Sequence record: MT708547.1 | Strand: one strand, 5' to 3' | Length of the DNA stretch: 64,000 nt | Part shown: in pieces, positions 1 through 64,000 of the stretch | Numbering within the stretch: position 1 is the stretch's first letter | How the letters are laid out: each line of letters begins with the position of its first letter | Notes under the pieces: model-generated | Told to the model about the DNA's origin: nothing | Seen by the model: the letters and a program-made list of their open reading frames with translations, nothing else | The model's database searches: none | Program-made: the position numbers and the translations under genes

Positions 1-17
1 AGTCCGTTTATAAAGTC

Positions 18-31
18 GCACCCAGTGGGCT
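18..31 (-). repeat. Short-RNA core element (AGCCC-ACT-GGGTGC on - strand) at extreme left end
   Basis: gcacccagtgggct = reverse complement of family core; promoter unclear. Confidence 0.6.
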
Positions 32-149
32 ACATTTGTAACTATTCAGTACTGAATAATTCAATGCATATATTATTTCAGTACTTAATCATTAGCAAAC
101 TATTAATTTCAATATCTCCTTTAGATAATATTTCGTATCTTATATTAAC

Positions 150-208
150 AAAAATCTGAATAGCATGTCAAGAAAAATCTGGATTACCAACGAGAAAAAA
201 TCTGGATT
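150..208. repeat. Three AAAAATCTG(G/A)AT(T) repeats (another at 989-1000)
   Basis: 150-161, 172-185, 194-208; core AATC-TG-GATT is an inverted repeat. Confidence 0.7.
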
Positions 209-270
209 TTAAAAATTTTGAAATGTCGTTTATAGTTCAGGAAAAAAATGAAATTATAACAAGAAAATTG

Positions 271-299
271 TTGACATGGATATGCTGCCATTATATAAT
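271..299 (+). promoter_or_regulatory. Consensus sigma70 promoter
   Basis: TTGACA-17-TATAAT. Confidence 0.9.
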
Positions 300-305
300 G
301 TAATC

Positions 306-720
306 CTCAAGACGAGAGAATGTTCTCTCATAGAAAATGCGAAGAAGCCGAGTTTATCTGTCCCTGCGTGAGTGGGCTAACATTTGAATAGGACAATACG
401 TAGATGAATGAAAAAGGTTTAAAGGGAAGTATTTGATTCCCTGTAGTATAGTTAATGAGTTAGTACTGATATAGTTTAATCATTGAGTACTACTGTCGCA
501 AAGGGAAACCTTTGGCTTCCATGGGGAGTGATGACAGAAGGGCATTATCCTCCATATAGAGTTACTGCGAATAACTCCATAAGTTGGGTTGTGGCAAACC
601 TCCTAAAATAGTGAATCTACAGTACTACTGCTTGGTAGTACTGCTTTTAATTTAAAGAATCCTCTCCGCCAAGAAAGGTGCATGTAACTTGAACATGTGA
701 ACTACGGGAACAGTACTGAA
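306..720 (+). ncRNA. Candidate ~400-nt structured ncRNA
   Basis: Perfect promoter, no ORF, many stems (GAGAGAA/TTCTCTC, GTAGTA/TACTAC, CAAAGG-GAAA-CCTTTG, GAGTTA/TAACTC, CAGTACTAC/GTAGTACTG). Confidence 0.55.
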
Positions 721-791
721 TTATTCAGTACTAATTCCTCCCCAAATTCTGGATACAATGATGCTAGGCTTCAGTTAGTACTGAGTGAGAA

Positions 792-901
792 TGATAATGA
801 TTCTCATTTGAATTGGATGAGAATGATTCTCATTTACTATTGCAAATGATAATAGATTGCATTTACGAATGGTTCTCATTCGCAGATGATAATGATTCTT
901 A
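792..901. promoter_or_regulatory. Cluster of 3 strong + 2 weak Fur-box-like sites
   Basis: TGATAAT-G-ATTCTCA 792-806, TGAGAAT-G-ATTCTCA 818-832, TGATAAT-G-ATTCTTA 887-901; weak 847, 864. Confidence 0.75.
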
Positions 902-929
902 TTTGAAATTGATTTTTCCGATTTTTCCC

Positions 930-995
930 ATTAGCCACCCTTCAGCGTAGGGTTAATTTTTCCCCTGCCGAATCGGTTTTATATTTTCAAAATCT
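930..995 (-). ncRNA. Short-RNA family copy A
   Basis: - strand TTGTTT-17-TATGAT (1030-1002); ACCCT-8nt-AGGGTGG core. Confidence 0.45.
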
Positions 996-1036
996 GGATT
1001 AATCATATCAGTACTAACCAAGATAAACAATACCCC

Positions 1037-1051
1037 TTTACAAATCTTTAC
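1037..1051. promoter_or_regulatory. TTTAC-N5-TTTAC box (CpxR/RstA-like)
   Basis: TTTACAAATCTTTAC = revcomp GTAAA-N5-GTAAA. Confidence 0.6.
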
Positions 1052-1077
1052 AAAAAGATTCTAAATGTGAATACAAA

Positions 1078-1092
1078 TGATAATGATTCTCA
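1078..1092. promoter_or_regulatory. Fur-box-like site
   Basis: TGATAAT-G-ATTCTCA. Confidence 0.75.
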
Positions 1093-1099
1093 TTTACAG

Positions 1100-1149
1100 T
1101 ACTGAATACTTTTTCCCACGCCCTGGCGTCTCCGGTTCCTCCCGTCTAT
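1100..1149 (-). ncRNA. Short-RNA family copy B
   Basis: - strand TTGACT-16-TATAAT (1183-1156); CGG-GAGGAA-CCG stem, divergent core CGCCAGGGCGTGGG. Confidence 0.5.
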
Positions 1150-1251
1150 ATAAACATTATACAGTACTGAATAATTAAGTCAATACTATTTTTGCAAAAA
1201 GATTAAAATAAAATACTTGCAATCCTGGTTAGTACTATATTATAATGTTTA

Positions 1252-1300
1252 CAGTACTGAGAAAGTGCTTTTGCCCGCTAGGGTGCTGGGGAGTATGCGT
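1252..1300 (+). ncRNA. Short-RNA family copy C
   Basis: TTGCAA-18-TATAAT (1217-1246); GCCC-GCTA-GGGTGC-N6-GTAT. Confidence 0.55.
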
Positions 1301-1304
1301 TAAA

Positions 1305-1319
1305 TGATAATGAGAATCA
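1305..1319. promoter_or_regulatory. Fur-box-like site between convergent copies C and D
   Basis: TGATAAT-G-AGAATCA. Confidence 0.65.
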
Positions 1320-1334
1320 TTTACAGTACTGGAC

Positions 1335-1370
1335 GGATTTTCCCACCCTCGGGGGTCTCTTTTTGTCTAT
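1335..1370 (-). ncRNA. Short-RNA family copy D
   Basis: - strand TTGATA-16-TATAAT (1404-1377); CCCC-GA-GGGTGG core. Confidence 0.5.
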
Positions 1371-1409
1371 GTAGTAATTATACAGTACTGAGATACTATA
1401 TCAAGTCTC

Positions 1410-1424
1410 TTTACAAATCTTTAC
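1410..1424. promoter_or_regulatory. TTTAC-N5-TTTAC box
   Basis: exact TTTACAAATCTTTAC. Confidence 0.6.
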
Positions 1425-1522
1425 AAAGCACCCGGGGAGATTTTTCTTTACAATAAAAGTACTTGCATAATTCTTTCAGTACTGACATAATGACTACATC
1501 AACCAATTAGGAGTATTACCAG

Positions 1523-1735
1523 ATGGCTACCATTACGACCCTGTTAAAAAATGCAAAAACTGTATTATTCAGTGATGACGAACATACCAACGTGGATATC
1601 ACTGGAGTTAAAAACCTGTTGGATATCAAAAAGATGTTTTCTATTCATGGCAAACTTACGCGTGTTGGCACGTTCGGAAATAAAGTATGTTACCGCCTTT
1701 CAAGTGATTATAATTTCACACTAACTTTACTGTAA
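1523..1735 (+). CDS. Hypothetical protein, paralog of C-terminal half of 4362-4721
   Basis: SD + promoter; LKNAKTVLFxDDE shared. Confidence 0.85.
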   Translation: MATITTLLKNAKTVLFSDDEHTNVDITGVKNLLDIKKMFSIHGKLTRVGTFGNKVCYRLSSDYNFTLTLL

Positions 1736-1798
1736 AAGTACTTGCATAATTCTTTCAGTACTACTATTATATATTCATACCAAAACAGGAGAACTACT

Positions 1799-1969
1799 AT
1801 GAAATATGCATACTCTTATTTTATTGTAAACGGTGAACGTTTGACCATCGGCCAGGCCGCTGTAAAACATGAAATCATTTGCGATGATCTGGCGAAGATG
1901 CTACCAGGTGAAACGCAAGAGTTTTACAAAGGCTTTCAGAAAGTCGTTGTAACACGTTGCGAAGATTGA
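1799..1969 (+). CDS. Hypothetical protein (56 aa)
   Basis: AGGAG SD before ATG 1799. Confidence 0.75.
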   Translation: MKYAYSYFIVNGERLTIGQAAVKHEIICDDLAKMLPGETQEFYKGFQKVVVTRCED

Positions 1970-2034
1970 TCCAGTACTTGGGGCGGAAACGCCCCTAAAA
2001 CGTCCTGTAACGCATTGTAAGAGGTTTTTATAAT

Positions 2035-2262
2035 ATGGCTATAGAAGTTAACGCTGGGGATATAAAGTCGGCTGTACTGCGTACCCTGAAAGCATACGGC
2101 AGAAAGCTGAATGATCGCAACGTTCCCTATTATTTCCTTGCTGCTACTCATAAAATGGCAATCGCTGAGGCTCGCGGGTGGTTGAATGATCGCAGTACTG
2201 TAAAGAGTACCAGAACAAGAAACGCAATTGAGCGATGGATAAAAGAATTAGAACATTTTTAA
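2035..2262 (+). CDS. Hypothetical protein
   Basis: ORF with GAGG SD, followed by terminator. Confidence 0.7.
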   Translation: MAIEVNAGDIKSAVLRTLKAYGRKLNDRNVPYYFLAATHKMAIAEARGWLNDRSTVKSTRTRNAIERWIKELEHF

Positions 2263-2282
2263 TAATTCAGTACTGAAATTAT

Positions 2283-2306
2283 AAGGGGAGTTAATTAATT
2301 CCCCTT
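2283..2306 (+). terminator. Hairpin terminator
   Basis: AAGGGGAG-TTAATTAA-TTCCCCTT. Confidence 0.55.
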
Positions 2307-2319
2307 TACAAATCTTTAC
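2305..2319. promoter_or_regulatory. TTTAC-N5-TTTAC box 10 nt upstream of -35
   Basis: exact match. Confidence 0.6.
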
Positions 2320-2363
2320 AAAAGAATGGTTGACATAGTATTCCAGTACTGGTATTATGTATT

Positions 2364-2415
2364 CATAGACAGAACAAGTCTTTGGCCCACCGGGTGCGGA
2401 GGAGTATATATTAGA
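2364..2415 (+). ncRNA. Short-RNA family copy E
   Basis: TTGACA-17-TATTAT (2330-2358); GAC-AGAACAA-GTC; GCCC-ACC-GGGTGC-N6-GTAT. Confidence 0.65.
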
Positions 2416-2420
2416 TTGAA

Positions 2421-2441
2421 TGAGAATGATAATGATTCTCA
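2421..2441. promoter_or_regulatory. Extended Fur-box-like site between convergent copies E and F
   Basis: TGAGAATGATAATGATTCTCA. Confidence 0.75.
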
Positions 2442-2451
2442 TTTACTGTAC

Positions 2452-2499
2452 TGAATATATTTCCGCACCCTTTTGGGCTTTTCGATTACTTTCTACTTG
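2452..2499 (-). ncRNA. Short-RNA family copy F
   Basis: - strand TTGCAT-16-TATACT (2533-2506); GCCC-AAAA-GGGTGC. Confidence 0.55.
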
Positions 2500-2538
2500 T
2501 TAATAAGTATACCATAATCAGTACTGAATGCAATGGTC

Positions 2539-2553
2539 TTTACAAATCTTTAC
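2539..2553. promoter_or_regulatory. TTTAC-N5-TTTAC box
   Basis: exact match. Confidence 0.6.
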
Positions 2554-2650
2554 AAAAGAAAATAATTATAAAAAGTACTGAAAAAGTACTTGACGCAATA
2601 ATGTAGTACTGGCATAATACATCCATACCAAACAGAACGGAGTAACTAAA

Positions 2651-2938
2651 ATGTTTAATGAAAATGATCATATTGTTAAAGAGTTTTCTTTCAGTAAGCC
2701 GATCCATTTAGAAAACGGTGAAACGCTGGACAATAAATTTTATGGTAGTATTATTAAGCGTTATACATCGCGGAGTAGTACTGGAATTTTGTGGGAAGTG
2801 AATAAACAGTACAATGGTAATTCGCTGGTTGTCAATGAGTGGGAAAGTTATGCAGTAGCTGAAATGGATTTTTCAAACTTCATTACTGAATCTTTGAACG
2901 ATGATATTTTTTACAAGTTCACGGCGGAAAGGGTTTAA
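2651..2938 (+). CDS. Hypothetical protein
   Basis: cassette promoter + GGAG SD. Confidence 0.85.
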   Translation: MFNENDHIVKEFSFSKPIHLENGETLDNKFYGSIIKRYTSRSSTGILWEVNKQYNGNSLVVNEWESYAVAEMDFSNFITESLNDDIFYKFTAERV

Positions 2939-3054
2939 AAAGTTTTAAAGAGTACTTGACAACATAAACCAGTACTGTATAATGTATTGCATAGAAAGGA
3001 GATTCCAGAATAATGGAATCTCCGATAAAATAAACTAATCAGGAGTTAATTACC

Positions 3055-3666
3055 ATGAACGTTATCGATACCATCTATTCTAAATCTTTCGATGAACTGA
3101 ATGCAGAGCAGAAAGAAAAAGCAATTGATATTATGCGGGATCTGGAACGTCACGATTCAGATCCATTCTGGGCACAATTAATTAATGAAGATAAACGCGA
3201 ATTAATGAATAATGAATATGGTTTTACTGATACTGTAATTCATTATAGCGGCTTTTGCTCACAAGGTGACGGGGCGTCAATTAGTACTGAATCAATCGAC
3301 GCAGAGACGTTTTTACGCAAAATTAAAGCATGGTCGAAATTCCGTGTATTGCATAAACATTTCAATGATGGTACAATTACATTAAAGATCGAACGCAACG
3401 ATCATCGTTATTCTCATGAAAATACTGTTTCTGGTGTGGTGGATCTGGACTACGGCACTGAATTCACTGCTAAAAAGGAAGAGAAAGCGGAAGAACTTGA
3501 AACGCTTTTGACTGAAACTATTCGTGATCTTTCACGCCAGCATTATCAGGTTCTGAGCGATGAAAACGATTATCAAAATAGTGATGAAGCATTGATTGAA
3601 TTGATTAATGCAAATGATTATAATTTCAAAGTGGATAGTACTGGTAACGTATTGGGGTTAGCGTAA
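3055..3666 (+). CDS. Acidic conserved phage protein (YSGFxSQGDGAS ... SDEAxxExIxANxYxF family)
   Basis: motifs recalled from a widespread phage/plasmid family often loosely annotated 'antitoxin'; function unproven. Confidence 0.6.
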   Translation: MNVIDTIYSKSFDELNAEQKEKAIDIMRDLERHDSDPFWAQLINEDKRELMNNEYGFTDTVIHYSGFCSQGDGASISTESIDAETFLRKIKAWSKFRVLHKHFNDGTITLKIERNDHRYSHENTVSGVVDLDYGTEFTAKKEEKAEELETLLTETIRDLSRQHYQVLSDENDYQNSDEALIELINANDYNFKVDSTGNVLGLA

Positions 3667-3960
3667 TGACTAAATTATATATTCGTTTCTGTTTTGCCTG
3701 GTACTTGTATAATCTACAAAATGGTTATACAGTGAAATAATATATATTTTTACTGATATACTGTAAAACGTCCTGTAAACGATTATGGGACGTTTTAAGG
3801 AATATTGGTACAATGTTAGTACTGAATGATTTAAAACGGCTTACAGTGGCTTACAGAGCGTTTAAAAAGTACTTGACGCAATAATGTAGTACTGGCATAA
3901 TTCATCTATACCAAATAGCAAAGGGAATCAGTACTGATTCCAATATAAGGAGTAACCAAA

Positions 3961-4275
3961 ATGAGTACTAAAGAACTGAATGTAACTACCAACACTTATA
4001 AGACGTTATGCGGGCGGTTGTTACGTGATTATTACACGGTCGAAATCGAAGAACGCGAATTACCCGAAGATAAACACTATTGGGAAAGTGGTGTGAGTCC
4101 TCTGTTACGGGTAACAACGTCTAAGCATGTTTTCTTTACTTCCCGTATTCATGTTAATAAGCGTGTTGAATTGACTTTCTCTTTCAGTGGTAGTTATAAA
4201 GATCATGAGATATTAAATGATCATATCGTTATTAGCAAATTTATTCAAATGTACGGGGCGGATTCTTTGCTTTAA
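3961..4275 (+). CDS. Hypothetical protein
   Basis: cassette promoter + SD. Confidence 0.85.
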   Translation: MSTKELNVTTNTYKTLCGRLLRDYYTVEIEERELPEDKHYWESGVSPLLRVTTSKHVFFTSRIHVNKRVELTFSFSGSYKDHEILNDHIVISKFIQMYGADSLL

Positions 4276-4361
4276 GTACTTGACAATGCGATCCAGTACT
4301 GTATAATGTATTACATCAAAGGGGATACATAGGGTATCCCTGATTTAAAGGAGTAGCGACT

Positions 4362-4721
4362 ATGCGAGCTTTTAACGTTTATAAGAATGACAAAAAAATT
4401 GACGTTGTTTATTATTCCGAAGTAATGACGGCAAAAGAAGTAACCGATTTGCTGAATAGCCGCGGTGAATACAACGGCGAAGTAAAAGCATTTCGGTCAT
4501 TGAATAGTGCGAATATTCGCACAGTACTGAAAAATGCTAAAACTGTTTTATTCAATGATGACGAATATTTTAATAAAGATGTTACGGGTATTAAAAACCT
4601 GGAAGATCTGAAAAGCCTTATTGGTATTAAAGGCAACGTATACAAAGTGGGGGAAGTCGGATCTCGCCATGAATATAAATTAGCTGGAAGTGATTATAAA
4701 TTTTCAATCCTGGTAATGTAA
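4362..4721 (+). CDS. Two-domain hypothetical protein
   Basis: N-term AFNVYKNxKxIDxVxY domain + paralog of 1523-1735. Confidence 0.85.
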   Translation: MRAFNVYKNDKKIDVVYYSEVMTAKEVTDLLNSRGEYNGEVKAFRSLNSANIRTVLKNAKTVLFNDDEYFNKDVTGIKNLEDLKSLIGIKGNVYKVGEVGSRHEYKLAGSDYKFSILVM

Positions 4722-4722
4722 T

Positions 4723-4926
4723 ATGAAAGTTTATATTTTGGAAGTGGAAGAATGTAATTCATATTCTTACAGTGGTACACTATCACGTGTGGAGGCGGTA
4801 TTTGCCAGCGAGAAAGAAGCCCACACTGCCGGGATTCAAAAAGTAAAAGAAGGCTATGAAGGTTATAGCGTCGATGCTTATGATATTCAGGGCGATCTTT
4901 CAGTACTGAAAAATATGTTGACATAG
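4723..4926 (+). CDS. Hypothetical protein
   Basis: directly follows upstream stop. Confidence 0.75.
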   Translation: MKVYILEVEECNSYSYSGTLSRVEAVFASEKEAHTAGIQKVKEGYEGYSVDAYDIQGDLSVLKNMLT

Positions 4927-4949
4927 TTTTTTGTTACTGTATAATAATT

Positions 4950-4974
4950 AGGGGATCAATCGATCCCCTTTTTT
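4950..4974. terminator. Hairpin terminator
   Basis: AGGGGATC-AATC-GATCCCCT-TTTTT. Confidence 0.8.
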
Positions 4975-5043
4975 GTTTCAGTACTTAATTAATAATAGAT
5001 ACACTACCGCACCCTATGGGTTAGTGCCTTGTGTCCGGCTTAT
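4950..5043 (-). ncRNA. Short-RNA family copy G
   Basis: - strand TTGACT-17-CATAAT (5078-5050); GCC-GGACACAA-GGC; ACCC-ATA-GGGTGC-N6-GTATCTA. Confidence 0.65.
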
Positions 5044-5089
5044 GTAGTTATTATGCCAGTACTGCGAATATAAGTCAATAGGTAGTTTT

Positions 5090-5104
5090 GTAAAGAAGTG
5101 TAAA
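5090..5104. promoter_or_regulatory. GTAAA-N5-GTAAA box 11 nt upstream of copy G -35
   Basis: GTAAAGAAGTGTAAA. Confidence 0.6.
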
Positions 5105-5307
5105 TGCACAGGAAGCATTGTAAGGCGTTAATCTGTTGCTGGTGGCTGATAGTATAGAGAAGTGTTTTAGATTGATTGTAGGCCGTTGTAGGCGTTTATG
5201 AATAGTAAAGTACTGATATTGTTTAATGATCCCGGTATGTGCAAATTATTTTAATTTTTTTCATATTAGGTATTGACGGATTGTGTCAGTACTGGCATAA
5301 TGTATCA

Positions 5308-5375
5308 CATAGAGCGACGGGCAAGACAAGTAGTCAACCTGTAAGACATACGAAAACCAGGTGACGTTGCACTGA
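5308..5375 (+). ncRNA. Candidate ~70-nt three-way-junction RNA
   Basis: TTGACG-17-CATAAT (5273-5301); GCGACG/CGTTGC enclosing GAC/GTC and ACCTG/CAGGT. Confidence 0.5.
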
Positions 5376-5442
5376 TTCAGTACTGAATAATACATAACAT
5401 CTAAATGTTGACAGTACTGAAAAAATGTAGTATAATGATTCA

Positions 5443-5585
5443 CAGAAAGAAGCAATCCAGTAAGCATGGATTAGTGATAAACGTAGACCGGAATCACGAA
5501 AAACTTTCAAGGAAATACCCTTATATAATAAGGGAAGCGTTAAGCGTAGAACGTAAACGCGAAAGTCCTAGCCTTGAACTGAAAA
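5443..5585 (+). ncRNA. Candidate ~140-nt multibranch RNA
   Basis: TTGACA-17-TATAAT (5408-5436); AATCCA/TGGATT, GTGAT/ATCAC, TTCAAGG/CCTTGAA enclosing CCCTTA/TAAGGG and GCGTT/AACGC. Confidence 0.6.
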
Positions 5586-5708
5586 AGTAAACAAGGTAAT
5601 TTAAGAAAAAAGATTTAAAAAAGTAGTTGACAAGTACTAACGAGAATGAGATAATCTCTCTCGTTGAAACAAACAAACAATCTTAATCAAAACTTAAAGG
5701 TGAATAAA

Positions 5709-6209
5709 ATGGCTAAACTGAATTCTGTTGTTGTTGCTCTGATCGCTGGTGATGTTGCTGCTCTGAATGCTTCTTTCGCGTCGGTATCGATGGAAGATAT
5801 GAAAACTGTTCGCAATAACTTTAACGAGTTTTACTCGAAGTTTAAAGCGGCAAATGAAGCGGCGGAAGCGGCTGCAAAAGAGCGTAAAGCACAGATCGAA
5901 ACCGAAACGAAAGCCCTGGTAGATGCCCTGGTAACTGCTGGCCTGGATCTGGAAATGGCCGCCGAAGTCGCCAGCCAGAAAATGGCGGTTAAATATCCCG
6001 AACTGGCCGCGAAGCCGGAAACTGGTAAATCCTGGTCGTTTGAAACGGTATTCGTTAACCTCGACGGCGAAAAACTGGAAATTGGCACTAAAGGCAACAA
6101 AGGCAGCATGAAAGCACTTAAAGCGGCACGCGACGCAATTGCTGCCGGCGAGTACAAAGATCGTGCTGAATGGATCGCCGCACACGCCTGGACTGAAACC
6201 GAAGCGTAA
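5709..6209 (+). CDS. H-NS/MvaT-like nucleoid-associated protein
   Basis: Ala/Glu coiled coil ending ALVTAGLDLE (H-NS MLIADGIDPNE-like); C-term GEKLEIGTKGNK (MvaT GEVIETKGGN-like); high-expression codons. Confidence 0.5.
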   Translation: MAKLNSVVVALIAGDVAALNASFASVSMEDMKTVRNNFNEFYSKFKAANEAAEAAAKERKAQIETETKALVDALVTAGLDLEMAAEVASQKMAVKYPELAAKPETGKSWSFETVFVNLDGEKLEIGTKGNKGSMKALKAARDAIAAGEYKDRAEWIAAHAWTETEA

Positions 6210-6230
6210 TAATTCAGTCCAGTAATAATT

Positions 6231-6254
6231 AGCCTCCTAATTGGAGGCTTTTTA
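6231..6254 (+). terminator. Rho-independent terminator
   Basis: AGCCTCC-TAATT-GGAGGCT-TTTT. Confidence 0.85.
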
Positions 6255-6344
6255 TTTTTGTTCAAAAAAATATTTTAATTTATTTTTTGAACGGATTTCA
6301 AAAATCAGGTATAATAATAAAGGGTGTTAATTACAAAGACCCCC

Positions 6345-6400
6345 ATAGTGTTCGCTACGCTCACATAATGATCTTACTCGTTGCACTCGTAAGATCATTA
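6345..6400. repeat. Hairpins with TTCGCTACGCT / TCGTTGCACTC loops
   Basis: perfect 12-bp stem TAATGATCTTAC/GTAAGATCATTA 6366-6400. Confidence 0.75.
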
Positions 6401-6826
6401 TCCAATCGGCCTTTGGCGATTTCTTTTTGATTTCCTACGGAAACCAAACGAAACCACCAGCAAAGGCATATCCCTTTATTTGATTTAGTTAGTACTGCGA
6501 TTAATTAGTAATTCATTGCACTACATAGCAATCAATTCCTTTTGTAATAACTCACAGGACGCAATAAGACGCGTTTAAATGACTTCCCTATGTAATGCCA
6601 TTCCTTTTTAATAAGTCCTCTCAAAACGCGTTATAGTGCGTTATACGGCGTTTTTATAATACTCATCATTTCTTTTTCAAAAAGTACTTGCATTAATGAT
6701 CCAGTACTGTAATAATGTACTCACTGAAACGCAGTAAGTGAAGTAAGTAAATGCAAATAAGTACTTGACAAAGTGTTATAGTACTGGCATAATGAATACA
6801 CCAAAACGATTAAGGAGAAACACCAA

Positions 6827-7300
6827 ATGTTAAAACTTCATAAAGTACTCGATAACGCTGTTGTAACCGACTTTTTCCTGTCTCTTAACAACGAACCGAA
6901 AACAGCAAAAGAAATTGTTTTGAGTGGTTACGTTGCCAGCAAGTCAGAGATCGCACATTTGGAAAGTGCTTTCAAGTCCGGTGATGCATTATACAAAAAA
7001 ATGCAAAATACCATAGAAGATTTGCAATATATCAATTTACGTGATATTGTAGACAATAAATTGGATATTTCAGAAGAAGCACGCGAGAAGCTGGTAAGTA
7101 AATTATGTTACCGCTGCCGAACTGCAAAATGGAATCGCATTCGTAGTATTATTACTTACGATTTAAGTAATATCGATTCCAAATCAATTCTTGAACGTAT
7201 GTTATTAAATTTGCAAAGCAATGAATGGTTTTATACCGCTGCTCAATCTCATAGCGAAGAAATTGCATATATTCGTGATTATGTAATTTACAGCAAGTAA
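6827..7300 (+). CDS. Hypothetical protein
   Basis: cassette promoter + SD. Confidence 0.85.
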   Translation: MLKLHKVLDNAVVTDFFLSLNNEPKTAKEIVLSGYVASKSEIAHLESAFKSGDALYKKMQNTIEDLQYINLRDIVDNKLDISEEAREKLVSKLCYRCRTAKWNRIRSIITYDLSNIDSKSILERMLLNLQSNEWFYTAAQSHSEEIAYIRDYVIYSK

Positions 7301-7373
7301 TTAATAATTGATTAGCCATCATTAAAGCTGGTGGCTAACAGAATATTAATAACCTGTTGGGAGAATAATCTTT

Positions 7374-7643
7374 ATGAAAGGTATTAGTACTTTAATTGAT
7401 GCAAATACCCGCGTAGCTCGTTCAATGGTTGCTACGTCATTACGTGAATATACTGCAAGCGGGTATTTAGTATTCGCCGTAAATGGCAAATTGCAAGAAC
7501 GTAGAATAGCATTCAGTACTAAAGAGAATTGCCGTTATATTGTATTCAAGAAAGAAGCATACAAGATAGATTTACCAGCTAAACCGATCTCAGGCGGTTA
7601 CAATGTTGAAAGCCTTTATGAAAGGCCACCGTATACTGCGTAG
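7374..7643 (+). CDS. Hypothetical protein
   Basis: GGAG SD. Confidence 0.8.
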   Translation: MKGISTLIDANTRVARSMVATSLREYTASGYLVFAVNGKLQERRIAFSTKENCRYIVFKKEAYKIDLPAKPISGGYNVESLYERPPYTA

Positions 7644-7752
7644 AATCGATTTTGAGCGACTTTAATAAAAATATAGGGAATCATACTGATACCCGTTTAA
7701 AACAGTGTAGAAAGGCGTATAACGCGTTATACGCCGTAAGGGAGTGGATTCT

Positions 7753-7923
7753 GTGAAGCGTGAACAAGCTTTATTAACGCCAGAAGAGGCCCGCCGCTAT
7801 GAAATGTTTTCAAACCAGGAAACGATCAAAGCGGCACAATATAACCCGGTTGCTTGTACAGTACAAAGAAAAAATTTTGTACTGAATGAAGTAGAAAGTA
7901 TTATCAAATCAAATAAGGAGTAA
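7753..7923 (+). CDS. Hypothetical protein (56 aa, GTG start; not in ORF track)
   Basis: AAGGGAG SD, open to TAA 7921. Confidence 0.55.
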   Translation: MKREQALLTPEEARRYEMFSNQETIKAAQYNPVACTVQRKNFVLNEVESIIKSNKE

Positions 7924-7928
7924 ACACT

Positions 7929-8201
7929 ATGCAAAATAACCGCCCAATGATAAGAAATATGCTTTTCGTATTCCAGAAAAAAGTTAATGTAACTTCGGTA
8001 AATGGTGAACGTAAATTAAATGCGGCATTCGCCAAATATACACAAAGCAAAAACATCCATTACTTTTATCTTACTCTGAATGAGTTTAATGATCTGGTAA
8101 AAGAAATGTTTGTCAGTACTGAAATTGTTGCACCTGTAAGCACTGATATCATTCTAAAAGAATGGGAAAGTTTTTACAAAAGTTCTGTTGTAATCGCTTG
8201 A
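7929..8201 (+). CDS. Hypothetical protein
   Basis: AAGGAG SD. Confidence 0.85.
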   Translation: MQNNRPMIRNMLFVFQKKVNVTSVNGERKLNAAFAKYTQSKNIHYFYLTLNEFNDLVKEMFVSTEIVAPVSTDIILKEWESFYKSSVVIA

Positions 8202-8255
8202 CAACATAATCCAGTACTGGCATAATAACTACATAGACCACAAAGGAGAAACATA

Positions 8256-8435
8256 ATGGAAACTGTAATTGCTACTACCAAAATCAATGGACTGGATAAT
8301 GAAGTTTCATTGATTCATAAACAAAGCACATATGTTGTGTCATATGGTCACTATAGAACCTATCATGACACCATCAATGAAGCTTTTGTGGATTATATGA
8401 AAGCAATTGAAATTGCCTATGATGATTATCGTTAA
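8256..8435 (+). CDS. Hypothetical protein (59 aa; not in ORF track)
   Basis: cassette promoter + AAGGAG. Confidence 0.75.
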   Translation: METVIATTKINGLDNEVSLIHKQSTYVVSYGHYRTYHDTINEAFVDYMKAIEIAYDDYR

Positions 8436-8518
8436 AAGTACTTGCTTTAATCATTCAGTACTGTATAATGTATTACATCAAAGGGAATGAATGATTCATT
8501 CCCACATAACCAGGAGTA

Positions 8519-8881
8519 ATGACTATGTTTGATAAAGTTTTATTTTCTGATAACACCTCTGAAACCGAGATCCCGGAAGCGGTAAAAGCTTTTGCTCAAT
8601 TAGTTGCCCAGCGTCAAACTGATAATTACGACGGGCCTTATTCTTTCCTTACTGAGATTAGTAAAGGCAAAAAGTTTATTAAACTTATTCGCCGCGAGAA
8701 GTGGAAAGATAACGGACAATTAACAGGCGGATCGGTATTTGCCTTTATTGATCCCGATGGTAACATTTACAAATCAGCGACAGCTAAAGCACCAGCTAAA
8801 GGCATTCGCGGAAATGTTAACATCAACGGCGGCGGCGATGCAATCGGGCGTGATGGTTATATTCGTTACTTTCGTAATTGA
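8519..8881 (+). CDS. Conserved phage hypothetical protein (GKKFIK..SVFAFID..GNIYKxAxxKAPAKG.RGN family)
   Basis: motif common in T4-like phages; function unknown. Confidence 0.8.
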   Translation: MTMFDKVLFSDNTSETEIPEAVKAFAQLVAQRQTDNYDGPYSFLTEISKGKKFIKLIRREKWKDNGQLTGGSVFAFIDPDGNIYKSATAKAPAKGIRGNVNINGGGDAIGRDGYIRYFRN

Positions 8882-8932
8882 CAAATCTTTACAAATCCAG
8901 GGGTTGACTTCGGTCGCCCCTTTTGTTATTAT
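8878..8932 (+). promoter_or_regulatory. TTGAC-N5-TTTAC box + terminator/promoter hybrid
   Basis: GGGGTTGAC-TTCG-GTCGCCCC-TTTT containing TTGACT-17-TATTAT. Confidence 0.8.
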
Positions 8933-8937
8933 ATATT

Positions 8938-8995
8938 CATACCACAGAGCAAGTGGTTTAGCCCACAGGGTGCCGAGATGTATCTATAGTTTAAT
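8938..8995 (+). ncRNA. Short-RNA family copy H
   Basis: ACCAC-AGAGCAA-GTGGT; GCCC-ACA-GGGTGC-N6-GTATCTATAGTTT. Confidence 0.7.
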
Positions 8996-9039
8996 GATTT
9001 GAAGTACTGAAAAATAATTATAAAAAGTACTTGTTAGAC

Positions 9040-9061
9040 GTGAATTCTTTTAAGAATTCAC
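9040..9061. repeat. Perfect 10-bp palindrome inserted in promoter cassette
   Basis: GTGAATTCTT-TT-AAGAATTCAC. Confidence 0.8.
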
Positions 9062-9120
9062 TTGTATTTGTGATTCAGTACTGATATTATATATTCATAC
9101 CAATTAAGGAGATTATCCAA

Positions 9121-9282
9121 ATGAATACACAATATGTACCGGTGATGAATATCACTATCGGAAATGGTAAAGGTATGCATCGATTCAGTACTACAAAAAG
9201 TTATACTCAGCGTACATTAGAATCATGTGCAATTACCAAATGGCAAATAAAACATTACTTTACTACGGACAAGAAAAATTGA
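9121..9282 (+). CDS. Hypothetical protein (53 aa; not in ORF track)
   Basis: cassette promoter + AAGGAG. Confidence 0.65.
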   Translation: MNTQYVPVMNITIGNGKGMHRFSTTKSYTQRTLESCAITKWQIKHYFTTDKKN

Positions 9283-9391
9283 TTAAAAAAGTATTGACTG
9301 CGATACTCAAGTACTGTATTATAACTGGTATAGCGTTTGCACTAGCAGTAACCGTGGTTTTTGGTACTGTAATTATATTGGGGAACATATC

Positions 9392-9697
9392 ATGATTAAA
9401 AATATTGATGCATTCAATAAAGCATATCTTTATACCAGTACTTTTCGGAATAGCGAAGGAGATCCGGTTGAATTTAAAAATGTAGTACTGATCCGGCCTG
9501 GGTTCGATATTATTCATATCTCGAATACCTGGAATCAAGCTGCGGGCAATCGCTACACTATTGATAAAGAAATTTCAATAGAAGAAGCGTTAAAACTTCC
9601 ATCATTGCCGGATCGCTTATCCCTGGCTAGTCGTGTGGAACTGGTAGGCGATACTGCACAATATATTACGCATGAGTATGAATTTAAGTACCTATAA
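9392..9697 (+). CDS. Hypothetical protein
   Basis: ORF with purine-rich SD. Confidence 0.75.
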   Translation: MIKNIDAFNKAYLYTSTFRNSEGDPVEFKNVVLIRPGFDIIHISNTWNQAAGNRYTIDKEISIEEALKLPSLPDRLSLASRVELVGDTAQYITHEYEFKYL

Positions 9698-10073
9698 GTA
9701 CTTGACAATATAATTCAGTACTGTATAATGTATTACATCAAAGGGGATACATAGTGTATCCCCAATTAACAGGAGTAACCCATATGTCTAGTATCGTTAT
9801 TAATGAAACCTTATTATCTGTTACTTATGATGATGCGAGTATTTTTCCTGGTAATGATTATGGGTATGAAATTCCCGTAAAAGTTGAACTCGATCAAAGT
9901 GTCGGCAATCCCGATGATATTAAACGCACTATGGTGGTTAAAATTGGTGATATCACTTTATTGCCCAGTGATATTGATCATATCAAAAGTATGATTGATC
10001 GTGCAAATAATATCGCTGAAACCTTCAAATAAGTACTTGACAATATAATTCAGTACTGTATAATGTATTACAT
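9694..10073 (+). repeat. 45-bp perfect direct repeats (9694-9738, 10029-10073) flanking one gene
   Basis: ataagtacttgacaatataattcagtactgtataatgtattacat x2. Confidence 0.9.
9784..10032 (+). CDS. Hypothetical protein
   Basis: AGGAG SD. Confidence 0.85.
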   Translation: MSSIVINETLLSVTYDDASIFPGNDYGYEIPVKVELDQSVGNPDDIKRTMVVKIGDITLLPSDIDHIKSMIDRANNIAETFK

Positions 10074-10125
10074 AGAAAAGAGATTCCAGTACTGGAATCT
10101 CTAAGATAACCCAAGGAGATTAAAA

Positions 10126-10314
10126 ATGGCAGTAGTATACGGTTATATCAGCAACTATGATTTGACTTTCCGGGAAGTCGGTACTGAATTAGGTGCAAAG
10201 AATGCAGCAACGCGAAACGGCTCGACCCGCGTAGGATATCGCAGTAGTATTAATAATATGTATATTGAAACGCATATCCGCAACGATAAAAAGGGTAAAT
10301 GGGAAAAAGTGTAA
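10126..10314 (+). CDS. Hypothetical protein
   Basis: AAGGAG SD. Confidence 0.85.
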   Translation: MAVVYGYISNYDLTFREVGTELGAKNAATRNGSTRVGYRSSINNMYIETHIRNDKKGKWEKV

Positions 10315-10324
10315 TCTAATTCCA

Positions 10325-10339
10325 TTTACAAATCTTTAC
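10325..10339. promoter_or_regulatory. TTTAC-N5-TTTAC box 11 nt upstream of -35
   Basis: exact match. Confidence 0.6.
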
Positions 10340-10384
10340 AAAACCAGTACTTGATTTAATTATTGAGTACTGGTATTATATATT

Positions 10385-10437
10385 CATTGGCAGATAAGCC
10401 GCAGCCCACAGGGTGCCGAGATGTATCTATAGTTTAT
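10385..10437 (+). ncRNA. Short-RNA family copy I
   Basis: TTGATT-17-TATTAT (10351-10379); GGC-AGATAA-GCC; GCCCACAGGGTGCCGAGATGTATCTATAGTTT. Confidence 0.7.
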
Positions 10438-10704
10438 TGAATTGAAGTACAGAAAAATATTTCTTGCATAATTCATTTCTTATGATATAATAGTAATCAC
10501 ATAAATTAATTGGAGTGAACAAAAATGTTATTAGATTGGCTCAATACTTTATCCCCTGCCGCTGGCCGTCGCTGGGCTATCGGTTCGTCGGTTGCCATCG
10601 TTGTAGGCGTCATTGTACTTTTAGTGATGATTTTCTAAAAAGTACTTGCTTTAATGATTCAGTACTGTATAATGTACTTATACCAAATAACAGGAGTAAA
10701 ACCG

Positions 10705-11022
10705 ATGAAAGATGTAACTTTACCAGTAGTTCAAACTAACTTTGAAAACCAATTCCTGGCCGAAGTGTTCAAGATTGATAATGGCGTTGTATCAATCAAT
10801 TACGGTTTCAATAGCGGCGGTTATGAAAAATTCATTTATTTCGTTACTGCCGATGGTGGATGCCTGGCAATTGATACAGTACTGAATGAATTCAGTAAAG
10901 TAGATTTTAATGATGATAATGATCCTCAGTGGTATATCGTCGGCTATGACGTGAACTATGAAGATGAAGATCTTTATGATGATCATACTAATCAAAAAAT
11001 TGAATCTGCTTATGGGGAATAA
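10705..11022 (+). CDS. Acidic conserved phage protein (GGY..YFVTADGGxL..WYIVGYDVNYED..SAY)
   Basis: SD at 10692; acidic C-terminus. Confidence 0.8.
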   Translation: MKDVTLPVVQTNFENQFLAEVFKIDNGVVSINYGFNSGGYEKFIYFVTADGGCLAIDTVLNEFSKVDFNDDNDPQWYIVGYDVNYEDEDLYDDHTNQKIESAYGE

Positions 11023-11339
11023 AAATGATCATCGTACTATCAGAGAAAGAAAAGAAATTAATTCTTTCAGTACTGAAAGAATATCCCAGAAATATGCGGG
11101 AGCCGTTTGAAACAAATGGTGAATTCGAAGAGCATTTAAACGATATCGATTTATTGATATCCAAGATTGAATCACAATAGTGATGTACTGTAAAACGTCC
11201 TGTAATCGATTATGGGACGTTTTAAGGAATAGCACTATGATTTATTCAGTACTGTAAAAAAACGCTTGAAAATTGATTCCAGTACTGTATAATGTTTTAC
11301 ATAGGAAAATTATTCTCCCCATTATTAGGAATAAAGAAT

Positions 11340-11567
11340 ATGTTTTATCTTGGAACTGTTAAAGAAAATTCGAATGTAATTGAGGCGTCATTGATTTGTA
11401 CTAATAATGAAGTCGCTGGCTATGATTTTGCAAAAGAGCGATTCATGAAATATTACACTGGTGATAATTCAGTGTCATTCGATTTTGAACGTATCGGTGA
11501 TGGTGTTACAATTATGAAATTTGAAGATCTCCCTGAAATCGATTTTGATTTTGTCGTTACACTGTAA
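11340..11567 (+). CDS. Hypothetical protein
   Basis: cassette promoter. Confidence 0.75.
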   Translation: MFYLGTVKENSNVIEASLICTNNEVAGYDFAKERFMKYYTGDNSVSFDFERIGDGVTIMKFEDLPEIDFDFVVTL

Positions 11568-11666
11568 AAAAAGTACTTGCATAATTCTTTCAGTACTGTA
11601 TACTGTACTTATACCAAACAAAAGCAAATGGAATCAGTACTGATTCCCTGTAAAGGAGATAGACCA

Positions 11667-11918
11667 ATGTCAGATCGTATCACTCGCAAAATGGTAGCAG
11701 ATAAAGTTGCTGGGCTGAATCTTGCTATTGACCGTCGTGGATTGCCTGAAAAATATCAGGTAGTACTGGAAGATGGTAAATTCAATATTGAATTACAGCC
11801 GTCTCATGTTTATACTAAACCAACAGCGGTACAAAAGTATTTGAGTACACGAGAAGCATATTTTTATCTTAAAGGTATGTTTCAAATTCTTCTCGACAAT
11901 GTACCACATAAAGATTAA
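11667..11918 (+). CDS. Hypothetical protein
   Basis: AAGGAG SD. Confidence 0.85.
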   Translation: MSDRITRKMVADKVAGLNLAIDRRGLPEKYQVVLEDGKFNIELQPSHVYTKPTAVQKYLSTREAYFYLKGMFQILLDNVPHKD

Positions 11919-11920
11919 AG

Positions 11921-11951
11921 AAAAAGGGGAGACAATGAGTCTCCCTTTTTT
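11921..11951. terminator. Bidirectional terminator
   Basis: A-tract-GGGAGAC-loop-GTCTCCC-T-tract. Confidence 0.85.
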
Positions 11952-12020
11952 GTATTCAGTACTATATATATTTTAGATACAATTTGGCACCCTGTGGGTT
12001 AGTAGCTTGTTCTGCTTTAT
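11925..12020 (-). ncRNA. Short-RNA family copy J
   Basis: - strand TTGACA-17-TATAAT (12055-12027); AGC-AGAACAA-GCT; ACCC-ACA-GGGTGC-N6-GTATCTA; ends at bidirectional terminator. Confidence 0.75.
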
Positions 12021-12146
12021 GTAGTAATTATATGATAAAGCTGGTGGCTTGTCAACACTTATTTTAAAATAAAAAGTACTGAATAGTACTTGCAAAAAGT
12101 ATTCAGTACTGTATAATGTTTATATTGAGATTAAGGAGTACTGACT

Positions 12147-12686
12147 ATGTTAATCAAAATGTATCACGGTTCTAATAATTTTGATCATCGCCGTGGATAT
12201 CTGGGCGGAAAACCAGGTAATTTTCATATGGGTTTTGGACTATATCTAACTAACTCTTATCGCTGGGCTGATAATTATGGGCGACGTCATTATGAGTTAG
12301 ATTTAGATCTTTGTAGTACTGGTGCCGCACATAATGTATGGATTCCTACTAAACACTTTATGGAATTCATAAGAGTATATTGTACTAAAAAGTTTTTTAC
12401 AATGTGCTGTAAAGAATTTAAAGACCGTGAATCTTTGAATGTAGAACGCGTTGAATTGCTTATTATCAATATGGAAAGGCATGTTACTAAAATCGCTAAA
12501 CCATTTGCTGAATTCGTCGCCGCCTGGGGTTGTACGCATAGCATTGAAATATCCGGTAACTATGGTGGTGTTTGCTTGCGGCTTTATGATTTCAGTACTA
12601 TAAAGAATTGTATCATAAGCCAGGAAACGCAAGATTTTTATTATCCAGATGAATTGACAAGATATCCTCAAAAAAACTTGTATTAA
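12147..12686 (+). CDS. Putative ADP-ribosyltransferase-fold protein
   Basis: MYHGS..F..G.GLYLTN...A..YG pattern of H-Y class ARTs. Confidence 0.5.
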   Translation: MLIKMYHGSNNFDHRRGYLGGKPGNFHMGFGLYLTNSYRWADNYGRRHYELDLDLCSTGAAHNVWIPTKHFMEFIRVYCTKKFFTMCCKEFKDRESLNVERVELLIINMERHVTKIAKPFAEFVAAWGCTHSIEISGNYGGVCLRLYDFSTIKNCIISQETQDFYYPDELTRYPQKNLY

Positions 12687-12737
12687 TGATTCAGTACTGA
12701 TATAATGTATTAAATTAATCAGGAGGAATTATCTTAA

Positions 12738-12866
12738 ATGAATAACCGTCAATTGATGATCGATGCATCTCGTTTTCGTTCAAAAGAAGAAAAGAGAAGT
12801 TGCATTAAATGGGTTTTGTCAACTTTCATTATTGGATTACTTATTGTTGCTTTTGTTTATAGTTAG
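12738..12866 (+). CDS. Small membrane protein (42 aa; not in ORF track)
   Basis: AGGAGG SD; C-terminal hydrophobic helix. Confidence 0.65.
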   Translation: MNNRQLMIDASRFRSKEEKRSCIKWVLSTFIIGLLIVAFVYS

Positions 12867-13246
12867 TACTTGACAACTGATTTCAGTACTGTATAATGTT
12901 TATCAAAGGGAATGAATAATTCATTCCCAAATAATCAAAGGAGTTTTGCCATGATCTATATTATCAAAGTATCCCCGACTGTAGGCAAATCAGAAGTTGT
13001 AGCCGTCATCACTTCCCTGGAAGCGAAAGATCTTCATACGCCGTTTAATGTATGGGTGGAGGATAATTTCGGCCAATTCAGTACTGCTGAATATATCGAA
13101 CAATTCGCCGTACCGGATACTGGTAAAATCAAAGTGGATCGTATCCTGGATTTTGATAACAGTAATTATTTTTAAAAGTACTTGACAACTGATTTCAGTA
13201 CTGTATAATGTTTATCAAAGGGAATGAATAATTCATTCCCAAATAA
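12865..13246 (+). repeat. 70-bp perfect direct repeats (12865-12934, 13177-13246) flanking one gene
   Basis: identical promoter+hairpin cassette. Confidence 0.9.
12951..13175 (+). CDS. Hypothetical protein
   Basis: AAGGAG SD. Confidence 0.85.
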   Translation: MIYIIKVSPTVGKSEVVAVITSLEAKDLHTPFNVWVEDNFGQFSTAEYIEQFAVPDTGKIKVDRILDFDNSNYF

Positions 13247-13262
13247 ACAAAGGAGTTTTATC

Positions 13263-13409
13263 ATGAAAGAATATATCTTTGAGGTAACTTTCACCTTCGG
13301 CCCGCATCAACTGATCCGCTCTTCTGGTTATAACCGCGAACAAGCATTCAGCAACCTTCGCCGTATGTACCCCAGTGTCGTGACCTGGGTCAAATGTGAA
13401 GAAGCATAA
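13263..13409 (+). CDS. Hypothetical protein (48 aa)
   Basis: AAGGAG SD. Confidence 0.75.
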   Translation: MKEYIFEVTFTFGPHQLIRSSGYNREQAFSNLRRMYPSVVTWVKCEEA

Positions 13410-13489
13410 AATAATTAGTCAGTACTATTGACAACGCGTGATAGTACTGCTATAATTATTTTAACTTATACGGAATGGAGTTAAAACAA

Positions 13490-13726
13490 ATGTTCAGTGT
13501 CAGCAAACAAGGCGACAAATTTCTGGTTCAATACCATCATTTTGATCTGGTATACACTCAGCCAGATTGTGTATTCAGTACTCAGGAAGGTGCCGAAAAG
13601 CACAAAAAAGCCTTGATCGAAAATAGCAACAGTGGTACATTAGATTTCATCCAACAGTACTGGAATGAATCTAAGCTGCTGGATGGATATTCCAATACAG
13701 TTTATTATGTAGGCATGACTGATTAA
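13490..13726 (+). CDS. Hypothetical protein
   Basis: GGAG SD. Confidence 0.8.
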   Translation: MFSVSKQGDKFLVQYHHFDLVYTQPDCVFSTQEGAEKHKKALIENSNSGTLDFIQQYWNESKLLDGYSNTVYYVGMTD

Positions 13727-13828
13727 TCGGGAGTACTGCTAATGTATATACCAATTATCATACCGTTAGCAGTACTGTTAATCGCCGCCGTCATCTGCGA
13801 ACATTATCATTTGTTAGGAATGTAAACT

Positions 13829-13999
13829 ATGATTCAATGTGAATTGTCAGTACTGATCACGCTGTTCTATATGTTGGGACAAAAGAAACAATATATTTCT
13901 GGTGATAATGCATTATTGTATCAATCATTAGACCAATGGCAACGCACTGAATTAAGCAATGCATGGGCGAAAGGTTACAACGATAGTACTGCAAAATAA
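13829..13999 (+). CDS. Hypothetical protein (56 aa; not in ORF track)
   Basis: AGGA SD. Confidence 0.5.
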   Translation: MIQCELSVLITLFYMLGQKKQYISGDNALLYQSLDQWQRTELSNAWAKGYNDSTAK

Positions 14000-14008
14000 T
14001 TTAAAAAA

Positions 14009-14041
14009 GGGGTTGACACAGGTCAGCCCTTTTGTTATTAT
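14009..14041 (+). promoter_or_regulatory. Terminator/promoter hybrid
   Basis: GGGGTTGAC-ACAG-GTCAGCCC-TTTT containing TTGACA-17-TATTAT. Confidence 0.8.
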
Positions 14042-14046
14042 TAGTA

Positions 14047-14100
14047 CATAGCAAGAACAATGCTCAAGCCCACAGGGTGCCGAAGTGTATCTATAGTTTA
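14047..14100 (+). ncRNA. Short-RNA family copy K
   Basis: AGCA-AGAACAA-TGCT; GCCC-ACA-GGGTGC-N6-GTATCTATAG. Confidence 0.7.
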
Positions 14101-14218
14101 TGTAGTACTGAATCATTAATTTTTCTTGACAATTGGTTTAGTACTGGATATAATAGCCGCCATTGAATACAGAACGGGAAATTAGTACTAATTTCCCTTA
14201 CAGGAGGATTTTAAAAAA

Positions 14219-14485
14219 ATGGCCTATCATACACCACATAGACATTTCATTGATAAACGCGGTATGGCTTTTAAAGCAATGAGTGACAATCGTAACACAC
14301 AAATGTACTTTAAAGATATGACGTTAGAAGAAGCTATTGAAGCTGTAAGGAATGATCGTAAGCTTTCCAAGAAAGTTGCATCAGTACTTAATGCTTTTTG
14401 GTTTGAACGTACTACCAACAAAGAATACAAAGAAAAGATGATTGCACTTGGTAAAGTAGTACGAGAAGAAAAATTATATCTTTAA
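14219..14485 (+). CDS. Hypothetical basic protein
   Basis: AGGAGG SD. Confidence 0.85.
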   Translation: MAYHTPHRHFIDKRGMAFKAMSDNRNTQMYFKDMTLEEAIEAVRNDRKLSKKVASVLNAFWFERTTNKEYKEKMIALGKVVREEKLYL

Positions 14486-14580
14486 GTACTTGACTATGTG
14501 ATTCAGTACTGTATACTGTACTTATACCAAACAAAAGTAAAGGGAATCAGTACTGATTCCCTGTAAAGGAGATAGACCAA

Positions 14581-14688
14581 ATGAAACAAGCAAAATTTAA
14601 TTCAGAAATAAAAGCAGCAAAAGCACACAAAGTACAGTTAGTAGTACTGGTTATTGTATCAATCTTTTTGCTGTGCAACATCGGCTAA
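14581..14688 (+). CDS. Small membrane peptide (35 aa; not in ORF track)
   Basis: full cassette + AAGGAG; hydrophobic C-terminus. Confidence 0.6.
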   Translation: MKQAKFNSEIKAAKAHKVQLVVLVIVSIFLLCNIG

Positions 14689-14768
14689 AATAATTATTAC
14701 AGTACTATTGACAACACGTGATAGTACTGGTATAATTACTTTACCAAATCAAAAAGGAGTAACCAAAA

Positions 14769-15044
14769 ATGCGGATTAAACTTACTAATGATGAGATTCA
14801 TTCAGTACTTACTACCAATATGCAGGACTGGAAAAAGTACGCTGATATCGAAGAAGTCCAGGAACTCAATGATGATTTGAGTGTAGATGAAATTATCACT
14901 ATTTGCTCATCTCAATTCTTTGATGATATCAATGATGAAGAGCAAGATGTATTTGATATCATGGAAAAACATTTTATTGCGTATGATGTTTTCCCGTATA
15001 CTCGCCAGGCTTATATTCTTATTCACAACATTTATAACAAATAA
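14769..15044 (+). CDS. Small acidic protein
   Basis: 20 D/E vs 7 K/R in 91 aa. Confidence 0.85.
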   Translation: MRIKLTNDEIHSVLTTNMQDWKKYADIEEVQELNDDLSVDEIITICSSQFFDDINDEEQDVFDIMEKHFIAYDVFPYTRQAYILIHNIYNK

Positions 15045-15056
15045 GGAATAATAATC

Positions 15057-15422
15057 ATGGAAAAAGAATTTAAAATCAAATACAATATCAGTACTGATTG
15101 TGGTTTTGAAGTACCAGAAGAAGATCAAGAACGTCTTAATGATGTTATTATGATTGACATTTCAAATAAAATCATTCAAGGCTACCGCGAAGGTGAATTG
15201 TGTGAATCGTTGATGGATCAATTCGATGAAGTGGAAACATTTTATCGTGGCTGGTGGAGCATCGAAGAAGTTCACAAAGTACACGAATACCGTGTATTCT
15301 GGATTAACGGCGTTAATGATATCGAAGATATCATTGTAAAAGAAAGTAGTGAATCCGCCGCCATTCAGTACTTTAAAGATCACTACCCCAACAAACGTTA
15401 TCACCATTTAGAAAAAATTTAA
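15057..15422 (+). CDS. Acidic hypothetical protein
   Basis: AAGGA SD. Confidence 0.85.
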   Translation: MEKEFKIKYNISTDCGFEVPEEDQERLNDVIMIDISNKIIQGYREGELCESLMDQFDEVETFYRGWWSIEEVHKVHEYRVFWINGVNDIEDIIVKESSESAAIQYFKDHYPNKRYHHLEKI

Positions 15423-15485
15423 AAAGTACTTGACACCTAATATCAGTACTGACATAATTACTTTAAACAAACAAGGTATTACAAA

Positions 15486-15872
15486 ATGAAAAAGATTATT
15501 CTGGCTGTTACTCTGATGGTTTCCGCTTCCTCTGTGATGGCTGTTAATCTCAATGAATTAACTGATTTCAGTAATACTATGCGTGATCGTTTCAGTGTAC
15601 CAGATCACATTGCAAAAGCCGAACAAGCTCGCAACGCTGGCATGAAATGCAATGCATTGATGACCGATGAGAAAACGGGTAAACAGTTTAAATCACAATT
15701 CAGTACTGGCCCGGAGGATAAACCGATGGTATCAGGTAACGATCTGACTTATCATGAAGAAGATGATACCGGTAGTACTACACTGGTTATCAATAAAAAT
15801 ACTGGTAAAGGTTTTATTACTATTATGGACGCAAGCCAGGTAATTGCAACTGGTAACGTAATTTGCAAATAA
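15486..15872 (+). CDS. Exported (signal peptide) protein
   Basis: MKKIILAVTLMVSASSVMA; two Cys. Confidence 0.8.
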   Translation: MKKIILAVTLMVSASSVMAVNLNELTDFSNTMRDRFSVPDHIAKAEQARNAGMKCNALMTDEKTGKQFKSQFSTGPEDKPMVSGNDLTYHEEDDTGSTTLVINKNTGKGFITIMDASQVIATGNVICK

Positions 15873-15957
15873 AATACTTGACAACATAATCCAGTACTGA
15901 TATATTAATACGCATAGGGGCAAACAACTTGCCCCACTAAACAAAAGGAACTACCAA

Positions 15958-16314
15958 ATGATTACTAAATTCTACGCTACTCGTGAACTGGCTCGGAACG
16001 TCGCTCGTGAAGAAGGTGAAACCTTCAAAGATATGGGTAAAGATTCCCCTGCTGGTCAACGCTGGGCAGTACTGTTCCGCGAGGTCAAAGACCTGGTAGA
16101 AAACGCTAAAGCCGTTGAAATGAACGTTCCCACCAAAGAAGATAAAGAACTGACTGATGCCCTCGCCGCTGCATTCTCCGCGATGGATAAAGCCGCAGCG
16201 GTAGTACTGAAAGTACCGGAATTTGTTACCAGAAAAGTGCATTCAGTACTACAAAATAAATTCAATGGTAAACAGGTTCAAGTGTTTACTAAACGTAAAA
16301 TTCCGGTCATGTAA
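15958..16314 (+). CDS. Hypothetical protein
   Basis: cassette + SD; followed by terminator. Confidence 0.85.
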   Translation: MITKFYATRELARNVAREEGETFKDMGKDSPAGQRWAVLFREVKDLVENAKAVEMNVPTKEDKELTDALAAAFSAMDKAAAVVLKVPEFVTRKVHSVLQNKFNGKQVQVFTKRKIPVM

Positions 16315-16337
16315 AATCTGACTATTACAGTACTAAC

Positions 16338-16360
16338 AAAGGGGCTTCAATGCCCCTTTA
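16338..16360. terminator. Hairpin terminator
   Basis: AAAGGGGC-TTCAAT-GCCCCTTT. Confidence 0.75.
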
Positions 16361-16422
16361 AACGTCCTGTAAGCCATTCTAAGAGGTTTTACATGAAAAA
16401 GGTACAATTACACAAAGGAGTA

Positions 16423-16641
16423 ATGAAAGTTCATTATAATGCCCCGCAACGCATTATAGATAGATCCATTGAACTAGCCAATCAATACCTAGCTGGTGGA
16501 TTAACTCCCAGGAAGTTAAGCAACGGGAAGTTATATGTAATCAACGTTGATACTAATAATCGTATAGTAATCAAAGGTGAAAGCATATCACTGTATGAAC
16601 ATCAACAGTATAACAAGAAAGTAAAAAATATTAGTAGATAA
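16423..16641 (+). CDS. Possible ParE/RelE-like small toxin-fold protein
   Basis: ..Y..G...PRKL....Y.INV...RIV......L.EH..YN pattern; AAAGGAG SD. Confidence 0.35.
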   Translation: MKVHYNAPQRIIDRSIELANQYLAGGLTPRKLSNGKLYVINVDTNNRIVIKGESISLYEHQQYNKKVKNISR

Positions 16642-16720
16642 GTATTGACAACTGATTTCAGTACTGCCATAATGTATACATACAAGGCAATACCGCCTAA
16701 TAACATAGGAGTAACTGAAA

Positions 16721-17143
16721 ATGAAAAAATCAACTAAAATTGTCTTAGGTGTATTTGTTGTTCCGGCAGTCGCCTTTTTTACTTGTGCTATGATTTTTGG
16801 TGATGCTTCTCGGGTTGCCGCAAAAATCGAAAAAGAAAAACAAGTCCAGGCACAAGTCAAGAAAGAAGAAAAACCAAATTATAACACTGTATGGGAAGCA
16901 ATTTGCCATACCAGTACAGGTAAACGAATTTCCATCCTTACAGCAATGAATAATGGAAAATCAATCGTCGGAAACGAATACATGGAAGTGACTTCCAGTA
17001 CTGGTAAAGAATTCGTAATGACGAACTATAATAACAATAATGTTGCAATTGTTACACAGGATTTTAAAGGTAATGCAGTACTTGAATATCATACGGAATA
17101 TGAAGTAATATTTGCAAAATGCACGTTTGAATGGGGTGCATAA
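16721..17143 (+). CDS. N-terminally membrane-anchored protein
   Basis: hydrophobic IVLGVFVVPAVAFFTCAMIF. Confidence 0.8.
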   Translation: MKKSTKIVLGVFVVPAVAFFTCAMIFGDASRVAAKIEKEKQVQAQVKKEEKPNYNTVWEAICHTSTGKRISILTAMNNGKSIVGNEYMEVTSSTGKEFVMTNYNNNNVAIVTQDFKGNAVLEYHTEYEVIFAKCTFEWGA

Positions 17144-17163
17144 AAATAAAAAAAAATCAAAAA

Positions 17164-17198
17164 GGGGGGTTGACATATGTCAGCCCCTTTGCTATTAT
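17164..17198 (+). promoter_or_regulatory. Terminator/promoter hybrid
   Basis: GGGGTTGAC-ATAT-GTCAGCCCC-TTT containing TTGACA-17-TATTAT. Confidence 0.8.
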
Positions 17199-17203
17199 TA
17201 ATA

Positions 17204-17252
17204 TCAAGAAAACAAGCTAACCCACAGGGTGCATAAATGTATCTATAGTTTA
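17204..17252 (+). ncRNA. Short-RNA family copy L
   Basis: ACCC-ACA-GGGTGC-N6-GTATCTATAGTTT; stem 1 degenerate. Confidence 0.6.
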
Positions 17253-17324
17253 TTAAAGAATTTTAGTACTTGACAACGTAGTACAGTAGTACTAAAATAT
17301 CTACATACAAAGGAGATTACCAAA

Positions 17325-17909
17325 ATGAACAAACATCTTAAAGTACTGAATAAATGTAAATCCAATACCGAAATGTTACTGTACTGTTACAAAAATTTAA
17401 TTAAACTCGGGAGAGGTTCATCCAGGACAGTATTTTTGTTAACAAAAAATAAAGTACTGAAAGTTGCTCATAACCATATTGGCAACCAACAGAATACAGC
17501 AGAAATCACTGCATGGTTGTATATTGATTATGACCGCTATTATAATAAACGTTTTTTCGCTAAAGTGTTCCCTGATATGTCGCATTTCAAAGATGTATAC
17601 ATAGTACAGGAGTACTGCGACAATATCAGTACTAAAGAAGCGAAGCCATATATTGAACATTACAAAGATTCACGTACAATTAAAAATGAAAGGGCTAAAC
17701 GCTTCCACACGGCGTTAAGAGATGTAGATAATACCCTTAACTATAAAACGCTGGTGGACTTAAACATGGGCAATATAGGCCGTTCTGTAAGGGGTGCAAT
17801 CAAAATCCGTGATTATGGTTTGTCTGAACATATTGCTAAACAGTACCGAGAAGCCCGCTTCCAATACCAGAAGCTCAAAAGTATTAGTAAAATAAGTATT
17901 GATTTATAA
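17325..17909 (+). CDS. Minimal Ser/Thr protein kinase-like protein
   Basis: LGRGSSRTVF (Gly loop), VLKVA (Lys), AE (alphaC), YIVQEY (hinge), DLNMGNIG (catalytic D..N), IRDYG (DFG-like). Confidence 0.75.
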   Translation: MNKHLKVLNKCKSNTEMLLYCYKNLIKLGRGSSRTVFLLTKNKVLKVAHNHIGNQQNTAEITAWLYIDYDRYYNKRFFAKVFPDMSHFKDVYIVQEYCDNISTKEAKPYIEHYKDSRTIKNERAKRFHTALRDVDNTLNYKTLVDLNMGNIGRSVRGAIKIRDYGLSEHIAKQYREARFQYQKLKSISKISIDL

Positions 17910-17975
17910 TTTCAGTACTGGTATAGTACTTTCACAGGGGAGATAATCTCCCCAAATCACAAAGGAGATTTTACC

Positions 17976-18338
17976 ATGAGTACTAAACCATTTGTAACCA
18001 CTCGTTCCAATCTGACTGAGATCTATGTACATGGTGGATATGAGGAAACGTATGTCACTGGTATTATGGTAGAATTCCATCAGGGTTATCGGTTTATGTT
18101 GGTAGATTCAGAAATCTATCATACCCAACAAGATAAACATGGTTATGTCAATAAGTACTCCACCGATGAAGTACTGAAACGCCTGGATAATAAAATTAAA
18201 CAAATTCAAAAACATCTTGACAACGGCGGAAAACTTAATCATTTACTTTGGGATAGCTTAGATCCCTGCTACGGTTCGGATGCATATGGTAAAAGCCGTG
18301 ACACTGCAATGAAAGTACTTAAAGATTATTTCTTTTAA
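17976..18338 (+). CDS. Hypothetical protein
   Basis: cassette + SD. Confidence 0.85.
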   Translation: MSTKPFVTTRSNLTEIYVHGGYEETYVTGIMVEFHQGYRFMLVDSEIYHTQQDKHGYVNKYSTDEVLKRLDNKIKQIQKHLDNGGKLNHLLWDSLDPCYGSDAYGKSRDTAMKVLKDYFF

Positions 18339-18429
18339 GTATTGACATAGGTTATCAGTACTGTATAATGTTTTGCATACACAAGAGATTCCAGTGCTGG
18401 AATCTCTAATCTAAAGGAGAATACCGAAA

Positions 18430-18711
18430 ATGATTACTGGTCACATTACTAACTATGCAAAACGCCGCGATGTAGAAATCGAAGTACTGAAAGCTGGCGA
18501 AGTTGACGATGACGCCCAGGTATGGTTCTACACCGCAGACAATGATTGTGAACCAGTACTGATGTACCTGATTAATAATGATGGTTCTCTTACTTATCGT
18601 AGCAAACTGATGAAGTCACTGGAAGATATGCCAGCACATATCAATAATAAAGAAGTACTGAAACGCGTAATCTGCTACATCTCAGACCAGCACAAAGCGG
18701 ATATGATGTAA
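18430..18711 (+). CDS. Hypothetical protein
   Basis: cassette + SD. Confidence 0.85.
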   Translation: MITGHITNYAKRRDVEIEVLKAGEVDDDAQVWFYTADNDCEPVLMYLINNDGSLTYRSKLMKSLEDMPAHINNKEVLKRVICYISDQHKADMM

Positions 18712-18724
18712 TCTTTACAAATAT

Positions 18725-18758
18725 GGGGGTTGACTAATGTCAGCCCTTTTGGTATTAT
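18725..18758 (+). promoter_or_regulatory. Terminator/promoter hybrid
   Basis: GGGGTTGAC-TAAT-GTCAGCCC-TTTT containing TTGACT-17-TATTAT. Confidence 0.8.
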
Positions 18759-18763
18759 ATATT

Positions 18764-18815
18764 CAATCCAGCGAAATGGTCTAACCCTCAAGGGTGCCGA
18801 TATGTATCTATAATT
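18764..18815 (+). ncRNA. Short-RNA family copy M
   Basis: CCA-GCGAAA-TGG; ACCC-TCAA-GGGTGC-N6-GTATCTA. Confidence 0.65.
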
Positions 18816-18961
18816 TAATGATTTGAAGTACTGAAAAATAATTATAAAAAGTACTTGTATTTGTGATTCAGTACTGCCATAATATATCCATACAAGGGAA
18901 ACACATTGTTTCCCGATAATCCACAGCAATAGTGCTGGTGGATGAACCAGGAGTAATAACC

Positions 18962-19258
18962 ATGCAAGACAAATCAATTCATGTTCAAGTAGTTTCAAGC
19001 CGTGGCTATGATGATGTAGTACTGGATATCATGGTTAAAGATCTGCGGGACTATGCAACCATTGCACGTCATATCATGGTTAACTCCATTTGTATCAGTA
19101 CTGGTGCAGACCTGGAAGCTAACCGCTTACATATAGAGGAACATCTATACAAAGCACGTATGAATGATAGCAGTGTATTCATCATTGAAGGTGCTGAGGG
19201 TAAAGAGTATACCGTATACCTTCGCCAGTACCTGGAAGCAGAAAAAGAAGAAGATTAA
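18962..19258 (+). CDS. Hypothetical protein
   Basis: AGGAG SD. Confidence 0.85.
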   Translation: MQDKSIHVQVVSSRGYDDVVLDIMVKDLRDYATIARHIMVNSICISTGADLEANRLHIEEHLYKARMNDSSVFIIEGAEGKEYTVYLRQYLEAEKEED

Positions 19259-19353
19259 TTTATAAAAAGTACTTGCTTTAATAGTTCAGTACTGTATACT
19301 GTTTATCAAGGGGAAGCATAGGGCTTTCCCGTTACACTCAAAGGAGATACACC

Positions 19354-19752
19354 ATGTTTACTATCACTTCTCGCCAGGATGTTCTGTACGTTGCTAAAAC
19401 TTTTGGTCTGGAAGCACTCGATCATATCATTCGCAACAGTACAATGAATGCTGATGCAAATGGGATTATCATTGATACTCGGGCATGGGCCGCCAATGAA
19501 GTCATTGCCATCGAGCATGTTAACGATGGTAACAATGTCTATGAAGTGGATGCATGTTTCAATGCTGTTAATGTAGCAGGTATGTATATCACTGGCATTG
19601 ATGATATTACTATCATCCGTTCGGGTATGGGTAACTTCTCCATGCCTTTACGTTCAGCAATGGAAAGTAAAGAGATCAGTACAGAACAATGTGCAAATTT
19701 AATCAATGAGATTACCGCACGTAATGAAGCTGCTGCTATCCTTTACCCGTAG
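19354..19752 (+). CDS. Hypothetical protein
   Basis: cassette + SD. Confidence 0.85.
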   Translation: MFTITSRQDVLYVAKTFGLEALDHIIRNSTMNADANGIIIDTRAWAANEVIAIEHVNDGNNVYEVDACFNAVNVAGMYITGIDDITIIRSGMGNFSMPLRSAMESKEISTEQCANLINEITARNEAAAILYP

Positions 19753-19771
19753 TAGTTCAGTACAGTACTGT

Positions 19772-19805
19772 AAGCCCATAGGATAAACCCTGTGGGCTTT
19801 TTCTT
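19772..19805 (+). terminator. Terminator closing the cassette region
   Basis: AAGCCCATAGG-loop-CCTGTGGGCTT-TTT. Confidence 0.8.
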
Positions 19806-20054
19806 TATGGGTAATATGATTGGGTAGGTTATGGTATAAGTACTGTCAGAATTGATTACAGGAGGATAACAGAAAAATTGATTAATTGATTTCAGTACTG
19901 AACTGTCATTGAGAAAAAATATTAGTCAAAAAATAATTGACTTAGAAAATAATTAAACCAATACCTTATACTGTATGAAATAGTTTCGGACTGTTATTAT
20001 ATATTTGACTAAGTAAAGTGGTATTAGGCTTAGCACTTTTATATAGTATTACAG

Positions 20055-20145
20055 TACTGAATACTTATATCATTCTGTGCACTATTCTGTACACTATTCT
20101 GTACTGAATACTTATATCATTCTGTACACTATTCTGTACTACACT
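20055..20145. repeat. Compound tandem repeat
   Basis: TACTGAATACTTATATCATTCTGT x2 interleaved with (G/A)CACTATTCTGT x3. Confidence 0.85.
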
Positions 20146-20171
20146 AATTGAAATTCATGGATATAAAACCC

Positions 20172-20200
20172 TTGCCTCTTCAATAAAAGTGTGCTATGAT
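20172..20200 (+). promoter_or_regulatory. Plain sigma70-type promoter (no AGTACT); similar at ~20907, 21955, 24880, 28740, 33738, 35926, 46413, 60560
   Basis: TTGCCT-17-TATGAT; e.g. TTGACA-17-TATTAT at 21955. Confidence 0.7.
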
Positions 20201-20245
20201 GTAATTAATATGTGTGTTTCTATTATGTGAAATTATGGGTACAAA

Positions 20246-20434
20246 ATGAAAACCAGACCGTATCACACTGAAATAAAAGAAGCTTTTTATAATGGTAATC
20301 CATTAAGAAGTATTGAATTAGTTTTGCTTCGTAATTTAGGTACATCATCACAAGAAGAGTGTGCTCAAGAATATATAAATCGTTTGATATATAATGTAAA
20401 GTACAAAGCAAAAGGCATTTTTATCATTACTTAA
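20246..20434 (+). CDS. LGTxxQ family
   Basis: IELVLLRNLGTSSQ..EYI. Confidence 0.75.
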   Translation: MKTRPYHTEIKEAFYNGNPLRSIELVLLRNLGTSSQEECAQEYINRLIYNVKYKAKGIFIIT

Positions 20435-20502
20435 ATCGTAATACATAAAGAATTAGATGATATTTAATGCTGCACTAATATCTTGACTCTTTTTTTCTAC
20501 AA

Positions 20503-20748
20503 TTGTATATAACAGGAATAGTAATGCAGCCTAAATTAATAAATTTTATAAAATTTGATTCAATGGTTAGTAAATCATGTAAAGAGCATATAAAAATATA
20601 TTCAATTAAACCTAATACTGTTAGGATGAGAGAAATCTATTTACTTCATGCATTGGGTACTAATGTACAATATAGGTACTCATTGCAGTACATTGATGCA
20701 TTAATGAAAGAAATAAAAGGAAAGTGTATGTATGTATATTACTACTAA
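20503..20748 (+). CDS. LGTxxQ family
   Basis: REIYLLHALGTNVQ..QYI. Confidence 0.7.
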   Translation: MYITGIVMQPKLINFIKFDSMVSKSCKEHIKIYSIKPNTVRMREIYLLHALGTNVQYRYSLQYIDALMKEIKGKCMYVYYY

Positions 20749-20890
20749 TACGAATTATGAGAAGTTCAGATTTTCAGTAAAAGACTGGAATGATCCTCCT
20801 GTGGTACTGAAAGAATTCGAAACATTAGAAGAAGCATTAACGTTTATCAAGACCAACAATTATCTTTGTGTAGAAAATTTATCAATTTGA
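20732..20890 (+). CDS. Hypothetical protein (52 aa; not in ORF track)
   Basis: open frame filling gap. Confidence 0.5.
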   Translation: MYITTNTNYEKFRFSVKDWNDPPVVLKEFETLEEALTFIKTNNYLCVENLSI

Positions 20891-20988
20891 CTAACCTTTG
20901 TTTGCATTAAAAGTAGACAAAGGTTTTTCTTTTTGCTATGATATCAGTACTACATAATTGTATCAACTCATTGGTGAGGAATCAAAAA

Positions 20989-21387
20989 ATGGCAAAGAAA
21001 AAGAAAAAGATTGACAGAACATTACGGCATCCTAAGTACAGAGTTCAATATCATGATAGTGAACAGATAGAAGTAGATTTGGGAGGTGGAAGTAGGTTAA
21101 AATATGCTAACAATGCATATGTGAATAATAAATTTGTATTAACATTGTATAAAAATTTCAAGTATCATTCAAGTAATGATCTTCTTGATTATACATTTAT
21201 TAGTACTGAAGAAGAATTATTTCAGCATTCTTTGCTGTGTACTGTTTATATTGATTTTTCTGTACTGGTACAGTTACAGAAAGCTTTAAAGCATCAAATG
21301 TATCAATATATTTTTCCAAATAAACTGGAAATGATTAATATGAAGAATAGATATGTTTTGGATATTACTGGTACTGAAATTGTTTAA
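20989..21387 (+). CDS. FQYST family
   Basis: STEEELFQHSL. Confidence 0.8.
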   Translation: MAKKKKKIDRTLRHPKYRVQYHDSEQIEVDLGGGSRLKYANNAYVNNKFVLTLYKNFKYHSSNDLLDYTFISTEEELFQHSLLCTVYIDFSVLVQLQKALKHQMYQYIFPNKLEMINMKNRYVLDITGTEIV

Positions 21388-21412
21388 TAACAATTATAAC
21401 TAATGAGCCAAA

Positions 21413-21940
21413 ATGAAAATTAATATCAAAGATGATAGTGAATTAAGTACATTAGTACAAGATATATGTACTGTATACAATAAGATGAAATCTGTAACTA
21501 AAGATAAAGGAAGGATAGATGTATTACGCGGTGAATACAGATTTAATCATATATTGAGTAAAAATTTATCTGTACTGCAAACTTGTATTAGTAATGTTCA
21601 ATACAATATCATTGAATACGGTTCTTTCTTTTCTGATTACTGCTATGATAATATGATAAAGATTGATAATACTGGTAATATTTTGGATGTTTATTTAGCA
21701 CCGAATAGTCCAGTATTAGAAATTATTAAAATTGGTGATATTAATAACACGTTGGAACACATTGAATTGCCTCCAAGGTCTACTGAGATGACAGAGGAAT
21801 ATGTATTCCAATTAAGTACAGTACATGAATATTTTTCTGCTATTATAATGATCACAGAGTTAAAGAAAAGAATTAATCGCAAGATGCGTGTTCATGTACC
21901 TGATTTCAGTACTGAATTGATCAAGTACATTGAGCATTGA
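21413..21940 (+). CDS. FQYST family
   Basis: TEEYVFQLSTV. Confidence 0.8.
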   Translation: MKINIKDDSELSTLVQDICTVYNKMKSVTKDKGRIDVLRGEYRFNHILSKNLSVLQTCISNVQYNIIEYGSFFSDYCYDNMIKIDNTGNILDVYLAPNSPVLEIIKIGDINNTLEHIELPPRSTEMTEEYVFQLSTVHEYFSAIIMITELKKRINRKMRVHVPDFSTELIKYIEH

Positions 21941-22026
21941 GATATAAAATGTCTTGACATTGGCTTTTCTTTTTGCTATTATAATCATAAACCCGTATTA
22001 TCCTTTACAAAGAGTAAGAAAATAAA

Positions 22027-22665
22027 ATGACTACAAGTGAATTATCTGAACTGTTTGGGATTTTATCAGTACTGATGCCTAAGATTGAAAGTAATCCACA
22101 TCATTTATTGAGTCCAAAAGCACAATCTATTTTCAGTATTGAAAAGCGAATGGATCTGGAATACGAGGAACTTTGTGCTCGTTTGAAAGCTATTGCAAAT
22201 GATGAGATAATTCCAAAAGAATATCTTGTTAGTATCAATGAATTGAGTTCTTACACTCGTTGTGAAATCACTCGTCCTGAATATTATGATAGTGGTACTT
22301 GTAGTTATAAACGAGTATTAACAATGAAAGAAAATTCACATGATTTTAATGTAATTAATCTTACTGATGATGGTAAAGTGAAAGAAGTTATGTATCATCC
22401 TACATCAGAAGAAATTATGATCAACAAAGGTGGTGTTTGGGGAAGTCGACATAAAATTAAAATTCCTAATTACAAAGACTATGATGATGTTGATGCTTAC
22501 ATGTTTCAGTTAAGTACTGTAAAGAATATTAGTACTGAAGAAGAAAATATTATGAAGTTCTTTATGTTCTTACAGAAGTTTAAAAGTTCACGAAAGCGTT
22601 TGCCTAAATTTAGTACAAACATTAAACTGATTTCATTATCTAAACTGCTAGAGTTATATGACTAA
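22027..22665 (+). CDS. FQYST family
   Basis: DAYMFQLSTV. Confidence 0.8.
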   Translation: MTTSELSELFGILSVLMPKIESNPHHLLSPKAQSIFSIEKRMDLEYEELCARLKAIANDEIIPKEYLVSINELSSYTRCEITRPEYYDSGTCSYKRVLTMKENSHDFNVINLTDDGKVKEVMYHPTSEEIMINKGGVWGSRHKIKIPNYKDYDDVDAYMFQLSTVKNISTEEENIMKFFMFLQKFKSSRKRLPKFSTNIKLISLSKLLELYD

Positions 22666-22942
22666 AATTGAATACTATTCAGTACTGAATATACAGGAAG
22701 TATGCAATGAATTATACTTCACTCCTTATACAGAAGTATTGCGTTCTGTACTACAATCACTACAGAAGGAATTCAATGCAAAGTACAAAGGAACACCAGT
22801 ACGAACAAAAAACAATGAATTTGTCTATGAGACTGTAATTGATCATTATATTATATCGTTCATTGATTGTGTGTTCAAAACTGATATTGACTGGAACAGA
22901 TATTTTGATGAAACTGTTATGATCATTGGGGATAAAAAATGA
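22658..22942 (+). CDS. EY/FNxKY family
   Basis: MTKIEY..LQKEFNAKYKG. Confidence 0.8.
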   Translation: MTKIEYYSVLNIQEVCNELYFTPYTEVLRSVLQSLQKEFNAKYKGTPVRTKNNEFVYETVIDHYIISFIDCVFKTDIDWNRYFDETVMIIGDKK

Positions 22943-23220
22943 CTAAAGATGAATATAAATCTGTTTCTATTATTAGAAAAATGTGTGATTCTTTTTACAG
23001 AAATACAGAATACGGTACTGCTATGCGTTCAGTACTGAAGACGTTATCAAAAGATTTTACTCATAAGTATCATGGCCGAAAGATAAAAATTAATACTATT
23101 AATGCAGAATATTACACAAAAATTAAAAAGTACAAGATTACATTAGGTGAATGTGATTTTCGTACTAACACCGGAATTAATGGTTCATTTTTTGGTGATT
23201 ATGTGACGCTATGTGATTAA
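22939..23220 (+). CDS. EY/FNxKY family
   Basis: MTKDEY..DFTHKYHG. Confidence 0.8.
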   Translation: MTKDEYKSVSIIRKMCDSFYRNTEYGTAMRSVLKTLSKDFTHKYHGRKIKINTINAEYYTKIKKYKITLGECDFRTNTGINGSFFGDYVTLCD

Positions 23221-23290
23221 AAATGTTTTTTTACTTACCATGTTAGTACATAGATAAAACAACCATGATATTTAATATAAAGGAAACGTT

Positions 23291-23515
23291 ATGAAACAAT
23301 TTTTTAAAACCATCTGGAATTCACTGTTCAGTAAAAATGTTAGTACTGTTGATAGTACTATTACTACCAATCCACAAAGTACATACATTCCTGTATATAG
23401 CAATGAAAATCCATTCTATACAGAAGAAGAGAAGAAACAATGGATTGAAGATGAGATTCGTTTACGTAAAGAAGAAGCAGAGCGTATGAAACTTGAAAAA
23501 AGTAATAAGAAATGA
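23291..23515 (+). CDS. Hypothetical protein
   Basis: AAAGGA SD. Confidence 0.75.
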   Translation: MKQFFKTIWNSLFSKNVSTVDSTITTNPQSTYIPVYSNENPFYTEEEKKQWIEDEIRLRKEEAERMKLEKSNKK

Positions 23516-23694
23516 AACCAATGCAACAAATAAATTCTGACTATTATTACAGTACTGTACAGTACAATATGTATTTAAGTTCTTTTATGAATTTAAAAAC
23601 GAGTTCAATAGACAAAGACGTATATGAAAGTATATTGGGTTGTTTGAATCATAGTATTCATAAATTATATAAATTAAAAGGTACGTTGGGATGA
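23512..23694 (+). CDS. QGKLP-type small protein
   Basis: ends LYKLKGTLG. Confidence 0.7.
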   Translation: MKPMQQINSDYYYSTVQYNMYLSSFMNLKTSSIDKDVYESILGCLNHSIHKLYKLKGTLG

Positions 23695-23873
23695 TTGATA
23701 ATTACCAGCAAATAAAAATACTATCTGAGTATTATAAAATTGATACTAATTATATAGTACGGATGCCTGTAGAGTTGGATGAATCTTTACATAAGTGGAG
23801 ATATTTTTCAGTATTAAATAATTTGAATTTTGTCATTAATAGTTTATATGAATTACAAGGTAAATTACCATGA
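23691..23873 (+). CDS. QGKLP-type small protein
   Basis: ends LYELQGKLP. Confidence 0.7.
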   Translation: MIDNYQQIKILSEYYKIDTNYIVRMPVELDESLHKWRYFSVLNNLNFVINSLYELQGKLP

Positions 23874-24217
23874 AATATAAACGATGTGATGATGGATATC
23901 TAGCTGCCAGGTATTACAGTAAATTTGTATCTACAACTAACAAAGATGATTTGTTATTGCTTATGTTAGTAGGTACAATTAAACAAGAAATGGCGGCGGA
24001 AAGATATATCAACACGTTAATACATAAAATGGTACTGAAACACAGGCTGGTTAAGATCAGGACTATTGGTGGTTATGAACCTTATAAATTTGGTGTATTT
24101 TATCTTGACAATACTAAATTAGCTGCTGCTGATTCTATTATAATTTGTGAGTCCATTGAAAAAGCGGTTCAGTACTGTAAAAATAATAATTATAAATTGA
24201 TTGGTACAGAGGTATGA
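23870..24217 (+). CDS. LGTxxQ family with C-terminal extension
   Basis: LMLVGTIKQ..RYI. Confidence 0.75.
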   Translation: MKYKRCDDGYLAARYYSKFVSTTNKDDLLLLMLVGTIKQEMAAERYINTLIHKMVLKHRLVKIRTIGGYEPYKFGVFYLDNTKLAAADSIIICESIEKAVQYCKNNNYKLIGTEV

Positions 24218-24220
24218 ATT

Positions 24221-24472
24221 ATGATGAGTTTAAAATTTTATGACCATTTACCAAAAAGTATTAAATTCAGTAATATACAATATTATACATTAGAAGATTG
24301 GGAAATGCATTATCGAAAGATACTTGGTTTTTCTTTGGGATTTGAAGAAACTGAGTACCAGGAAATACATTATAATTATTATATTGAAATATTAAAATGT
24401 ATGATACATAAAGATTATGAAATTTTAATTTCCAGATATATAGTGACGAGTAAAAATGGATCAAGAAATTAA
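24221..24472 (+). CDS. Degenerate LGTxxQ-like protein
   Basis: TEYQE..YYIEIL. Confidence 0.65.
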   Translation: MMSLKFYDHLPKSIKFSNIQYYTLEDWEMHYRKILGFSLGFEETEYQEIHYNYYIEILKCMIHKDYEILISRYIVTSKNGSRN

Positions 24473-24623
24473 GAAGAAGTTAACAGAACTTATTGAATCA
24501 TCTATTAAAGCCGAGGGTGCTTTCTTTGAGCACTACGATAAGTACGATAAAAAAGGACGAGTATTGTGGGAGAAGCGTAATAGTACCAGGAAGGAGTTGG
24601 ATGAATTTATTTCTAAATTGTGA
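24456..24623 (+). CDS. Hypothetical protein (55 aa; not in ORF track)
   Basis: open frame, overlaps neighbours. Confidence 0.55.
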   Translation: MDQEIKKKLTELIESSIKAEGAFFEHYDKYDKKGRVLWEKRNSTRKELDEFISKL

Positions 24624-24838
24624 GGAAATTAGTGAATAGTCCAAATGGTCGTGCATCTATATCCCAACTATATTTGTATAATCTTAAATTATCTTATATT
24701 ATAAAATCAATAAAAACTCAAAATAACTTCATTGGTTTGCCTAATTATGTAAGAGAAATGGAGATAGATTCATTTGTTAAGGATATGATAGAAATATATA
24801 AAATTCAAGGTAAGTTACCACCGTTTGATGCGTTGTAA
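24620..24838 (+). CDS. QGKLP-type small protein
   Basis: IYKIQGKLP. Confidence 0.65.
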   Translation: MRKLVNSPNGRASISQLYLYNLKLSYIIKSIKTQNNFIGLPNYVREMEIDSFVKDMIEIYKIQGKLPPFDAL

Positions 24839-24940
24839 TACTATTCACTTCATCCCCACCGTGTGTCTTTTTTAAACACTTGACTTCCAGTCAAATCTGT
24901 GTTATTGTTATCATTGTAATAATCAAAATGGTACAATATA

Positions 24941-25225
24941 ATGACCAAAAGTGAATACTATTCTGTACTGAATATTCAGGAAGCGTGCAAAGGTTTATAC
25001 TTTACTCCTTATACTGAAGTTATGCGTTCTGTGTTACAATCATTACAGATGGAATTTAATGCAAAGTACAAAGGGACACCCATTTCCATAAAATGCTATA
25101 ATGAAAATTTTGGTGTTTTAATTAATAGTTATAGTATAACATTTATTGTTTGTTATTTTGAAACATCGGGTTCTATAGCAGTGACAAGAAAATATTTTGA
25201 TTCTGATACAAAGATTAGGAAATAA
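24941..25225 (+). CDS. EY/FNxKY family (recent duplicate of 22658)
   Basis: near-identical first ~48 aa. Confidence 0.85.
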   Translation: MTKSEYYSVLNIQEACKGLYFTPYTEVMRSVLQSLQMEFNAKYKGTPISIKCYNENFGVLINSYSITFIVCYFETSGSIAVTRKYFDSDTKIRK

Positions 25226-25286
25226 AAAATAGTGTAATCTTTTATACATCCAACAATCTTTAAAAATAACTGGTAATTACTGTATC

Positions 25287-25562
25287 ATGACTGAACAAGA
25301 ATACAAATGCACAACGCATGTAATCGGAGTATTAGGTGATATTGAATCAAAGTATCGCAGTACAATGCTTACTATCTTATCAATTCTACAAGCTGATTTT
25401 AATAAAAAGTACGCACAAAGAAAAGTACAAATAACTGTAGGTTCAGGTGTTAAAACCAAAACAATCAAGGGGTATTGTATTGGATTTAGATATGTGTATT
25501 TTACTATTACCAAAGGATATAAAAGAGAGTATTTCAATGAATTCACTACTTTGTGTTCATAA
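25287..25562 (+). CDS. EY/FNxKY family
   Basis: MTEQEY..LQADFNKKY. Confidence 0.8.
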   Translation: MTEQEYKCTTHVIGVLGDIESKYRSTMLTILSILQADFNKKYAQRKVQITVGSGVKTKTIKGYCIGFRYVYFTITKGYKREYFNEFTTLCS

Positions 25563-25571
25563 AGAGGGATT

Positions 25572-25838
25572 ATGAAAAGAGATAAACATTATAAACAAAT
25601 TGAATTCATTTATAAACTTGCACGAAATAGTGATGCTTACACCTATATTTCTTATGAATCATATCTCAAAGAAGTTGTTGTTTTGTATCTTAAAAAGTAC
25701 AAATCAAAAAAGGTTGATTCTGGTACTTACATCATAGACGATGTTAAATTTTTATACGGCGAGCTTCGTGTATACCAGAGAAGAGTAAGTGATGGTATGC
25801 TTTTGTGGGATTCAATCTGGAATACAAATATAGATTAA
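25572..25838 (+). CDS. EY/FNxKY-like protein
   Basis: YLKKYKSKKV. Confidence 0.7.
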   Translation: MKRDKHYKQIEFIYKLARNSDAYTYISYESYLKEVVVLYLKKYKSKKVDSGTYIIDDVKFLYGELRVYQRRVSDGMLLWDSIWNTNID

Positions 25839-25840
25839 TT

Positions 25841-26269
25841 ATGAAAACACTAGAAGAATTAATTAGAATAAGTAAAAATATCATTTATATTAACAATGTA
25901 TTCAGTACTGGAAAAGGTCATCTTATTGTTGATGATGTTAGATACTTTTATTCTGAGTCTGCTCATATATGGTACAGTTCATTTTATGTTCGTGATTTTG
26001 AACCCGAGTGGGATTGTATTTCTTATTCGAGGGGTTTAAGTACAGTCACAACTATTTCTTCTATGAAGGAACATACTCACACACTCGATTGTTCAGAATT
26101 TGATTTAAGTGAAGAGATGCTTTTTCAGTACAGTACAATGTATTCCAGTACCGAACTGGAAGCTATATTTGTTAAAGTGTACATAGATAAATTCACAGAT
26201 GTAGATGAATTTTGTATAAATCTATCACAATATCCCGTGTATTGTGAAAAACTTGGATTAATACCATGA
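25841..26269 (+). CDS. FQYST family
   Basis: SEEMLFQYSTMY. Confidence 0.8.
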   Translation: MKTLEELIRISKNIIYINNVFSTGKGHLIVDDVRYFYSESAHIWYSSFYVRDFEPEWDCISYSRGLSTVTTISSMKEHTHTLDCSEFDLSEEMLFQYSTMYSSTELEAIFVKVYIDKFTDVDEFCINLSQYPVYCEKLGLIP

Positions 26270-26682
26270 GTTACCGAAGTTCATTATTTTTTGCACAAAA
26301 GGTATACTGTACCGTTCAGTGCTTTTATAATTCCGAATTTGATAATACCGTACTGAAAAAGACAGGAAATGACAGTATATTTGAGTACTACGATTATCAG
26401 AATTTATTTTTTGATTACCCAGTCTTCAATACTACACAGATGGATTGTCATATTTCTCTGGATTTTTCTTTTATGACATTCAATTCCTATAGTACAGGTT
26501 ACATGTCACTTGATTCTGTTGTTAGATTAAATTCTAGTAAGATAGTACCAATTCATAGTAGTGAGGATTATGATTTCTTTAGTAATTATTATACTGAAAA
26601 TGAATTGTTTGTTTGTACTGTATTTTCGTACCTAATTCTTAACAAATGTAAACCATTCTATCTGGATTTGCGTATAATTTAA
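26266..26682 (+). CDS. Paralog pair member 1 (degenerate FQYST-like)
   Basis: ends CKPFYLDLRII. Confidence 0.8.
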   Translation: MSYRSSLFFAQKVYCTVQCFYNSEFDNTVLKKTGNDSIFEYYDYQNLFFDYPVFNTTQMDCHISLDFSFMTFNSYSTGYMSLDSVVRLNSSKIVPIHSSEDYDFFSNYYTENELFVCTVFSYLILNKCKPFYLDLRII

Positions 26683-26752
26683 AGATAAGGATTTTAATAT
26701 CATGTTAGGAATTTTCCCACTACAATTACAATGAAATATGGAATAAAGTATA

Positions 26753-27148
26753 ATGAAAAATAACGAGTCACTTTTTCTTGCTAAAAAGATATACAACACA
26801 GCACAGCTTTTTTATAATTCAAGCTTTAACTGTACTGGATTTAAGAGAAGTTTTGTGGGAATGGATTATGAATATAAATTTTCTGATTTAATTGTTTTCA
26901 GTACTGAAAATACTTACGGTTCTTTCTTTTCTTTTCAAAAAAATATTATACTTTTTGATAATGAATTTACTGGTATAATTGAATGTGAATACAAAGATGG
27001 AACACGTAATTATCTTTCTGAAACATTGTCTTTACGTCAACAGTACCAGCCTGCATATACAAAGGATAATATGTCAGTGATTACAATTTTTTCGTACTTA
27101 GTGCAGATGAAGTGTCAACCATTTTATATGGATTTACGTATAATTTAG
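26753..27148 (+). CDS. Paralog pair member 2
   Basis: ends CQPFYMDLRII. Confidence 0.8.
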   Translation: MKNNESLFLAKKIYNTAQLFYNSSFNCTGFKRSFVGMDYEYKFSDLIVFSTENTYGSFFSFQKNIILFDNEFTGIIECEYKDGTRNYLSETLSLRQQYQPAYTKDNMSVITIFSYLVQMKCQPFYMDLRII

Positions 27149-27456
27149 GGGATATTCTTTTGTTAAAAATTCATTGTCATAACGGTCTTCTGTTTTGCAG
27201 CACTACAATACATAACGGAAGGTTGATTTACAACAAAAAAGATGATTCCTTTTTTTGTATCCATAAGAATTATGAAAAACCACACAAAATTATTGATTAT
27301 TCTGCATTACAAGAGGATGAACTTTTCCAGATGCATTTAGTATATGATAAAGTACTGAATTTGGATTTTCACACTTTAGTATATATTCAGAACAAAATGC
27401 GAGAATTATCAAAAATTTATACTGCTGATTTTAAGATTATAACACCTGAAATATAA
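27112..27456 (+). CDS. FQYST family (start uncertain)
   Basis: QEDELFQMHLVY. Confidence 0.7.
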   Translation: MSTILYGFTYNLGDILLLKIHCHNGLLFCSTTIHNGRLIYNKKDDSFFCIHKNYEKPHKIIDYSALQEDELFQMHLVYDKVLNLDFHTLVYIQNKMRELSKIYTADFKIITPEI

Positions 27457-27457
27457 G

Positions 27458-27790
27458 ATGAATAAAAATATTAGAACCAATCGTAATATGTGGTGCACTG
27501 TATATAAACTGATTTATTCTACTTTTACCCTTATACGATTAGTTAACAAAAATAATATAAAAATTGATGTTTATTTCCATAACAACGGTAATAAAGAGTA
27601 TTACTTAACAGAGGGTAACATATATGAAATTAATGATTTATCCTCTTTGAGTACTGAAGAATATTTTCAATTACTTACTGTATGGGACTATAAAACTGAT
27701 ATTGATTTTGTTATTTCTGCACATAAACGCATAGAGGAACTTAAAAAGGATGAGTTTTTCAATCGTGTCGATACAGTGATTGAATATTAA
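27458..27790 (+). CDS. FQYST family
   Basis: STEEYFQLLTV. Confidence 0.75.
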   Translation: MNKNIRTNRNMWCTVYKLIYSTFTLIRLVNKNNIKIDVYFHNNGNKEYYLTEGNIYEINDLSSLSTEEYFQLLTVWDYKTDIDFVISAHKRIEELKKDEFFNRVDTVIEY

Positions 27791-27957
27791 AAGAGTGTAC
27801 TAAAAAATGATTTATGATGAAAATGTTAAGTATATAACACAATTCATAGTACTATCATACACCAGATATGGCAGTTCTGGTTCTAGGTATATTGATAGCA
27901 TACTTAAACAACATATTAAGTTCAATGTTATCAATAACAAGAAAGGTTAATATAGAA

Positions 27958-28422
27958 ATGATTTTTGATACAAGGGAGGGTGCACTTTTTTATGCCAATC
28001 AAATATGCAATTTAGTATTGTATTACAAAAGTAATGAAAATTTATTAGATGAATATAAATGTTTGTATTCTAAAGTAGATGATATAGAAAGAGTTTCTTT
28101 GGAAATCGAAAACGACGACCCATTCCCTGAATCAATTATTGATTTTCAAGAAAAATATATTAATTATATTCCAGGTGAAGAATGTGAAATAATTCTTTCC
28201 GATGTATTTGGTCATAGTATCAAAATCAATCCCAGTGACCAAAATGAAGAATTCAATACCAGTACAGAAGAAGGTTATTTCCAGAAGAGTACTATATACA
28301 ATTCTGATGAATTGTTCTGCATTATTCTTTTTGAAAATATAGTACGTAAAATTCCCTTTCAATTCTATATTGATTTAGAAACAATTAATGACATAATAAA
28401 AGAGAAAAATTATGCGATATAA
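27958..28422 (+). CDS. FQYST family
   Basis: STEEGYFQKSTIY. Confidence 0.8.
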   Translation: MIFDTREGALFYANQICNLVLYYKSNENLLDEYKCLYSKVDDIERVSLEIENDDPFPESIIDFQEKYINYIPGEECEIILSDVFGHSIKINPSDQNEEFNTSTEEGYFQKSTIYNSDELFCIILFENIVRKIPFQFYIDLETINDIIKEKNYAI

Positions 28423-28750
28423 AATATATAAAACCAACCACCTGGTTGTAGCTGAGTACCTTTGTGATAATATGTTAGATATGTTCGAAAATGAACATGA
28501 TTTTGTTTTAAATTTAAGTACTAAAAAATTTAAGTTGAACTATTATGGTTCACATGAATTATCTGAACAATATTCAGTTGAATTGCAAGATTGTACTCAG
28601 ATGCAGGATGATGAATTGTTTCAGTACTCTTTGATTTTTGATTTTAATTTATTAAGTTTAAAGAATATTGTATTACTTCAGAAAGAAATGCTTACCATAC
28701 AAGATGATGATACTCATGATACTAAAGAAATTAATTTTATTGACTTTTGA
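28412..28750 (+). CDS. FQYST family
   Basis: MQDDELFQYSLI. Confidence 0.8.
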   Translation: MRYKIYKTNHLVVAEYLCDNMLDMFENEHDFVLNLSTKKFKLNYYGSHELSEQYSVELQDCTQMQDDELFQYSLIFDFNLLSLKNIVLLQKEMLTIQDDDTHDTKEINFIDF

Positions 28751-28810
28751 ATGTATATGTGATAGCATATGTTGTATGGGTGATACAAAACCATAAAAGG
28801 GGAATATATA

Positions 28811-29185
28811 GTGCAGACAAATCAAGAAATACAAATAAAATTAAAAATTAATAATTATTTTAATAAAGTTGTTAGTGCTTCGTATAATGAAGAAGTTTTG
28901 TACGAAATAAATTATTCCATGAATTGTTCATCCTTTTCATTTCGTGAGTATAATGGTATAACTTTAATTAGATCTTATGTAATTCCAGTGATTGATTATA
29001 CTGAAATGCAAGATGATGAATTGTTCCAGTACTCTTTAATATACGATCTGGAACATGTTATCCCCTTTGACTCTATGGTTGAATTACAGGGTATTATGAA
29101 ATCATGTACACAATTAGACCAATTGCAGGGTGGTATTGAATACACATTTAGTACAATGAATAAGAAGAATTATTATGTACAATGA
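28811..29185 (+). CDS. FQYST family
   Basis: MQDDELFQYSLIY. Confidence 0.8.
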   Translation: MQTNQEIQIKLKINNYFNKVVSASYNEEVLYEINYSMNCSSFSFREYNGITLIRSYVIPVIDYTEMQDDELFQYSLIYDLEHVIPFDSMVELQGIMKSCTQLDQLQGGIEYTFSTMNKKNYYVQ

Positions 29186-29414
29186 ATGTATTAAATCTCA
29201 CATAGAAAAAATAACTCTAATGTCTCCTGAGTATTTTACTTTACGAAATGCAAAAATTTATCGTAAAATACAAAAAGATGTTGTTAATTATTATCTTTCA
29301 TTGTACTGCAATGGAACTAAATCAAATTATATCATAATAGATATAAGATCGATAATTGATGGTACCTTTAGTATCCAGTACAGGGTTTATCAAAGGAAAT
29401 ATAATGATGACTAG
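29175..29414 (+). CDS. Hypothetical protein
   Basis: overlapping neighbours. Confidence 0.65.
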   Translation: MYNECIKSHIEKITLMSPEYFTLRNAKIYRKIQKDVVNYYLSLYCNGTKSNYIIIDIRSIIDGTFSIQYRVYQRKYNDD

Positions 29415-29688
29415 AGATGAATATTTTGTATTGCAATGCATCAATTCATTTTACTACGATAATACGATTAATTACAAATACAGGGATGTATTTTTTGACT
29501 ATATTTGTGAAGCTCAGGAGTACTACAGCAAAAAAATAAAAGGTACACCATGCACAATAAAAAACATAAATGAAGATGCTATACTGGAGAATATACACTG
29601 TATTGGATTTAAACATATATTATTCACTGTATATATGTTTAATCTAAAGAATTCAACAATAACCAGATATGAGAACATTGAATTTTGA
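29404..29688 (+). CDS. EY/FNxKY family
   Basis: MMTRDEY..KKIKGTPC. Confidence 0.75.
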   Translation: MMTRDEYFVLQCINSFYYDNTINYKYRDVFFDYICEAQEYYSKKIKGTPCTIKNINEDAILENIHCIGFKHILFTVYMFNLKNSTITRYENIEF

Positions 29689-29906
29689 AAACAACAAAAA
29701 ATATATCAAAACAACAAAGTACTGACCTCATGTTTAAAGCTTATTTACAGGTGGAATTGGAAAGTGGTATTTCTCCAGAGTGGTCGAGTTATCGTTTATC
29801 TGAATTGTTCATGTTGTATCATCTGGGTACTACTAGTCAGGATGAAATGTCGGAGTTCTACATTTATGCACTTATGCATAAAATGAATTATGTACACAAG
29901 GGGTAA
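29685..29906 (+). CDS. LGTxxQ family
   Basis: ELFMLYHLGTTSQ..FYI. Confidence 0.75.
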   Translation: MKTTKNISKQQSTDLMFKAYLQVELESGISPEWSSYRLSELFMLYHLGTTSQDEMSEFYIYALMHKMNYVHKG

Positions 29907-29910
29907 GTAA

Positions 29911-30129
29911 ATGAAAACATTAACAATTCCTCAGTGGTCTAATTTATATGATTATTATCATGAAAAATACAAAACCAATTGCAAATCCAGTAAAGACGTG
30001 ATAAGATGTATTGAAGTGACATTGATTGCTTCACTTGGTACAGATAAACAAACATATTGTGTAGAGCAATATATTGCAATGCTTATTGATTACACTAAGG
30101 AATTACAACATGAGTACAAATTTATCTAG
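29911..30129 (+). CDS. LGTxxQ family
   Basis: EVTLIASLGTDKQ..QYI. Confidence 0.8.
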   Translation: MKTLTIPQWSNLYDYYHEKYKTNCKSSKDVIRCIEVTLIASLGTDKQTYCVEQYIAMLIDYTKELQHEYKFI

Positions 30130-30544
30130 TGTAGAATTAGATTTTTTAGTTCGCAAATGTGATCCTTATGTGCAAAAATTACTGAAGAAATGTAAAACAT
30201 ATTCATACACAAATATTAAATTACAGTTCGAATTTACTACAATAAAAATTTATTCCTCTGTGTTAATTGATTCTGATATTATACCAAAAAGAAGTTCATG
30301 TGAAATTCCTTTGGAAATCTTTTATAAGAAACATTATAAATTATTAAAGAAGTTGAATTATATTCAGTACTACAGTAATGCACATTTATATACTGAATTG
30401 CAATGTATGTATAATCAGTACCTTGAAAGCATGGGGGTATCTATTGGCGATTTTGATGGATATCCTTTAAGTACTGAACAGATTAATTTATACAAATTTG
30501 TTTTTAATTTTAATTGTTCATTTTTAAGGAATGAATTAATATGA
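30110..30544 (+). CDS. Hypothetical protein
   Basis: AAGGA SD. Confidence 0.75.
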   Translation: MSTNLSSVELDFLVRKCDPYVQKLLKKCKTYSYTNIKLQFEFTTIKIYSSVLIDSDIIPKRSSCEIPLEIFYKKHYKLLKKLNYIQYYSNAHLYTELQCMYNQYLESMGVSIGDFDGYPLSTEQINLYKFVFNFNCSFLRNELI

Positions 30545-30879
30545 AAAACGAATTGCGTGGTTTATTGAGTACTCAATCGTTTCTTAAACGAATATCCACG
30601 GAAGAAATAGATTTTATCAGGAAAGAATTACTAAATCAATTATTTGATAGTGCCATTAAAAATTTTGCAAATGATCTTACTGTAATACATAAAGATAAAA
30701 TTGTATCAATTAAAATTCTAGTATGTAATACAAATACAAATACGTTTGAATACATTAAATCTGATTTTGTTATAAATGAATTTAGTTGTTCTTTATTCAA
30801 TGCTACCTGTCTTGTTGATAGTGTTGAGGGTTACATCAGAATAAAACGAGTACATTGTAAATTTATAGTGGATGGGTAA
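30541..30879 (+). CDS. Hypothetical protein
   Basis: AAGGA SD. Confidence 0.75.
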   Translation: MKNELRGLLSTQSFLKRISTEEIDFIRKELLNQLFDSAIKNFANDLTVIHKDKIVSIKILVCNTNTNTFEYIKSDFVINEFSCSLFNATCLVDSVEGYIRIKRVHCKFIVDG

Positions 30880-31151
30880 TGCAAAAATATGAATTTGACT
30901 CAGTACATATCATCATAAGTACTTTATGGGATATGGATCCTTCTTATACAACAGTGTATTATAAAATATTCTCTTCAATACAAGATGATTTTAATAAAAA
31001 ATACGCACAAAAAGAAGTACTCATAGAATCGAATAATAAAGTGATAAAAGAAAAAATATCGTACTACATTATTTCCTTTGGTGTATTGAAATTTATTTGT
31101 ACAAATTCATTTAGTAGACAATACTTCGCCGACGGGTGTCAATTATTATGA
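30879..31151 (+). CDS. EY/FNxKY family
   Basis: IQDDFNKKYAQK. Confidence 0.8.
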   Translation: MQKYEFDSVHIIISTLWDMDPSYTTVYYKIFSSIQDDFNKKYAQKEVLIESNNKVIKEKISYYIISFGVLKFICTNSFSRQYFADGCQLL

Positions 31152-31447
31152 CTAAAGAAGAATATATGAAAGTTTTGTTCATTAAAGAAATTTTTGTCCA
31201 AATGGTATTGGGTACTGATTATTTGTACAAAAATGCATTCATTAACATTCTTGAAGTACTACAAGATGATTTTGATTCAAAGTATAAAGGAATGAAAATA
31301 AATTACAAAACATATAATCAGGATTATATTAAAATTATCAAAAAATATACAATTAATTTAAGTTCTGTAAATTTTGAAACTGCACTTGGAATGAGGTTTA
31401 AACATTTTGATTATTATTTAATTCCAATTGGATTTAAAGATGAATAA
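31148..31447 (+). CDS. EY/FNxKY family
   Basis: MTKEEY..LQDDFDSKYKG. Confidence 0.8.
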   Translation: MTKEEYMKVLFIKEIFVQMVLGTDYLYKNAFINILEVLQDDFDSKYKGMKINYKTYNQDYIKIIKKYTINLSSVNFETALGMRFKHFDYYLIPIGFKDE

Positions 31448-31745
31448 ATTCGAATACCAATCAATACAATTAATTAAAGAGTATTCAAATTCTTTACATA
31501 GTTCTTTTATTTTAAAAAATAATAATTATTCCACTAAAATTTGTGATATAATTAATAATTATTTTAAATGTATATCTAAAGAATTTTCCACAAAATATAA
31601 GAATAAAAATATAAAAACCGATGTAGATGTTTTTGTAATAGTGGGTTTCATTATACAACAAGATTTATGTGTTGTAAAATCACTGGCGAATAGTACTAAT
31701 TATTTCTTTAATTGTAAATCCCTTATAGAAGGTGAACTTTTGTGA
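31440..31745 (+). CDS. EY/FNxKY family
   Basis: ISKEFSTKYKN. Confidence 0.75.
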   Translation: MNKFEYQSIQLIKEYSNSLHSSFILKNNNYSTKICDIINNYFKCISKEFSTKYKNKNIKTDVDVFVIVGFIIQQDLCVVKSLANSTNYFFNCKSLIEGELL

Positions 31746-32074
31746 ATAAACCAAACATTTATCTGGAATTTGATAACAGCATAAAGCAAGTTAATATGTT
31801 GAGATCAATTTTGAGAGATTGTTATATAGAAGCATATTACTACAAGAACTGGAATACTAAAATGTATTCTAATACATTATATTACTCATTCAATGAATAT
31901 TTAGATTACATTTCCGAAGAATTCAATGAAAAATATAATTCAATTGTACTTACCTATAATTCAAAAAAGCATGTACTGAATAATATAGAAATGAGTTTGA
32001 AATTTATCACATTACATTTATCCAGTTCAGAATTACCAACAACAATTATTATACATCCTTCATATCTGGAATAA
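31742..32074 (+). CDS. EY/FNxKY family
   Basis: ISEEFNEKY. Confidence 0.75.
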   Translation: MNKPNIYLEFDNSIKQVNMLRSILRDCYIEAYYYKNWNTKMYSNTLYYSFNEYLDYISEEFNEKYNSIVLTYNSKKHVLNNIEMSLKFITLHLSSSELPTTIIIHPSYLE

Positions 32075-32080
32075 AATATA

Positions 32081-32290
32081 ATGAATGATTTGGATTCCCT
32101 GTTGTGGTATACTTTATCCGTTCTTTCATTTGAACGCGATAAACACAAAGTACAAGCATCTAAAAATCCAGATATATTACAGAAAAAGAAAGAATACGCA
32201 TTAGTGTATTCTTTGGAAAAATCATTTATTTCTATGCATCTGGAATACAGAGAATACAGAACATCAAATGGTATAAAAAATGAAATATAA
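32081..32290 (+). CDS. Hypothetical protein
   Basis: gap-filling ORF. Confidence 0.65.
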   Translation: MNDLDSLLWYTLSVLSFERDKHKVQASKNPDILQKKKEYALVYSLEKSFISMHLEYREYRTSNGIKNEI

Positions 32291-32615
32291 ATCTATAGTA
32301 CACAAAAGATTCAAGTCAATATATTATACGGAAATTTATGTTCATAAAAAAGTAAAAGGTATTGATTTTTATATTGATAAAGTATATCTGGATTATGATG
32401 TAGTTACTAATACATTCGAATGTACAGACCTCTTTGATTCAATACCAGTACCTAACTTGGCTGAATTAAGTGAAGAAGAAGAATTTCAGTACTCATTAGT
32501 ATATGAAGATATATGGGGATTTAAATGGGATTATTATCGAATGGTGTCTTATCAAAAAGCACTAATATCCTCTATAAAAAAACAAAATTACTTATTAATT
32601 AACCTGGAATATTAA
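32280..32615 (+). CDS. FQYST family
   Basis: SEEEEFQYSLVY. Confidence 0.8.
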   Translation: MKYKSIVHKRFKSIYYTEIYVHKKVKGIDFYIDKVYLDYDVVTNTFECTDLFDSIPVPNLAELSEEEEFQYSLVYEDIWGFKWDYYRMVSYQKALISSIKKQNYLLINLEY

Positions 32616-32616
32616 T

Positions 32617-33150
32617 ATGCAAAACAAGTACAACTATAATGACCCAGAATTTGCTACACTCGCATATGATATAGCAAAAATGGTAAAAGACTTAAAGGAA
32701 TGTGCTATTGGTACTAAAGATATTAGTACTGTAATGAATACCGATGTGAATTTTAAGAAAGAATTACAGGTAACTGATTCGACAAACCCTTTGGCTGCAT
32801 TCAAGAATTGTGTGGTAGATTTCGATGGTGTAGTGCAATGTAATATAGGGTATAGATCACTCAAAGGTAATGTAATAACGTTTGATGCACATGGGAATCT
32901 ATATGAAATTGACATTTATAAGGGTCAAAAATTGATCATTAAATTCATTGATATATATCGATGTAGCATATCATATCAATTCGAATTACCAAAAATTGAT
33001 GGTGCATTCATTGATAATTATGATGCTTATATTTTTCAGTTAAGTACTACAAATGAATATTACAGTATCATTGATTTTGTACTTAGAATGAAAATGAAAT
33101 TCCAGAGTAATTTGTACTTAAAAGGAAGTATCCTTGATCTGGTGTTATAA
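32617..33150 (+). CDS. FQYST family (21413/22027 subgroup)
   Basis: YDAYIFQLSTT. Confidence 0.8.
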   Translation: MQNKYNYNDPEFATLAYDIAKMVKDLKECAIGTKDISTVMNTDVNFKKELQVTDSTNPLAAFKNCVVDFDGVVQCNIGYRSLKGNVITFDAHGNLYEIDIYKGQKLIIKFIDIYRCSISYQFELPKIDGAFIDNYDAYIFQLSTTNEYYSIIDFVLRMKMKFQSNLYLKGSILDLVL

Positions 33151-33155
33151 AATAT

Positions 33156-33335
33156 ATGAAAATTTTAACAAAAGAAGAAGTACAAAAACGATTAATTGTA
33201 CAACAAGATTATACAACAATGCATAGATTTCTTGAGCTTCGTTTATTGAATTTTATTGGTACTAATTACCAGAAGAGTTGTGTAAATTTTTATATCAAAA
33301 TGCTTCGATCTGAAATTAAACTAAAATTAAAATGA
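33156..33335 (+). CDS. LGTxxQ family (59 aa; not in ORF track)
   Basis: ELRLLNFIGTNYQ..FYI. Confidence 0.75.
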   Translation: MKILTKEEVQKRLIVQQDYTTMHRFLELRLLNFIGTNYQKSCVNFYIKMLRSEIKLKLK

Positions 33336-33508
33336 AACACATTAATAGTATTCAGTACCTTAAATTGTACAAAAAAGCACTTGATAATTCCAGTACAATG
33401 TTGGAGTTTAATGAAAACTTTTTCATATACGTATTGGGAACTAACTATCAAGAAAAGTTAATTCTTCCATATTTGGAAACTCTCTGCTATTCAATGAAGA
33501 AAAAATGA
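33332..33508 (+). CDS. LGTxxQ family (58 aa; not in ORF track)
   Basis: FIYVLGTNYQ..PYL. Confidence 0.75.
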   Translation: MKHINSIQYLKLYKKALDNSSTMLEFNENFFIYVLGTNYQEKLILPYLETLCYSMKKK

Positions 33509-33696
33509 AAATGTTAACTCCAACCGAATATGACAATGTAATAAGTTTAGTATATGTTTCTTTACCACGAAAATGTAGTTCTATTAGAAAATTTGAATTG
33601 TATTTAAAAGCGGTTCTTGACACCAATTATCAGTTACAAATTACAAATATATACATTTCCAGACTTATTCTACATATGCAAGGAAAAATTATATGA
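33505..33696 (+). CDS. LGTxxQ family with QGK tail
   Basis: ELYLKAVLDTNYQ..IYI..MQGKII. Confidence 0.75.
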   Translation: MKMLTPTEYDNVISLVYVSLPRKCSSIRKFELYLKAVLDTNYQLQITNIYISRLILHMQGKII

Positions 33697-33711
33697 TTTA
33701 TTTGAATCTGA

Positions 33712-33734
33712 ACCCTCTTAATTGAGGGTTTTTG
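33712..33734 (+). terminator. Terminator
   Basis: AACCCTC-TTAATT-GAGGGTT-TTT. Confidence 0.8.
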
Positions 33735-33764
33735 TAATTGACTTTCTCTATAATTTAATGTACA

Positions 33765-34124
33765 ATGACAATAAATGTTACTAACATAGGGGTATTATGT
33801 TTGAAAATCACACTAGGTGAAGATAAGTATATCAAATTTTTAATCAATTTATATCAATCATTTAATTCAATGCCAGAAGATACTGAATATGATAGGAATA
33901 TGAAATTGATTTCTATAATTATGTCAGATACTATATGTGAACCACACATTGAGTATTTGAACAAAAAATACAAAAACAAAAGAGTAACAGACCGACTTAA
34001 TAATCCATATTATATTAGATATTTCAAAAGCACCCCGCTGGCTCTCTTTGCTTATACATTTACTGTTAATTTTCATATGTTCAGTTTTAAAGATTTGTAT
34101 TTAACTGAGGAGACTTTCGCGTGA
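33765..34124 (+). CDS. EY/FNxKY family (YIEYLxxKY subgroup)
   Basis: EPHIEYLNKKYKN. Confidence 0.75.
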   Translation: MTINVTNIGVLCLKITLGEDKYIKFLINLYQSFNSMPEDTEYDRNMKLISIIMSDTICEPHIEYLNKKYKNKRVTDRLNNPYYIRYFKSTPLALFAYTFTVNFHMFSFKDLYLTEETFA

Positions 34125-34414
34125 GTATGTATGAACGAATAGATAAAACAGTACTAAAAACTTTACAAATGATTTATCGATTGACTAATTCAAGACACAA
34201 ATACACTGAAATATTCACTTATACATTTATTGAGTATCTTAATTCCAGATACGAATATTGTACTATAAATGATGATACATTCAGGGTGGTGGAATTTAAG
34301 ATTGGGCTATTTGGTATTTTATGTGTGATTAATTGTGAAAGAACCGGTAGAAATGAATACATTTATACCCATGATTTAGGTGATGTAGATTTTGTTGTAC
34401 AAAAAACATCATAG
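34121..34414 (+). CDS. YIEYLxxKY subgroup
   Basis: FIEYLNSRY. Confidence 0.75.
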   Translation: MSMYERIDKTVLKTLQMIYRLTNSRHKYTEIFTYTFIEYLNSRYEYCTINDDTFRVVEFKIGLFGILCVINCERTGRNEYIYTHDLGDVDFVVQKTS

Positions 34415-34424
34415 AGATAATATA

Positions 34425-34742
34425 ATGAAACTATCAGAAGACAAATATTATTGTACTTTAGATTTAATTACTGAATTATTTCTTGATAATAAAATACGAA
34501 AAACATATGCTTCTTATACATTGAGTAAATTGCGAGGCATTCATTATGAAGAATATATTCAGTACTTATCTATGAAATACAAAAATTCAGTATGTGATGT
34601 TTATTCTCATGGAGAAAGTGTCATTCTTGAATTTTCATATGATCAATTTGGTATTTTAATTTATTGTACTAACAATTCATACGGGTTTTGTACTAGACTG
34701 GATTTTGTGGAAATATCTTCTTATGAAAAAACTGAAAAATAG
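34425..34742 (+). CDS. YIEYLxxKY subgroup
   Basis: YIQYLSMKYKN. Confidence 0.75.
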   Translation: MKLSEDKYYCTLDLITELFLDNKIRKTYASYTLSKLRGIHYEEYIQYLSMKYKNSVCDVYSHGESVILEFSYDQFGILIYCTNNSYGFCTRLDFVEISSYEKTEK

Positions 34743-35049
34743 TATAGTACACAAAACAATAAAAATGATTAATACTTCTATCATTTATACAGATTTTGTA
34801 TATTGCTCACAAACATATAAAAATTTATTTGATTTACTAATGGAACCGTATATTGAATATTTGAGAGAAAAATATATCAACAAACAAGGTTCAAGTTCTT
34901 ACGGTGTTTCTATGAATTATTTTATAAACATAGTTGAAATAAATTCAGATCACGACTGGTTAGTTATTATTAAAGGACAAAATAGCACTTTATGTTCCCA
35001 AAATTATGTATATTTCTCAATTGATGATTTTATTATAAAAGATGAATAA
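34723..35049 (+). CDS. YIEYLxxKY subgroup
   Basis: EPYIEYLREKY. Confidence 0.75.
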   Translation: MKKLKNSIVHKTIKMINTSIIYTDFVYCSQTYKNLFDLLMEPYIEYLREKYINKQGSSSYGVSMNYFINIVEINSDHDWLVIIKGQNSTLCSQNYVYFSIDDFIIKDE

Positions 35050-35338
35050 AGAAAAAACACAAAGAACAATAGATTATATAGAAAAATTACTTATTGATGA
35101 TTTGTATATGGGTAATATTATTCCACACAATGGTTCATTTTTACATGATATAACATATGAAATATTAAAACCATTTATGGATTATCTTTATGTAAAATAT
35201 ACAGGAAAATTATGTTTAATTAATTCTCTTAATACCTGTTCTTATATTACTTCAGTTGAAATAAGAGTTGTTGTTGGTATTGTATTCCTCACCAATTCAG
35301 AAAATAGTTACAAAATGAAGGATATAACAATAATATGA
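35042..35338 (+). CDS. YIEYLxxKY subgroup
   Basis: PFMDYLYVKYTG. Confidence 0.75.
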   Translation: MNKEKTQRTIDYIEKLLIDDLYMGNIIPHNGSFLHDITYEILKPFMDYLYVKYTGKLCLINSLNTCSYITSVEIRVVVGIVFLTNSENSYKMKDITII

Positions 35339-35544
35339 AAAAGATATCAGATTTGGTATATTATGAAATTTTTTATAAGTACTTTGACCGATTTACTAAT
35401 ACTATTCTGGATAAACCGTACAGAAAATATGAAATTGAATTATTGGCGTTTATTGGAACAGATCAACAACAACAATGTCAAGATGATTATATACTATCAT
35501 TGATTCGATACATGAGATTTTACCAAAATGATGAAGAATATTAA
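35335..35544 (+). CDS. LGTxxQ family
   Basis: EIELLAFIGTDQQ..DYI. Confidence 0.8.
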   Translation: MKKISDLVYYEIFYKYFDRFTNTILDKPYRKYEIELLAFIGTDQQQQCQDDYILSLIRYMRFYQNDEEY

Positions 35545-35722
35545 TATATTCGAAGCAGAAAAACTTCTAAACAAATATGAAAATGAATACAAATACAACC
35601 AATGTGATAAATTAAGAAAATCCGAAATTCATTTTTTTGCGTTACTTGGTACTAATTTTCAGGATAACGTTTATCATTTTTATTTCGGTAATTTACTTAA
35701 CAAAGCGAGAAATATAAATTAA
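35528..35722 (+). CDS. LGTxxQ family
   Basis: EIHFFALLGTNFQ. Confidence 0.8.
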   Translation: MMKNINIFEAEKLLNKYENEYKYNQCDKLRKSEIHFFALLGTNFQDNVYHFYFGNLLNKARNIN

Positions 35723-35723
35723 T

Positions 35724-35906
35724 ATGAAACAGATTACTTTATTGGATTTATCTACCAGAAGAATAGTTGCAAGAAGAACAATGACTGAATATAATGAACT
35801 TAGATATCATGAATTAAATTTGTTAGCATCACTTGGTACTAATTTTCAGGAAAATCATAATCAGATTTATATTACTGCCTTAAAAGATTCATTAAAGATA
35901 AAATAA
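35724..35906 (+). CDS. LGTxxQ family
   Basis: ELNLLASLGTNFQ..IYI. Confidence 0.8.
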   Translation: MKQITLLDLSTRRIVARRTMTEYNELRYHELNLLASLGTNFQENHNQIYITALKDSLKIK

Positions 35907-36032
35907 AAATAATTTTTAATTTAAACTTGACATTTGTTCATTTTGTGATATAGTATTAAAATGAAATTCAAGTACTTGATTTTGTACTGAAAATATTTTA
36001 TCAAATTAAATCTACTCATTGGGGTTAATAAA

Positions 36033-36242
36033 ATGAAATATACCGTTATTGGTATTTTGGGTTCAGATATTTGTAGTACTAACACCTCGCTGGAAGCAGT
36101 ACAAGTTGTATTGAAACAGATTCCATTGAGTGAAAAAAATTCAAAAAAGTTTGAAAATCGATTACAAAATGCAAAAGAAGGCTCCACGATTTATATTGAA
36201 TATGGTGGAGCTTCATGTGCTGTTAAAGTTCACAAGAATTAA
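36033..36242 (+). CDS. Hypothetical protein
   Basis: own promoter at ~35926. Confidence 0.7.
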   Translation: MKYTVIGILGSDICSTNTSLEAVQVVLKQIPLSEKNSKKFENRLQNAKEGSTIYIEYGGASCAVKVHKN

Positions 36243-36250
36243 GGGTTACT

Positions 36251-36523
36251 ATGAAATTAATTAAAAATATTTTATTCTTTTTTATTTTTAGTATATGTAT
36301 TACAAATAATGTATATGCCATACAAATGAATTGTGTCAATGTACAGGACAATAAATTTTGCACAAGTACAGATGAAAATGGTAATACAGTACGTACCAAC
36401 ATTTATCGTTTTGGTAATATAGAAACCATCGAATCATCCGGTACTGATTCTAATGGTAATACTTTTATCAACAAGTGTACTGTAATTAAAATGGATAATT
36501 ATAGTACTATTAATTGTAATTAA
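36251..36523 (+). CDS. Exported Cys-containing protein
   Basis: signal peptide ending VYA; TDENGNT/TDSNGNT repeat. Confidence 0.75.
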   Translation: MKLIKNILFFFIFSICITNNVYAIQMNCVNVQDNKFCTSTDENGNTVRTNIYRFGNIETIESSGTDSNGNTFINKCTVIKMDNYSTINCN

Positions 36524-36531
36524 GGTACACT

Positions 36532-36927
36532 ATGTCATTTATGAAAGATAAAGAATATGCTGACATAATAATTAAAATTATAAAACATTTAAAACAACAA
36601 AATTCTGATCTAGGAACTTCAAATTTTAATGAATATGCCAGCTTTGGATATTTGTGTTATAATTATAATGAACCAACATTGACGTATTTTTATGATAAAA
36701 AAGACAAAGATTTCGACAAGTTTTCAACTAAACTGGAAGTACTTTCATTTGATATCAGTACAGAAGAAGGTTATTTTCAGGCATCTTTTATGTATCCAGA
36801 TTCACAAATGAGAGTAATGTTTTTATTTACAGAATTGAAAAAGAATTTTAAAAATGATTCATTCGTTATTCCCATGAAGTTACTAAATGATTATTTAATA
36901 TATAAAGGTTATAACTGTTATGTCTGA
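36532..36927 (+). CDS. FQYST family
   Basis: DISTEEGYFQAS. Confidence 0.85.
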   Translation: MSFMKDKEYADIIIKIIKHLKQQNSDLGTSNFNEYASFGYLCYNYNEPTLTYFYDKKDKDFDKFSTKLEVLSFDISTEEGYFQASFMYPDSQMRVMFLFTELKKNFKNDSFVIPMKLLNDYLIYKGYNCYV

Positions 36928-37309
36928 ATTTGAAAAAATCATTAAACGTTGTGAAATGTATTTTTCTTTTATTACCAAAAATATAGAAAAAACAGAAAGA
37001 GAATATGTTTTAAAATGCGAATACAAAGATAATGGATTTATCTGTTATACACCAGAAAATAATGAATACTATTTTTATTTCCCAGATCCAGAATTTGGTT
37101 CTTCTGGTATAAAAACAGAAATACCAGATGATGTTCTAACCGAAGAAGGATATTTTCAGTACTCAACTATTTTTGATAATGAAAAATTATTCAGTATGGT
37201 GTTAATGAAATATTTTAAAGATAATTGTGATTTTAGATTTTCTGTAGAGGCTACTGATTGTCTTTTTGACTTCCTACAACGAACGGTATACAATGAAAAT
37301 ACTAACTGA
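36920..37309 (+). CDS. FQYST family
   Basis: TEEGYFQYSTIF. Confidence 0.85.
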   Translation: MSEFEKIIKRCEMYFSFITKNIEKTEREYVLKCEYKDNGFICYTPENNEYYFYFPDPEFGSSGIKTEIPDDVLTEEGYFQYSTIFDNEKLFSMVLMKYFKDNCDFRFSVEATDCLFDFLQRTVYNENTN

Positions 37310-37487
37310 GAGTGATTGCTACAGAATATGTTCTGAAGTATCTTTAAACTCAATCAATAAAAATAAAGCACAACGTGCAGAACTAATATTAGTAAGATTT
37401 ATGGGTACAAACTTTGAAGGAATTGCTTTGCATAATTATATGAATTGTTTAACGGAATATTGTAATGAGTTACATAATAGAAAGTAG
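37293..37487 (+). CDS. LGTxxQ family
   Basis: AELILVRFMGTNFE..NYM. Confidence 0.75.
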   Translation: MKILTESDCYRICSEVSLNSINKNKAQRAELILVRFMGTNFEGIALHNYMNCLTEYCNELHNRK

Positions 37488-37887
37488 TTATGAAAGAGAT
37501 ACTCTTATGTGTTCAGAAATAATGAGAATTCATGAACGATTTATTGGTCTTGATTCTTTGGTGTGGAGTTTCAGAGAGGATGCATATTTAATTTTCAGTC
37601 CAGGAACTAAAAATTATATACAATACCATCTTTCATCACAAGAACAAAAAGAGTTATTTTTTAAAGGATCTACAGTACCGAGTTCAATCGATCTGAGTTA
37701 TCCTCTTAAAGAAGACATTGATTTGTGTACAGAAGAAGGCTATTTTCAGGGTTCATTAATTCTTGACAAAAAATATTTAACAGTATATACTATTTTTCAG
37801 TTCCTTGATAAAAATTGTAATTCTGCGTTCTCTATTGATATGGTACCTTTTTTGAAGGGGTTTAGACGAAAATATGAAAATAGTTGA
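37465..37887 (+). CDS. FQYST family
   Basis: TEEGYFQGSL. Confidence 0.8.
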   Translation: MSYIIESSYERDTLMCSEIMRIHERFIGLDSLVWSFREDAYLIFSPGTKNYIQYHLSSQEQKELFFKGSTVPSSIDLSYPLKEDIDLCTEEGYFQGSLILDKKYLTVYTIFQFLDKNCNSAFSIDMVPFLKGFRRKYENS

Positions 37888-38269
37888 TTATGATTACCAA
37901 AGGGATCTAGCTATATCTAATATCATTTTGGAACTCTGTGAAGATGATCCTTATTATACTGTAGTTCGAGGGTATAGTAATAATGAATACAAAAGTGATG
38001 GGTTTTTGGTTTATTCCAATGGAACACCCGTAAATCAAATTCTTGTATTTCCAAGGTTCAATGAAATACTACAAAAGAACATGGTACCAAATAAACTTGT
38101 TAAATTAGTCCAAACTGATTTGTTGTCCGAAGAATCATATTTTCAACATAGTACTTTATATGATGCATTCGAATTGCATGTTATGTTTATTTTTCAATAC
38201 TTAATGAAATATAGTACACATTCAGTATCAATGCCAATGAGATCAATCTGGAATGAATATGAAAAATAG
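37874..38269 (+). CDS. FQYST family
   Basis: SEESYFQHSTLY. Confidence 0.8.
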   Translation: MKIVDYDYQRDLAISNIILELCEDDPYYTVVRGYSNNEYKSDGFLVYSNGTPVNQILVFPRFNEILQKNMVPNKLVKLVQTDLLSEESYFQHSTLYDAFELHVMFIFQYLMKYSTHSVSMPMRSIWNEYEK

Positions 38270-38786
38270 TTATATCTATGATGAAAAAGAAAACAAAGGT
38301 GAATTAATTCAACACATGACTATACAAAAATGTTTTGAATACGCTGATAAAGTAATTGATTTATATAATATCTTACATAATAAACCAAAAATCAAAATAC
38401 TCAATTTAGCTGAACTATCGTCGGATAAATCTTTTGAATACACAAGTAATGATAATTTAAATGATTTAGTTTATTCAGAAGATAATCATTATTTTATAGG
38501 TACTTCATTTATTGAGATTTATTCAGGAATACGATATATTCCAGAGAGTGTTCATAAAATATTAGGTATAACATCAGGTGGTGGAACATCCAACCTCATT
38601 GATATCGGTGATGTTATCATTGAAAACACGGAAGAGGATATCTTTCAGTACAGTACTGTTTATAGTGAACACGAATTAAAGCATTTGATTATTTTAAGTG
38701 CAATTAAAAAGAATAATTGTAGAGAGTTCTTTATGGATTTGAATTATTTGGAATTTTTATTAGATTATCATTATAACTTAAATTAA
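38253..38786 (+). CDS. FQYST family
   Basis: TEEDIFQYSTVY. Confidence 0.85.
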   Translation: MNMKNSYIYDEKENKGELIQHMTIQKCFEYADKVIDLYNILHNKPKIKILNLAELSSDKSFEYTSNDNLNDLVYSEDNHYFIGTSFIEIYSGIRYIPESVHKILGITSGGGTSNLIDIGDVIIENTEEDIFQYSTVYSEHELKHLIILSAIKKNNCREFFMDLNYLEFLLDYHYNLN

Positions 38787-38797
38787 AAAAACAAACT

Positions 38798-39319
38798 ATG
38801 AAATCAATTTACACTGAAAGTATTAAACTTATTAATGACATTGATGATTTCTTTAAATTTGTAAATTCAAATTCTTATTATGCACTTCATAATTTGAATA
38901 TACTAATTTTTGATCATCCAGGTTCGGTTATTTCTGCATTTGAACCAAAAAATTTTTATCAAATCTGTTTAATTAGAGATAATGTACAGGAATCAATTTT
39001 TAAGGTATCATTGAATACAAGATATGAATACTGGAATGAATCAAGAATGTTTTATTTCGACGCGAGCAGAAATAATTTTTCTATATGTGAAAAAACAAAA
39101 ATCCAAAATACTGTTGATATTTTGGAATATGATAACAATATAGAAGAGTTAGCATTCCAATACAGTACTGAAGTACGACTGGAATTTGTTCCTGTTTGTG
39201 TATTGGCTTCGTACTTAAAGAAGAATCACGACCCGAAATATCCATTATTTAAATTGATACTCAATGATGTTGATTTTTTATTAAAACGATTCAAGGAAAT
39301 AGAAGATTATGATTGGTAA
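38798..39319 (+). CDS. FQYST family
   Basis: EELAFQYSTE. Confidence 0.85.
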   Translation: MKSIYTESIKLINDIDDFFKFVNSNSYYALHNLNILIFDHPGSVISAFEPKNFYQICLIRDNVQESIFKVSLNTRYEYWNESRMFYFDASRNNFSICEKTKIQNTVDILEYDNNIEELAFQYSTEVRLEFVPVCVLASYLKKNHDPKYPLFKLILNDVDFLLKRFKEIEDYDW

Positions 39320-39800
39320 TTTAATCGATTTTAATTCGGTATTAAAATTCTCAGAGAATTTAATTAAAATTCACAAAGCATTTACTGATGGTTTCTTTTT
39401 GAAAGTACCGAACTTTTGTACTAAACTGGAAGTAGTACAAGGTGAGTATGAATATTCGGTTAATCAACCAATAAAATGTTCACAAATGTATACCAGTTTA
39501 ACTGAAGAATATATTATTGATATTAATGATATATATTTTATATCTTTTAATCCTGATTCAGTACTTGAGATATACATCAATGCCGTTAGATCAAAAGTAC
39601 TTAGTACAAAAGATGTAAATTCATTTGATATATCAGAAGAGGGTTACTTCCAGGGAAGCACGATTTATGAACCAGCAATGTTAAATTCTATTTTAATTGC
39701 ATCTGTTCTAAACCGAAGTGATTGTGGTAAATTTTATTTTGATTTAGATTATTACGATCTTTGTGTTGAGTATATGGAAAAATATAATTATGTTCAATGA
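39309..39800 (+). CDS. FQYST family
   Basis: DISEEGYFQGSTIY. Confidence 0.85.
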   Translation: MIGNLIDFNSVLKFSENLIKIHKAFTDGFFLKVPNFCTKLEVVQGEYEYSVNQPIKCSQMYTSLTEEYIIDINDIYFISFNPDSVLEIYINAVRSKVLSTKDVNSFDISEEGYFQGSTIYEPAMLNSILIASVLNRSDCGKFYFDLDYYDLCVEYMEKYNYVQ

Positions 39801-40281
39801 ACGTATCAGAACTGCACAAGAAATTATTCAAATTATAGTAGCAATAGAATCTACTGATAAAAAGTATGATGATTTCAAAAGTAATTTTACAGAAAAATAT
39901 GTTCAGGACTCGGATTTTATTCAGTACTATATTAAAGGTGAAGAAAATGTATTCTATGCAAATGAAACATATATTTGTGATTATGACAATTCTTCTAGAT
40001 TTAATTACATCTGTTTTATTCCAAAATCAAATATTATAGTATTTCGCCTTTGTGATGAATTCGAAACAATATATGAATATGAACTGTTTAAAGATTTTTC
40101 AGAAGAACTGGCATTTCAGTACAGTACATTGTACAATTATGATATAATTGAAATGATGATTATGTTCTGGTATTTTAACCAGATCTACAATGGCTCTTTT
40201 TATATTAATATGAATTTATTTGAAAAAGCCAAAAAAATATATGAGAGATATCATGACTTCGAATACAAATCCATTAATTGA
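39790..40281 (+). CDS. FQYST family
   Basis: SEELAFQYSTLY. Confidence 0.85.
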   Translation: MFNERIRTAQEIIQIIVAIESTDKKYDDFKSNFTEKYVQDSDFIQYYIKGEENVFYANETYICDYDNSSRFNYICFIPKSNIIVFRLCDEFETIYEYELFKDFSEELAFQYSTLYNYDIIEMMIMFWYFNQIYNGSFYINMNLFEKAKKIYERYHDFEYKSIN

Positions 40282-40843
40282 ACACGATAGTCAATTTTTT
40301 TACGAAAAAATAACTAATAGTATAGAATTATTAAAAAATATAGTCACTTATTTAAATCAAAATGATATGGAATATGTTGCTCATAAAACTGGCGATTTGT
40401 ATTTTTATATTACAAATGAAAACCCTCGTATTATGTCATTCCACACTGGTGAATATTCTTTTATGGATTTTTATACTAGTACAGAAAAGAAAGATGGTAG
40501 AAATTCAGTAGACATATTCAATAATAAAAAGAAAACGTGTATAGATTTTAATATACTACAAAATACTGATTCTTTTTTTCTCTCAGATTCCAGAAATGGT
40601 GCAGCGAATGTAATTGATGCGTCAAAAATAATCGAATTGCCTATAATTAAAGTTCAAACAGAAGAAGAAAGATTTCAGTACAGTACTGTGTATAACGATA
40701 TTGAATTACGTAGTATTGAATTGTATTATAAATTTATGAAAGAACAATTGTATTTTTACGTTACATTAGATGGTGTTGAAGAAATTCAAACTGTACTTCA
40801 AACAATACACAATGATTTACCAAAATATATAAGGAAAAAATAA
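40253..40843 (+). CDS. FQYST family
   Basis: TEEERFQYSTVY. Confidence 0.85.
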   Translation: MTSNTNPLIEHDSQFFYEKITNSIELLKNIVTYLNQNDMEYVAHKTGDLYFYITNENPRIMSFHTGEYSFMDFYTSTEKKDGRNSVDIFNNKKKTCIDFNILQNTDSFFLSDSRNGAANVIDASKIIELPIIKVQTEEERFQYSTVYNDIELRSIELYYKFMKEQLYFYVTLDGVEEIQTVLQTIHNDLPKYIRKK

Positions 40844-41340
40844 TGAATTGTGAATATAAAAAATCTAAACACATCGCGGATTCGTTGGTAAAATTAATCA
40901 AATCAATACTGAATGGTGCAATCGATGGACGACTAAACTATGATGACAGTGATGACATTATTAATGTTACATTAAAATCCAACAAAAAGAGTTATAGGAA
41001 TTTATTTTCTACTGGGTGGTATTATAGTGAGTACTTACTTGAAGACAACTCTTCAATGGGATATCCAGAAACCCATTATTTTGCTTTTGACCCAAATGAT
41101 AGTTCTCTTGTTGTTACTATTCGACAATGTAATGGTAAAAGAACAAGAGAGAAACTTAGTACAACTGGACTTAATATAGATACAGAAGAAGAGTGGTTCC
41201 AGTATAGTACTTTATATAATGATAATGAATTATTTTCTATTATGTTATGGTGTGCATTTAAGAAAGAAAACTTCCCATCATGTTTAGTCGAATTTTCAGA
41301 ATTTTTCAAATATTTGGAAGAAACAAATGCTATTATCTGA
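40843..41340 (+). CDS. FQYST family
   Basis: TEEEWFQYSTLY. Confidence 0.85.
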   Translation: MNCEYKKSKHIADSLVKLIKSILNGAIDGRLNYDDSDDIINVTLKSNKKSYRNLFSTGWYYSEYLLEDNSSMGYPETHYFAFDPNDSSLVVTIRQCNGKRTREKLSTTGLNIDTEEEWFQYSTLYNDNELFSIMLWCAFKKENFPSCLVEFSEFFKYLEETNAII

Positions 41341-41908
41341 TATCAAATCTTTTAGTACTGAACTGGATGTAATTAAAAATATCATTATTAAGATGATTGA
41401 AATTCACAGAACTAAAAGACGATATACGTCTTTTAGCGAAGAAGGTTTTGAACTTGAGCGTGGATTGTTTCATATTGATTTGATGATTAGTGATTATGAA
41501 TGTATTTTTAGTTTAAGAAACGATTCGTCTCAAATGAAAAATACTGGGATTGATTTATCCATTATTCCACATCATCAAATTATACTTGGTGGTTCTGGAA
41601 ACGTATACATTTCACCATTCGAATCTGGATTTAGTAGAAGTATAGCTTTACCAAAAAATGAAGGTAGTGAACCTTACATTTTAATTAACGATGATGCACT
41701 TGATGAATGGAAATTTCAGTTAAGTACATTATATGATCCAATAATCGTTGATATAATCAACCTAGAAGAAGAACTAAGAGAGCACTTAGCCTCTTTGGAG
41801 CACAACAATAATGTATATGCACCTTTGTTATTGGTTGTTGATTTAAAATGTTTAGAAAAGAAAAAACACGATTTGAATTCTATGCTTGAATTTTTAGAGA
41901 ACATATAA
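41327..41908 (+). CDS. FQYST family
   Basis: DEWKFQLSTLY. Confidence 0.85.
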   Translation: MLLSDIKSFSTELDVIKNIIIKMIEIHRTKRRYTSFSEEGFELERGLFHIDLMISDYECIFSLRNDSSQMKNTGIDLSIIPHHQIILGGSGNVYISPFESGFSRSIALPKNEGSEPYILINDDALDEWKFQLSTLYDPIIVDIINLEEELREHLASLEHNNNVYAPLLLVVDLKCLEKKKHDLNSMLEFLENI

Positions 41909-41911
41909 AAC

Positions 41912-42520
41912 ATGAAATTAGAATATTTCCCAAATTTAGAATACAAACATTGTATTGCTTATTCAATGTTTGTGGAAGATTTAATTAACGCATTACATGA
42001 TCCAGAAATACGAAGAGAATGTAAAATTATAAGAATAGAAAATGATAGATTTTATATCAACACTGGAATTAGAAAAATAGATCTGGATATATTAAGTGTA
42101 GATACAACCTCTACACCAACCTTGATTTCTTCCAGAGTTGGTAATTTCGAATTTTACTGGACTCACTGTTATGAATTCAATAAAGATTCTAAACATGATT
42201 TTATGATAGATGGTGATTTGTGCGAAAAAATTAAGTACAGTTATGACTATACAGAAGAAATGTTCTTTCAAAACAGCTTATTATACAAAAACTGTGATTT
42301 GTTTTATATTATATTATTCAATTATTTAAAATGTAATTTAAATCATTCATTCTGTATGGCATCTGCACCCATCCCTGAAGATTTTTTTAAATTAATTCCA
42401 AATTTACTTTACATTGCTACCGAAAAGGGGTATTATGGTGATCTGTTAGAGTTGATGAAAAATATTCATCCAAATAACAACGATAAAAGTTCATATCTAT
42501 CAGGATTTAGCAATCTATGA
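41912..42520 (+). CDS. FQYST family
   Basis: TEEMFFQNSLLY. Confidence 0.85.
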   Translation: MKLEYFPNLEYKHCIAYSMFVEDLINALHDPEIRRECKIIRIENDRFYINTGIRKIDLDILSVDTTSTPTLISSRVGNFEFYWTHCYEFNKDSKHDFMIDGDLCEKIKYSYDYTEEMFFQNSLLYKNCDLFYIILFNYLKCNLNHSFCMASAPIPEDFFKLIPNLLYIATEKGYYGDLLELMKNIHPNNNDKSSYLSGFSNL

Positions 42521-43080
42521 CATACGAAGAATACAAAAAGACAATACCAGTACTCGCTGAAATTGTTTCATTACTAAAAAATCATCTAAGTAAAAGAACC
42601 ATATACAACGATAGATTCTTCACCTTACCCAAATCCAATTTTTATATAAAACAAATCAATGATGCTGATATTGACATAAGAATTTCAAAAAATAGTGATT
42701 CTATTATTCGCGTTGCAAAAGAATCTCAGTGTTTTGATGGAGAGATTCCTATGTTACTTCGTCAGTTCGGTGATGTATATTGTTCATCCAGAAAACACCC
42801 AGGGTATATTAAAATATATTCAAGTGAAAGTGACATAGATTTACTTGATGTTGACTGCCCAGAAGAGCAATTATTTCAATATAGTACAATTCTTTCTGAT
42901 ATAGATCTTATCGTACTTGAACTTGAGTTAGAACTTCAAAAAGTACTTGACGAAAATGTTTACTGTGTAATTACATTATTCTATGATAATGATTACTATA
43001 GTGAATGTGCTTCATACAATGATTATGTAAATCTACGAGATGATTTAAAAGATGAAAAAAGAACATGGGAACATTATTAA
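42517..43080 (+). CDS. FQYST family
   Basis: EEQLFQYSTIL. Confidence 0.85.
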   Translation: MTYEEYKKTIPVLAEIVSLLKNHLSKRTIYNDRFFTLPKSNFYIKQINDADIDIRISKNSDSIIRVAKESQCFDGEIPMLLRQFGDVYCSSRKHPGYIKIYSSESDIDLLDVDCPEEQLFQYSTILSDIDLIVLELELELQKVLDENVYCVITLFYDNDYYSECASYNDYVNLRDDLKDEKRTWEHY

Positions 43081-43636
43081 TAACTTAAAAGTTATTAAAG
43101 AATTAAGCACTGCTATGATTTTGTTGTACAAAAATACAGACAAAATTAATGCTGATAATTATATTCTAAGTACTACCAGATTAAATCCATACGAAAATGG
43201 AACATTGTACTTGAGAACAAAAGCATCTCAAAATATCATTGGAATTATGAATGAATCAGTTTGCCTGGAAGAATATGCATACAAAGATGAAGAGGTACCT
43301 GGTAATTACAGGGTTATTATACGAGATTCGGCATTCTTCTTATGTAGTCCGATGAATCCATTTTTCAATAAAATATATGCTGATTTTAATTATACAAATG
43401 GTGTTGAAACTTTTCCTATTCCCAGTGAAGATACATGGGAAGAAGAGATGTTTCAACTATCATTAGTAGTACCAAATATGGTATGTTCCGAAGTACTGGA
43501 ATTATATAAAGAAATACACAATAATATTGAAAGTCATTTTTATATTTCATATGAATATGAAAATTATGATACCACATTATTAAAAGATGCATTAAATGAC
43601 GTTAAAAAATTTATCAAGCACTACATCAACAAATGA
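43052..43636 (+). CDS. FQYST family
   Basis: EEEMFQLSLV. Confidence 0.8.
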   Translation: MKKEHGNIINNLKVIKELSTAMILLYKNTDKINADNYILSTTRLNPYENGTLYLRTKASQNIIGIMNESVCLEEYAYKDEEVPGNYRVIIRDSAFFLCSPMNPFFNKIYADFNYTNGVETFPIPSEDTWEEEMFQLSLVVPNMVCSEVLELYKEIHNNIESHFYISYEYENYDTTLLKDALNDVKKFIKHYINK

Positions 43637-44174
43637 TACTGAAATGTACTTATTGTACAAAAATATTTTACTTGAATTAAAAAGATTATTGCATACTGAT
43701 AATGTACGCGATAATTATCTACATCAAGATATAAATGGTGAAATTTATTGTATAATTTCTGATGGTAAAATCGCATTATATGCTAATTCCGAAAATATAG
43801 CATTCACTTATGTTTTATTTGCTTATTCGTTTAATTCACCAAATTACGTATCAGAAAAATATAGAGTAGAATATGATTCATATGTATACTTTGATCGTGA
43901 TAATTCAACAAATGAATATATGATTAATCACGAAACAAATAATATCATCCAATTGATTAAAGAAAATGAGTTGAGTTCAGATGAATTAGAAAGTTTATTA
44001 TTCCAACACAATACATTGCATTCAGATGAAGATAAATTTTGTATTTGGATGGATTATTATATCAGAGATTACATTGAAGATAAACATTATTTCTGTGTAA
44101 ACTATAACAAATTAAATGAATTCAGTACTGATATATATGAAAATATTCTATTGGAATTAAAGAAATATGATTGA
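43596..44174 (+). CDS. FQYST family
   Basis: ESLLFQHNTL. Confidence 0.8.
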   Translation: MTLKNLSSTTSTNDTEMYLLYKNILLELKRLLHTDNVRDNYLHQDINGEIYCIISDGKIALYANSENIAFTYVLFAYSFNSPNYVSEKYRVEYDSYVYFDRDNSTNEYMINHETNNIIQLIKENELSSDELESLLFQHNTLHSDEDKFCIWMDYYIRDYIEDKHYFCVNYNKLNEFSTDIYENILLELKKYD

Positions 44175-44778
44175 ATTAAAATTTAAAATACAAGAACTAA
44201 AAGAACTGGTAATTCACTTAAAGAATGTAAATGATAAATTCCATCTCTCAGAAAATTTCATGATTTATATTCCAGGTACCGAATCAACACTCATTCACGA
44301 AATGTCAACAAAAGGGATATATTCCAATATTACATTGAAATCAAGAGATTACAAAACTAATATCTATTACAACACCATCTCTTTAATCAGGAGTTCAGAT
44401 CCCTCTGAAGAACGTATCAGGAAATCTAAAACAGTAGGTTCAATTTATAGTAGTTCATGTAATATATATTCTTTATCCGATAATACCAAAATGCAGATTG
44501 GTATATATGAAAACTATCATAGAAAGTGTGATACCAGTGAAAATGGAACTATTGAATTGCCTGATTATGTAAAAGATTCTGATGAATTTGAAGCATTATT
44601 ATTTCAATACAGTACAGAGAGTGATATTAAGTACAACAGATTATTAAAAATGCGTATCATAAAAGAAATATATGATGTACTTCAATATGAAGAAATATCA
44701 ATAGATGATACATTATTTGATTTGGATTCAAATGATTTGAAAACAATTATACAGGAATTGAAATTAAAATTATGCTAA
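44167..44778 (+). CDS. FQYST family
   Basis: EALLFQYSTE. Confidence 0.85.
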   Translation: MIELKFKIQELKELVIHLKNVNDKFHLSENFMIYIPGTESTLIHEMSTKGIYSNITLKSRDYKTNIYYNTISLIRSSDPSEERIRKSKTVGSIYSSSCNIYSLSDNTKMQIGIYENYHRKCDTSENGTIELPDYVKDSDEFEALLFQYSTESDIKYNRLLKMRIIKEIYDVLQYEEISIDDTLFDLDSNDLKTIIQELKLKLC

Positions 44779-45335
44779 CATTGTCCGAAATTCTGGAATA
44801 CGATAATAAAATTATCAATCTCTTGGGTGATATATCCTTTGAATTCAACAAAAAAGAAGATAAAAACACCAATAAAGCCACTATACTGAAAGTAAATGAT
44901 AGTGAATTAGTTGTATTAGAAAATAATCTTCATTTTTATTCTGTTGTACTTAAAGTGTATAATGGTATGTCAGAAACTCCGTGGTATATGGTGAAAAACA
45001 CAGATGATTATGATACATTTCGTGGTATTAAACCATTCATCAACGAGTATGGTATTTTTTGTACTGCAAATGATTACGATGTATTATATGATGAATACGA
45101 TCAATTCGGTACTGTTCATAACGTATTCACAGAAGAACAATATTCCTGTATAGAAAGTACTGCTTTTCAGTTAAGTACAGAGTTTGATTTACAAGTAGTA
45201 AGAGCATTAGCAATGCAAACCAATTTGTATTACAACAAAAGACACTATCAAATAATGTGTAATACAAAAATCCAGGATCATTTATATAATCCAAAATTAA
45301 TTTTAAATCTAGAAAAATATCTGGAAACACTATGA
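44772..45335 (+). CDS. FQYST family
   Basis: ESTAFQLSTE. Confidence 0.85.
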   Translation: MLTLSEILEYDNKIINLLGDISFEFNKKEDKNTNKATILKVNDSELVVLENNLHFYSVVLKVYNGMSETPWYMVKNTDDYDTFRGIKPFINEYGIFCTANDYDVLYDEYDQFGTVHNVFTEEQYSCIESTAFQLSTEFDLQVVRALAMQTNLYYNKRHYQIMCNTKIQDHLYNPKLILNLEKYLETL

Positions 45336-45823
45336 AAGAAATTATTGAATTAATAGAATTGATGCAGTCAAGTATAAGTTCATGTAAACTTGCAACCGGT
45401 GAACATAATTTGAATGCTGATTTTGATTTAGTAGTCAATAATCAAAAGAAATGTATTCACTTGATTAAAAAATCCAGTACTAAAGCAATCAAACATACAG
45501 CACTCATGATAGCTTCTTCACATCCTGCTAAAAAATATAATTCAAATATTGCTAATATAAGTTCACTGTACAAACCAGAAAGTACATCTTCATATATCAG
45601 TTCAATTAAAAGTGAATTGGATTTTCATAAATGCATGTTGGATTCTTATGAAGAATTAGAATTTCAGTACAGTACGATAATTGCACGAAGTGATATTTTT
45701 ATAATTCAATGCTTGTTATATTCAATTGATTTTAAAGATATTGTGTACATGACAAATGATTTTATGAAATATAATTATATTGAAATACTCAGATCATTAA
45801 AGGACAAATTATGCCAAAATTAG
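45332..45823 (+). CDS. FQYST family
   Basis: EELEFQYSTI. Confidence 0.85.
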   Translation: MKEIIELIELMQSSISSCKLATGEHNLNADFDLVVNNQKKCIHLIKKSSTKAIKHTALMIASSHPAKKYNSNIANISSLYKPESTSSYISSIKSELDFHKCMLDSYEELEFQYSTIIARSDIFIIQCLLYSIDFKDIVYMTNDFMKYNYIEILRSLKDKLCQN

Positions 45824-46404
45824 ATGCACAGTACTGTGATAAATTACTGAATGCATTGATTACTATACAGAAGAATATAAAAAAAGAAAAGAGTATTCAA
45901 ATTTACTATAATGACAGTTATATTCTTGTACAATGTAATCCAGATGGTAATTACGTAGAGTTCAGTTTTAAGAAAGAAGATGTTCATGATTGCATTAGTA
46001 TTGATTTACATGAAGCAACACCACATCAAAGTTTAAAAAATATTATTAAAGCATATAAAAGAACTACTTATGCATTTGACACTTTAGTTCACAGATATAA
46101 AACATTTTATTGTATGTTTGATACAGACGAATATGATTTCAATTTAGTAGGATTTGATGAAAATAACATCATTAACATTCCTTATGATTTTGATGATGAA
46201 TTATATTTTCAGTACAGTACTTTATATAGTTTACCACCACAGAGTGATCTTGAGCTTCACAAAAGTATTCATAAAAAATGCAAAAATGAACTACCAAATA
46301 AAAGTGTAGTTAGAATTTCATATCTATCCATCGAATTAGATCAAAACGAAATGGATGAAATTTTGGAATCTTTGTATTCATTGGTTCCTGTGTTTAAGCA
46401 TTAA
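45811..46404 (+). CDS. FQYST family
   Basis: DELYFQYSTLY. Confidence 0.85.
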   Translation: MPKLDAQYCDKLLNALITIQKNIKKEKSIQIYYNDSYILVQCNPDGNYVEFSFKKEDVHDCISIDLHEATPHQSLKNIIKAYKRTTYAFDTLVHRYKTFYCMFDTDEYDFNLVGFDENNIINIPYDFDDELYFQYSTLYSLPPQSDLELHKSIHKKCKNELPNKSVVRISYLSIELDQNEMDEILESLYSLVPVFKH

Positions 46405-46407
46405 AAT

Positions 46408-46441
46408 CCCCCTTGACTGGGGTTTTTTTATTTGTTATAAT
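46408..46441 (+). promoter_or_regulatory. Terminator whose loop is a -35 box
   Basis: CCCC-TTGACT-GGGG-TTTTTTT; TTGACT-17-TATAAT. Confidence 0.75.
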
Positions 46442-46460
46442 AAAAAATAGAGAATATAAA

Positions 46461-47087
46461 ATGAAAAAAGAATCATATAACATACTTCGTGTATGTGAAA
46501 ATTTAATATTATTACTACTGTCTTATAAGAAAAATATAAATTTAAGCAAGAAAATTCTTGATTATCATATTAATATTAATATTACATGTAGTACTCATAT
46601 TTCAATATATTTAAATATTAGTAATTTTGGTTCTATTACAACAACATCATCCAATATAATTTCATTTAATGCTGATAATATTCAACCAGTTGAATTAAAT
46701 TTACCAATTGAAGATATTAAAGGTGAAATGATTTATTTTGATGACCGATATTGTGAATATGATGTTAATAGTCCAAATTTAGTAGGAGCGTATTTAAAAA
46801 AATATGATCCTGATATTGATGGATACAATGAAACAAATTGCCATGAAGTAATGGAAAAGACGTATGATGAATGGGCTTTTCAGTACAGTACATTATATGA
46901 TTTTGTTCCAGATAAAGAAGATTATTTTTACTTGAAAAATTTCATGCATAAATTGGGTAACGAATTCGATTATACATATTCAAATATTTTATTTGAATCA
47001 AAAGTGGATATTGTGAATCTAAAATCTGCAATTGATATATGTACCGAAACTGTTAAAAGGAAGATTGATGAAAACTCCGATATTTGA
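46461..47087 (+). CDS. FQYST family
   Basis: DEWAFQYSTLY. Confidence 0.85.
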   Translation: MKKESYNILRVCENLILLLLSYKKNINLSKKILDYHININITCSTHISIYLNISNFGSITTTSSNIISFNADNIQPVELNLPIEDIKGEMIYFDDRYCEYDVNSPNLVGAYLKKYDPDIDGYNETNCHEVMEKTYDEWAFQYSTLYDFVPDKEDYFYLKNFMHKLGNEFDYTYSNILFESKVDIVNLKSAIDICTETVKRKIDENSDI

Positions 47088-47583
47088 AAAATCAAAGAAA
47101 TATGCACAACGTATATCTGATTGTATTGAACTTATACAATTAATGAGAAAAACTTTTTACGTAAATCACAAAGGTTCTTTTCGATATCAACATGAAAATA
47201 ATGGACTTATTACCATGAGCAGAGGCAAATCACCCTTTGGTGAGGTTATATTAACATATGTACCAGATAATATTCATATTCCGTTCAATGATAATTATCT
47301 AATAGAAATATCAAATTATATTCCAGTACTAGATTATACAGAAGAAACCGAATTTCAATATAGTACTTTGTATAATAATGAAGAATTGTTAATGCATTAT
47401 ATATATTCCATTCTATGGAATTTGAACATCAAAGGTAAAATTTATATAAACCCAAAAATAAATTTAAGAACATATACAATGGCATTGAAAAATATCAATA
47501 ATTATTTTGAGATCACAAATTATAATTTATATAAAGAATTGTGTAATAAAAAATTCAAATCAATGGAAATAAACCACTTATGA
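47068..47583 (+). CDS. FQYST family
   Basis: TEETEFQYSTLY. Confidence 0.85.
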   Translation: MKTPIFEKSKKYAQRISDCIELIQLMRKTFYVNHKGSFRYQHENNGLITMSRGKSPFGEVILTYVPDNIHIPFNDNYLIEISNYIPVLDYTEETEFQYSTLYNNEELLMHYIYSILWNLNIKGKIYINPKINLRTYTMALKNINNYFEITNYNLYKELCNKKFKSMEINHL

Positions 47584-48164
47584 TTGAAAGATATGAGTTT
47601 AGTACAAGAATATTAAATGAAGCACTCAAAAAAGTTCCATCAATTGTAGAAAAACATAGTAAATTATATTCTAAGTACAATAGTAATAGTACATTCAATG
47701 TTGGTATTAAAAATCAGAATTATGAAACTAACATTGATGATAGTTCCATTGAATATGGTTCAGCAAATGGTTCTTCATGGACAATTGAATTTGACAATTC
47801 ACTCCATGATTATTATAACTGGACACCAGAATATAATGAATTTAGCTTTAATACATCATCTGTTGCTTTTTTGGTTAGTAGTGAACATATGTTGTACGCT
47901 CTTTATGATTTTAATACTGAAATTTTTATAATCGAAGACACCGATTTATCTTTTGAAGTAAATTGCATAGATTCGCTACGTGAAATGATTTTTACATTAC
48001 AACTGGAGTACTCAGATATTATTGAGACTGAATTACTATGGAGTATGCTATCACCGATGATTGAGTTTAAAAAGCTGTTGACACCTGACAAAGATGTTGC
48101 TATTATATTTGAACCATATAGACAAGAGTTTTTAGAATTAAACCCAGAGATACCAAACGTATGA
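47580..48164 (+). CDS. Hypothetical protein (degenerate FQYST-like)
   Basis: REMIFTLQLEY at equivalent position. Confidence 0.8.
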   Translation: MIERYEFSTRILNEALKKVPSIVEKHSKLYSKYNSNSTFNVGIKNQNYETNIDDSSIEYGSANGSSWTIEFDNSLHDYYNWTPEYNEFSFNTSSVAFLVSSEHMLYALYDFNTEIFIIEDTDLSFEVNCIDSLREMIFTLQLEYSDIIETELLWSMLSPMIEFKKLLTPDKDVAIIFEPYRQEFLELNPEIPNV

Positions 48165-48571
48165 TTCTATATCACTGTAGTACTGTAAAAATTGACAGCT
48201 TTTATATCCCCTTTGGTGGCTTACATTTTGGTGGTATTAATAGTGCTTTAGAAGCGGCGTTACGTAAGCTGAGAAGCCCACGAAACACGTTGGATCACAA
48301 GGAGATACATATCCATAAATGTTTCGTGGAACTCGGTAAAACACAGCACAGTGAGGATTTGGGTGGTGAGGATTCGTGGAGAGCGGTGATCGATGAATGC
48401 TCACGATTAGGATTTAATTCAGTACAATATAAGAATGTATACGAACCTGATTCAGTACCTAGCTATATGATTTGGGACGCCAGTAGAGTAAAAATCATAG
48501 AAGTGGATTGTATTCATATGGATGACGCCGAACAAATGCTGGAAGAATTTTATGATTCACATTGTACTTAA
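48161..48571 (+). CDS. Putative ADP-ribosyltransferase-fold protein (ART-PolyVal-like)
   Basis: LYHCS..F..GLHFG..A ... GFNSVQYKNVYE..SYMIWD pattern. Confidence 0.5.
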   Translation: MILYHCSTVKIDSFYIPFGGLHFGGINSALEAALRKLRSPRNTLDHKEIHIHKCFVELGKTQHSEDLGGEDSWRAVIDECSRLGFNSVQYKNVYEPDSVPSYMIWDASRVKIIEVDCIHMDDAEQMLEEFYDSHCT

Positions 48572-48591
48572 ACTAATACAGGTAACGATTC

Positions 48592-49143
48592 ATGTCAGAA
48601 CCAATAGAATATTTTAAAGCATGTTCTCGTTTGGTTAATTCAATTTCAAAGGATTTTTTATCAAGAAAACCAAAAGAGTATATTGATGATGTACTTGGAT
48701 ATAATTTTATATTATATTGTGGTTTTAGTTCATTAAGAATTTCAGTTGATGATGAAAACGAAACACCAGTACTTACAATTTTTAATGTTGATTACATAAC
48801 ATGCAACCCAAAAGTATTTCATAAACCACGCTGGTGTATAACTAATATTGTTAACAGTGGTATTCAATGTGGTTTGGTGAAAAAAATTACCCACCGTTTT
48901 GATTCAGACGCTGAACTCATAGATTATGAGAATGATTTTAGTTCTAAGTTATTCTCTAATACTTTAACTGAAGAAGAATTTTTCCAGTACAGTACAGTAC
49001 TGAAATTAAACACATTGGAATATTATCTGGAATGGAATAAAACTATAATGCAAGACGATACAAATGAAAAAGTTGTTTGGCATTGGTATTATGGTGATTT
49101 CATTTCAAAAGAAGCTATTGATGAATTATCGAAAAGAATATAA
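48592..49143 (+). CDS. FQYST family
   Basis: TEEEFFQYSTVL. Confidence 0.85.
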   Translation: MSEPIEYFKACSRLVNSISKDFLSRKPKEYIDDVLGYNFILYCGFSSLRISVDDENETPVLTIFNVDYITCNPKVFHKPRWCITNIVNSGIQCGLVKKITHRFDSDAELIDYENDFSSKLFSNTLTEEEFFQYSTVLKLNTLEYYLEWNKTIMQDDTNEKVVWHWYYGDFISKEAIDELSKRI

Positions 49144-49156
49144 TAAGGATTAAAAA

Positions 49157-49645
49157 ATGATGCTTGACATTATCGGAAATTTAGATATAGTTAATCAAAT
49201 CATTCAATCAGCAATTGATGATATTAAGAAGAAGGAGATTGAGGTACGATGGAATTTCTTATCGTCTGATATTGGATACCTTGTTGATATTAGTGAACCA
49301 ACAAAGAAACAAATGGTTGTACAAATCAATGCACTAAGTAACAGACAATCTCTCTGTAAATTTTATATTACAAAGAATGGGATAATTCTCAGATATAATA
49401 ATAAATTGTTGTTTGAATACAAAAACAGTACTAAAACATTCATTACAAATTTATTTGATGAACCATTTTATATTGATGATTTAGAAAGTACTTTCTTTAC
49501 TCAAAGATGTTTAAATTCGTTTGGTTCACTGGATAATATAGTATTTGATTATGATATCATGACTGAAACATTAAAGAAAACACAGGATTTATATTATGCC
49601 TACTTGGTGTTTACCCAAAAACGAGAAAATGCTAACACAGCCTGA
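49157..49645 (+). CDS. Hypothetical protein (degenerate FQYST-like)
   Basis: DLESTFFTQ. Confidence 0.75.
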   Translation: MMLDIIGNLDIVNQIIQSAIDDIKKKEIEVRWNFLSSDIGYLVDISEPTKKQMVVQINALSNRQSLCKFYITKNGIILRYNNKLLFEYKNSTKTFITNLFDEPFYIDDLESTFFTQRCLNSFGSLDNIVFDYDIMTETLKKTQDLYYAYLVFTQKRENANTA

Positions 49646-50075
49646 CGATAGCGTATATAAGTGTATTGAGCATTTCGATTATTTTATTAATTCAAACAAA
49701 GAATTTATTGTGGTCGATTGTATACCATTGTATTTCATTAAATCCGATTCAAATACAATCAAAGAATTTAATATGTACTATGGTAGTGAATTTATATCAA
49801 TTAAATTAATCAATAAATATTTGAAAAATTCTTATTCAATTGAAAGTTATTACAATGGAATATTTTTGCTCGGTATTAGCAATGAGTACATCAATTCAGT
49901 ACTATTAAAATCAAACACAAATGAACCAGTTTATGCTGATCGAGAAGCATTCAATGAAATCGATTTCTTCCAGTATACATGTGGTGATGCTTATATACCA
50001 TTACACACCAATACGATGTGTTTAGTTAAAGATAAATTGTTGGAGATTGAAAATGATTTCAAAAAATACTATTAA
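49629..50075 (+). CDS. FQYST family
   Basis: EIDFFQYT. Confidence 0.75.
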   Translation: MLTQPDDSVYKCIEHFDYFINSNKEFIVVDCIPLYFIKSDSNTIKEFNMYYGSEFISIKLINKYLKNSYSIESYYNGIFLLGISNEYINSVLLKSNTNEPVYADREAFNEIDFFQYTCGDAYIPLHTNTMCLVKDKLLEIENDFKKYY

Positions 50076-50544
50076 AACTGGAATGCAATGTTTGATTGAT
50101 TATTTTGAAAATCCAAAATCATACACTGAGGTACTGAAAGGTGATCACACATTTCATTACTACGGTGATGATATTCAGATTATAGTTGGATTTCATACAT
50201 TAAAACTTTGTATTATTGATAATAAAAATTCAAATTGTTTTATTTTCTCTCCAGTAAAAATGCGAGAAGATGATATTTGCACCGAATTCGGTACTATTGT
50301 TGCTGTAATTGATGATGATGGTAGAAAAACACATATATACGATACACTATTCATTGAAAGTTCTACTTTGTTTCAATTGAGTTTAATTCACGATATTAAT
50401 ATTGATGGATTGGATATATTGATGTATAAGTATAGTGAATTACTTGAATTACTAGGGAAATCTAAAATTAATCACAATACTAAATACATTAAAGAAGCAT
50501 GTGATAATTTATCAAAAGCTCACGTGCAATACTCTAACGAATAA
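50047..50544 (+). CDS. FQYST family
   Basis: ESSTLFQLSLI. Confidence 0.8.
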   Translation: MKMISKNTIKTGMQCLIDYFENPKSYTEVLKGDHTFHYYGDDIQIIVGFHTLKLCIIDNKNSNCFIFSPVKMREDDICTEFGTIVAVIDDDGRKTHIYDTLFIESSTLFQLSLIHDINIDGLDILMYKYSELLELLGKSKINHNTKYIKEACDNLSKAHVQYSNE

Positions 50545-50585
50545 GACACTTCAGGAAGAAGTGCATTTTTTGGAAAGGATGCCCC

Positions 50586-51062
50586 ATGGAAAAGACCAGC
50601 ATCATCGAAAATGGTGATATTAACGATATTTTATCTTTGAATGGATTTAAAATTCATGATATAATGTTTTCAGTGAGAGACATAATTCAGTGCTTATTTT
50701 TATGTAGTAAAACAATGTACGATTATTATCATAGTGATTTATGTAATATGTTTGTCATTACTATCAGTACTGAAAACTCTTTTGTATTATCTTTTCCAAT
50801 GAATACCAATGAAGAATTCATTCAAGCAGTACTAAGAAATGATAATGTAACTAATGCACAAACTGAAGTTCATAGAAAGAAGAATACTTATACAATTAAA
50901 GATGATAAAATCATTATGTTTGTTAGTAAAGGTTTTATCATGGATAACTTCATTGTTAAAGAATCTTATCATGATTTTAAAATTGAACCTGATAGTTCTA
51001 AAGTTATGATTTATGCTAGTGATATTGAATCAATTACAGTATCTGATCCTGAACTGGAGTAA
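50586..51062 (+). CDS. Hypothetical protein
   Basis: AAAGGA SD. Confidence 0.8.
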   Translation: MEKTSIIENGDINDILSLNGFKIHDIMFSVRDIIQCLFLCSKTMYDYYHSDLCNMFVITISTENSFVLSFPMNTNEEFIQAVLRNDNVTNAQTEVHRKKNTYTIKDDKIIMFVSKGFIMDNFIVKESYHDFKIEPDSSKVMIYASDIESITVSDPELE

Positions 51063-51066
51063 TATT

Positions 51067-51207
51067 ATGTCAAAGAAAAATAAAATAAACAACTACGTTG
51101 CAAAGTACTGCAATGAGTTCAATAAAGCTCAAACTCACGTAGATCGTAAAAAAGAATTCAAAAAGGGTAAAATCAAACACAAAGGCGGGAGTGAATACTT
51201 CCGCTAA
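51067..51207 (+). CDS. Small basic protein (NxVAK..FNKAxxHxDRKK type)
   Basis: GGAG SD; motif recalled from T4-like phages. Confidence 0.7.
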   Translation: MSKKNKINNYVAKYCNEFNKAQTHVDRKKEFKKGKIKHKGGSEYFR

Positions 51208-51241
51208 TTTTTCGCCTAAATTTCGAGAAGAATAACATAAT

Positions 51242-52135
51242 ATGAAAGACTTTTTAAATTTCTCTGTACTATCTGTAAAAGAGCACTTTGATATAATTAA
51301 AGGAAGCTCTTTAAGCAATCCACCATTTAATTCAATTCATAAAAAAACTTATAGAAATGCAATAATTTATGAACTAATGGACTATGATATTTGTTTTTAT
51401 AAACACGACGGTGATAGTACTGAATTTAGTATTCAGGATCATTCATTTAATCTACCGTGTTATTCATTAGTTGAATCAAGAAATTATAGTTCTTATTGTT
51501 CACATGATTATTCGTACAGAAAAGATTTATACACAAATGAATTGTCTTATAAACAATTCACATTAAATGGTATTGATTATGCAAAAAACACATTTAATGC
51601 AAGTGTAAGATATCATAGTATTTCTGATAAAATCAAATACAACCGAATTCTTACTGATTATAATTACTGCATTCGTTCATTATATAGTGATATCAATAAT
51701 ATAAGTGCAACTGCAATTGAATCAGAATTCTTCAACAGAAATTTTCAAATTTTAGAAAAATCTAAAATTAGTACTGGATTTGTATTCGAATCTAATTTTG
51801 ATATTAGTGTACCAAAAGAAAATAATAATAAATTATTAACAAGTGTTCACGTTAATCTAAAGAAAGAAACAAAAGATAGTAACACATTATTTGAAATGAA
51901 ATGGAATTATGATGATAGATTGGTATTTGAATTAGATACACCAGATGCAAGTATTATGCATTTATATAATACACTATACACATTTCAATCTGAATTGTTG
52001 TTTGGTAAAACCGATTATTATCATTTTAAAAATTCATTAATTTATCTGGAAAAAATATTAGAGTATTATAAATCAGAATTACCCATAATCAGTATTGTGT
52101 TAGAAAATATTAAGAGGAACAAAGATGGAAACTAA
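51242..52135 (+). CDS. Hypothetical protein (possible FQ-like tail)
   Basis: 297 aa ORF; LYTFQSELL. Confidence 0.8.
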   Translation: MKDFLNFSVLSVKEHFDIIKGSSLSNPPFNSIHKKTYRNAIIYELMDYDICFYKHDGDSTEFSIQDHSFNLPCYSLVESRNYSSYCSHDYSYRKDLYTNELSYKQFTLNGIDYAKNTFNASVRYHSISDKIKYNRILTDYNYCIRSLYSDINNISATAIESEFFNRNFQILEKSKISTGFVFESNFDISVPKENNNKLLTSVHVNLKKETKDSNTLFEMKWNYDDRLVFELDTPDASIMHLYNTLYTFQSELLFGKTDYYHFKNSLIYLEKILEYYKSELPIISIVLENIKRNKDGN

Positions 52136-52433
52136 TTTTAAAATTGTATTCAAGGAATTTTTAATTCCATACCTTGGAAAGAGATTCATTCCTTATAATG
52201 CAAAGAAAGTACAACACCCAGATGGTACTGAACTGTATTTGGTTGAAAGTACAGAACAAGATGCACTTGATTTATTCCTAATGCATATCAAGAATGCAAA
52301 TTCAGACGTTTATAACAAATATTTTGAGTACTTGTATAATGAATATATTCTTGAATTCCAGGATGAAAATATGTTCAGATTAGCAATGAGTGATTATTCT
52401 GAATGGTCAAATATCGTAATTGGAACAAACTAA
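52125..52433 (+). CDS. Hypothetical protein
   Basis: GAGG SD. Confidence 0.8.
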   Translation: METNFKIVFKEFLIPYLGKRFIPYNAKKVQHPDGTELYLVESTEQDALDLFLMHIKNANSDVYNKYFEYLYNEYILEFQDENMFRLAMSDYSEWSNIVIGTN

Positions 52434-52456
52434 ACTAAACAAGAAGGATTAAAATT

Positions 52457-52843
52457 ATGCGTGATGAAAAGACAAGTAAAATTCTAAAAGCAATCGGTGG
52501 TGTTCTTATTATTGATGTAAAAGGAGAACCAAAACTTTGTGCTATGGAAGATCTAAAAAAATCAAAATTCTTTGATATTGGATCACTCTTCAATGCTATC
52601 CGAGTGCTGAATAATAAAGAAGTTGAAGATTATGGTCTTAAATGGCCTACATACCGTGATGCTTCAGGTGAAATCAGCAATTCATGGAAAACAATTCAGG
52701 AAGTACACAGTCGTTCTGATAATGATTGGGACTTTATCGTTGCTGTCTGTGAACAACTAAATGAAGAAGTACCTGAAGTACTGGAGAAATATATTGTATT
52801 ACAAAATCTGGATAGTTTTCGTAATGGAACTTTGCAGTACTAA
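52457..52843 (+). CDS. Hypothetical protein
   Basis: AAGGA SD. Confidence 0.85.
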   Translation: MRDEKTSKILKAIGGVLIIDVKGEPKLCAMEDLKKSKFFDIGSLFNAIRVLNNKEVEDYGLKWPTYRDASGEISNSWKTIQEVHSRSDNDWDFIVAVCEQLNEEVPEVLEKYIVLQNLDSFRNGTLQY

Positions 52844-52872
52844 TTAACAAAAAAACATAAAGGAATATAATA

Positions 52873-53160
52873 ATGAAAGAACAAGATATGGATATGGAAT
52901 ACGATTTTATTAAAATTGAAGAAGGTGAAGAGAGTGAACAAGTAAGTACACAACTTGTTGCTAATACAAAACGTTCAATGATTGCCCGCAAACCAACCAG
53001 AACGCAGGAGGAATATGAATCGTTTATTGAATCAAAATACACAGAAGTCCATTATATGCAAGATGGTACACCATATGACGTCACCGTTACAGTACTGAAA
53101 CCTGAAGTTAATGATCTTGAAGGTTTAAAACAGTGCTACGCATACCAAACACGTAGTTAA
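52873..53160 (+). CDS. Acidic hypothetical protein
   Basis: AAGGA SD. Confidence 0.8.
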   Translation: MKEQDMDMEYDFIKIEEGEESEQVSTQLVANTKRSMIARKPTRTQEEYESFIESKYTEVHYMQDGTPYDVTVTVLKPEVNDLEGLKQCYAYQTRS

Positions 53161-53169
53161 TATATTAAA

Positions 53170-53198
53170 GGCAGAGATGTACTTCTCTGCCAATTTTT
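53170..53198 (+). terminator. Terminator
   Basis: GGCAGAGA-TGTACT-TCTCTGCC then T-rich. Confidence 0.7.
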
Positions 53199-53229
53199 AA
53201 TTTAAAACAAAATAAGGTTTAGTAGATAT

Positions 53230-54090
53230 ATGAAATTATATTTTTTATTTTCTTTTGCTGAAGATATGTATGGATTTGCAGAAGTTGCAGAAAGTGATGG
53301 AATCTCATCACATACCAGGCATCAAAAACACCCACATGAGTTTTATAATAATTTATTCATGTTTATGCAATATAAAATTTTCTCATCTGAATTTGATAAT
53401 TTAGATCACCCATGGGAATTACCTTTAATTGATATTCCAGACGAATACGTATTTCAGTTCATGTTAATGGGTCTGGAAGACTATGACTTAGTTGTTTATA
53501 ACTACAGAACTAAACGCATTATGCTTGGAACTCACGATAGTTCCATTGTATATGTTTCAAGTACTAATGATGAGTTAGCGTCTGATGAAGGTAATTATAG
53601 AAAATCTTATGGTTATATAGAAAATGATAATGATTTTATTTTAGATTTTCGTGTATCAGAAGAAGAAAGAAGAAAAAGAGAAACTTATCAAGTGGAGTTA
53701 AAACCAGATAATGGTTATAATGAAATTTTAGAAGTACTTAAACCATACTACCTTGATATTGTTTATAAGAAATATAAACGCCTGCTAAATCATCTTAGCG
53801 AAAAAGAACCAATTGGTTTTGAAACCAATTCATTACGTAATAGCATCATATTTCCACCTAGAGTAATGAAATATGGTGAAGTTTCTAAACACAAGATGAA
53901 ACTATATCCAGATGATATTGAAGTTCTATATCATTCGTGGTTGAATAATGATGAACTATATGTAGAAAATAAAAAGTTAATGCGTATAAGTAATAATGAT
54001 GATAGATTGCTACAAGCGTGGTATAATGATTCATATTCTGCATTTACTGACAGTAATTCTGAGTATTGGAAGAATACAGGACAAAACTAA
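53230..54090 (+). CDS. Hypothetical protein with internal FQ-like motif
   Basis: IPDEYVFQFML. Confidence 0.8.
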   Translation: MKLYFLFSFAEDMYGFAEVAESDGISSHTRHQKHPHEFYNNLFMFMQYKIFSSEFDNLDHPWELPLIDIPDEYVFQFMLMGLEDYDLVVYNYRTKRIMLGTHDSSIVYVSSTNDELASDEGNYRKSYGYIENDNDFILDFRVSEEERRKRETYQVELKPDNGYNEILEVLKPYYLDIVYKKYKRLLNHLSEKEPIGFETNSLRNSIIFPPRVMKYGEVSKHKMKLYPDDIEVLYHSWLNNDELYVENKKLMRISNNDDRLLQAWYNDSYSAFTDSNSEYWKNTGQN

Positions 54091-54094
54091 ACCA

Positions 54095-54121
54095 AGGACG
54101 GCGTAAAAACCGTCCTTTTTT
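54095..54121 (+). terminator. Terminator
   Basis: AAGGACGG-CGTAAAAA-CCGTCCTT-TTT. Confidence 0.85.
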
Positions 54122-54125
54122 AATA

Positions 54126-54133
54126 TATAAATA
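54126..54133 (+). promoter_or_regulatory. Possible T4-type late promoter
   Basis: TATAAATA; also TATAAT at 54158. Confidence 0.35.
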
Positions 54134-54139
54134 TCTGAA

Positions 54140-54610
54140 CGAAAAATAGATTTAAGATATAATGTATGTAATTACAAGGATGTTGGATGCACAGGATGTG
54201 CATACACTAAAAACCTGATCCACTCGAAACAAGTAGAGGGCAGATGAGTATACCAACAATACGCCGTGTAGAGGATACCCGTTTAGGCGAGTCGACACGT
54301 TAAAGGGCAAAGGTAGCACGATTGCCCCAATCTCTCAGGAGATTGATAGGACGCGAATCCAGTTAAGTCTGGACATTAAGTGTAAAAAGGGAGATTATTT
54401 TCTTTTAGATATTTTGGAAATAATCACAGTATTGAATTGCTTGAATAGTTCGGTACTGAAGTGCAAGTATGTTTAAACTTGTGACCGTTGCATGTGACTG
54501 CGATAAGGGGAAACCGGGCAACCCGCCTCTGCCTAATAAATTAAATTTATTAGAATTCGCAATTCAAGGAATTTCGACAGCTACGAGCTTCAAGGCTTAG
54601 CTTTTTTATT
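54140..54610 (+). ncRNA. Candidate ~450-nt structured ncRNA
   Basis: GC-richer ORF-free island; GGGCAA/TTGCCC, CAATCTC/GAGATTG, TCCAG/CTGGA, CAAGT/ACTTG, GNRA loops, ends AGCT..AGCT-TTTTTT. Confidence 0.6.
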
Positions 54611-54777
54611 TCTCATCCCCTCCCTGTGGGGGGGATGAAAATATCTCGTGCAAACGCCTTCAAGTATTGAAATTCACGAAGTGAATTGAAATTACTTGTT
54701 CTGTAGTCAAACGACAGTGAGACGTGAGAACAAGTAATTTCTGCATGTATCAACGAAGTGACAACGAGTTGATACAT
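54611..54777. repeat. Cluster of long perfect hairpins
   Basis: AATTCAC-GAA-GTGAATT; 15-bp GAAATTACTTGTTCT/AGAACAAGTAATTTC; 10-bp ATGTATCAAC/GTTGATACAT. Confidence 0.8.
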
Positions 54778-54832
54778 AGCACTTTAAAACATTATTGAAT
54801 TCAATAATTAATATTATTATGGTTTTAAAGAA

Positions 54833-55402
54833 ATGAATTTAGAAGAACAGAAGAAAATCGCTTCAAGAAAACAAAAGAAAGGGATTGATATTAAGTACTA
54901 CAATACTGATTTTGATTTAGTACTAAATCCAGATGTCACATTTAGTGGATATGTAGTAAGAACAGAAAAAAATACATTGTCAAATATTAAAGAATATGAA
55001 AATGGAAAAGAGATTGGAATCATTTCATTTAGACCTACACAAACCCCCACCATAAATGTTGTTCGTTATAAAAGCTATTATGAAGAACGATACGTAAATG
55101 GAAATCTTTCTTTGCAATTCAATGCAACATGTGATTCATTATTCGGTGAATATATAAAATATGATCAAAATGGTGATATTTTAATGAGATATTACTATAA
55201 TAATAATGTTAATTGTACTGAAGAAATCATGGATTTTATTGGATTTAATGGTACAATTGAAGAGTTTAAATATTATACATTTAAAGAAGATGAAGAATTT
55301 AATATTTTAATGCGTTATGGGAGTCACTTTAAATTATTAAAAGAACAAGAAAAAAAACCTCAGTACTTTGACGGTTTATTTGAGAGGTTATATAAAAAAT
55401 AG
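54833..55402 (+). CDS. Protein with MORN-variant-like repeats
   Basis: YENGKEIG..YVNGNL..GEYIKYDQNG. Confidence 0.5.
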   Translation: MNLEEQKKIASRKQKKGIDIKYYNTDFDLVLNPDVTFSGYVVRTEKNTLSNIKEYENGKEIGIISFRPTQTPTINVVRYKSYYEERYVNGNLSLQFNATCDSLFGEYIKYDQNGDILMRYYYNNNVNCTEEIMDFIGFNGTIEEFKYYTFKEDEEFNILMRYGSHFKLLKEQEKKPQYFDGLFERLYKK

Positions 55403-55410
55403 GGAAATAA

Positions 55411-56055
55411 ATGAGAAAAGGAAGTAAAAAAAGTGATTTAGTTCACGGATTTGGTATAAATGATATACATAGAGATTCAAAATTAGATAGTGATTATTAT
55501 AGATGTTATGGTATATGGGTTGGATTTTTGCGTAGATGTTATAGTAATAATAGATCTCTAAAGAATATTTCATATACAAATACTGTTGTATGTGACGAGT
55601 GGAAATACTATTCAAATTTCAAAATATGGTATTATAATAATTACATAGAAGGTTATCAAATAGATAAAGATGTAATTGGTGGTACATTAGATATATATTC
55701 ACCAGAAACGTGTGCTTTCATACCTAACTTGATTAATAGCTGTATTATTGATGGTAATAGAAAAGATAAGAGTACGCCAATTGGTGTTTCATTATCTATA
55801 TATAAAAACAATGTCAAGTACAGAACCTGTATAACAAAATATGGTAAACAATTAAAAAATTTCGGTTTATATGATAATCCGTATGATGCACATAAAATTT
55901 GGCAAATTGAAAAACGTAATTATCTTTTAGAATTAATTGATAAGTACAGTAATGATGTAGTACCAGAAGTCATTCAAGGATTACAACGACGAGTTGATAT
56001 TTTGAATAATGATATTTTAAATGGAATAGAGACAAAAACAATAAGTAAAGTATAA
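55411..56055 (+). mobile_element. Free-standing HNH-type homing endonuclease with AP2-like C-terminus
   Basis: W..FLRRCY..VCDEW..F..W..IDKD..YSPETC.F..PIGV..FGLYD..AH. Confidence 0.7.
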
Positions 56056-56068
56056 GGATTATACAATC

Positions 56069-56587
56069 ATGGAAGAAGAAAAGAAAGATAAACATGCCGT
56101 ACATTTTACAGGTGGTCATGATATATGGACTACTCCACTTGATTTTTTTAAGAAATTAGATGATGTTTGGCATTTTACATTAGATAGTGCTTGTGTAAAA
56201 GAAACTGCGTTATGCTCTAAGTACTATACACCAGAAACTGATGGTTTATCTCAGGATTGGGGGAACGAAATTGTATGGTGTAATTGTCCTTACAGTGATA
56301 TAAAAACTTGGTTATCTAAGTGTGCAGATGCGTATAAAAAAGGTGCTACCGTACTGATATTAGTTCCTGCTCGTACCGAGACTATTGCATTTCAAAATTA
56401 TGCTATGCCAATTGCTGATTGTATTACCTTTATTAAAGGTAGATTAAAATTTGGTGATCCTGCTAATCCAGAACGTAAAACAACTAGTGCACCGTTCCCA
56501 TCATGTCTAATAGTACTGGATAAGAATCTAACACAAGCGAAAATAGATTGCCTAAAATCATTAGGAAACACTATGGTTAACATATGA
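56069..56587 (+). CDS. Phage DNA N6-adenine methyltransferase (Dam/T1-type family)
   Basis: WTTP..FF..L..F.LD.A..Y..DGL.QDW..WCNCPYS..LVPART..F..GRLKF..APFPS. Confidence 0.85.
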   Translation: MEEEKKDKHAVHFTGGHDIWTTPLDFFKKLDDVWHFTLDSACVKETALCSKYYTPETDGLSQDWGNEIVWCNCPYSDIKTWLSKCADAYKKGATVLILVPARTETIAFQNYAMPIADCITFIKGRLKFGDPANPERKTTSAPFPSCLIVLDKNLTQAKIDCLKSLGNTMVNI

Positions 56588-57120
56588 ATAAATGTATAAT
56601 TACTTTTGGTAGAATAAATCCAATTCATTTAGGTCATGGGATTTTATTCAATAAAGTTCAAGATATTAGTACTGAATTAAATGCAGATTTAAAAATTTAT
56701 CTTAGTACTACACAAGATCCAAAGAAAAATCCACTTCCACCTAATCTAAAACAATATTACACTTCAAATTTTTATCCAAACATTAAAGATGTATTGAGTA
56801 CTGAAAGTAATGTAATTAATATTATGCAAGATTTGGATTCTCAGTACAGTGATATTATTTTTGTTTGTGGATCAGATCGAATAAATTCCTTTAAAAAAGC
56901 ACTTGACAGTGCTAATGGAAAATTATATAATTTCGATTCAATAGAAGTAATTCAGGCTGGGATTGAAAGAGAATGTAGCAAATATAGTAGTACTGTAATG
57001 CGTTCGTATGCACTTGATGGTGATTACAACTCATTTAGTACCTTTTTACCTGGAAAAGATGTTTATTTAAAAGAACAGCTATTTGAAGATGTTCGACTGT
57101 ATTTGGGAGTACAAAAATGA
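56584..57120 (+). CDS. Cytidyltransferase-like nucleotidyltransferase
   Basis: TFGRINPIHLGH (HxGH), GSDR, SSTVMR. Confidence 0.85.
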   Translation: MNKCIITFGRINPIHLGHGILFNKVQDISTELNADLKIYLSTTQDPKKNPLPPNLKQYYTSNFYPNIKDVLSTESNVINIMQDLDSQYSDIIFVCGSDRINSFKKALDSANGKLYNFDSIEVIQAGIERECSKYSSTVMRSYALDGDYNSFSTFLPGKDVYLKEQLFEDVRLYLGVQK

Positions 57121-57407
57121 TTCTGTTTAACACCAATGCACTACATTGGGATGAAAATGAAAAAACTGGATTCAGGAAAATTTCAGTACTATATAAATCA
57201 AACAATGTATTGAATATTATTGCAAATAAAACGAATAATCAATGGATGACACAAGTGGTACCTATGGGTTATTCATATACAAAAGATGAAGTTGAATTTC
57301 TTGTTGAGTTGTACAAAATTATAGTACCTATTATGGATTTTTTAGAACAAGATATTGTAATGGTACATTCCGATGTTCTTGATTTTCTGGAATACATAAA
57401 TGTCTAA
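57117..57407 (+). CDS. Hypothetical protein
   Basis: coupled ORF. Confidence 0.75.
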   Translation: MILFNTNALHWDENEKTGFRKISVLYKSNNVLNIIANKTNNQWMTQVVPMGYSYTKDEVEFLVELYKIIVPIMDFLEQDIVMVHSDVLDFLEYINV

Positions 57408-57660
57408 AATAGATATTTCATCTATATTCTATGAATCATGGGTTGAACTTCGAGATGAACTGGCTATCATTGAAAGTACTGAATTGTGGTTAATCAAGAG
57501 CCAAAAAAAATTTTCAGTAGAATTAAAACATAAATTACATCACGCATATAAAAATTCTCTACCTTGCACTTTTAAAACACAAAACATTAATTACGATGGT
57601 AAAATAATATACTTAGACGATGGTTGTATATTTTATCTGGTAAAAATTGAATACATTTAA
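57400..57660 (+). CDS. Hypothetical protein
   Basis: coupled ORF. Confidence 0.7.
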   Translation: MSKIDISSIFYESWVELRDELAIIESTELWLIKSQKKFSVELKHKLHHAYKNSLPCTFKTQNINYDGKIIYLDDGCIFYLVKIEYI

Positions 57661-57669
57661 GGAATAAAA

Positions 57670-58275
57670 ATGAATACTAATAGTAATACTTATTTTCGTT
57701 ATCTACGTCTGGGTCTATCTCTTCGTCCAGTACGTGGTTATTGTGATGATCTGGAAGATTTTGAATACGCGTGGGCTGTTCATTGTGAAAATGTACAATA
57801 CGTACTTAATGATTTTGGTGAATTTGAAAAAGATAATGATGCAACTTCAATGATGAATGCAATTGATAATCTTGATTGTATTGCTAATTCAGATCGTCAT
57901 GAAACAGTACTTGCAGTACAGAAATATATTGAAAGCAATCTTCACAAACCGGTTTGGTGTATGGTAAGCACTGAAGAACAACTTGGAATTACTTTTGGTA
58001 GTGAAGATGGTTATGTTGCACAATTAATTATGGATTTCAGTACTGAAGAAAAATTCATCTCTTATCGTGATAAAATTTATCAAGCACTATTGCGTAGTGG
58101 TATCAGTGAAGATCAAGTACCAGAAATTGCACCAATGAAAGATTTCTTCCTTATCCCAAGTGATGAAAAATATGATGCAATGTTTTATAAAATGAATGTG
58201 CCAGGTGTTATTGTTGAACATTTTGATGATGATAATACTGAGTGGTTGGACTTGGGTGATGACGAAGACGATTGA
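57670..58275 (+). CDS. Acidic hypothetical protein
   Basis: AAGGA SD, high-expression codons. Confidence 0.85.
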   Translation: MNTNSNTYFRYLRLGLSLRPVRGYCDDLEDFEYAWAVHCENVQYVLNDFGEFEKDNDATSMMNAIDNLDCIANSDRHETVLAVQKYIESNLHKPVWCMVSTEEQLGITFGSEDGYVAQLIMDFSTEEKFISYRDKIYQALLRSGISEDQVPEIAPMKDFFLIPSDEKYDAMFYKMNVPGVIVEHFDDDNTEWLDLGDDEDD

Positions 58276-58361
58276 TGATTTTTATTGCTTTATAGAAAAT
58301 ACAACTGCACTATTAGAGTATTTTGACAATACTCCTTATCATAAAATATTAGTGCAGGTTT

Positions 58362-58688
58362 ATGATGATCTTTTTTATGAATATGGTAACTATTTTGATT
58401 GGTTCGCACATCTTAGTACATAACTTTTTATTACTTCTTAATAACAAAATACAAATTAACTATATTTTCAGAGATGATCCTTTATATAAAAATGAAATCT
58501 CTGATATATACAAGAATATGACAACTGAAATCTATCATTATTACATGAATAAAAAATTCAAGTGCTATTATATCAAAGGAATTGTAAAACCAGCAAGGTT
58601 ATATATATGCACTAAAAATGATATGGTGAGTAAAGTTATAGATATCAAAGATTTAAAAGATGAGGTTCTTAGGGATGAGTGGTGTTGA
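58362..58688 (+). CDS. Hypothetical protein
   Basis: ORF track. Confidence 0.6.
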   Translation: MMIFFMNMVTILIGSHILVHNFLLLLNNKIQINYIFRDDPLYKNEISDIYKNMTTEIYHYYMNKKFKCYYIKGIVKPARLYICTKNDMVSKVIDIKDLKDEVLRDEWC

Positions 58689-58992
58689 ATGTGTGAAAAA
58701 GAAAATCGAATTTATACAAATGACATGTAAGGTAATTTTCGATTTAGCACACAGTAACAACATGCCAACAGCATTTAAAGAAGTACTATTATTAAGTACT
58801 GAGATTATTTTTGAAGAATATTTCAGTACTAAATTGTATTTATATTATGGTAATTTTTGCAAAATTCACGGCTTTACTATAAGTAGTTCAAATGGAAGTG
58901 TTTATATTTTAACTTCATTTGGTCATTTCGAATTAACAGAAAGTACTGTAAAAAATTTATATGAATATCCATCAAAAATGAGAGTAAATTAA
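58660..58992 (+). CDS. Hypothetical protein (EY/FNxKY-like)
   Basis: FEEYFSTKLY. Confidence 0.65.
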   Translation: MRFLGMSGVECVKKKIEFIQMTCKVIFDLAHSNNMPTAFKEVLLLSTEIIFEEYFSTKLYLYYGNFCKIHGFTISSSNGSVYILTSFGHFELTESTVKNLYEYPSKMRVN

Positions 58993-59192
58993 TGAAAAAA
59001 TGTTCGTGTTGTGGATCTACTCAAATTGCACGTTTTCGATTAGATTCTGATTGGGCCGTTGGTTGTGGTGATTTCTACCCAGTGAATGATTATTCAGAAT
59101 ATACTGAAGAACAACTGAAAGATTTTGATAATAGTTGGAGGCCAGATTTTGAATTTCTTTATTGTTTGAATTGTAATTCAGTACAAGAATGA
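58992..59192 (+). CDS. Small zinc-ribbon protein
   Basis: CSCCGS ... CLNC. Confidence 0.7.
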   Translation: MKKCSCCGSTQIARFRLDSDWAVGCGDFYPVNDYSEYTEEQLKDFDNSWRPDFEFLYCLNCNSVQE

Positions 59193-59461
59193 TTAAACCA
59201 CATTATTATTGTATTCATTACTTGGGAACGATTCTTTGTAATGAATTTGCGAAAAATAAACAGTATAAATTTAGTACTGTAATACGTGATATATTGTTAT
59301 ACATTGAAAAAGAATTAACATTATTTTATAAAAATACTGAATATACTTATTGTTATAAAAAGTACAAAATACTTAATTTGTCATTTGATAATAGAGGATT
59401 TTTATATGTAATGAGTACTGAAAATTATTCTCATTTGGTTCTACATACGGATTTATCATGA
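59189..59461 (+). CDS. EY/FNxKY-like protein
   Basis: IRDILLYIEKELTLFYKN. Confidence 0.7.
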   Translation: MIKPHYYCIHYLGTILCNEFAKNKQYKFSTVIRDILLYIEKELTLFYKNTEYTYCYKKYKILNLSFDNRGFLYVMSTENYSHLVLHTDLS

Positions 59462-59715
59462 ATAAACAAAAATTATATTCAAATATTGTATATTGTTTGA
59501 CATATTCAGTACTTAATCATTTCAATTATTCATATTGTATTAGAAGTATTCTAGATAATATAGAAGATGAACTCAATATTATATATACTGGAAAAAAGTT
59601 TACAATCAACAATATAAGCCACCGATGTAGGGGTATTGTTATTTCTAATGGTATTATATTTGTTTTATATGGCATAAATTACAATTGTTATTTTAAGAGG
59701 GCTAAATTCAAATGA
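59458..59715 (+). CDS. EY/FNxKY-like protein
   Basis: IRSILDNIEDELNIIYTG. Confidence 0.7.
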   Translation: MNKQKLYSNIVYCLTYSVLNHFNYSYCIRSILDNIEDELNIIYTGKKFTINNISHRCRGIVISNGIIFVLYGINYNCYFKRAKFK

Positions 59716-60329
59716 AAACTGATTATTCAAAATTAAGAACAAAACTTTATGGAATTATAGAGGGATTATCTCTAATCGATCCAAAGTACTATGAATTACG
59801 TCGATTACTTGCATTTGCTGAGCAATATCATTGTAATACACGTAAAGATGGTTCTGAAGAATTCTCTCATCAATTACAAATGCTTGGATTGGCTCTTACG
59901 CTTCATGAATCACTATGTAAGCCGTTTGAAGTATACATGGCAATTGTATCTCATGATTTAATCGAAGACTATCCAGAAGCTTCTGAAACGCTTGAGATGT
60001 TATTCCCTGATGTAATCCAATATAGTCGCAAACTGGCTAAATTTAAAGATTCAAATACTGATGAAGATTCGTACTATGGATACTTTAATCAGCTTGCTAA
60101 TTGTCAAGTATGTTCAATTGTAAAACTCGTAGATAGAGTGCACAATTTGAGTACCGCACCTGGTGTATTCAGTACTGAAAAAATTATAAGTTATTGTGAT
60201 GAAACTGATAAGTATTTCTTTGATATGATAAAAAAATCCAAAGTTATGTTCAATCAACGTTCAGCATATGAAGTTCTAAAATTCATGTTGAATACCGAAG
60301 TCAGTACTATCAGGAATTTATTAAAATGA
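59712..60329 (+). CDS. HD-domain hydrolase, RelA/SpoT/Mesh1 (p)ppGpp-hydrolase-like
   Basis: FAEQYH..RKDG..F.H; SHDLIEDY; VKLVDRVHNL. Confidence 0.8.
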   Translation: MKTDYSKLRTKLYGIIEGLSLIDPKYYELRRLLAFAEQYHCNTRKDGSEEFSHQLQMLGLALTLHESLCKPFEVYMAIVSHDLIEDYPEASETLEMLFPDVIQYSRKLAKFKDSNTDEDSYYGYFNQLANCQVCSIVKLVDRVHNLSTAPGVFSTEKIISYCDETDKYFFDMIKKSKVMFNQRSAYEVLKFMLNTEVSTIRNLLK

Positions 60330-60532
60330 AAATAGTTTTAGAATTTGCATTTATTATTTTTGGTTTCATTTGGTTCACTGCTATTTCAATTTTTGCTGGA
60401 TATCTCATTATTAAACCGGATATGTTGATTTTCTACTGGATTTTGACTTTAATTGCATTCATCAGTGTTGTCTATTTGTCTTATAAACTGGTATATCTAT
60501 ATGCAGATGAAATCAAAAAATATAACACTTAG
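60326..60532 (+). CDS. Small two-TM membrane protein
   Basis: two hydrophobic segments. Confidence 0.75.
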   Translation: MKIVLEFAFIIFGFIWFTAISIFAGYLIIKPDMLIFYWILTLIAFISVVYLSYKLVYLYADEIKKYNT

Positions 60533-60639
60533 TTGGTTTTATGTTGAAAAGATTTAAAATCGATATTGAATAAACATTTCTCCTTGTGATATAATACTAT
60601 ATGTAAAAGGATTTTACATAAGCACAAGGAGAGTCAAAG

Positions 60640-61368
60640 ATGATAGATAATTTAGCATTTGCATCCGAAATGGCTAATCAGTTGAACATGAGTAATTTTC
60701 AGAGTCTTACACCAGTGATGGCGGAATATGCTGTTGCTCATGCCACCTGTGGTGAACAAGTTGGATCAGCAAATTTATTAGCTGATGTATTCAGTACTGT
60801 ACAAAGTACCCAATACAGTGTTAAAATGTATAGGGATAAGTTTGTACAGTTGTATATGCTTGATGTAATAAAAGAAGAACCAGAATGGACTGATTTTATT
60901 ATTGAACGTAGGATTAGTGGTGTTTCTAATCCAGATAAAGATGCAGTACAAGTATTTGATGAAATACTTCAAGATGTATATAGTAATGAACAAAAAAGTC
61001 TAAATCAATACAATGTACGTTCTACCAAGACAGTGCTCGTGGGATTTGATGAAGATGAAGAATATTACTATTTTCGTTGTACTGAAGTAGATTTTAAATA
61101 CGAAACCCCCAGTACAGTTAAAGTTAAAGAATTTACTGAAAAGAGTAAAAACTTCAAAAAACATTCTTCTAATATTAGTAATATAGTTGGTTATAATAAA
61201 GATGGTATTGACATATATCAATGGGTACACCCAAATAACTCAACTTATACCAGATGTTTAAAGAAACGTTATAATTTAAAACAAGAAGAATCATTTTATT
61301 TTAAGATAAAGAAGCATTCCTATCAACGACCTGATGAATCAGTGTTACTTGGTATGATTTACTTCTGA
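60640..61368 (+). CDS. Hypothetical protein
   Basis: own promoter + AGGAG SD. Confidence 0.85.
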   Translation: MIDNLAFASEMANQLNMSNFQSLTPVMAEYAVAHATCGEQVGSANLLADVFSTVQSTQYSVKMYRDKFVQLYMLDVIKEEPEWTDFIIERRISGVSNPDKDAVQVFDEILQDVYSNEQKSLNQYNVRSTKTVLVGFDEDEEYYYFRCTEVDFKYETPSTVKVKEFTEKSKNFKKHSSNISNIVGYNKDGIDIYQWVHPNNSTYTRCLKKRYNLKQEESFYFKIKKHSYQRPDESVLLGMIYF

Positions 61369-61376
61369 TTTTAGTC

Positions 61377-61408
61377 GTCCAGTACAATATAAGTACTGGA
61401 CATTTTTT
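61377..61408 (+). terminator. Terminator
   Basis: GTCCAGTAC-AATATAA-GTACTGGAC-ATTTTTT. Confidence 0.7.
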
Positions 61409-61420
61409 TAAGGTAAAAAA

Positions 61421-61699
61421 ATGAATATATTACAAAAAGTTAATCTATTTGGAAAAGCGTATACAAATGCTTTTTATGGTATTGATAAACGTTATGAATA
61501 TGCTAATTTTTTAAATAGGGAAATTGAATTTAGTGGAATGAATAGGTTATTGTCTGGTAAACGAGTAACTATTATTTTTAATGGTTATCAGGGATATATT
61601 AATCAAATTCGTCATCTAGATAAGAAAATTTTTGCATACGTTTATACTAATAATGGAAATTTATTGATTAATTTATCTTTTTTGGAATTGATTGAATGA
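61421..61699 (+). CDS. Hypothetical protein (paralog of 61696, 62010)
   Basis: M..L.KV.L..KAY/KVF N-terminus. Confidence 0.75.
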   Translation: MNILQKVNLFGKAYTNAFYGIDKRYEYANFLNREIEFSGMNRLLSGKRVTIIFNGYQGYINQIRHLDKKIFAYVYTNNGNLLINLSFLELIE

Positions 61700-61980
61700 A
61701 ATTAATAGACCAAGTTATTCTTTATAAGAAAGTATTTGATTATATGGAAGATTTTCTTGATGGTACACATTATGAATGTTGCATTTATGTTACATGGAAA
61801 AAGAATGTAATGGAAATAGAAAAAGCTACCATTTCTAAAATAGTGCGTATAAAAAGCCTTGATACTATTGGTACTATTATTGAACTTAATATAGGAAGAT
61901 ATTTTGCATTTTTTGGTGTAAAAGTACCTGAAAACGATTTTGCTCTTATAATTTCATTAGATGATATTGAGTTTCTTTGA
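61696..61980 (+). CDS. Hypothetical protein
   Basis: coupled ORF. Confidence 0.75.
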   Translation: MKLIDQVILYKKVFDYMEDFLDGTHYECCIYVTWKKNVMEIEKATISKIVRIKSLDTIGTIIELNIGRYFAFFGVKVPENDFALIISLDDIEFL

Positions 61981-62009
61981 GTTTTATCTATTTGGTAATA
62001 TAAAATATT

Positions 62010-62321
62010 ATGGATAAATTACACAAAGCAGTATTATTTTTAAAAGCATATAGCTATGAGTACTTACAAAGTCATGGAAAATGGAATGGTAGTTATAAGG
62101 ATTTATATTCATCTGTTTTTCTTAATGAAGTAAATCTTGTGATATCAGAAGTACAAAAATTATATGAAAGAAAACTTGTGCATACGAGATTTGGTATTGG
62201 AATTATTATTAGTATATTTTGCTTCACATACGGTTCCTTTTTAGTCGCAATAGAAACAATAGTAGAAGGCAAACCACAAACAATAGTATTAAAATTAAGT
62301 GAGATATATCTGGATGAATGA
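62010..62321 (+). CDS. Hypothetical protein
   Basis: ORF track. Confidence 0.75.
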   Translation: MDKLHKAVLFLKAYSYEYLQSHGKWNGSYKDLYSSVFLNEVNLVISEVQKLYERKLVHTRFGIGIIISIFCFTYGSFLVAIETIVEGKPQTIVLKLSEIYLDE

Positions 62322-62586
62322 ACATTTTAATAGAATACAATTAATCACCCAACTTCTACAAATGGTTGATGACACATTTGATGAATTAAAAAATAATCTT
62401 ATGAATAAGAAAATCAAATGTAAGGTATATATGAATGATGGTGATTATTTCGATATGCGTGAAGTTGAAGTAACTGGAATTGTTACTAATATTACTTTGT
62501 ATGAATATGATCTAACTATTACAGTGAAAATCGACGAAGGTCGTGAATATTACGTTTGTAATCAACATATTGAGGTGGTTGAATGA
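62299..62586 (+). CDS. Hypothetical protein
   Basis: ORF track. Confidence 0.7.
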   Translation: MRYIWMNEHFNRIQLITQLLQMVDDTFDELKNNLMNKKIKCKVYMNDGDYFDMREVEVTGIVTNITLYEYDLTITVKIDEGREYYVCNQHIEVVE

Positions 62587-63728
62587 GTTTAGTAGAAATC
62601 TATAATGATTTAATGAATTTAGTACAAAATAATGAAGCATTTGAATATAAAGATCAGCGTTCAATTGGCGGTGGTTTGTATAGAATCTTTTCTTATCGAA
62701 TGGCCTCATATACTGATTTCTGTGAACCTAATGCCAAAGAAACACGAGGATCAATGTGGGAAATCAATGAAGATGGCACTATGATTCGTTGTGCGGCACG
62801 TACTATGAATAAATTTTTTAACGCATATGAAAACCCATTCACAATGTTTGATAAAAATATGCTTAGTACTGAAATTGAAGTGGCGATGGATAAACGAGAC
62901 GGTTCTATTATCAGTACTTTCAAGGATAATGACGGAATTATTCGTTGTAAATCTCACACTTCTCTATCTTCAGAACACGCAATTAATAGTAATGCTATCA
63001 TGCGTCCTGGTTCTAGTTTATATCAATACGTAGAAGAAGCTGAACTTCAACAATATACCGTGAACCTCGAATATACTTCACCTGAATATCGTATTGTATT
63101 GCCATATCAGAGCGAGAAACTGACTGTATTGAACGTTCGTCATCGAATCACTGGTGAACTACTGTGTGGTGAAAAACTGCGTCAGAAGTTTCCTATGCTC
63201 GCTATGCGTAGCACTAATATGATAAATGGTCAGAACATTGCAAGTAATTTTCCAATGCGTACTACAGTACTTGAAACTGTGGAAGCAGTAAAAGGAATGC
63301 GAGACATTGAAGGATTTGTAGCAGTACTGAAAGATGGCACAATGTTTAAAATTAAAACAGATTGGTACTGTGCTTTGCATTTCAATAAGGATAGTATTAA
63401 TGTTGATTCTAGACTTTACGAATCAGTGCTACAAGGTGCAAGTGATGATTTAAGGCAAATGTTCTCTAATGATCAGTATTGTCTTGATAAGATTAAAAGG
63501 ATGGAAGATTTAGTATTCAGTACTTATAATTCTTTTGAAAAATTTGTTAATGATTTTTACAATGAATTTAAACATTTAGAACGCAAAGAATATGCACTAA
63601 AAGTACAGAAACTTCTACCAAAAGAATTAAATCATCAGGGTTATGCTTTCTCTTTGTATAACAATAAACCGTTTGATTTAAAGGAAAACATGATCAAATA
63701 CAGCAAAGAAGTATTAAAAGATTTCTAA
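62583..63728 (+). CDS. rnlA: RNA ligase 1 (T4 RnlA-like)
   Basis: RIFSYR, RG, KFFN, motif I KRDGS, NLEY, EGFV, FKIKTDWY. Confidence 0.9.
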   Translation: MSLVEIYNDLMNLVQNNEAFEYKDQRSIGGGLYRIFSYRMASYTDFCEPNAKETRGSMWEINEDGTMIRCAARTMNKFFNAYENPFTMFDKNMLSTEIEVAMDKRDGSIISTFKDNDGIIRCKSHTSLSSEHAINSNAIMRPGSSLYQYVEEAELQQYTVNLEYTSPEYRIVLPYQSEKLTVLNVRHRITGELLCGEKLRQKFPMLAMRSTNMINGQNIASNFPMRTTVLETVEAVKGMRDIEGFVAVLKDGTMFKIKTDWYCALHFNKDSINVDSRLYESVLQGASDDLRQMFSNDQYCLDKIKRMEDLVFSTYNSFEKFVNDFYNEFKHLERKEYALKVQKLLPKELNHQGYAFSLYNNKPFDLKENMIKYSKEVLKDF

Positions 63729-63740
63729 TAAGGACACCAA

Positions 63741-63914
63741 ATGAAGAAAAGGAATTCGTGGAGTACTCCTGAAGAATATAGGAAGATTCAGTGTTATTTT
63801 GATACAATACACAAAGAAAAATCCAGTTCAGGAGTACGAAAAAACAGAAATAAAATTAATACTAAAAAGAAAGAACGTATATATTCTTTAGAACGCCATA
63901 CAAGAGAAGCTTAA
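63741..63914 (+). CDS. Small basic protein (57 aa; not in ORF track)
   Basis: AAGGA SD. Confidence 0.55.
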   Translation: MKKRNSWSTPEEYRKIQCYFDTIHKEKSSSGVRKNRNKINTKKKERIYSLERHTREA

Positions 63915-64000
63915 ACGGGAGATTATTATGAAAGTACAAATTCAGCACAGTATTGTTCAAGACATGTCAGTGGTTAAATTTAACAATCTTCATGATTTTT

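What the first reader, a model, noticed from the sequence alone, without database searches (positions are those of the whole stretch)
5627..6254. H-NS/MvaT-like protein with a palindrome over its own -10
Seen: an N-terminal Ala/Glu helix ending ALVTAGLDLE and C-terminal GEKLEIGTKGNK, resembling the H-NS oligomerisation helix and the MvaT DNA-binding loop. It has strongly optimised codons, its own terminator, and promoter TTGACA-17-GATAAT inside the inverted repeat AACGAGA..TCTCGTT. Established: H-NS silences AT-rich foreign DNA, and truncated or alternative H-NS proteins act as antagonists. Inference: an anti-silencing or phage-nucleoid protein protecting the very AT-rich 20-54 kb arrays, possibly autoregulated and a candidate AGTACT binder.
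Basis: partly seen in the sequence, partly recalled or inferred. Interest (0 to 1): 0.65.

Follow-up and report, generated by a model that had tools for sequence, protein, structure and literature searches.

The report
Giant-phage copy of bacterial H-NS protein
This early gene of a giant Klebsiella phage encodes a very distant relative of H-NS, the bacterial protein that coats and silences AT-rich foreign DNA; it carries signals for very high expression, and all related giant phages examined have one copy, so the phage probably uses it to control how its own AT-rich genome is coated.

Summary
The window is Klebsiella jumbo phage Muenster (MT708547.1), bases 1-64000. The gene at 5709-6209 (166 aa) lies in the 20-kb terminal repeat.

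The ORF, the motifs, the TTGACA-17-GATAAT promoter with TG, the 7-bp inverted repeat, the terminator and the codon optimisation (CAI 0.61, second of 119 ORFs) are all present.

H-NS kinship is supported:
- Pfam Histone_HNS_N scores just above its cut-off.
- After I widened the phage family to 9 diverse members, a profile comparison with H-NS/StpA gave 92% probability and P 6e-7. It is co-linear from dimerisation site 2 (GLDL vs GIDP) through the whole C-terminal domain.
- An invariant Gly-Asn lies where H-NS has the Gly-Arg of QGR. This is the MvaT solution.

Differences from H-NS: no basic linker, an acidic C-terminal half, no Pfam PF00816 hit and no fold-search hit.

Each RaK2-like jumbo phage genome searched holds one family member (three of three). 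GenBank already notes an HHpred hit to StpA. I found no paper on it.

The palindrome is weak evidence: about 4% chance, and not conserved in relatives. AGTACT is part of the early promoter design, not a demonstrated target of this protein. Nearby scan notes did not change this reading.

The parts
5603..5626 (+). A-rich UP-element-like tract ending in AAAGTAG just upstream of the -35
   Evidence: Read directly. The block TTTAAAAAAGTAGTTGACA recurs in front of the homologues in L004, L006 and L008.
5627..5655 (+). Sigma-70 promoter: TTGACA, 17-nt spacer, TG-n-GATAAT (extended -10)
   Evidence: 11 of 12 matches, TG present. The -35 and TGAGATAAT are invariant in 7 relatives.
5633..5638 (.). AGTACT palindrome abutting the -35 hexamer
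   Evidence: It is not conserved at this place in L008, L004 or L006.
5639..5665 (.). Inverted repeat AACGAGA / TCTCGTT bracketing the -10 and the expected +1
   Evidence: Chance expectation is about 4%. It is broken in phiKp_21 and largely lost in L008.
5662..5708 (+). Predicted A/C-rich 5' leader (GAAACAAACAAAC...) with Shine-Dalgarno AAAGGTGA at 5696-5703
   Evidence: Read directly. The leader is nearly the same in L007 and L008, although the L007 protein is only about 34% identical. The start at 5662 is inferred from the -10, not measured.
5709..6209 (+). CDS CPT_Muenster_011, 166 aa, divergent H-NS-family protein
5709..5996 (+). N-terminal helical oligomerisation-type domain (residues 1-96): two short helices, one long helix 28-76, a turn, then helix 81-95
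   Evidence: AlphaFold2 model, pLDDT 79. Pfam PF22470 covers residues 15-70. hhalign aligns it to H-NS 45-83.
5940..5951 (+). G78-L79-D80-L81 turn; G78, D80 and L81 are invariant in the family and L79 varies only to F
   Evidence: Aligned to G69-I70-D71-P72 of H-NS dimerisation site 2.
6042..6188 (+). C-terminal domain (about residues 112-160): beta-hairpin, loop, helix, short helix
   Evidence: Models. Aligned co-linearly to the H-NS DNA-binding domain. C-terminal halves alone give P 6e-4.
6093..6098 (+). Invariant Gly129-Asn130 in the loop after the hairpin
   Evidence: Invariant in 9 diverse family members. Aligned to G113-R114 of the H-NS QGR motif.
6231..6259 (+). Intrinsic terminator (7-bp GC-rich stem, 5-nt loop, T run)
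   Evidence: and annotated in GenBank. Each homologue has a terminator of its own.

Best explanation
The gene encodes a phage-made, highly divergent member of the H-NS family of nucleoid-associated proteins.

Shown here:
- It has the H-NS layout: two short helices, one long helix, a G-x-D-L turn plus helix equivalent to H-NS dimerisation site 2, a linker, and a small hairpin-loop-helix domain.
- It is homologous to H-NS/StpA from site 2 to the C-terminus.
- The loop that carries Q-G-R in H-NS carries an invariant G-N, preceded by K or R in 5 of the 9 aligned family members.
- The gene is a self-contained unit: UP-like A tract, consensus -35, extended -10, unstructured A/C-rich leader, strong Shine-Dalgarno, host-optimal codons and its own terminator.
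- It lies in the terminal repeat, which carries host-type promoters.
- All three RaK2-like jumbo phage genomes searched hold one copy.

Inferred:
- It is made in bulk by host RNA polymerase right after DNA entry.
- It oligomerises through its N-terminal domain.
- It competes or co-polymerises with host H-NS on the 32% GC phage genome, so that the phage rather than the host decides how that DNA is coated and transcribed.
- Because it lacks the basic linker and has an acidic C-terminal half, its filaments are expected to bind DNA more weakly or differently from H-NS. That would favour counter-silencing over silencing.
For: Identity and position:
- Klebsiella phage Muenster, terminal repeat 1-20030, deposited as 'putative DNA-binding protein' with an HHpred hit to NP_417155.1, which is StpA.

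Homology to H-NS:
- Pfam Histone_HNS_N scores 25.5 bits against a cut-off of 24.5.
- hhalign of the narrow family gives P 6.8e-4. With 9 diverse members it rises to 92% probability, P 6.3e-7, 91 columns, H-NS 45-136.
- 0 of 120 within-domain shuffles reach the observed score. The signal persists without the Klebsiella-phage rows. C-terminal halves alone give P 6e-4.
- AlphaFold2 topology matches the H-NS domain order.
- G78, D80, L81, K95, G129 and N130 are invariant.

Expression signals and distribution:
- Promoter, terminator, CAI and leader.
- Distribution: 45 to 67 jumbo-phage records, one copy in each of the three genomes searched.

Biological context:
- The phage is 31.9% GC and its host about 57.7% (PMC8407769).
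- Other phages carry anti-H-NS proteins gp5.5, Arn, MotB and Mip (PMC8501957).
Against: - No PF00816 hit in the protein or in the RaK2 genome.
- Foldseek and VIA-align searches of the whole model and of the C-terminal domain find no H-NS, Ler or MvaT structure. The best C-domain matches are ribbon-helix-helix proteins at Z 2-3.2.
- HMM searches against PDB sequences find no H-NS.
- The Pfam N-terminal hit passes only in the Klebsiella-phage subgroup (5 of 8 members) and rests partly on an Ala/Glu-rich coil.
- The C-terminal half is acidic (net -2 to -4, pI about 5), against +4 and +6 in H-NS and StpA. The MvaT-like lysines are not conserved in the family.
- No expression, DNA-binding or H-NS-binding data exist. 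RNA-library contigs cover only 5549-5791, which includes the promoter itself, so they prove nothing.
Confidence: 0.55

Rival explanations
1. It is a pure protein-level H-NS poison. It keeps an H-NS-compatible dimerisation site 2 and caps or disrupts host H-NS filaments, in effect like T7 gp5.5 or truncated H-NST. Its C-terminal domain no longer binds DNA and serves another partner.
For: - The region best aligned to H-NS starts at site 2 (GLDL against GIDP).
- The basic linker is missing and the C-terminal half is acidic in every lineage.
- gp5.5 acts on H-NS site 2 (PMC8501957).
- Very high expression would suit stoichiometric titration of an abundant host protein.
Against: - The C-terminal domain is conserved across the whole family, with an invariant G-N exactly at the DNA-reading loop position. 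A poison would not need it: the review read (PMC7074111) lists H-NST as similar to the H-NS N-terminal part only.
- The residues aligned to H-NS Y61 and M64 are E66 and A69 in this phage.
- No interaction prediction could be run.
Confidence: 0.2
2. It is a sequence-specific repressor that shuts off its own promoter through the AACGAGA/TCTCGTT palindrome, and perhaps the AGTACT-bearing early promoters. It would then be the early-to-middle switch.
For: - The inverted repeat brackets the -10 and the expected +1.
- AGTACT abuts the -35 here and is embedded twice, 20 bp apart, in 21 early promoters.
- Each lineage has some short inverted repeat in the promoter spacer.
Against: - The palindrome has about a 4% chance expectation, carries a mismatch in phiKp_21, and is nearly lost in L008 although the promoter is invariant there.
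- The repeats in other lineages differ in sequence and place.
- H-NS-type loops read minor-groove shape, not GC-containing palindromes (PMC4466236).
- The AGTACT at this promoter is not conserved.
Confidence: 0.1
3. It is not an H-NS relative. It is a coiled-coil protein with an unrelated small domain, for example one like a ribbon-helix-helix, and has some other early function. The H-NS signals would then be compositional.
For: - The fold searches give only ribbon-helix-helix proteins at Z 2-3.2.
- There is a weak TacA1 (ribbon-helix-helix antitoxin) Pfam hit in the phage 7t3 homologue.
- The Pfam H-NS_N hit is marginal and specific to one subgroup.
- The best PDB sequence hit is the ApeA Mid domain, E 0.01.
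Against: - The profile-profile score rose from P 7e-4 to 6e-7 when divergent members were added. It survives removal of the Ala/Glu-rich Klebsiella-phage rows. It is not reached by 120 composition-preserving shuffles. It is co-linear over two domains.
- The depositors' independent HHpred run gave 97.2% to StpA.
Confidence: 0.12

Closest known systems
H-NS / StpA of Enterobacterales (Pfam PF22470 + PF00816)
   Same: - Two-domain layout with a helical N-terminal oligomerisation part, a G-x-D turn at dimerisation site 2, a linker, and a hairpin-loop-helix C-terminal domain.
- Co-linear profile alignment to H-NS 45-136.
- Acidic overall pI, and codon usage typical of highly expressed host genes.
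   Different: - 166 aa against 137 aa.
- No detectable pairwise similarity.
- No PF00816 hit.
- K-G-N in place of Q-G-R.
- No basic linker, and an acidic rather than basic C-terminal half.
- Encoded by a lytic jumbo phage.
MvaT/MvaU of Pseudomonas (AT-pincer DNA-binding domain)
   Same: - Gly-Asn in the loop after the hairpin, at the position of the last two residues of QGR.
- In the Klebsiella-phage version, lysines stand at +5 and +8 from the Asn, as K105 and K108 do in MvaT (PMC4466236).
   Different: - The lysine network is not conserved in the rest of the phage family.
- An Arg80 equivalent is uncertain.
- No MvaT sequence was at hand, so homology to MvaT itself was not tested.
- The hosts are enterobacteria, which use H-NS and not MvaT.
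Horizontally acquired H-NS homologues (Sfh of R27, Acr2, Hfp/H-NSB, H-NS of phage EPV1, actinophage Lsr2/CgpS)
   Same: A mobile element brings its own copy of the host's xenogeneic silencer family (PMC7074111; PMC3097231).
   Different: - The review lists those as full-length homologues of the host silencer. This one is only detectable by profile methods.
- E. coli H-NS finds no true phage record among 50,697.
- This gene sits in a strictly lytic jumbo phage, in the early terminal repeat.
Phage anti-H-NS proteins: T7 gp5.5, T4 Arn and MotB, LUZ24 Mip (gp4)
   Same: An early phage protein aimed at the host silencer of AT-rich DNA (PMC8501957). This is the likely biological purpose.
   Different: As described in PMC8501957 they work in other ways: gp5.5 binds H-NS site 2, Arn is a DNA mimic, MotB is a non-specific DNA binder, and Mip (gp4) relieves MvaT repression. 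This protein would work as a family member, by competition or co-polymerisation.

Membership tests
H-NS family | N-terminal H-NS oligomerisation domain (Pfam PF22470 Histone_HNS_N) | tested here: met
   25.5 bits against a gathering score of 24.5, residues 15-70. Caveat: it passes only in 5 of 8 narrow-family members and in none of 4 longer homologues, and part of the score comes from an Ala/Glu coil.
H-NS family | Central dimerisation site 2 (end of the long helix, turn, short helix) | tested here: met
   hhalign aligns the family to H-NS 45-83, with G78, D80 and L81 invariant and GLDL placed on GIDP. AlphaFold2 predicts helix 28-76, a turn, and helix 81-95. Whether it dimerises was not tested.
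H-NS family | C-terminal DNA-binding domain recognised by Pfam PF00816 | tested here: not met
   No hit in the protein at E up to 10. No hit in the six-frame search of the nearest genome, RaK2.
H-NS family | C-terminal domain homologous to the H-NS domain by profile comparison | tested here: met
   The whole-protein hhalign (92%, P 6.3e-7) runs through H-NS 91-136. C-terminal halves alone give P 6e-4, and 0 of 120 shuffles of the whole-protein comparison reach its score.
H-NS family | AT-hook-like Q/R-G-R motif in the loop | tested here: not met
   The loop is T-K-G-N-K-G here. The family consensus is [KRTNS]-G-N, with G-N invariant.
H-NS family | Basic linker and basic C-terminal half | tested here: not met
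   Net charge of the C-terminal half is -2 (pI 5.3) here and -2 to -4 in relatives, against +4 in H-NS and +6 in StpA.
H-NS family | Three-dimensional match of the C-terminal domain to solved H-NS, Ler or Bv3F domains | tested here: inconclusive
   The secondary-structure order matches. No H-NS-family chain appears in Foldseek or VIA-align lists. The domain is small, the model pLDDT is 75, and the aligner misses many pairs at low Z.
H-NS family | Binding to AT-rich DNA and formation of filaments or bridges | not testable with these tools
   Needs EMSA, footprinting or bridging assays.
MvaT family | Gly-Asn of loop 2 inserted in the minor groove (half of the AT-pincer) | tested here: met
   Invariant G129-N130 is aligned to G113-R114 of H-NS. 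The paper equates MvaT N100 with that Arg. This is positional equivalence only.
MvaT family | Arg80 arm and lysine network (K81, K83, K97, K102, K105, K108) | tested here: inconclusive
   K128, K131, K135 and K138 are present in Muenster but not conserved across the family. A basic residue followed by W or Y precedes strand 1 in the five shorter members of the alignment.
MvaT family | Sequence homology to MvaT itself | not tested
Truncated H-NS antagonists (H-NST type) | N-terminal domain only, no C-terminal domain | tested here: not met
   A conserved C-terminal domain is present in all lineages.
Ribbon-helix-helix DNA binders | Strand-helix-helix fold with significant structural or sequence match | tested here: inconclusive
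   Only Z 2-3.2 to ParD2, PrpA and NikR, plus a sub-threshold TacA1 hit in one homologue. The model has an intramolecular hairpin, not a single strand.

The most novel reading that the evidence does not exclude
RaK2-like jumbo phages carry a 'decoy H-NS'. It would be an abundant early family member that keeps H-NS dimerisation site 2 and a G-N minor-groove loop but has lost the basic linker. It would co-polymerise with host H-NS or StpA on the AT-rich phage genome and turn silencing filaments into harmless ones. That would be counter-silencing by a full-length, charge-inverted paralogue, a mechanism not described for lytic phages.
Probability: 0.25. Interest if true: 0.65.

Novelty: new variant of a known kind. 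Interest (0 to 1): 0.47.

Why it matters
H-NS silencing of AT-rich DNA is a general barrier to foreign DNA in enterobacteria. Known lytic-phage answers (gp5.5, Arn, MotB, Mip) are unrelated inhibitors.

Here a whole clade of 350-kb phages with about 32% GC, infecting Klebsiella, Escherichia, Salmonella, Erwinia, Yersinia, Serratia, Pectobacterium and Cronobacter, keeps its own deeply diverged H-NS-family gene under very strong expression signals in the terminal repeat, the region with host-type promoters.

If it competes or co-assembles with host H-NS, it is a new route to counter-silencing. It is also a natural experiment on what the linker charge and the QGR-versus-GN loop do.

It is of practical interest as well, because these phages are candidates for therapy against carbapenem-resistant Klebsiella.

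Tried and rejected
- BLASTP against E. coli H-NS and StpA found nothing.
- phmmer and hmmsearch against PDB sequences found no H-NS. The best hit was the ApeA Mid domain at E 0.01, left unexplained.
- Foldseek PDB, VIA-align wide and VIA second look, on the whole model and on the C-terminal model, found no H-NS-family hit.
- BFVD returned only family members. The ESM Atlas was uninformative.
- NCBIfam gave nothing. PHROGs gave only families of unknown function.
- The word search with an H-NS profile, meant to widen the H-NS side, returned only close orthologues and added no diversity.
- The viral-contig scan found only RaK2.
- RNA-library contigs cover only 5549-5791, including the promoter, so they are no evidence of transcription.
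- The phAPEC6 homologue gp528 is not mentioned in the main text of the virion-proteome paper. The supplements were not checked.
- Muenster gp006 (203 aa) was checked as a possible paralogue and is unrelated.
- Rejected: the palindrome as a conserved operator.
- Rejected: AGTACT as a site specific to this gene.

Full report
**Where we are.**
The 1.2 kb around the finding is 100% identical to Klebsiella phage Muenster MT708547.1 at the same coordinates, so the window is bases 1-64000 of that 346,937-bp Alcyoneusvirus (RaK2-like) jumbo phage. The gene is CPT_Muenster_011 (5709-6209, + strand, 166 aa). NP_417155.1 is E. coli StpA, the H-NS paralogue. The RefSeq record of K64-1 calls the orthologue 'DNA-binding protein'. 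The genome announcement does not mention it (PMC8407769). No paper in the searchable library combines H-NS with RaK2, 121Q, PBECO4, K64-1 or Alcyoneusvirus.

**Observation.**
All the sequence features are real.
- The ORF and both peptide motifs are present.
- The promoter is TTGACA (5627-5632), 17 nt, GATAAT (5650-5655), with TG two bases upstream as an extended -10.
- The inverted repeat is AACGAGA 5639-5645 and TCTCGTT 5659-5665.
- AGTACT lies at 5633-5638.
- A clean intrinsic terminator lies at 6231-6259.
- Codon adaptation, scored against 23 E. coli ribosomal-protein genes, is 0.61. That is second of 119 ORFs of 70 aa or more in the window (mean 0.35, z 3.1). It is close to E. coli hns (0.67) and stpA (0.57). 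The gene is 50% GC in a 35% GC neighbourhood.
- Homologues in three other lineages also have high CAI (0.53-0.68), their own promoter with the same AAAGTAGTTGACA-type upstream block, and their own terminator.
- The A/C-rich leader (GAAACAAACAAAC...TTAATCAAAC...AAAGGTGA) is almost unchanged in front of a homologue whose protein is only about 34% identical (L007).

The gene is therefore a conserved, monocistronic unit built for very high expression from a host-type promoter.

**The palindrome.**
It sits in operator-like geometry, with the left arm in the spacer and the right arm over the expected +1. The statistics are weak. About 4% of all positions in the window are bracketed by a perfect 7-bp inverted repeat with a spacer of 25 nt or less. 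Among seven relatives the -35 and TGAGATAAT are invariant. The right arm has a mismatch in phiKp_21. In the relative with 78% protein identity (L008) only a shifted GACG/CGTC remains. More distant lineages have other short repeats at other places in the spacer. I treat it as unproven and probably chance.

**AGTACT.**
The hexamer occurs 272 times in the window against 15 expected, mostly in the terminal repeat. Twenty-one successive pairs are exactly 20 bp apart, and all have the form AGTAC-TTGACA-N9-CAGTAC-TG-TATAAT. The motif is therefore part of the early promoter architecture. The copy next to this gene's -35 is not conserved in L008, L004 or L006. Nothing links it to this protein.

**Is it an H-NS relative?**
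Direct comparisons fail:
- BLASTP to H-NS and StpA.
- phmmer and hmmsearch to PDB sequences.
- PF00816, both in the protein and in the RaK2 genome.

Pfam Histone_HNS_N does hit, just above its cut-off (25.5 against 24.5 bits, residues 15-70). It passes only in the Klebsiella-phage subgroup.

The family is tiny in sequence space, with 6 hits among 1.84 billion cluster representatives. tblastn shows it in 45 phage records with the Muenster protein as query, and in 46 and 67 records with two metagenomic relatives as queries. All hits examined are jumbo phages of about 350 kb, infecting Klebsiella, Escherichia, Salmonella, Erwinia, Yersinia, Serratia, Pectobacterium and Cronobacter. In the Erwinia, Yersinia and Salmonella phages examined the protein is 195-220 aa, with a longer coil. 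A profile search finds exactly one copy in each of three genomes tested. In records that include both terminal repeats it appears twice, a few kb from the end.

The decisive test was profile against profile.
- The narrow family (8 rows) against an H-NS/StpA profile gave a co-linear 89-column alignment with P 6.8e-4.
- With four longer, divergent members added (A7, 9 rows), the same comparison rose to 92% probability, P 6.3e-7 and 91 columns, covering H-NS residues 45-136.
- In my own runs, 0 of 120 within-domain column shuffles reached the observed score (34 against 12.5 +/- 2.2).
- The C-terminal halves alone gave P 6e-4.

A signal that grows with family diversity and does not depend on the Ala/Glu-rich rows is what homology predicts and what compositional bias does not. 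The alignment makes these pairings:
- the GLDL turn with G69-I70-D71-P72 of dimerisation site 2;
- the basic-aromatic start of strand 1 with K96-Y97;
- the D-G-E-K hairpin turn with N-G-E-T;
- the invariant G129-N130 with G113-R114 of QGR;
- G147 with G127;
- the final [FW]-I with F133-L134.

AlphaFold2 models (pLDDT 79 and 75) give the matching order of elements. They show two short helices, a long helix 28-76, a turn and helix 81-95. After a disordered linker come a hairpin at 113-126, the T-K-G-N-K-G-S loop, and helices 134-145 and 152-158.

**What does not fit.**
- Fold searches never return an H-NS-family structure. The long helix dominates the whole-model lists. The isolated C-terminal model gives only ribbon-helix-helix proteins at Z 2-3.2. 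For a domain of about 50 residues modelled from five sequences this is inconclusive, but it is not support.
- The loop is K-G-N, not Q/R-G-R.
- The half of the protein after the N-terminal domain is acidic in every lineage (net -2 to -4, pI 4.7-5.3). The same half is strongly basic in H-NS and StpA (+4 and +6, pI 9.6-10.2).
- The lysines that mimic MvaT K105 and K108 in the Muenster protein are not conserved in the family.

**Comparison with MvaT.**
In the MvaT-DNA structure, only Gly99 and Asn100 of loop 2 enter the minor groove. Asn100 takes the conformation of the last Arg of QGR, and N100A is among the most damaging mutations (PMC4466236). An invariant G-N at that very alignment position, preceded by K or R in 5 of 9 family members, is the strongest hint that the C-terminal domain still reads the AT-rich minor groove. 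I had no MvaT sequence from a tool, so homology to MvaT itself is untested. The resemblance could be convergent within the H-NS fold.

**Mechanism.**
Shown:
- Family membership at the level of remote homology.
- Strong, conserved expression signals.
- Position in the terminal repeat, which carries host-type promoters.
- A single conserved copy in each of the three genomes of the clade that were searched.

Inferred:
- The protein is made in bulk immediately after infection and oligomerises.
- It binds AT-rich DNA through the G-N loop.
- It competes or co-polymerises with host H-NS on a 31.9% GC genome inside a 57.7% GC host (PMC8407769).

The missing basic linker and the acidic C-terminal half argue that it is not a plain silencer. 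They make a counter-silencing or 'replacement coat' role the most likely one. Other phages reach this end with unrelated proteins: gp5.5 on H-NS site 2, Arn, MotB and Mip (PMC8501957). A pure protein-level poison is possible but does not explain the conserved C-terminal domain.

**Novelty.**
A 2020 review lists only two kinds of phage-encoded silencer homologues: H-NS of the metagenomic phage EPV1, and the Lsr2/CgpS proteins of actinophages and a prophage (PMC7074111; PMC3097231). E. coli H-NS finds no genuine phage record among 50,697. A conserved, profile-only H-NS relative with a G-N loop and inverted charge, in lytic enterobacterial jumbo phages, is a new variant of a known kind. The bare H-NS/StpA resemblance is already in the GenBank note, so it is not a discovery from nothing.

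**Other notes from this scan.**
Notes on the same window describe promoter-driven short RNAs in the terminal repeat, and two just upstream of this gene. They agree with the promoters I saw at 5273 and 5408. They did not change the reading.

Noticed in passing
window 1-20030 (examples 1458/1478, 2951/2971, 9697/9717, 12865/12885): AGTACT occurs 272 times against 15 expected. Twenty-one pairs are exactly 20 bp apart and all form the early promoter AGTAC-TTGACA-N9-CAGTAC-TG-TATAAT. The same design stands in a metagenomic relative (L006). The palindromic hexamer on both promoter elements might be a site for a dimeric regulator or a promoter-strength element.
   Followed up: partly
window 5662-5708; L007 1-39; L008 about 815-859: The A/C-rich leader (CAAACAAACAAAC...TTAATCAAAC...AAAGGTGA) is nearly identical between lineages whose proteins share only about 34% identity. 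This suggests selection on the untranslated leader itself, as a translation enhancer or regulatory site.
   Followed up: partly
protein residues about 68-160 (window 5910-6188) against PDB 9hxd chain A, residues 248-338: The family profile's best hit in PDB sequences is the Mid domain and regulatory-loop region of the antiphage HEPN protein Ec2ApeA. The E-value is 0.01 (0.8 with the narrower profile), and the match is co-linear over about 88 positions, including W-S-x-E-x-x-V-V-x-x-N-G-E-K-I. It may be chance. No structural hit backs it.
   Followed up: partly
window 15057-19752: A run of small terminal-repeat genes has unusually high host-type codon adaptation: 18430-18711 CAI 0.64, 15958-16314 CAI 0.58, 15486-15872 CAI 0.57, 15057-15422 CAI 0.56, 18962-19258 CAI 0.55.
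   Followed up: no
window 5273-5585: Two consensus promoters (5273 and 5408, the second a perfect 12 of 12) point at a stretch with no convincing + strand ORF. The 58-aa 'membrane protein' annotated on the minus strand (5334-5510) overlaps them and may be spurious.
   Followed up: no
window 20000-64000: GC content drops from about 35% in the terminal repeat to 25-31% beyond 20 kb. AGTACT density falls about four-fold at the same boundary.
   Followed up: no

Follow-up and report, generated by a model that had tools for sequence, protein, structure and literature searches.

Phage-encoded kinases have recently attracted growing attention. Gp0.7 of bacteriophage T7 (T7K) is an early, hyper-promiscuous anti-defence kinase; a 2026 study reported that it phosphorylates almost the entire host proteome and disarms DNA-linked defences, and tied its promiscuity to a DPV motif (PMC13645617). 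The same work listed 'jumbophage T7K homologues' by phage name only, described jumbo T7K-like proteins as also devoid of the shut-off/DNA-binding domain, and left the role of distant jumbo-phage kinases open (PMC13645617). Two further groups may be compared with the protein considered here: canonical Hanks-type Ser/Thr kinases (PF00069; PAK1/STE20), and small or atypical kinases with a likewise reduced C-lobe, namely the Shigella effector OspG (chains of 169-171 residues), PRPK/Bud32, RIO1/2 and Legionella Lpg2603.

The window analysed in this work, a stretch of 64,000 nt, corresponds to positions 1-64000 of record MT708547.1, the genome of Klebsiella phage Muenster (Alcyoneusvirus, a RaK2-like jumbo phage). 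One of its genes, CPT_Muenster_043 (Table 1), begins with ATG, has an intact reading frame, and encodes a protein of 194 amino acids with a computed mass of 22.96 kDa, pI of 9.75 and net charge of +17. Our main reading, to which we assign a probability of roughly 0.55, is that the product of gene 043 is a minimal protein kinase of the eukaryotic-like type, competent in catalysis and made from an early transcript; an analogy with T7 gp0.7 would make host takeover or counter-defence its likely role. That a kinase is encoded is no new call, as GenBank already labels the product 'putative protein kinase' and carries such a call also for K64-1, Munch and others. Comparison with the RaK2 orthologue revealed 11 substitutions, none of them at a motif residue, and a dN/dS of 0.18, indicative of purifying selection. 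No second kinase was detected within the 64-kb window when HMMs of the Muenster type and of T7K were used, and PADLOC and NCBIfam searches with the Muenster protein gave no match.

Table 1. Features of gene 043 and its surroundings (positions in the window)
Feature	Position	Strand	Evidence
Direct terminal repeat	1..20030	+	annotated 'terminal repeat region predicted by PhageTerm'
Repeated element upstream of gene 043	17146..17262	+	repeat copies, cross-genus conservation, terminator-like and promoter-like calls
Own sigma70-type promoter of gene 043 (TTGACA, 17 nt, TAAAAT)	17270..17298	+	11/12 consensus matches
Ribosome-binding site AAGGAG, 9 nt ahead of the ATG	17310..17315	+	sequence; GenBank-annotated RBS 17311-17315
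CDS CPT_Muenster_043 / QOE32215.1, minimal eukaryotic-like protein kinase of phrog_4301	17325..17909	+	ORF, GenBank, HMM, AlphaFold2, Foldseek
Gly-loop G-R-G-S-S-R-T-V, residues 29-36	17409..17432	+	conservation in 34 relatives; aligns to PAK1 Gly-loop
beta3 Lys46 (VAIK-equivalent)	17460..17462	+	invariant in 34 relatives; aligns to PAK1 VAIK Lys
alphaC Glu60, in the invariant signature G53-x2-Q56-N57-x2-E60	17502..17504	+	invariance; model helix 51-70
Catalytic loop D145-L-N-M-G-N150	17757..17774	+	conservation in the jumbo-phage subgroup; aligns to PAK1 HRDIKSDN
D163-Y164-G165, DFG-equivalent metal-binding motif	17811..17819	+	codons read from sequence; D163 and G165 invariant, Y164 at least 90%
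Lone C-terminal helix, residues 168-193, sole structure after DYG	17826..17903	+	DSSP on AlphaFold2 model

The first-pass annotation of this DNA had named a set of core kinase motifs (Gly-loop, beta3 Lys, alphaC Glu, D-x4-N and DYG), and all of them were found. Their conservation was assessed in 34 relatives gathered by a full HMMER search over representatives; a word-indexed search gave only 4 close relatives. With column identity averaging 27%, R34, K46, G53, Q56, E60, G152, D163 and G165 are invariant in 34/34 sequences, and G31, S32 and S33 are kept in at least 90% of them. The Gly-loop retains G29 and G31, while the third glycine of GxGxxG is replaced by the invariant Arg34; a search of IMG/VR with the hallmark pattern of this loop returned 80 loci. 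The protein is of the non-RD type, with Leu-Val-Asp in place of His-Arg-Asp, so that Val144 precedes D145. Within the subgroup of 13 jumbo-phage members every sequence has D145 and at least 90% have N150, whereas more distant relatives in the 34-member alignment have D-x5-[S/H/Q]-[W/F]-G instead of D-x4-N. Since the third glycine is changed to arginine, and both the His-Arg of HRD and the lysine at D+2 are absent, canonical catalysis is not simply to be assumed.

The similarity to canonical protein kinases can be followed at the level of sequence families. Pfam Pkinase (PF00069) was matched with E 2.7e-5 by residues 22-175, corresponding to profile positions 1-153 of 263, with a score of 24.2 bits against a gathering cut-off of 31.7 bits, and 9 of the 34 relatives matched this profile at E<=0.01. 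As phmmer with the single Muenster protein found nothing in the PDB at E<=10, a family profile was needed for matches to kinases of known structure. The profile of the 34 members matched 399 distinct kinase sequences in the PDB, PAK1 being the top one (E 2.3e-6), with an alignment collinear from the Gly-loop to DFG+10. Thus, subdomains I-VII and all the catalytic residues are shared, in the same order, with Hanks-type kinases, and the Muenster protein differs from them in the loss of subdomains VIII-XI, in the missing His-Arg, in the arginine at the third glycine position, and in a score below the Pfam threshold.

The AlphaFold2 model (pLDDT 91.3, pTM 0.84) has a bilobal kinase fold, in which K46 lies in strand 43-48 and E60 in helix 51-70. 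Foldseek gave 78 matches in the PDB at E<=0.001; the best 50 of the 78 were all kinases, and the leading ones (probability 0.98-1.0) were kinases only, minimal or atypical ones such as Lpg2603, PRPK/Bud32, RIO2 and OspG included. As modelled, the protein is therefore a kinase fold with a complete set of catalytic residues and of extremely short length. The initial description of it as having almost no C-lobe was accurate for the activation segment with APE and for helices F-I (subdomains VIII-XI), all of which are missing, but should be narrowed for the remainder of this lobe, which keeps helices D and E, the catalytic loop and the beta7-beta8 hairpin. The chain ends about 29-31 residues past DYG, and the confidence of its C-terminal helix drops toward the end (per-block pLDDT of 77, 65 and 54).

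A question of particular interest was the relation of this protein to T7K. A structural comparison with gp0.7 had been recommended in the first-pass annotation, and its outcome was twofold: the AlphaFold2 model of T3 gp0.7 has the same truncated topology, with N-terminal helices, N-lobe, helices D and E, catalytic loop, DFG-equivalent and the end of the fold in common, but neither protein is among the best structural neighbours of the other. It might be supposed that the Muenster kinase is a very distant, true offshoot of T7 gp0.7 with hyper-promiscuous general anti-defence activity. Several likenesses speak for this. Both proteins are non-RD kinases whose catalytic loops read D-x3-G-N, both end right after the DFG-equivalent, and both bear N-terminal helical extensions, although these differ in size (about 25 residues in Muenster, about 70 in T7K). 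The profiles of the two families were aligned by hhalign collinearly over 144 columns, from the Gly-loop to the DFG-equivalent Asp, with E 4.2e-4, and 9 BFVD entries are common to the top 50 of both Foldseek lists (e.g. CBB A0A1L2CVI5 and Yaphecito A0A7T3TLW4), as if they belonged to one cloud of small phage kinases. Nevertheless, we find such descent improbable. The hhalign probability was just 34%, the RaK2 orthologue was not among the first 50 structures that the T3 model retrieved from BFVD, and PHROG 2828 was matched at E<=10 neither by the Muenster nor by the Munch protein. A T7K HMM built from 20 T3/T7-type kinases and run on a set of 435 ORFs did not match the Muenster kinase, the best value for any member of its family being E 0.15 (the G17 homologue). 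Membership in the T7K family was thus rejected by PHROG 2828, the T7K HMM, hhalign and reciprocal Foldseek alike. Moreover, the Muenster protein has DYG where T7K has DPV (D218, P219 and V220 are invariant in the T7K alignment), which is the motif connected with promiscuity (PMC13645617), and, ending at residue 194, it has no C-terminal shut-off/DNA-binding domain of the kind present in T7 gp0.7. Its kinase core is basic, in contrast to the acidic core of the T3-type relatives (pI about 5), in which the basic charge resides in the shut-off domain.

The distribution of genes also argues for distinct roles of the two kinases, as Asteriusvirus and Munch-like jumbo phages possess both of them at different loci. 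In Munch and G17 the T7K-like kinase is a separate gene of 213 aa (G17 50408-51046 and Munch 326294-326929; ELP22_0605 is a further example), and we could therefore rule out that the family of gene 043 represents the 'jumbophage T7K homologues' of PMC13645617; the 213-aa proteins fit that designation. They are about 28% identical to the T3 kinase domain, and hhalign of such a protein against the profile of the Muenster family gave a probability of 2.9%. Members of both groups are small, stand-alone proteins of RaK2-like jumbo phages and are devoid of a shut-off domain. Among the best 45 tblastn matches, no T7K-like gene was found in RaK2-like Klebsiella phages. Alcyoneusvirus thus has the minimal kinase and no detected T7K-like gene, whereas in Asteriusvirus and Munch-like phages the two occur side by side.

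The family to which gene 043 belongs is phrog_4301, whose HMM was matched over the full length of the protein (E 4.5e-36; residues 2-182 to profile positions 15-186 of 225). The PHROG library labels it 'unknown function', and in GenBank some members are called 'protein kinase' and most hypothetical. Judged by sequence comparison, this uncharacterised phage family stands apart from the T7 kinase. Orthologues are encoded by RaK2, K64-1, 121Q, PBECO4, G17, phAPEC6, Munch, 7t3, fENko-Kae01, EJP2, XbC2 and fHe-Yen9; they are of equal length, with 94-97% identity to the Muenster kinase if from Alcyoneusvirus and about 36% if from Asteriusvirus or Munch-like phages. Members of the jumbo-phage subgroup are basic (pI 9.2-10.1). 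The orthologue lies at the terminal repeat or left end in G17, vB_Ec-M-J, fENko-Kae01 and Munch, and the genes flanking it are partly syntenic; no conserved adjacent partner gene was found, synteny being confined to the level of blocks. Some metagenomic relatives join 2-4 complete kinase units in one polypeptide.

The second alternative concerns the substrate. The protein might be a small-molecule phosphotransferase or ATPase of the atypical-kinase kind (Bud32/PRPK, RIO, Kdo/WaaP or aminoglycoside kinases), with a nucleotide signal, an envelope sugar or a partner complex as its target. The absence of the peptide-binding half of the C-lobe would agree with this, as would the best TM-score in the PDB, which was obtained for PRPK/Bud32 (TMq 0.53); RIO kinases were matched as well. 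On the sequence side, a weak ABC1 match (E 0.049) and a match to AceK by a single family member may be mentioned. On the other hand, no class reaches more than a modest TM-score (0.28-0.53), and the ranking by fold hence does not discriminate. For OspG, PRPK, RIO and Lpg2603 together, Foldseek gave a probability of 1.0 and E from 7.6e-6 (Lpg2603) to 6e-4, at TM-scores of 0.35-0.53 and identities of 11-19%; a sequence-level relation of these proteins to the Muenster kinase was not detected, and their biological settings are different. All the significant sequence signal comes from canonical protein kinases (Pkinase, and PAK/STE20/MST in the PDB), and no RIO, Kdo/WaaP, APH or choline-kinase family was matched at E<=10. 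We thus regard this alternative as rather unlikely. Still less credible is the idea that the protein transfers no phosphate and, as a pseudokinase or ATP-binding scaffold, blocks a host factor by binding it. This might be suspected from the very reduced architecture, the non-RD loop, the altered Gly-loop and the loss of the canonical Asn in more distant relatives. However, one or more of the catalytic residues are as a rule lost in pseudokinases, whereas here K46, E60 and D163 are invariant despite the low overall identity of the family, D145 is invariant in the jumbo-phage subgroup, and selection is purifying.

The preferred reading, an active protein kinase acting early in infection, gains further support from the genomic position of the gene. 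Its promoter is flanked by AGTACT motifs, typical of promoters of the terminal repeat. This repeat contains 46 short genes, nearly all on the + strand and most of them with an individual sigma70-type promoter; sites with at least 11/12 consensus matches number 24 there, compared with 0.57 in shuffled sequences. The extended motif GTACTTG...AGTACT occurs in 22 copies, all on the + strand and all within the repeat. In the related phage CBB, RpoD-like promoters ahead of short ORFs were read as a marker of the early region (PMC5259590). We found no transcriptomes of RaK2-like phages in the literature. Early expression of gene 043 may be well inferred from the sequence, because the gene has its own near-consensus promoter and is located in a promoter-dense terminal repeat. 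As judged only from the PhageTerm annotation, virion DNA would contain two copies of gene 043; the right-end copy of the repeat is absent from the deposited record.

The following course of events may be proposed. Soon after entry of the terminal-repeat DNA, the host sigma70 RNA polymerase would transcribe gene 043 from its own promoter. The resulting 23-kDa protein would use its Gly-loop, the K46-E60 pair, N150 and D163 to bind Mg-ATP, as suggested by the conservation of these residues and the confident model. D145 would serve as the catalytic base, and the phosphate would be transferred to hydroxyl residues in proteins of the host, the phage or both. All in all, the gene probably encodes an active non-RD kinase that appears early and is directed at host or phage proteins. 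As a non-RD enzyme without an activation segment, it is probably constitutive or switched by a partner rather than controlled by loop phosphorylation. Its choice of substrates, in turn, is probably loose or driven by an adaptor, because helices F-I, which form the peptide-binding platform, are absent. Members of the jumbo-phage subgroup have a strongly basic surface, which may bias the kinase to targets associated with nucleic acids. Host takeover or counter-defence would be the likely role, by virtue of analogy with T7 gp0.7 and not of family membership: both are phage genes, and early expression is established for T7 gp0.7 and predicted for the Muenster kinase.

A more speculative extension, which we put forward only tentatively and consider doubtful, is that the early kinases of phages comprise, apart from T7K, a second lineage, phrog_4301, stripped down in the same manner. 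Its jumbo-phage members, having a basic core and no separate DNA-binding domain, would broadly phosphorylate nucleic-acid-associated host proteins and act in general counter-defence; in Alcyoneusvirus this would be the only detected kinase of such a type, and the metagenomic forms with multiple units would represent an amplified version of this strategy. RaK2-like jumbo phages in any case carry, in a terminal-repeat block predicted to be early, an uncharacterised family of minimal kinases distinct from T7K. If active, this family would provide a compact second model of a kinase working without the substrate-binding lobe; in phages under consideration for Klebsiella therapy it would also be a candidate for a general factor in host takeover or counter-defence. 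Should the protein turn out to be an ordinary specific kinase, the result would be a routine annotation that is already in the database.

Reported for phages carrying T7K is a genome-level signature of Ser/Thr/Tyr depletion. The S+T+Y content of the terminal-repeat proteins of Muenster is 17.8%, versus 20.7% in the 20-64 kb block (p 4e-4), a difference due mostly to Tyr and obtained in a window without a late-protein baseline. With this poor baseline, depletion of Ser/Thr/Tyr is not visible in the terminal-repeat proteins, and the signature is thus not evident.

A separate problem is the sequence preceding the gene, which had been described as a short RNA directly upstream of the kinase. A conserved, repeated element of about 100 nt is indeed present there, at about 17146-17262, whereas a discrete RNA should be regarded as a candidate only. 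The element received both terminator-like and promoter-like calls: a G+C hairpin (17163-17190) encloses a -35 hexamer and is followed by a T-run and a -10 sequence, which places a promoter-like site at 17170-17198, upstream of a conserved box at 17219-17253. It matched no Rfam family, and ARAGORN detected no tRNA in it. The first hairpin alone was supported by RNAalifold, the second predicted stem being invariant in sequence. Five copies of the element are present in the 64-kb window, and across RaK2-like genera it is found at 74-84% nucleotide identity in 3-8 copies per genome.

The window matches bases 1-64000 of Klebsiella phage Muenster (MT708547.1; 346,937 bp), a RaK2-like jumbo myovirus of the genus Alcyoneusvirus, with identical coordinates (megablast). 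The open reading frame claimed in the first-pass annotation at 17325-17909 proved exact, with an ATG start and 194 uninterrupted codons on the + strand. It is CPT_Muenster_043 (QOE32215.1; gene 043), and its kinase assignment is already present in GenBank, where it is named 'putative protein kinase' after the depositors' HHpred match. Names of the 'protein kinase' type are also found on orthologues in K64-1, Munch, fENko-Kae01, ph0011 and Turkey3/5, most other records use 'hypothetical protein', the PHROG library labels the family (phrog_4301) 'unknown function', and no experimental study of it was found in the literature. The best explanation, with a probability of about 0.55, is that this mini-kinase acts early, as an active protein kinase of the non-RD type that modifies host and/or phage proteins; we infer its activity, timing, substrates and role, whereas its residues, predicted fold, purifying selection and promoter are directly observed.

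The AlphaFold2 model of the protein (32-sequence alignment; pLDDT 91.3, pTM 0.84) begins with two helices (2-10 and 14-24), followed by an N-lobe of strands 26-30, 34-38 and 43-48, helix C (51-70) and strand 92-96, then by helix D (103-110), helix E (122-138), a hairpin (151-154/159-161) and DYG; it ends with one helix (168-193), confidence dropping toward its end. This order of elements indicates that the C-lobe ends directly past the DFG-equivalent: the predicted structure has no activation segment, no APE and no helices F-I. The earlier remark that there is almost no C-lobe is thereby sharpened, as helices D and E and the hairpin are present. In BFVD, the RaK2 orthologue matches the model at TM 0.95, and the next neighbours form a large cloud of 140-250-residue phage proteins with the same reduced fold, mostly uncharacterised.

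The gp0.7 kinase of T7 and T3 (T7K family, PHROG 2828), proposed at first pass as an analogue, is an early, hyper-promiscuous, dual-specificity kinase disarming DNA-linked defences; its promiscuity has been attributed to DPV replacing DFG, and a DNA-binding shut-off domain at its C-terminus has been credited with its preference for substrates that bind nucleic acids (PMC13645617). Our query came from the T3 reference genome cited there (NC_047864.1), and relatives were gathered from it. Modelled with AlphaFold2, T3 gp0.7 shares the topology of the mini-kinase; its kinase core stops just past DPV and gives way to a disordered linker and the helical shut-off domain. Judging by the models, the mini-kinase plausibly works like gp0.7 in architecture, and to this shared truncation the analogy holds. 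It does not extend to family membership, which was rejected: PHROG 2828 matched neither the Muenster nor the Munch mini-kinase at E<=10, an HMM from 20 T3/T7-type kinases gave no significant mini-kinase match, and hhalign of the two families' profiles, although collinear over 144 columns, reached a probability of only 34%. Foldseek placed nine BFVD entries in the best-50 lists of both proteins, but neither family came out nearest to the other. On these comparisons phrog_4301 is a family separate from the T7K lineage. The reading that it branched off T7K very long ago and kept the promiscuous role overlaps the best explanation and has the common topology and the collinear alignment in its favour, but is unlikely.

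All the jumbo-phage mini-kinases have a basic pI (9.2-10.1) and a net charge between +6 and +20 (+17 in Muenster) that is distributed along the chain, whereas in T3-type relatives (n=3) the kinase domains are acidic (pI about 5) and the shut-off domains basic (pI about 11). This gives a slight hint that closeness to nucleic acids could be a property of the mini-kinase itself.

Against PDB, Foldseek returned kinases only, among the matches listed, the best being Lpg2603 of Legionella (7.6e-6), MEK1, BRAF, PRPK/Bud32, RIO1/2 and OspG, a minimal effector kinase of Shigella; TM-scores were modest (0.28-0.53), PRPK/Bud32 giving the highest. This top score would point to a Bud32/RIO-like ATPase or small-molecule phosphotransferase, a reading that seems improbable; the family profile matched 399 distinct kinase sequences in PDB, with PAK1 first (E 2.3e-6; collinear from the Gly-loop to DFG+10).

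All motifs listed earlier were found (G29-R-G-S-S-R34, K46, E60, D145-x4-N150, D163-Y-G165), a set far beyond chance expectation. Pfam Pkinase aligned residues 22-175 with profile positions 1-153 of 263 (E 2.7e-5), scoring 24.2 bits where the gathering threshold is 31.7. When 1.84 billion representative proteins were searched in full with HMMER, 959 matched at E<=1e-3, including full-length relatives of 170-235 residues. In a 34-member alignment (mean column identity 27%), R34, K46, G53, Q56, E60, G152, D163 and G165 are invariant, and G31, S32, S33, V36, V44, A48, N57, G157 and Y164 are at least 90% kept. The jumbo-phage subgroup (13 members) has D145 invariant and N150 at least 90% kept, more distant relatives having a D-x5-[S/H/Q]-[W/F]-G variant instead. 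The family can be recognised by its GSSR Gly-loop, a G-x2-Q-N-x2-E signature, DYG and its basic core. Comparison with the RaK2 orthologue (dN/dS 0.18; 11 substitutions, concentrated in the D-E loop and C-terminal tail) indicates purifying selection on gene 043. A pseudokinase is very improbable, even with the catalytic loop varying in distant relatives, for a family in which K46, E60 and D163 are invariant.

Lys at position D+2 of the catalytic loop is typical of Ser/Thr kinases. This residue is Asn in Muenster, and T7K itself is dual-specificity; the Ser/Thr label is a putative one. As an active protein kinase, the mini-kinase would probably be constitutively active or partner-activated, since the activation loop is absent, and its specificity would probably be loose or adaptor-driven, since the peptide-binding platform is absent.

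PhageTerm predicts a direct terminal repeat of 20,030 bp, and gene 043 lies inside it; the deposited record contains the left copy only. Promoters of at least 11/12 consensus on the + strand number 24 in the repeat, against 0.57 in shuffles (max 3), and 8 in the other 44 kb of the window; all 22 copies of a longer motif (GTACTTG, 10-16 nt, AGTACT) lie on the + strand at 1.4-19.3 kb. These counts suggest an individual host-type promoter for almost every short repeat gene, and the same pattern in the related phage CBB was read by its authors as an early-gene mark (PMC5259590). Promoter density and this parallel argue strongly for early expression of gene 043, which would place it in the first-expressed region; the literature yielded no transcript data on RaK2-like phages. 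Orthologues also lie in the terminal repeat of G17, vB_Ec-M-J and fENko-Kae01, and at 17.8 kb in Munch. The neighbours of gene 043 are partly syntenic (50-70% identity vs 36% for the kinase), with no conserved adjacent partner gene among the compared relatives. In the repeat promoters AGTACT palindromes flank the -35 and precede the -10; their density is 7.8 per kb in the repeat (window 1-20030) vs 2.6 in the 44 kb that follow. A phage regulator that shuts off early genes may use the motif as its operator.

Coordinates of the kinase control signals, repeated element, annotated window genes and T7K-like kinases
Feature	Location	Details
Gene 043 promoter, predicted	17270-17298	TTGACA, 17 nt, TAAAAT
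Gene 043 ribosome-binding site		AAGGAG (17310-17315)
Repeated element, ~100 nt	8880-9010, 10325-10455, 13989-14119, 17146-17276 (copy L), 18706-18836	n=5 in window
YeeU-like antitoxin	window 3055-3666	GenBank annotation
YafQ-like RNase toxin	window 16393-16641	GenBank annotation
ADP-ribosyltransferase	window 48161-48571	GenBank annotation
SpoT-like HD phosphohydrolase	window 59712-60329	GenBank annotation
T4-type RNA ligase	window 62583-63728	GenBank annotation
T7K-like 213-residue kinase	L005:2411-3052	ELP22_0605, Escherichia phage BAU.Micro_ELP-22; tblastn
T7K-like 213-residue kinase	G17 50408-51046	tblastn
T7K-like 213-residue kinase	Munch 326294-326929	tblastn

The element upstream of gene 043, earlier called short RNA L, is one of several copies. 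Each comprises a G+C hairpin enclosing a -35 hexamer, a T-run, an extended -10, a variable stretch and a nearly invariant ~34-nt box; with the hairpin around the -35, the T-run and the extended -10, it resembles a terminator and promoter in one. The position of copy L upstream of the kinase was right; as no terminator lies between it and the kinase promoter, a discrete short RNA is only a possible product. The element had no Rfam or tRNA match. It is present in Asteriusvirus, Munch-like phages, GAP32, CBB, EJP2 and fHe-Yen9 (3-8 copies per genome), with 74-84% nucleotide identity across RaK2-like genera, against only 36-70% for nearby proteins. Two annotated short genes, 018 (8814-9002), which additionally overlaps gene 017, and 034 (14032-14166), overlap element copies and may be over-called.

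When the T3 kinase domain served as tblastn query, jumbo phages proved to carry another kinase gene, of 213 residues, which fits the distant 'jumbophage' T7K homologues reported in Munch and G17, named by phage only (PMC13645617). Asteriusvirus and Munch-like phages have this gene in addition to the phrog_4301 kinase, far from the terminal repeat; none of the best 45 matches was in RaK2-like Klebsiella phages (Alcyoneusvirus), and in Muenster no second kinase was found within the 64-kb window. New here are the co-existence of the two kinase families in some jumbo genera and the failure to detect the T7K-like gene in Alcyoneusvirus, together with the separation of phrog_4301 from T7K, its gp0.7-like truncated architecture and the definition of its hallmarks.

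Six metagenomic proteins (P0010, P0012, P0018, P0020, P0021, P0022) of 490-923 residues consist of 2-4 tandem complete mini-kinase units, each matching almost the whole length of the family HMM, with no Pfam match at E<=0.001; P0012 is encoded at L007:204-2975 on a 4.8-kb contig. The Gly-loop pattern [LI]GxGSSR[ITV]V[FY] retrieved 80 IMG/VR viral contigs (L010-L089; 4-435 kb) encoding relatives, which extends the family beyond enterobacterial jumbo phages. The five genes tabulated from the GenBank annotation are consistent with an arsenal for host manipulation and counter-defence surrounding the kinase. In a comparison of Ser/Thr/Tyr usage among window proteins, made without a late-protein baseline, Tyr was unusually frequent, at 7.7% of residues, in predicted proteins of the densely packed 20030-64000 region vs 5.2% in terminal-repeat proteins. 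The gene for another relative, P0040, has exonuclease, NUDIX, AAA and Cpn60 genes as neighbours on a phage-like contig of 94 kb.

Follow-up and report, generated by a model that had tools for sequence, protein, structure and literature searches.

What is the long run of small, same-strand genes at the left end of a Klebsiella jumbo phage genome, and what might it do for the phage? The window, the whole stretch of 64,000 nucleotides that was analysed, is 100% identical to bases 1-64000 of Klebsiella phage Muenster (MT708547.1), a RaK2-like jumbo phage of the genus Alcyoneusvirus, and represents the left end of its genome. A sequence-only reading of this DNA had proposed a family of about 36 paralogues with a shared FQ-containing motif, and we find that a very large paralogue family is real. 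The 58 plus-strand ORFs in the 20-54 kb interval that reach 100 aa contain FQxS 31 times, whereas residue shuffling predicts 1.1 (and never gave more than 5 in 500 rounds); for [DE][DE]xxFQxS the counts are 26 observed and 0.03 expected. An iterative HMM seeded with 24 regex hits converged on 31 ORFs, while a full-length profile of 122 family sequences recovered 36 window ORFs, all but one at E<1e-3 and the last at 0.0036. A profile of 90 foreign sequences still recovers 30 of those ORFs at E<0.01, and because it was built without window sequences, this test of membership is not circular.

Depending on the profile search, the family thus has 30-36 members in the window, all on the + strand between 20938 and 50544, and the count first proposed is right at the inclusive end. 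The limits given with it (20989 to 54090) need correction: the first member begins at 20938, the last stops at 50544, and the ORFs of 50586-54090 include no detectable members. The near-continuous array described from 36532 to 50544 holds up, being nearly gap-free with 23 members among 28 annotated CDS. Member lengths run from 98 to 212 aa, with the motif lying 38-76 residues before the C-terminus. Such expansions are shared with other phages: the whole Alcyoneusvirus genome OU509535.1 has 42 copies on a single strand, roughly 6% of the genome, and a 121Q-like coliphage packs 35 into 41 kb. The members are listed below, where E refers to the 122-sequence full-length profile, foreign-only to the 90-sequence non-window profile, and L019 to a metagenomic relative.

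20938..21387, +: member, 149 aa, first copy, basic outlier (pI 9.3); E 1.4e-7; foreign-only 8.4e-4
21413..21940, +: member, 175 aa; E 3.6e-14; foreign-only 1.3e-10; phrog_18780
22027..22665, +: member, 212 aa; E 3.8e-12; no foreign-only match; full-length relative P0042 50% identical
25805..26269, +: member, 154 aa; E 1.7e-24; foreign-only 1.4e-22; phrog_12674 at 7e-48
26266..26682, +: divergent member, 138 aa, degenerate motif; E 1.4e-5 at full length; foreign-only 6.4e-7; absent from every training alignment
26753..27148, +: divergent member, 131 aa, FQ signature lost; E 2.7e-4; foreign-only 1.9e-5; absent from the training alignment
27160..27456, +: short divergent member, 98 aa, FQ kept without Ser; E 1.3e-4; foreign-only 4.3e-4
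27458..27790, +: borderline member, 110 aa, FQ kept; E 0.0036; no foreign-only match
27958..28422, +: member, 154 aa; E 1.9e-21; foreign-only 4e-18
28412..28750, +: short member, 112 aa; E 2.3e-6; foreign-only 4.3e-3; closest paralogue is the neighbour at 28811
28811..29185, +: short member, 124 aa; E 4.1e-9; foreign-only 1.4e-6
32280..32615, +: short member, 111 aa; E 5.6e-8; foreign-only 3.5e-6
32617..33150, +: member, 177 aa; E 3.1e-6; no foreign-only match; best paralogue at 21413
36532..36927, +: member, 131 aa, opens the dense array; E 8.3e-21; foreign-only 5.4e-18; L019 orthologue, order kept
36920..37309, +: member, 129 aa; E 1.3e-22; foreign-only 7.1e-21; L019 orthologue
37465..37887, +: member, 140 aa; E 1.3e-17; foreign-only 1.2e-16; L019 orthologue, 55% identity
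37874..38269, +: member, 131 aa; E 2.8e-18; foreign-only 1.7e-16; L019 orthologue, 45%
38253..38786, +: member, 177 aa, first AlphaFold target (model pLDDT 65.8); E 2.9e-24; L019 orthologue, 50%
38798..39319, +: member, 173 aa; E 7.2e-18; foreign-only 7.7e-13; L019 orthologue, 47%
39309..39800, +: member, 163 aa; E 1e-26; foreign-only 3.3e-26; orthologues in L019 and L002
39790..40281, +: member, 163 aa, reference structure model (AlphaFold pLDDT 93.6, pTM 0.88); E 7.2e-28
40253..40843, +: member, 196 aa; E 1.2e-16; foreign-only 6.5e-13; L019 orthologue, 36%
40843..41340, +: member, 165 aa; E 3.2e-26; foreign-only 1.2e-23; L019 orthologue, 42%
41327..41908, +: member, 193 aa; E 1.3e-10; foreign-only 2e-8; L019 orthologue, 35%
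41912..42520, +: member, 202 aa, additional C-terminal tail; E 1.2e-23; foreign-only 1.3e-22; L019 orthologue, 55%
42517..43080, +: member, 187 aa; E 8e-13; foreign-only 9.5e-9; L019 orthologue, 51%
43052..43636, +: member, 194 aa; E 2.5e-12; foreign-only 4.6e-9; L019 orthologue, 52%
43644..44174, +: member, 176 aa, motif Ser replaced by Asn; E 8.3e-12; no foreign-only match; L019 orthologue, 39%
44167..44778, +: member, 203 aa; E 9e-6; C-terminal profile E 3.7e-12; no foreign-only match
44772..45335, +: member, 187 aa; E 3.6e-10; foreign-only 3.2e-5
45332..45823, +: member, 163 aa; E 3.1e-12; foreign-only 7.9e-8
45811..46404, +: member, 197 aa, precedes the sole sizeable gap; E 1.1e-11; foreign-only 1.4e-6
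46461..47087, +: member, 208 aa; E 4.8e-12; foreign-only 1.2e-6
47068..47583, +: member, 171 aa, basic outlier (pI 8.7); E 1.5e-19; foreign-only 8.6e-18; relative P0094 58% identical
48592..49143, +: member, 183 aa; E 1.4e-9; foreign-only 1.2e-6
50053..50544, +: member, 163 aa, last copy in the window; E 7.8e-5; C-terminal profile E 1.1e-7; no foreign-only match

Five CDS in the dense block are not members, namely 37293-37487 and the four below. The last two may be degenerate copies of the family, and the second of them has F-F-Q-Y where the motif would be expected.

47580..48164, +: embedded ORF, 194 aa, no detectable member (profile E about 0.6 when scanned among eight ORFs, and not at E<5 window-wide); phrog_29489, unknown function
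48161..48571, +: embedded non-member, putative ADP-ribosyltransferase by the depositor's annotation (HHpred note), which Pfam and PDB sequence searches do not support; phrog_11632, unknown function
49157..49645 and 49596..50075, +: two overlapping embedded ORFs, no detectable members (profile E 1.1 and 8 when scanned among eight ORFs, and not at E<5 window-wide)

The family answers to no name that we could find, and the sequence-only reading had recognised none. Pfam, NCBIfam, PADLOC and a PDB sequence search returned no match, and a Foldseek search of the PDB with the 39790..40281 model returned no fold match (best E 0.62, TM at most 0.19). The sole structural relatives come from BFVD, where every match is an uncharacterised protein of a related enterobacterial jumbo phage (RaK2, 121Q, SP27, GAP32, Yersinia fHe-Yen9, Serratia BF and Erwinia phages). 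The family is narrowly distributed: a search of 1.84 billion representative proteins yields no more than 115 matching clusters, and none of 22 pattern matches in bacterial genomes holds a member. Members do turn up at 12 metagenomic loci, every one of them GC-poor, and 10 of these have at least two copies side by side. Hua et al. 2017 give one sentence to a 121Q array of over 30 genes, as an example of genomes growing by tandem duplication; the family is otherwise undescribed.

Each copy is predicted to form one compact alpha/beta domain. In the models, a long N-terminal helix is followed by a seven-stranded sheet and a short helix with the (D/E)(D/E)xxFQ signature, and then by an S-(T/L)-hydrophobic-Y turn, a long amphipathic helix, an F-Y-x-D-L strand and a final helix. 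The order of helices and strands is identical in two AlphaFold models, of which that of 39790..40281 is a single rigid domain. Across 122 aligned family sequences F and Q never change and S is kept in 98%, and the amphipathic helix and FYxDL element that had been noticed after the motif are both real (F 64%, Y 65%, D 38%, L 46%). The motif codons vary synonymously, and the motif is thus a feature of the protein rather than a DNA repeat.

The proposal of a constant C-terminal part and a variable N-terminal part stands as a gradient: conservation is concentrated in the C-terminal third and the N-terminal two thirds diverge faster, with orthologues in Muenster and a metagenomic relative being 41% identical over their N parts and 58% identical over their C parts. 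Among paralogues, BLASTP detects no pairs of N parts. A separate docking domain joined to unrelated hypervariable N-terminal domains is not supported: profile matches cover the full length, hydrophobic core positions are conserved from the first helix through the last strand, and the reference model is one rigid domain by its pTM. The N-terminal part plausibly sets specificity. With a mean column identity of 8% in the family, the invariance of a polar cluster (E, E, Q, S) points to some chemical or binding role common to the copies.

The copies are the product of ancient tandem duplication; purifying selection has retained each of them, and each has orthologues in diverged phages. A foreign relative outscores every in-genome paralogue for 26 of 32 copies, and the best-scoring paralogue lies next door in 12 of 32 cases. 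Orthologues follow the Muenster order in L019 (15 copies, 35-55% identity) and in L002 (5 copies). In comparison with RaK2, the 22 array members whose dS is measurable have dN/dS values of 0.00-0.40, none above 1, and two near-identical members give no estimate; the array is 100% covered with intact reading frames in all nine Alcyoneusvirus genomes. A fast-turning accordion array is not supported, given this purifying selection, the age of the copies and the order kept in a distant relative.

The proteins are small (about 100-210 aa), soluble and mostly acidic: no 19-residue window exceeds a hydrophobicity of 1.4, and the median pI is 4.95 versus 6.07 for other window ORFs. The family probably acts inside the infected cell and not in the virus particle. 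According to the RaK2 paper, all virion proteins, detected or predicted, map to two other gene clusters, and none comes from the array regions; among the 62 proteins of the phAPEC6 virion proteome none falls between gp348 and gp548, the stretch that includes the phAPEC6 array (around gp424c-427c). These proteomes are limited in depth and low-copy packaged proteins could escape them, and loading onto virions is on this evidence unlikely.

The array adjoins the terminal repeat, with GC falling from 0.35 to 0.27 at the boundary, and its copies are packed through overlapping stop and start codons into a few long same-strand units. The equivalent arm was proposed in the CBB paper as an early, host-take-over region. 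Sigma-70-like matches are no more frequent here than in shuffles of the same AT-rich DNA, which makes the first element below a candidate only; the paired signals at the sole gap of more than 20 bases within the array are consensus matches, with a putative function.

35927..35954, +: candidate sigma-70-like promoter upstream of the dense array; TTGACA, 16-base spacer, TATAGT, TG; 11/12
46403..46441, +: terminator-like hairpin 46403-46426 (8 pairs, then a T run) overlapping a sigma-70-like promoter match 46413-46441 (11/12 with extended -10 TG)
50547-50563: terminator-like hairpin after the last member, 50053..50544

What, then, might the family be for? Our favored explanation, which we hold tentatively at somewhat less than an even chance, is that the array encodes a library of acidic, soluble proteins, probably made early, that bind targets inside the cell for host take-over or counter-defence, a function we infer rather than observe. 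Host RNA polymerase would make the proteins early, a timing suggested by array position and weak promoter matches, and the products would stay cytoplasmic. The fast-diverging helix and sheet surface of each copy's N-terminal part would bind a different protein of the host or of a rival element, and the copies together would act as inhibitors or decoys. The invariant Glu-Glu/Phe-Gln/Ser cluster might be a keystone holding the C-terminal helices on the sheet, which would leave its polar character unexplained, or a shared contact or active patch. Purifying selection, short-range conserved order and the lack of any dN/dS above 1 are atypical of an arms-race library and count against this explanation.

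In the adaptor library that the sequence-only reading proposed, the invariant cluster would dock all copies on one common machine, such as RNA polymerase or a protease like the phage's own ClpP-like protein (encoded at record position 344207-344839), to which the variable face would bring different clients. A set of 40-odd copies in fixed order would suit one hub, as would a small polar/aromatic cluster that stays invariant while the remaining surface diverges, and an N part that diverges faster even between orthologues. We nonetheless judge this adaptor role unlikely: the motif lies within a confidently predicted compact domain rather than in a separable docking module or flexible tail, and profile and fold searches find no similarity to known adaptor or degron-recognition families. 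Still more doubtful is a family of small enzymes, with Glu-Glu, Gln and Ser as a catalytic or ligand site and the variable part selecting substrates. Polar residues rarely stay invariant through such divergence, and a putative protein-modifying enzyme, the annotated ADP-ribosyltransferase, sits inside the array, but the domain is small with no recognisable cofactor motif, no enzyme family is similar in fold or profile, some copies lack the acidic pair, and clear members have an incomplete cluster (26753-27148 without FQ, 43644-44174 with Asn for Ser).

We consider it very improbable that these are packaged internal proteins, whether of an inner body or ejected, comparable to the inner-body paralogues known from phiKZ-like phages. 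Internal head proteins typically are acidic and form paralogous families (phiKZ, T4), and 121Q and phAPEC6 have an inner body; yet the genes lie in an early-type arm rather than among head genes, RaK2 virion proteins all fall in two other clusters, and the phAPEC6 virion list is empty where the array lies. There is scarcely any likelihood that the motif is a shared cleavage site rather than an element of fold or binding. It is reminiscent of the potyviral NIa (TEV) protease recognition site, but it is predicted to form a helix and tight turn in a rigid domain (pLDDT >90), the residues beyond it keep the hydrophobic pattern of the same domain, and the annotation examined has no protease of that class. 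We give equally slight credence to the array being filler DNA with little or no function, tolerated by a large capsid. This is implied by Hua et al. 2017, who cite the 121Q array for growth through tandem duplication, but is already disfavoured by the low dN/dS in every copy with measurable dS, the frames intact in nine of nine genomes, the order kept at 35-55% identity in a distant relative, and a motif invariant across 122 sequences.

A likeness to poxvirus F-box and ankyrin expansions had also been drawn for this family. Profile searches find no such domains in the members, and the comparison of the Muenster family with those poxvirus expansions is one of analogy alone.

The window is an exact match to bases 1-64000 of MT708547.1, the 346,937-bp record of Klebsiella phage Muenster, a member of the genus Alcyoneusvirus, the RaK2-like jumbo myoviruses. 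A terminal repeat is annotated at 1-20030, and at its inner end (19500-20100) GC content falls sharply from ~0.35-0.38 to ~0.27-0.29. From 20030 to beyond 54 kb, nearly all genes are annotated in the record as small plus strand genes for a ‘hypothetical protein’. Genes annotated within the repeat encode a YeeU-like antitoxin, a putative protein kinase and a DNA-binding protein; megablast shows only about half of the repeat to be conserved in RaK2 and K64-1.

The description of one family with one predicted fold among these small genes is nearly certain. The family, FQxS, is named for its C-terminal motif. A search for FQ[YLF]S recovers 27 plus strand ORFs, with the motif always 38-76 residues before the C-terminus, and against residue shuffling FQxS is observed 31 times (1.1 expected) and [DE][DE]xxFQxS 26 times (0.03 expected). 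An HMM seeded from the C-terminal regions converged at 31 ORFs, while a profile built over the full length of 122 sequences detects 35 ORFs of the window at E<1e-3 plus one at 0.0036; four of the ORFs found (26266-26682, 26753-27148, 27160-27456 and 27458-27790) were never in the training alignment. Because most window members sat in that alignment, we also made a second profile out of only the 90 sequences from outside the window, and it recovers 30 window ORFs at E<0.01. Membership therefore runs from 30 (strict) to 36 (inclusive), in agreement with the approximately 36 members proposed by the sequence-only reading, and a single full-length profile unites them beyond the C-terminal region. 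The span first proposed, 20989-54090, stands in part: the array is real and its members cover 20938-50544, but ORFs at 50586-54090 are not detectable as members. The dense block at 36532-50544 holds 28 annotated CDS, 23 of them members.

Four genes in or beside the array (47580-48164, 49157-49645, 49596-50075 and 50586-51062) are of family-like size, go undetected by the profile and may be degenerate copies; one of them, 49596-50075, carries F-F-Q-Y as far from the C-terminus as a member would. Another array gene, 48161-48571 (phrog_11632, of unknown function), carries the depositor's HHpred-based annotation as a putative ADP-ribosyltransferase, which Pfam and PDB sequence searches did not reproduce. 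If the annotation is true, a host-modifying enzyme is embedded within the array.

Across the 122 sequences (32 clear window members and 90 relatives), Phe and Gln of the motif are present in 100% and Ser, two residues after Phe-Gln, in 98%. The two acidic positions ahead of FQ are Glu in 80% and 85%, and the motif lies ~40-75 residues from the C-terminus; in four divergent copies of the window it is degenerate. The motif codons vary synonymously (TTT/TTC for Phe, CAG/CAA for Gln, and AGT, AGC or TCN for Ser), thus conservation acts on the protein, and we reject a DNA repeat artefact on the same grounds. Codon choice within the motif is nonetheless strongly skewed relative to the rest of the same genes: CAG encodes Gln in 22/32 cases inside the motif versus 27/115 elsewhere, TAC encodes Tyr in 14/17 versus 95/394, and AGT encodes Ser in 21/31 versus 126/391 (p<=1.3e-4 for each). 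The same trend is seen in independent arrays of other phage lineages (L116 and L019). This bias could reflect selection for decoding accuracy at invariant residues, or it could add a nucleotide-level layer to the motif, such as a recombination or regulatory signal. In the window, the 11-mer CAGTACAGTAC is found at 10 sites (0.01 expected), one of them outside any member, at 19758-19768, directly ahead of a terminator at 19772-19799.

Hydrophobic positions are conserved over the full protein, through an N-terminal helix, several strands, a long helix and an F-Y strand, and library matches span nearly the full profile. A first AlphaFold run on 38253-38786, with an alignment of 32 paralogues alone, gave a pLDDT of 65.8, and a PDB fold search with that model returned nothing. 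With the 122-sequence alignment, AlphaFold2 modelled 39790-40281 at pLDDT 93.6 and pTM 0.88. In this model, helices at 2-20 and 24-30 precede seven strands between 33 and 97; EExxFQ lies in a helix (105-111) followed by a turn with S-T-hydrophobic-Y, and the chain ends with a helix (117-132), a strand (137-140) and a helix (144-154). Helices and strands follow one another in this order in the weaker model of 38253-38786 as well. The conserved core positions, full-span matches and AlphaFold model together argue that each protein is a single domain, with no docking module fused to a foreign domain. The sequence-only reading had instead proposed a constant C-terminal docking domain joined to hypervariable N-terminal domains. 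An all-vs-all BLASTP of the N-terminal parts alone, with 0 pairs at E<0.01, seemed to point to unrelated N-terminal domains, but the full-length profile matches and structure model overturn this. What survives is a difference in rate: the N-terminal two thirds diverge faster (41% versus 58% orthologue identity), though within the same domain. Family proteins are soluble, have no hydrophobic segments and are mostly acidic, with a median pI of 4.95 versus 6.07 for other ORFs.

The paralogues within Muenster are barely alike, with best BLASTP scores of <=41 bits, and 26 of the 32 copies score higher against a relative from another phage, in many cases with 35-58% identity along the whole protein. 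For 12/32 the best paralogue is the adjacent gene, which on sequence comparison reads as a footprint of tandem duplication. The metagenomic contig L019 encodes 17 members, 15 of which are orthologues of the copies from 36532 through 43644, at 35-55% identity and in exactly the Muenster order; a second contig, L002, likewise keeps five orthologues in order. The array is complete in 9/9 Alcyoneusvirus genomes, and against RaK2 dN/dS is 0.00-0.40 for 22 of 24 array members, the other two being too similar for an estimate. Between genera, as in 121Q-type phages compared to Muenster, one-to-one orthology is largely lost. The array is thus old and tandem-duplicated; each copy is maintained over short range, and over long range the array is remodelled. 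That these genes are junk DNA is unlikely, given purifying selection on every copy and an order kept between distant relatives.

Among 1.84 billion proteins, only 115 representative clusters match the family at E<1e-3, of which 24 are the window's own orthologues. In IMG/VR, a degenerate DNA pattern of the motif picked out RaK2, 121Q and a GAP32-sized genome. The same pattern matched 74 metagenomic loci; 12 contain members, in several tandem copies in 10 of these. None of 22 bacterial-genome matches contained a member, and matches beyond phage-like contigs were mostly chance. Metagenomic contigs with tandem same-strand arrays hold 2-23 copies, and one of 76.6 kb has 23 copies over two loci. 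A homologous-protein search added few candidates, all named ‘hypothetical protein’, and tblastn of two metagenomic members against isolated phages gave Alcyoneusvirus copies at ~32% identity alone, or nothing. Scanned piecewise, the unannotated Alcyoneusvirus genome OU509535.1 encodes 42 members on one strand, 32 of them in the window-equivalent region and the rest mostly in the opposite arm running to the terminal repeat. The right end of Muenster has at least 4 further members, and the 121Q-type coliphage ECO103 4-12-1, whose matching segment is ~97% identical to 121Q, has 35 profile matches in 41 kb. Same-strand tandem arrays are common to Muenster, RaK2, OU509535.1, a 121Q-type phage and metagenomic contigs.

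Members outside the window in Muenster (L017) lie at about 304.6, 305.7, 323.4 and 345.5 kb of MT708547.1, and OU509535.1 has an isolated mid-genome copy at 220468, ~189.5 kb in Muenster coordinates. Also near the right end is a second tandem paralogue set of eight consecutive small genes (MT708547.1 340782-343544; L017 43783-46545), annotated as membrane proteins of two or three transmembrane segments; genes for a lipoprotein and a ClpP-like protease follow just downstream.

Neighbouring array genes overlap or abut, so that internal signals have no space except in a 56-base gap at 46404-46461. The candidate signals in and around the array are as follows.

35927: strong promoter match, candidate
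46404-46461: terminator-like hairpin and sigma-70-like promoter match (11/12), consensus candidates
50547: terminator-like hairpin, candidate
53170-53191 and 54094-54117: GC-rich hairpins, terminator-like on both strands, flanking 53230-54090

Promoter matches in this AT-rich DNA do not rise above shuffle level and are candidates only. The gene between the last two hairpins, 53230-54090, is annotated as a secreted protein. We found no transcriptome in the literature for these phage genera; the CBB paper proposes the arm equivalent to the array arm, beside the terminal repeat, as an early host-take-over region.

Published proteomes speak against loading of these proteins into the virion. In the RaK2 paper, every virion protein detected or predicted falls in one of two clusters, ORF038-139 and ORF527-533, and the RaK2 array (ORF412-439) lies outside both. 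The phAPEC6 virion proteome lists 62 proteins with no entry between gp348 and gp548 (Table 1), and the phAPEC6 array is located around gp424c-427c. Both lists are of limited depth, and with array genes absent from each we reject virion or inner-body proteins and consider packaging unlikely.

We tentatively favor a reading in which FQxS proteins would be made early and act in the cytoplasm, where the variable helix and sheet face of each copy would bind a target of its own, so that the copies together would amount to a library of host-take-over or counter-defence binders. Taken whole, this falls a little short of an even chance. Its main rival retains the docking idea of the sequence-only reading, in that the invariant patch would dock all copies onto one machine; we regard this as unlikely. 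A more elaborate scheme, a hub-and-spoke counter-defence system of RaK2-like jumbo phages, combines docking with diversity: some 40 single-domain paralogues would dock via the Glu-Glu/Phe-Gln/Ser patch onto one host or phage machine, each capturing a different host protein, and the captured proteins would be defence or housekeeping proteins held through each copy's own variable sheet face. As a whole this scheme seems to us distinctly improbable; the fold it would employ is so far absent from solved structures. If the scheme were true, the phage would meet the defences of many hosts by one conserved mechanism. Very doubtful is a shared enzymatic site at the conserved residues. The motif resembles the site recognised by the potyviral NIa (TEV) protease of plant viruses; a cleavage-site reading is unlikely and was rejected.

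Whichever reading holds, ~6-7% of the genes in a therapeutically relevant group of jumbo phages, infecting Klebsiella, E. coli, Salmonella, Cronobacter, Yersinia, Serratia and Erwinia, belong to one uncharacterised family. With a fold that is predicted confidently but has no counterpart among solved structures, and with a sharp invariant motif, it offers structural biology and interaction mapping a clear target. Should the copies be host-directed binders, they would constitute a large and so far unused source of small proteins that inhibit enterobacterial proteins, and the family would help explain the ‘dark’ half of jumbo-phage genomes.

The sequence-only reading recognised no named family, and database comparison bears this out. 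In a Pfam scan of the 122 members, no family was matched by more than one member and all matches had E>0.003; NCBIfam and PADLOC gave zero matches, a PDB sequence search found no relative, and Foldseek against PDB with the pLDDT 93.6 model reached a best E of 0.62, with all TM <=0.19. Matches to that model in BFVD were to uncharacterised proteins only, of RaK2, Muenster, 121Q, SP27 and GAP32, as well as of Yersinia phages fHe-Yen9-03 and fHe-Yen9-04, Serratia phage BF and Erwinia phage pEa_SNUABM_47. Several resemblances were considered and rejected. Like p32/gC1qBP (MAM33), the proteins are acidic, with an N-terminal helix, a seven-stranded antiparallel sheet and C-terminal helices in similar order, and the Leishmania p32 homologue 1yqf is the second-ranked PDB match (E 0.74, probability 0.04, TM 0.15, rmsd 17 A); with Foldseek insignificant and no member matching Pfam MAM33, we take this to be chance. 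An SRPBCC or Bet v 1-like helix-grip fold was represented by three entries at E 4.7-8.9 and TM <=0.18. DNA-mimic anti-restriction proteins (Ocr, ArdA) had no Pfam or PDB match, and the median pI is merely moderately acidic. Immunity proteins of polymorphic toxins (SUKH and Imm families) likewise form tandem arrays, and a functional analogy is possible; kinship was rejected, with no Pfam or PDB fold match and no toxin domain annotated in the array.

Large eukaryotic DNA viruses also maintain multigene families near their genome ends, such as poxvirus ankyrin/PRANC proteins and asfarvirus MGFs. By analogy only, these resemble the FQxS family as dozens of diverged paralogues, non-structural and presumed host-directed, in same-strand arrays beside terminal repeats. 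They differ in having no sequence or fold kinship to it, and in that the host here is bacterial. The likeness to poxvirus F-box/ankyrin expansions drawn by the sequence-only reading is likewise an analogy: Pfam gives no Ank, F-box or PRANC match, and where ankyrin/PRANC proteins combine a repeat scaffold with a docking box, each FQxS copy is predicted to be a single alpha/beta domain.

Among phage resources, PHROGs distributes the family among 18 or more clusters of unknown function (phrog_12674, phrog_9317, phrog_22855, phrog_13866, phrog_18780 and 13 others), which window members match with best E-values of 5e-50 to 7e-96. These separate, unannotated clusters are joined here by one profile, motif and predicted fold, and so merged into one superfamily. 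Hua et al. (2017, mBio, PMC5646251) devoted one sentence to the 121Q array of more than 30 genes, as an argument for genome expansion, naming no family, motif, fold, distribution or function. Given the ECO103 4-12-1 matches and the structural match to a 121Q protein, their genes are very probably FQxS members; copies in the 121Q-type array are mostly very dissimilar, with many pairs undetectable by BLASTP. The RaK2 paper counts ~10% of RaK2 proteins as paralogues, and the family is defined neither there nor by Hua et al. In their large comparative review of jumbo phages, Iyer et al. (2021, PMC7824862) refer to RaK2 only by a citation and do not mention the family, but they describe a lineage-specific expansion of ~35 zinc-ribbon copies in Bacillus phage G. 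Those zinc-ribbons are a different and unrelated domain, yet they parallel the FQxS family as one small domain present in dozens of copies within one jumbo-phage lineage.
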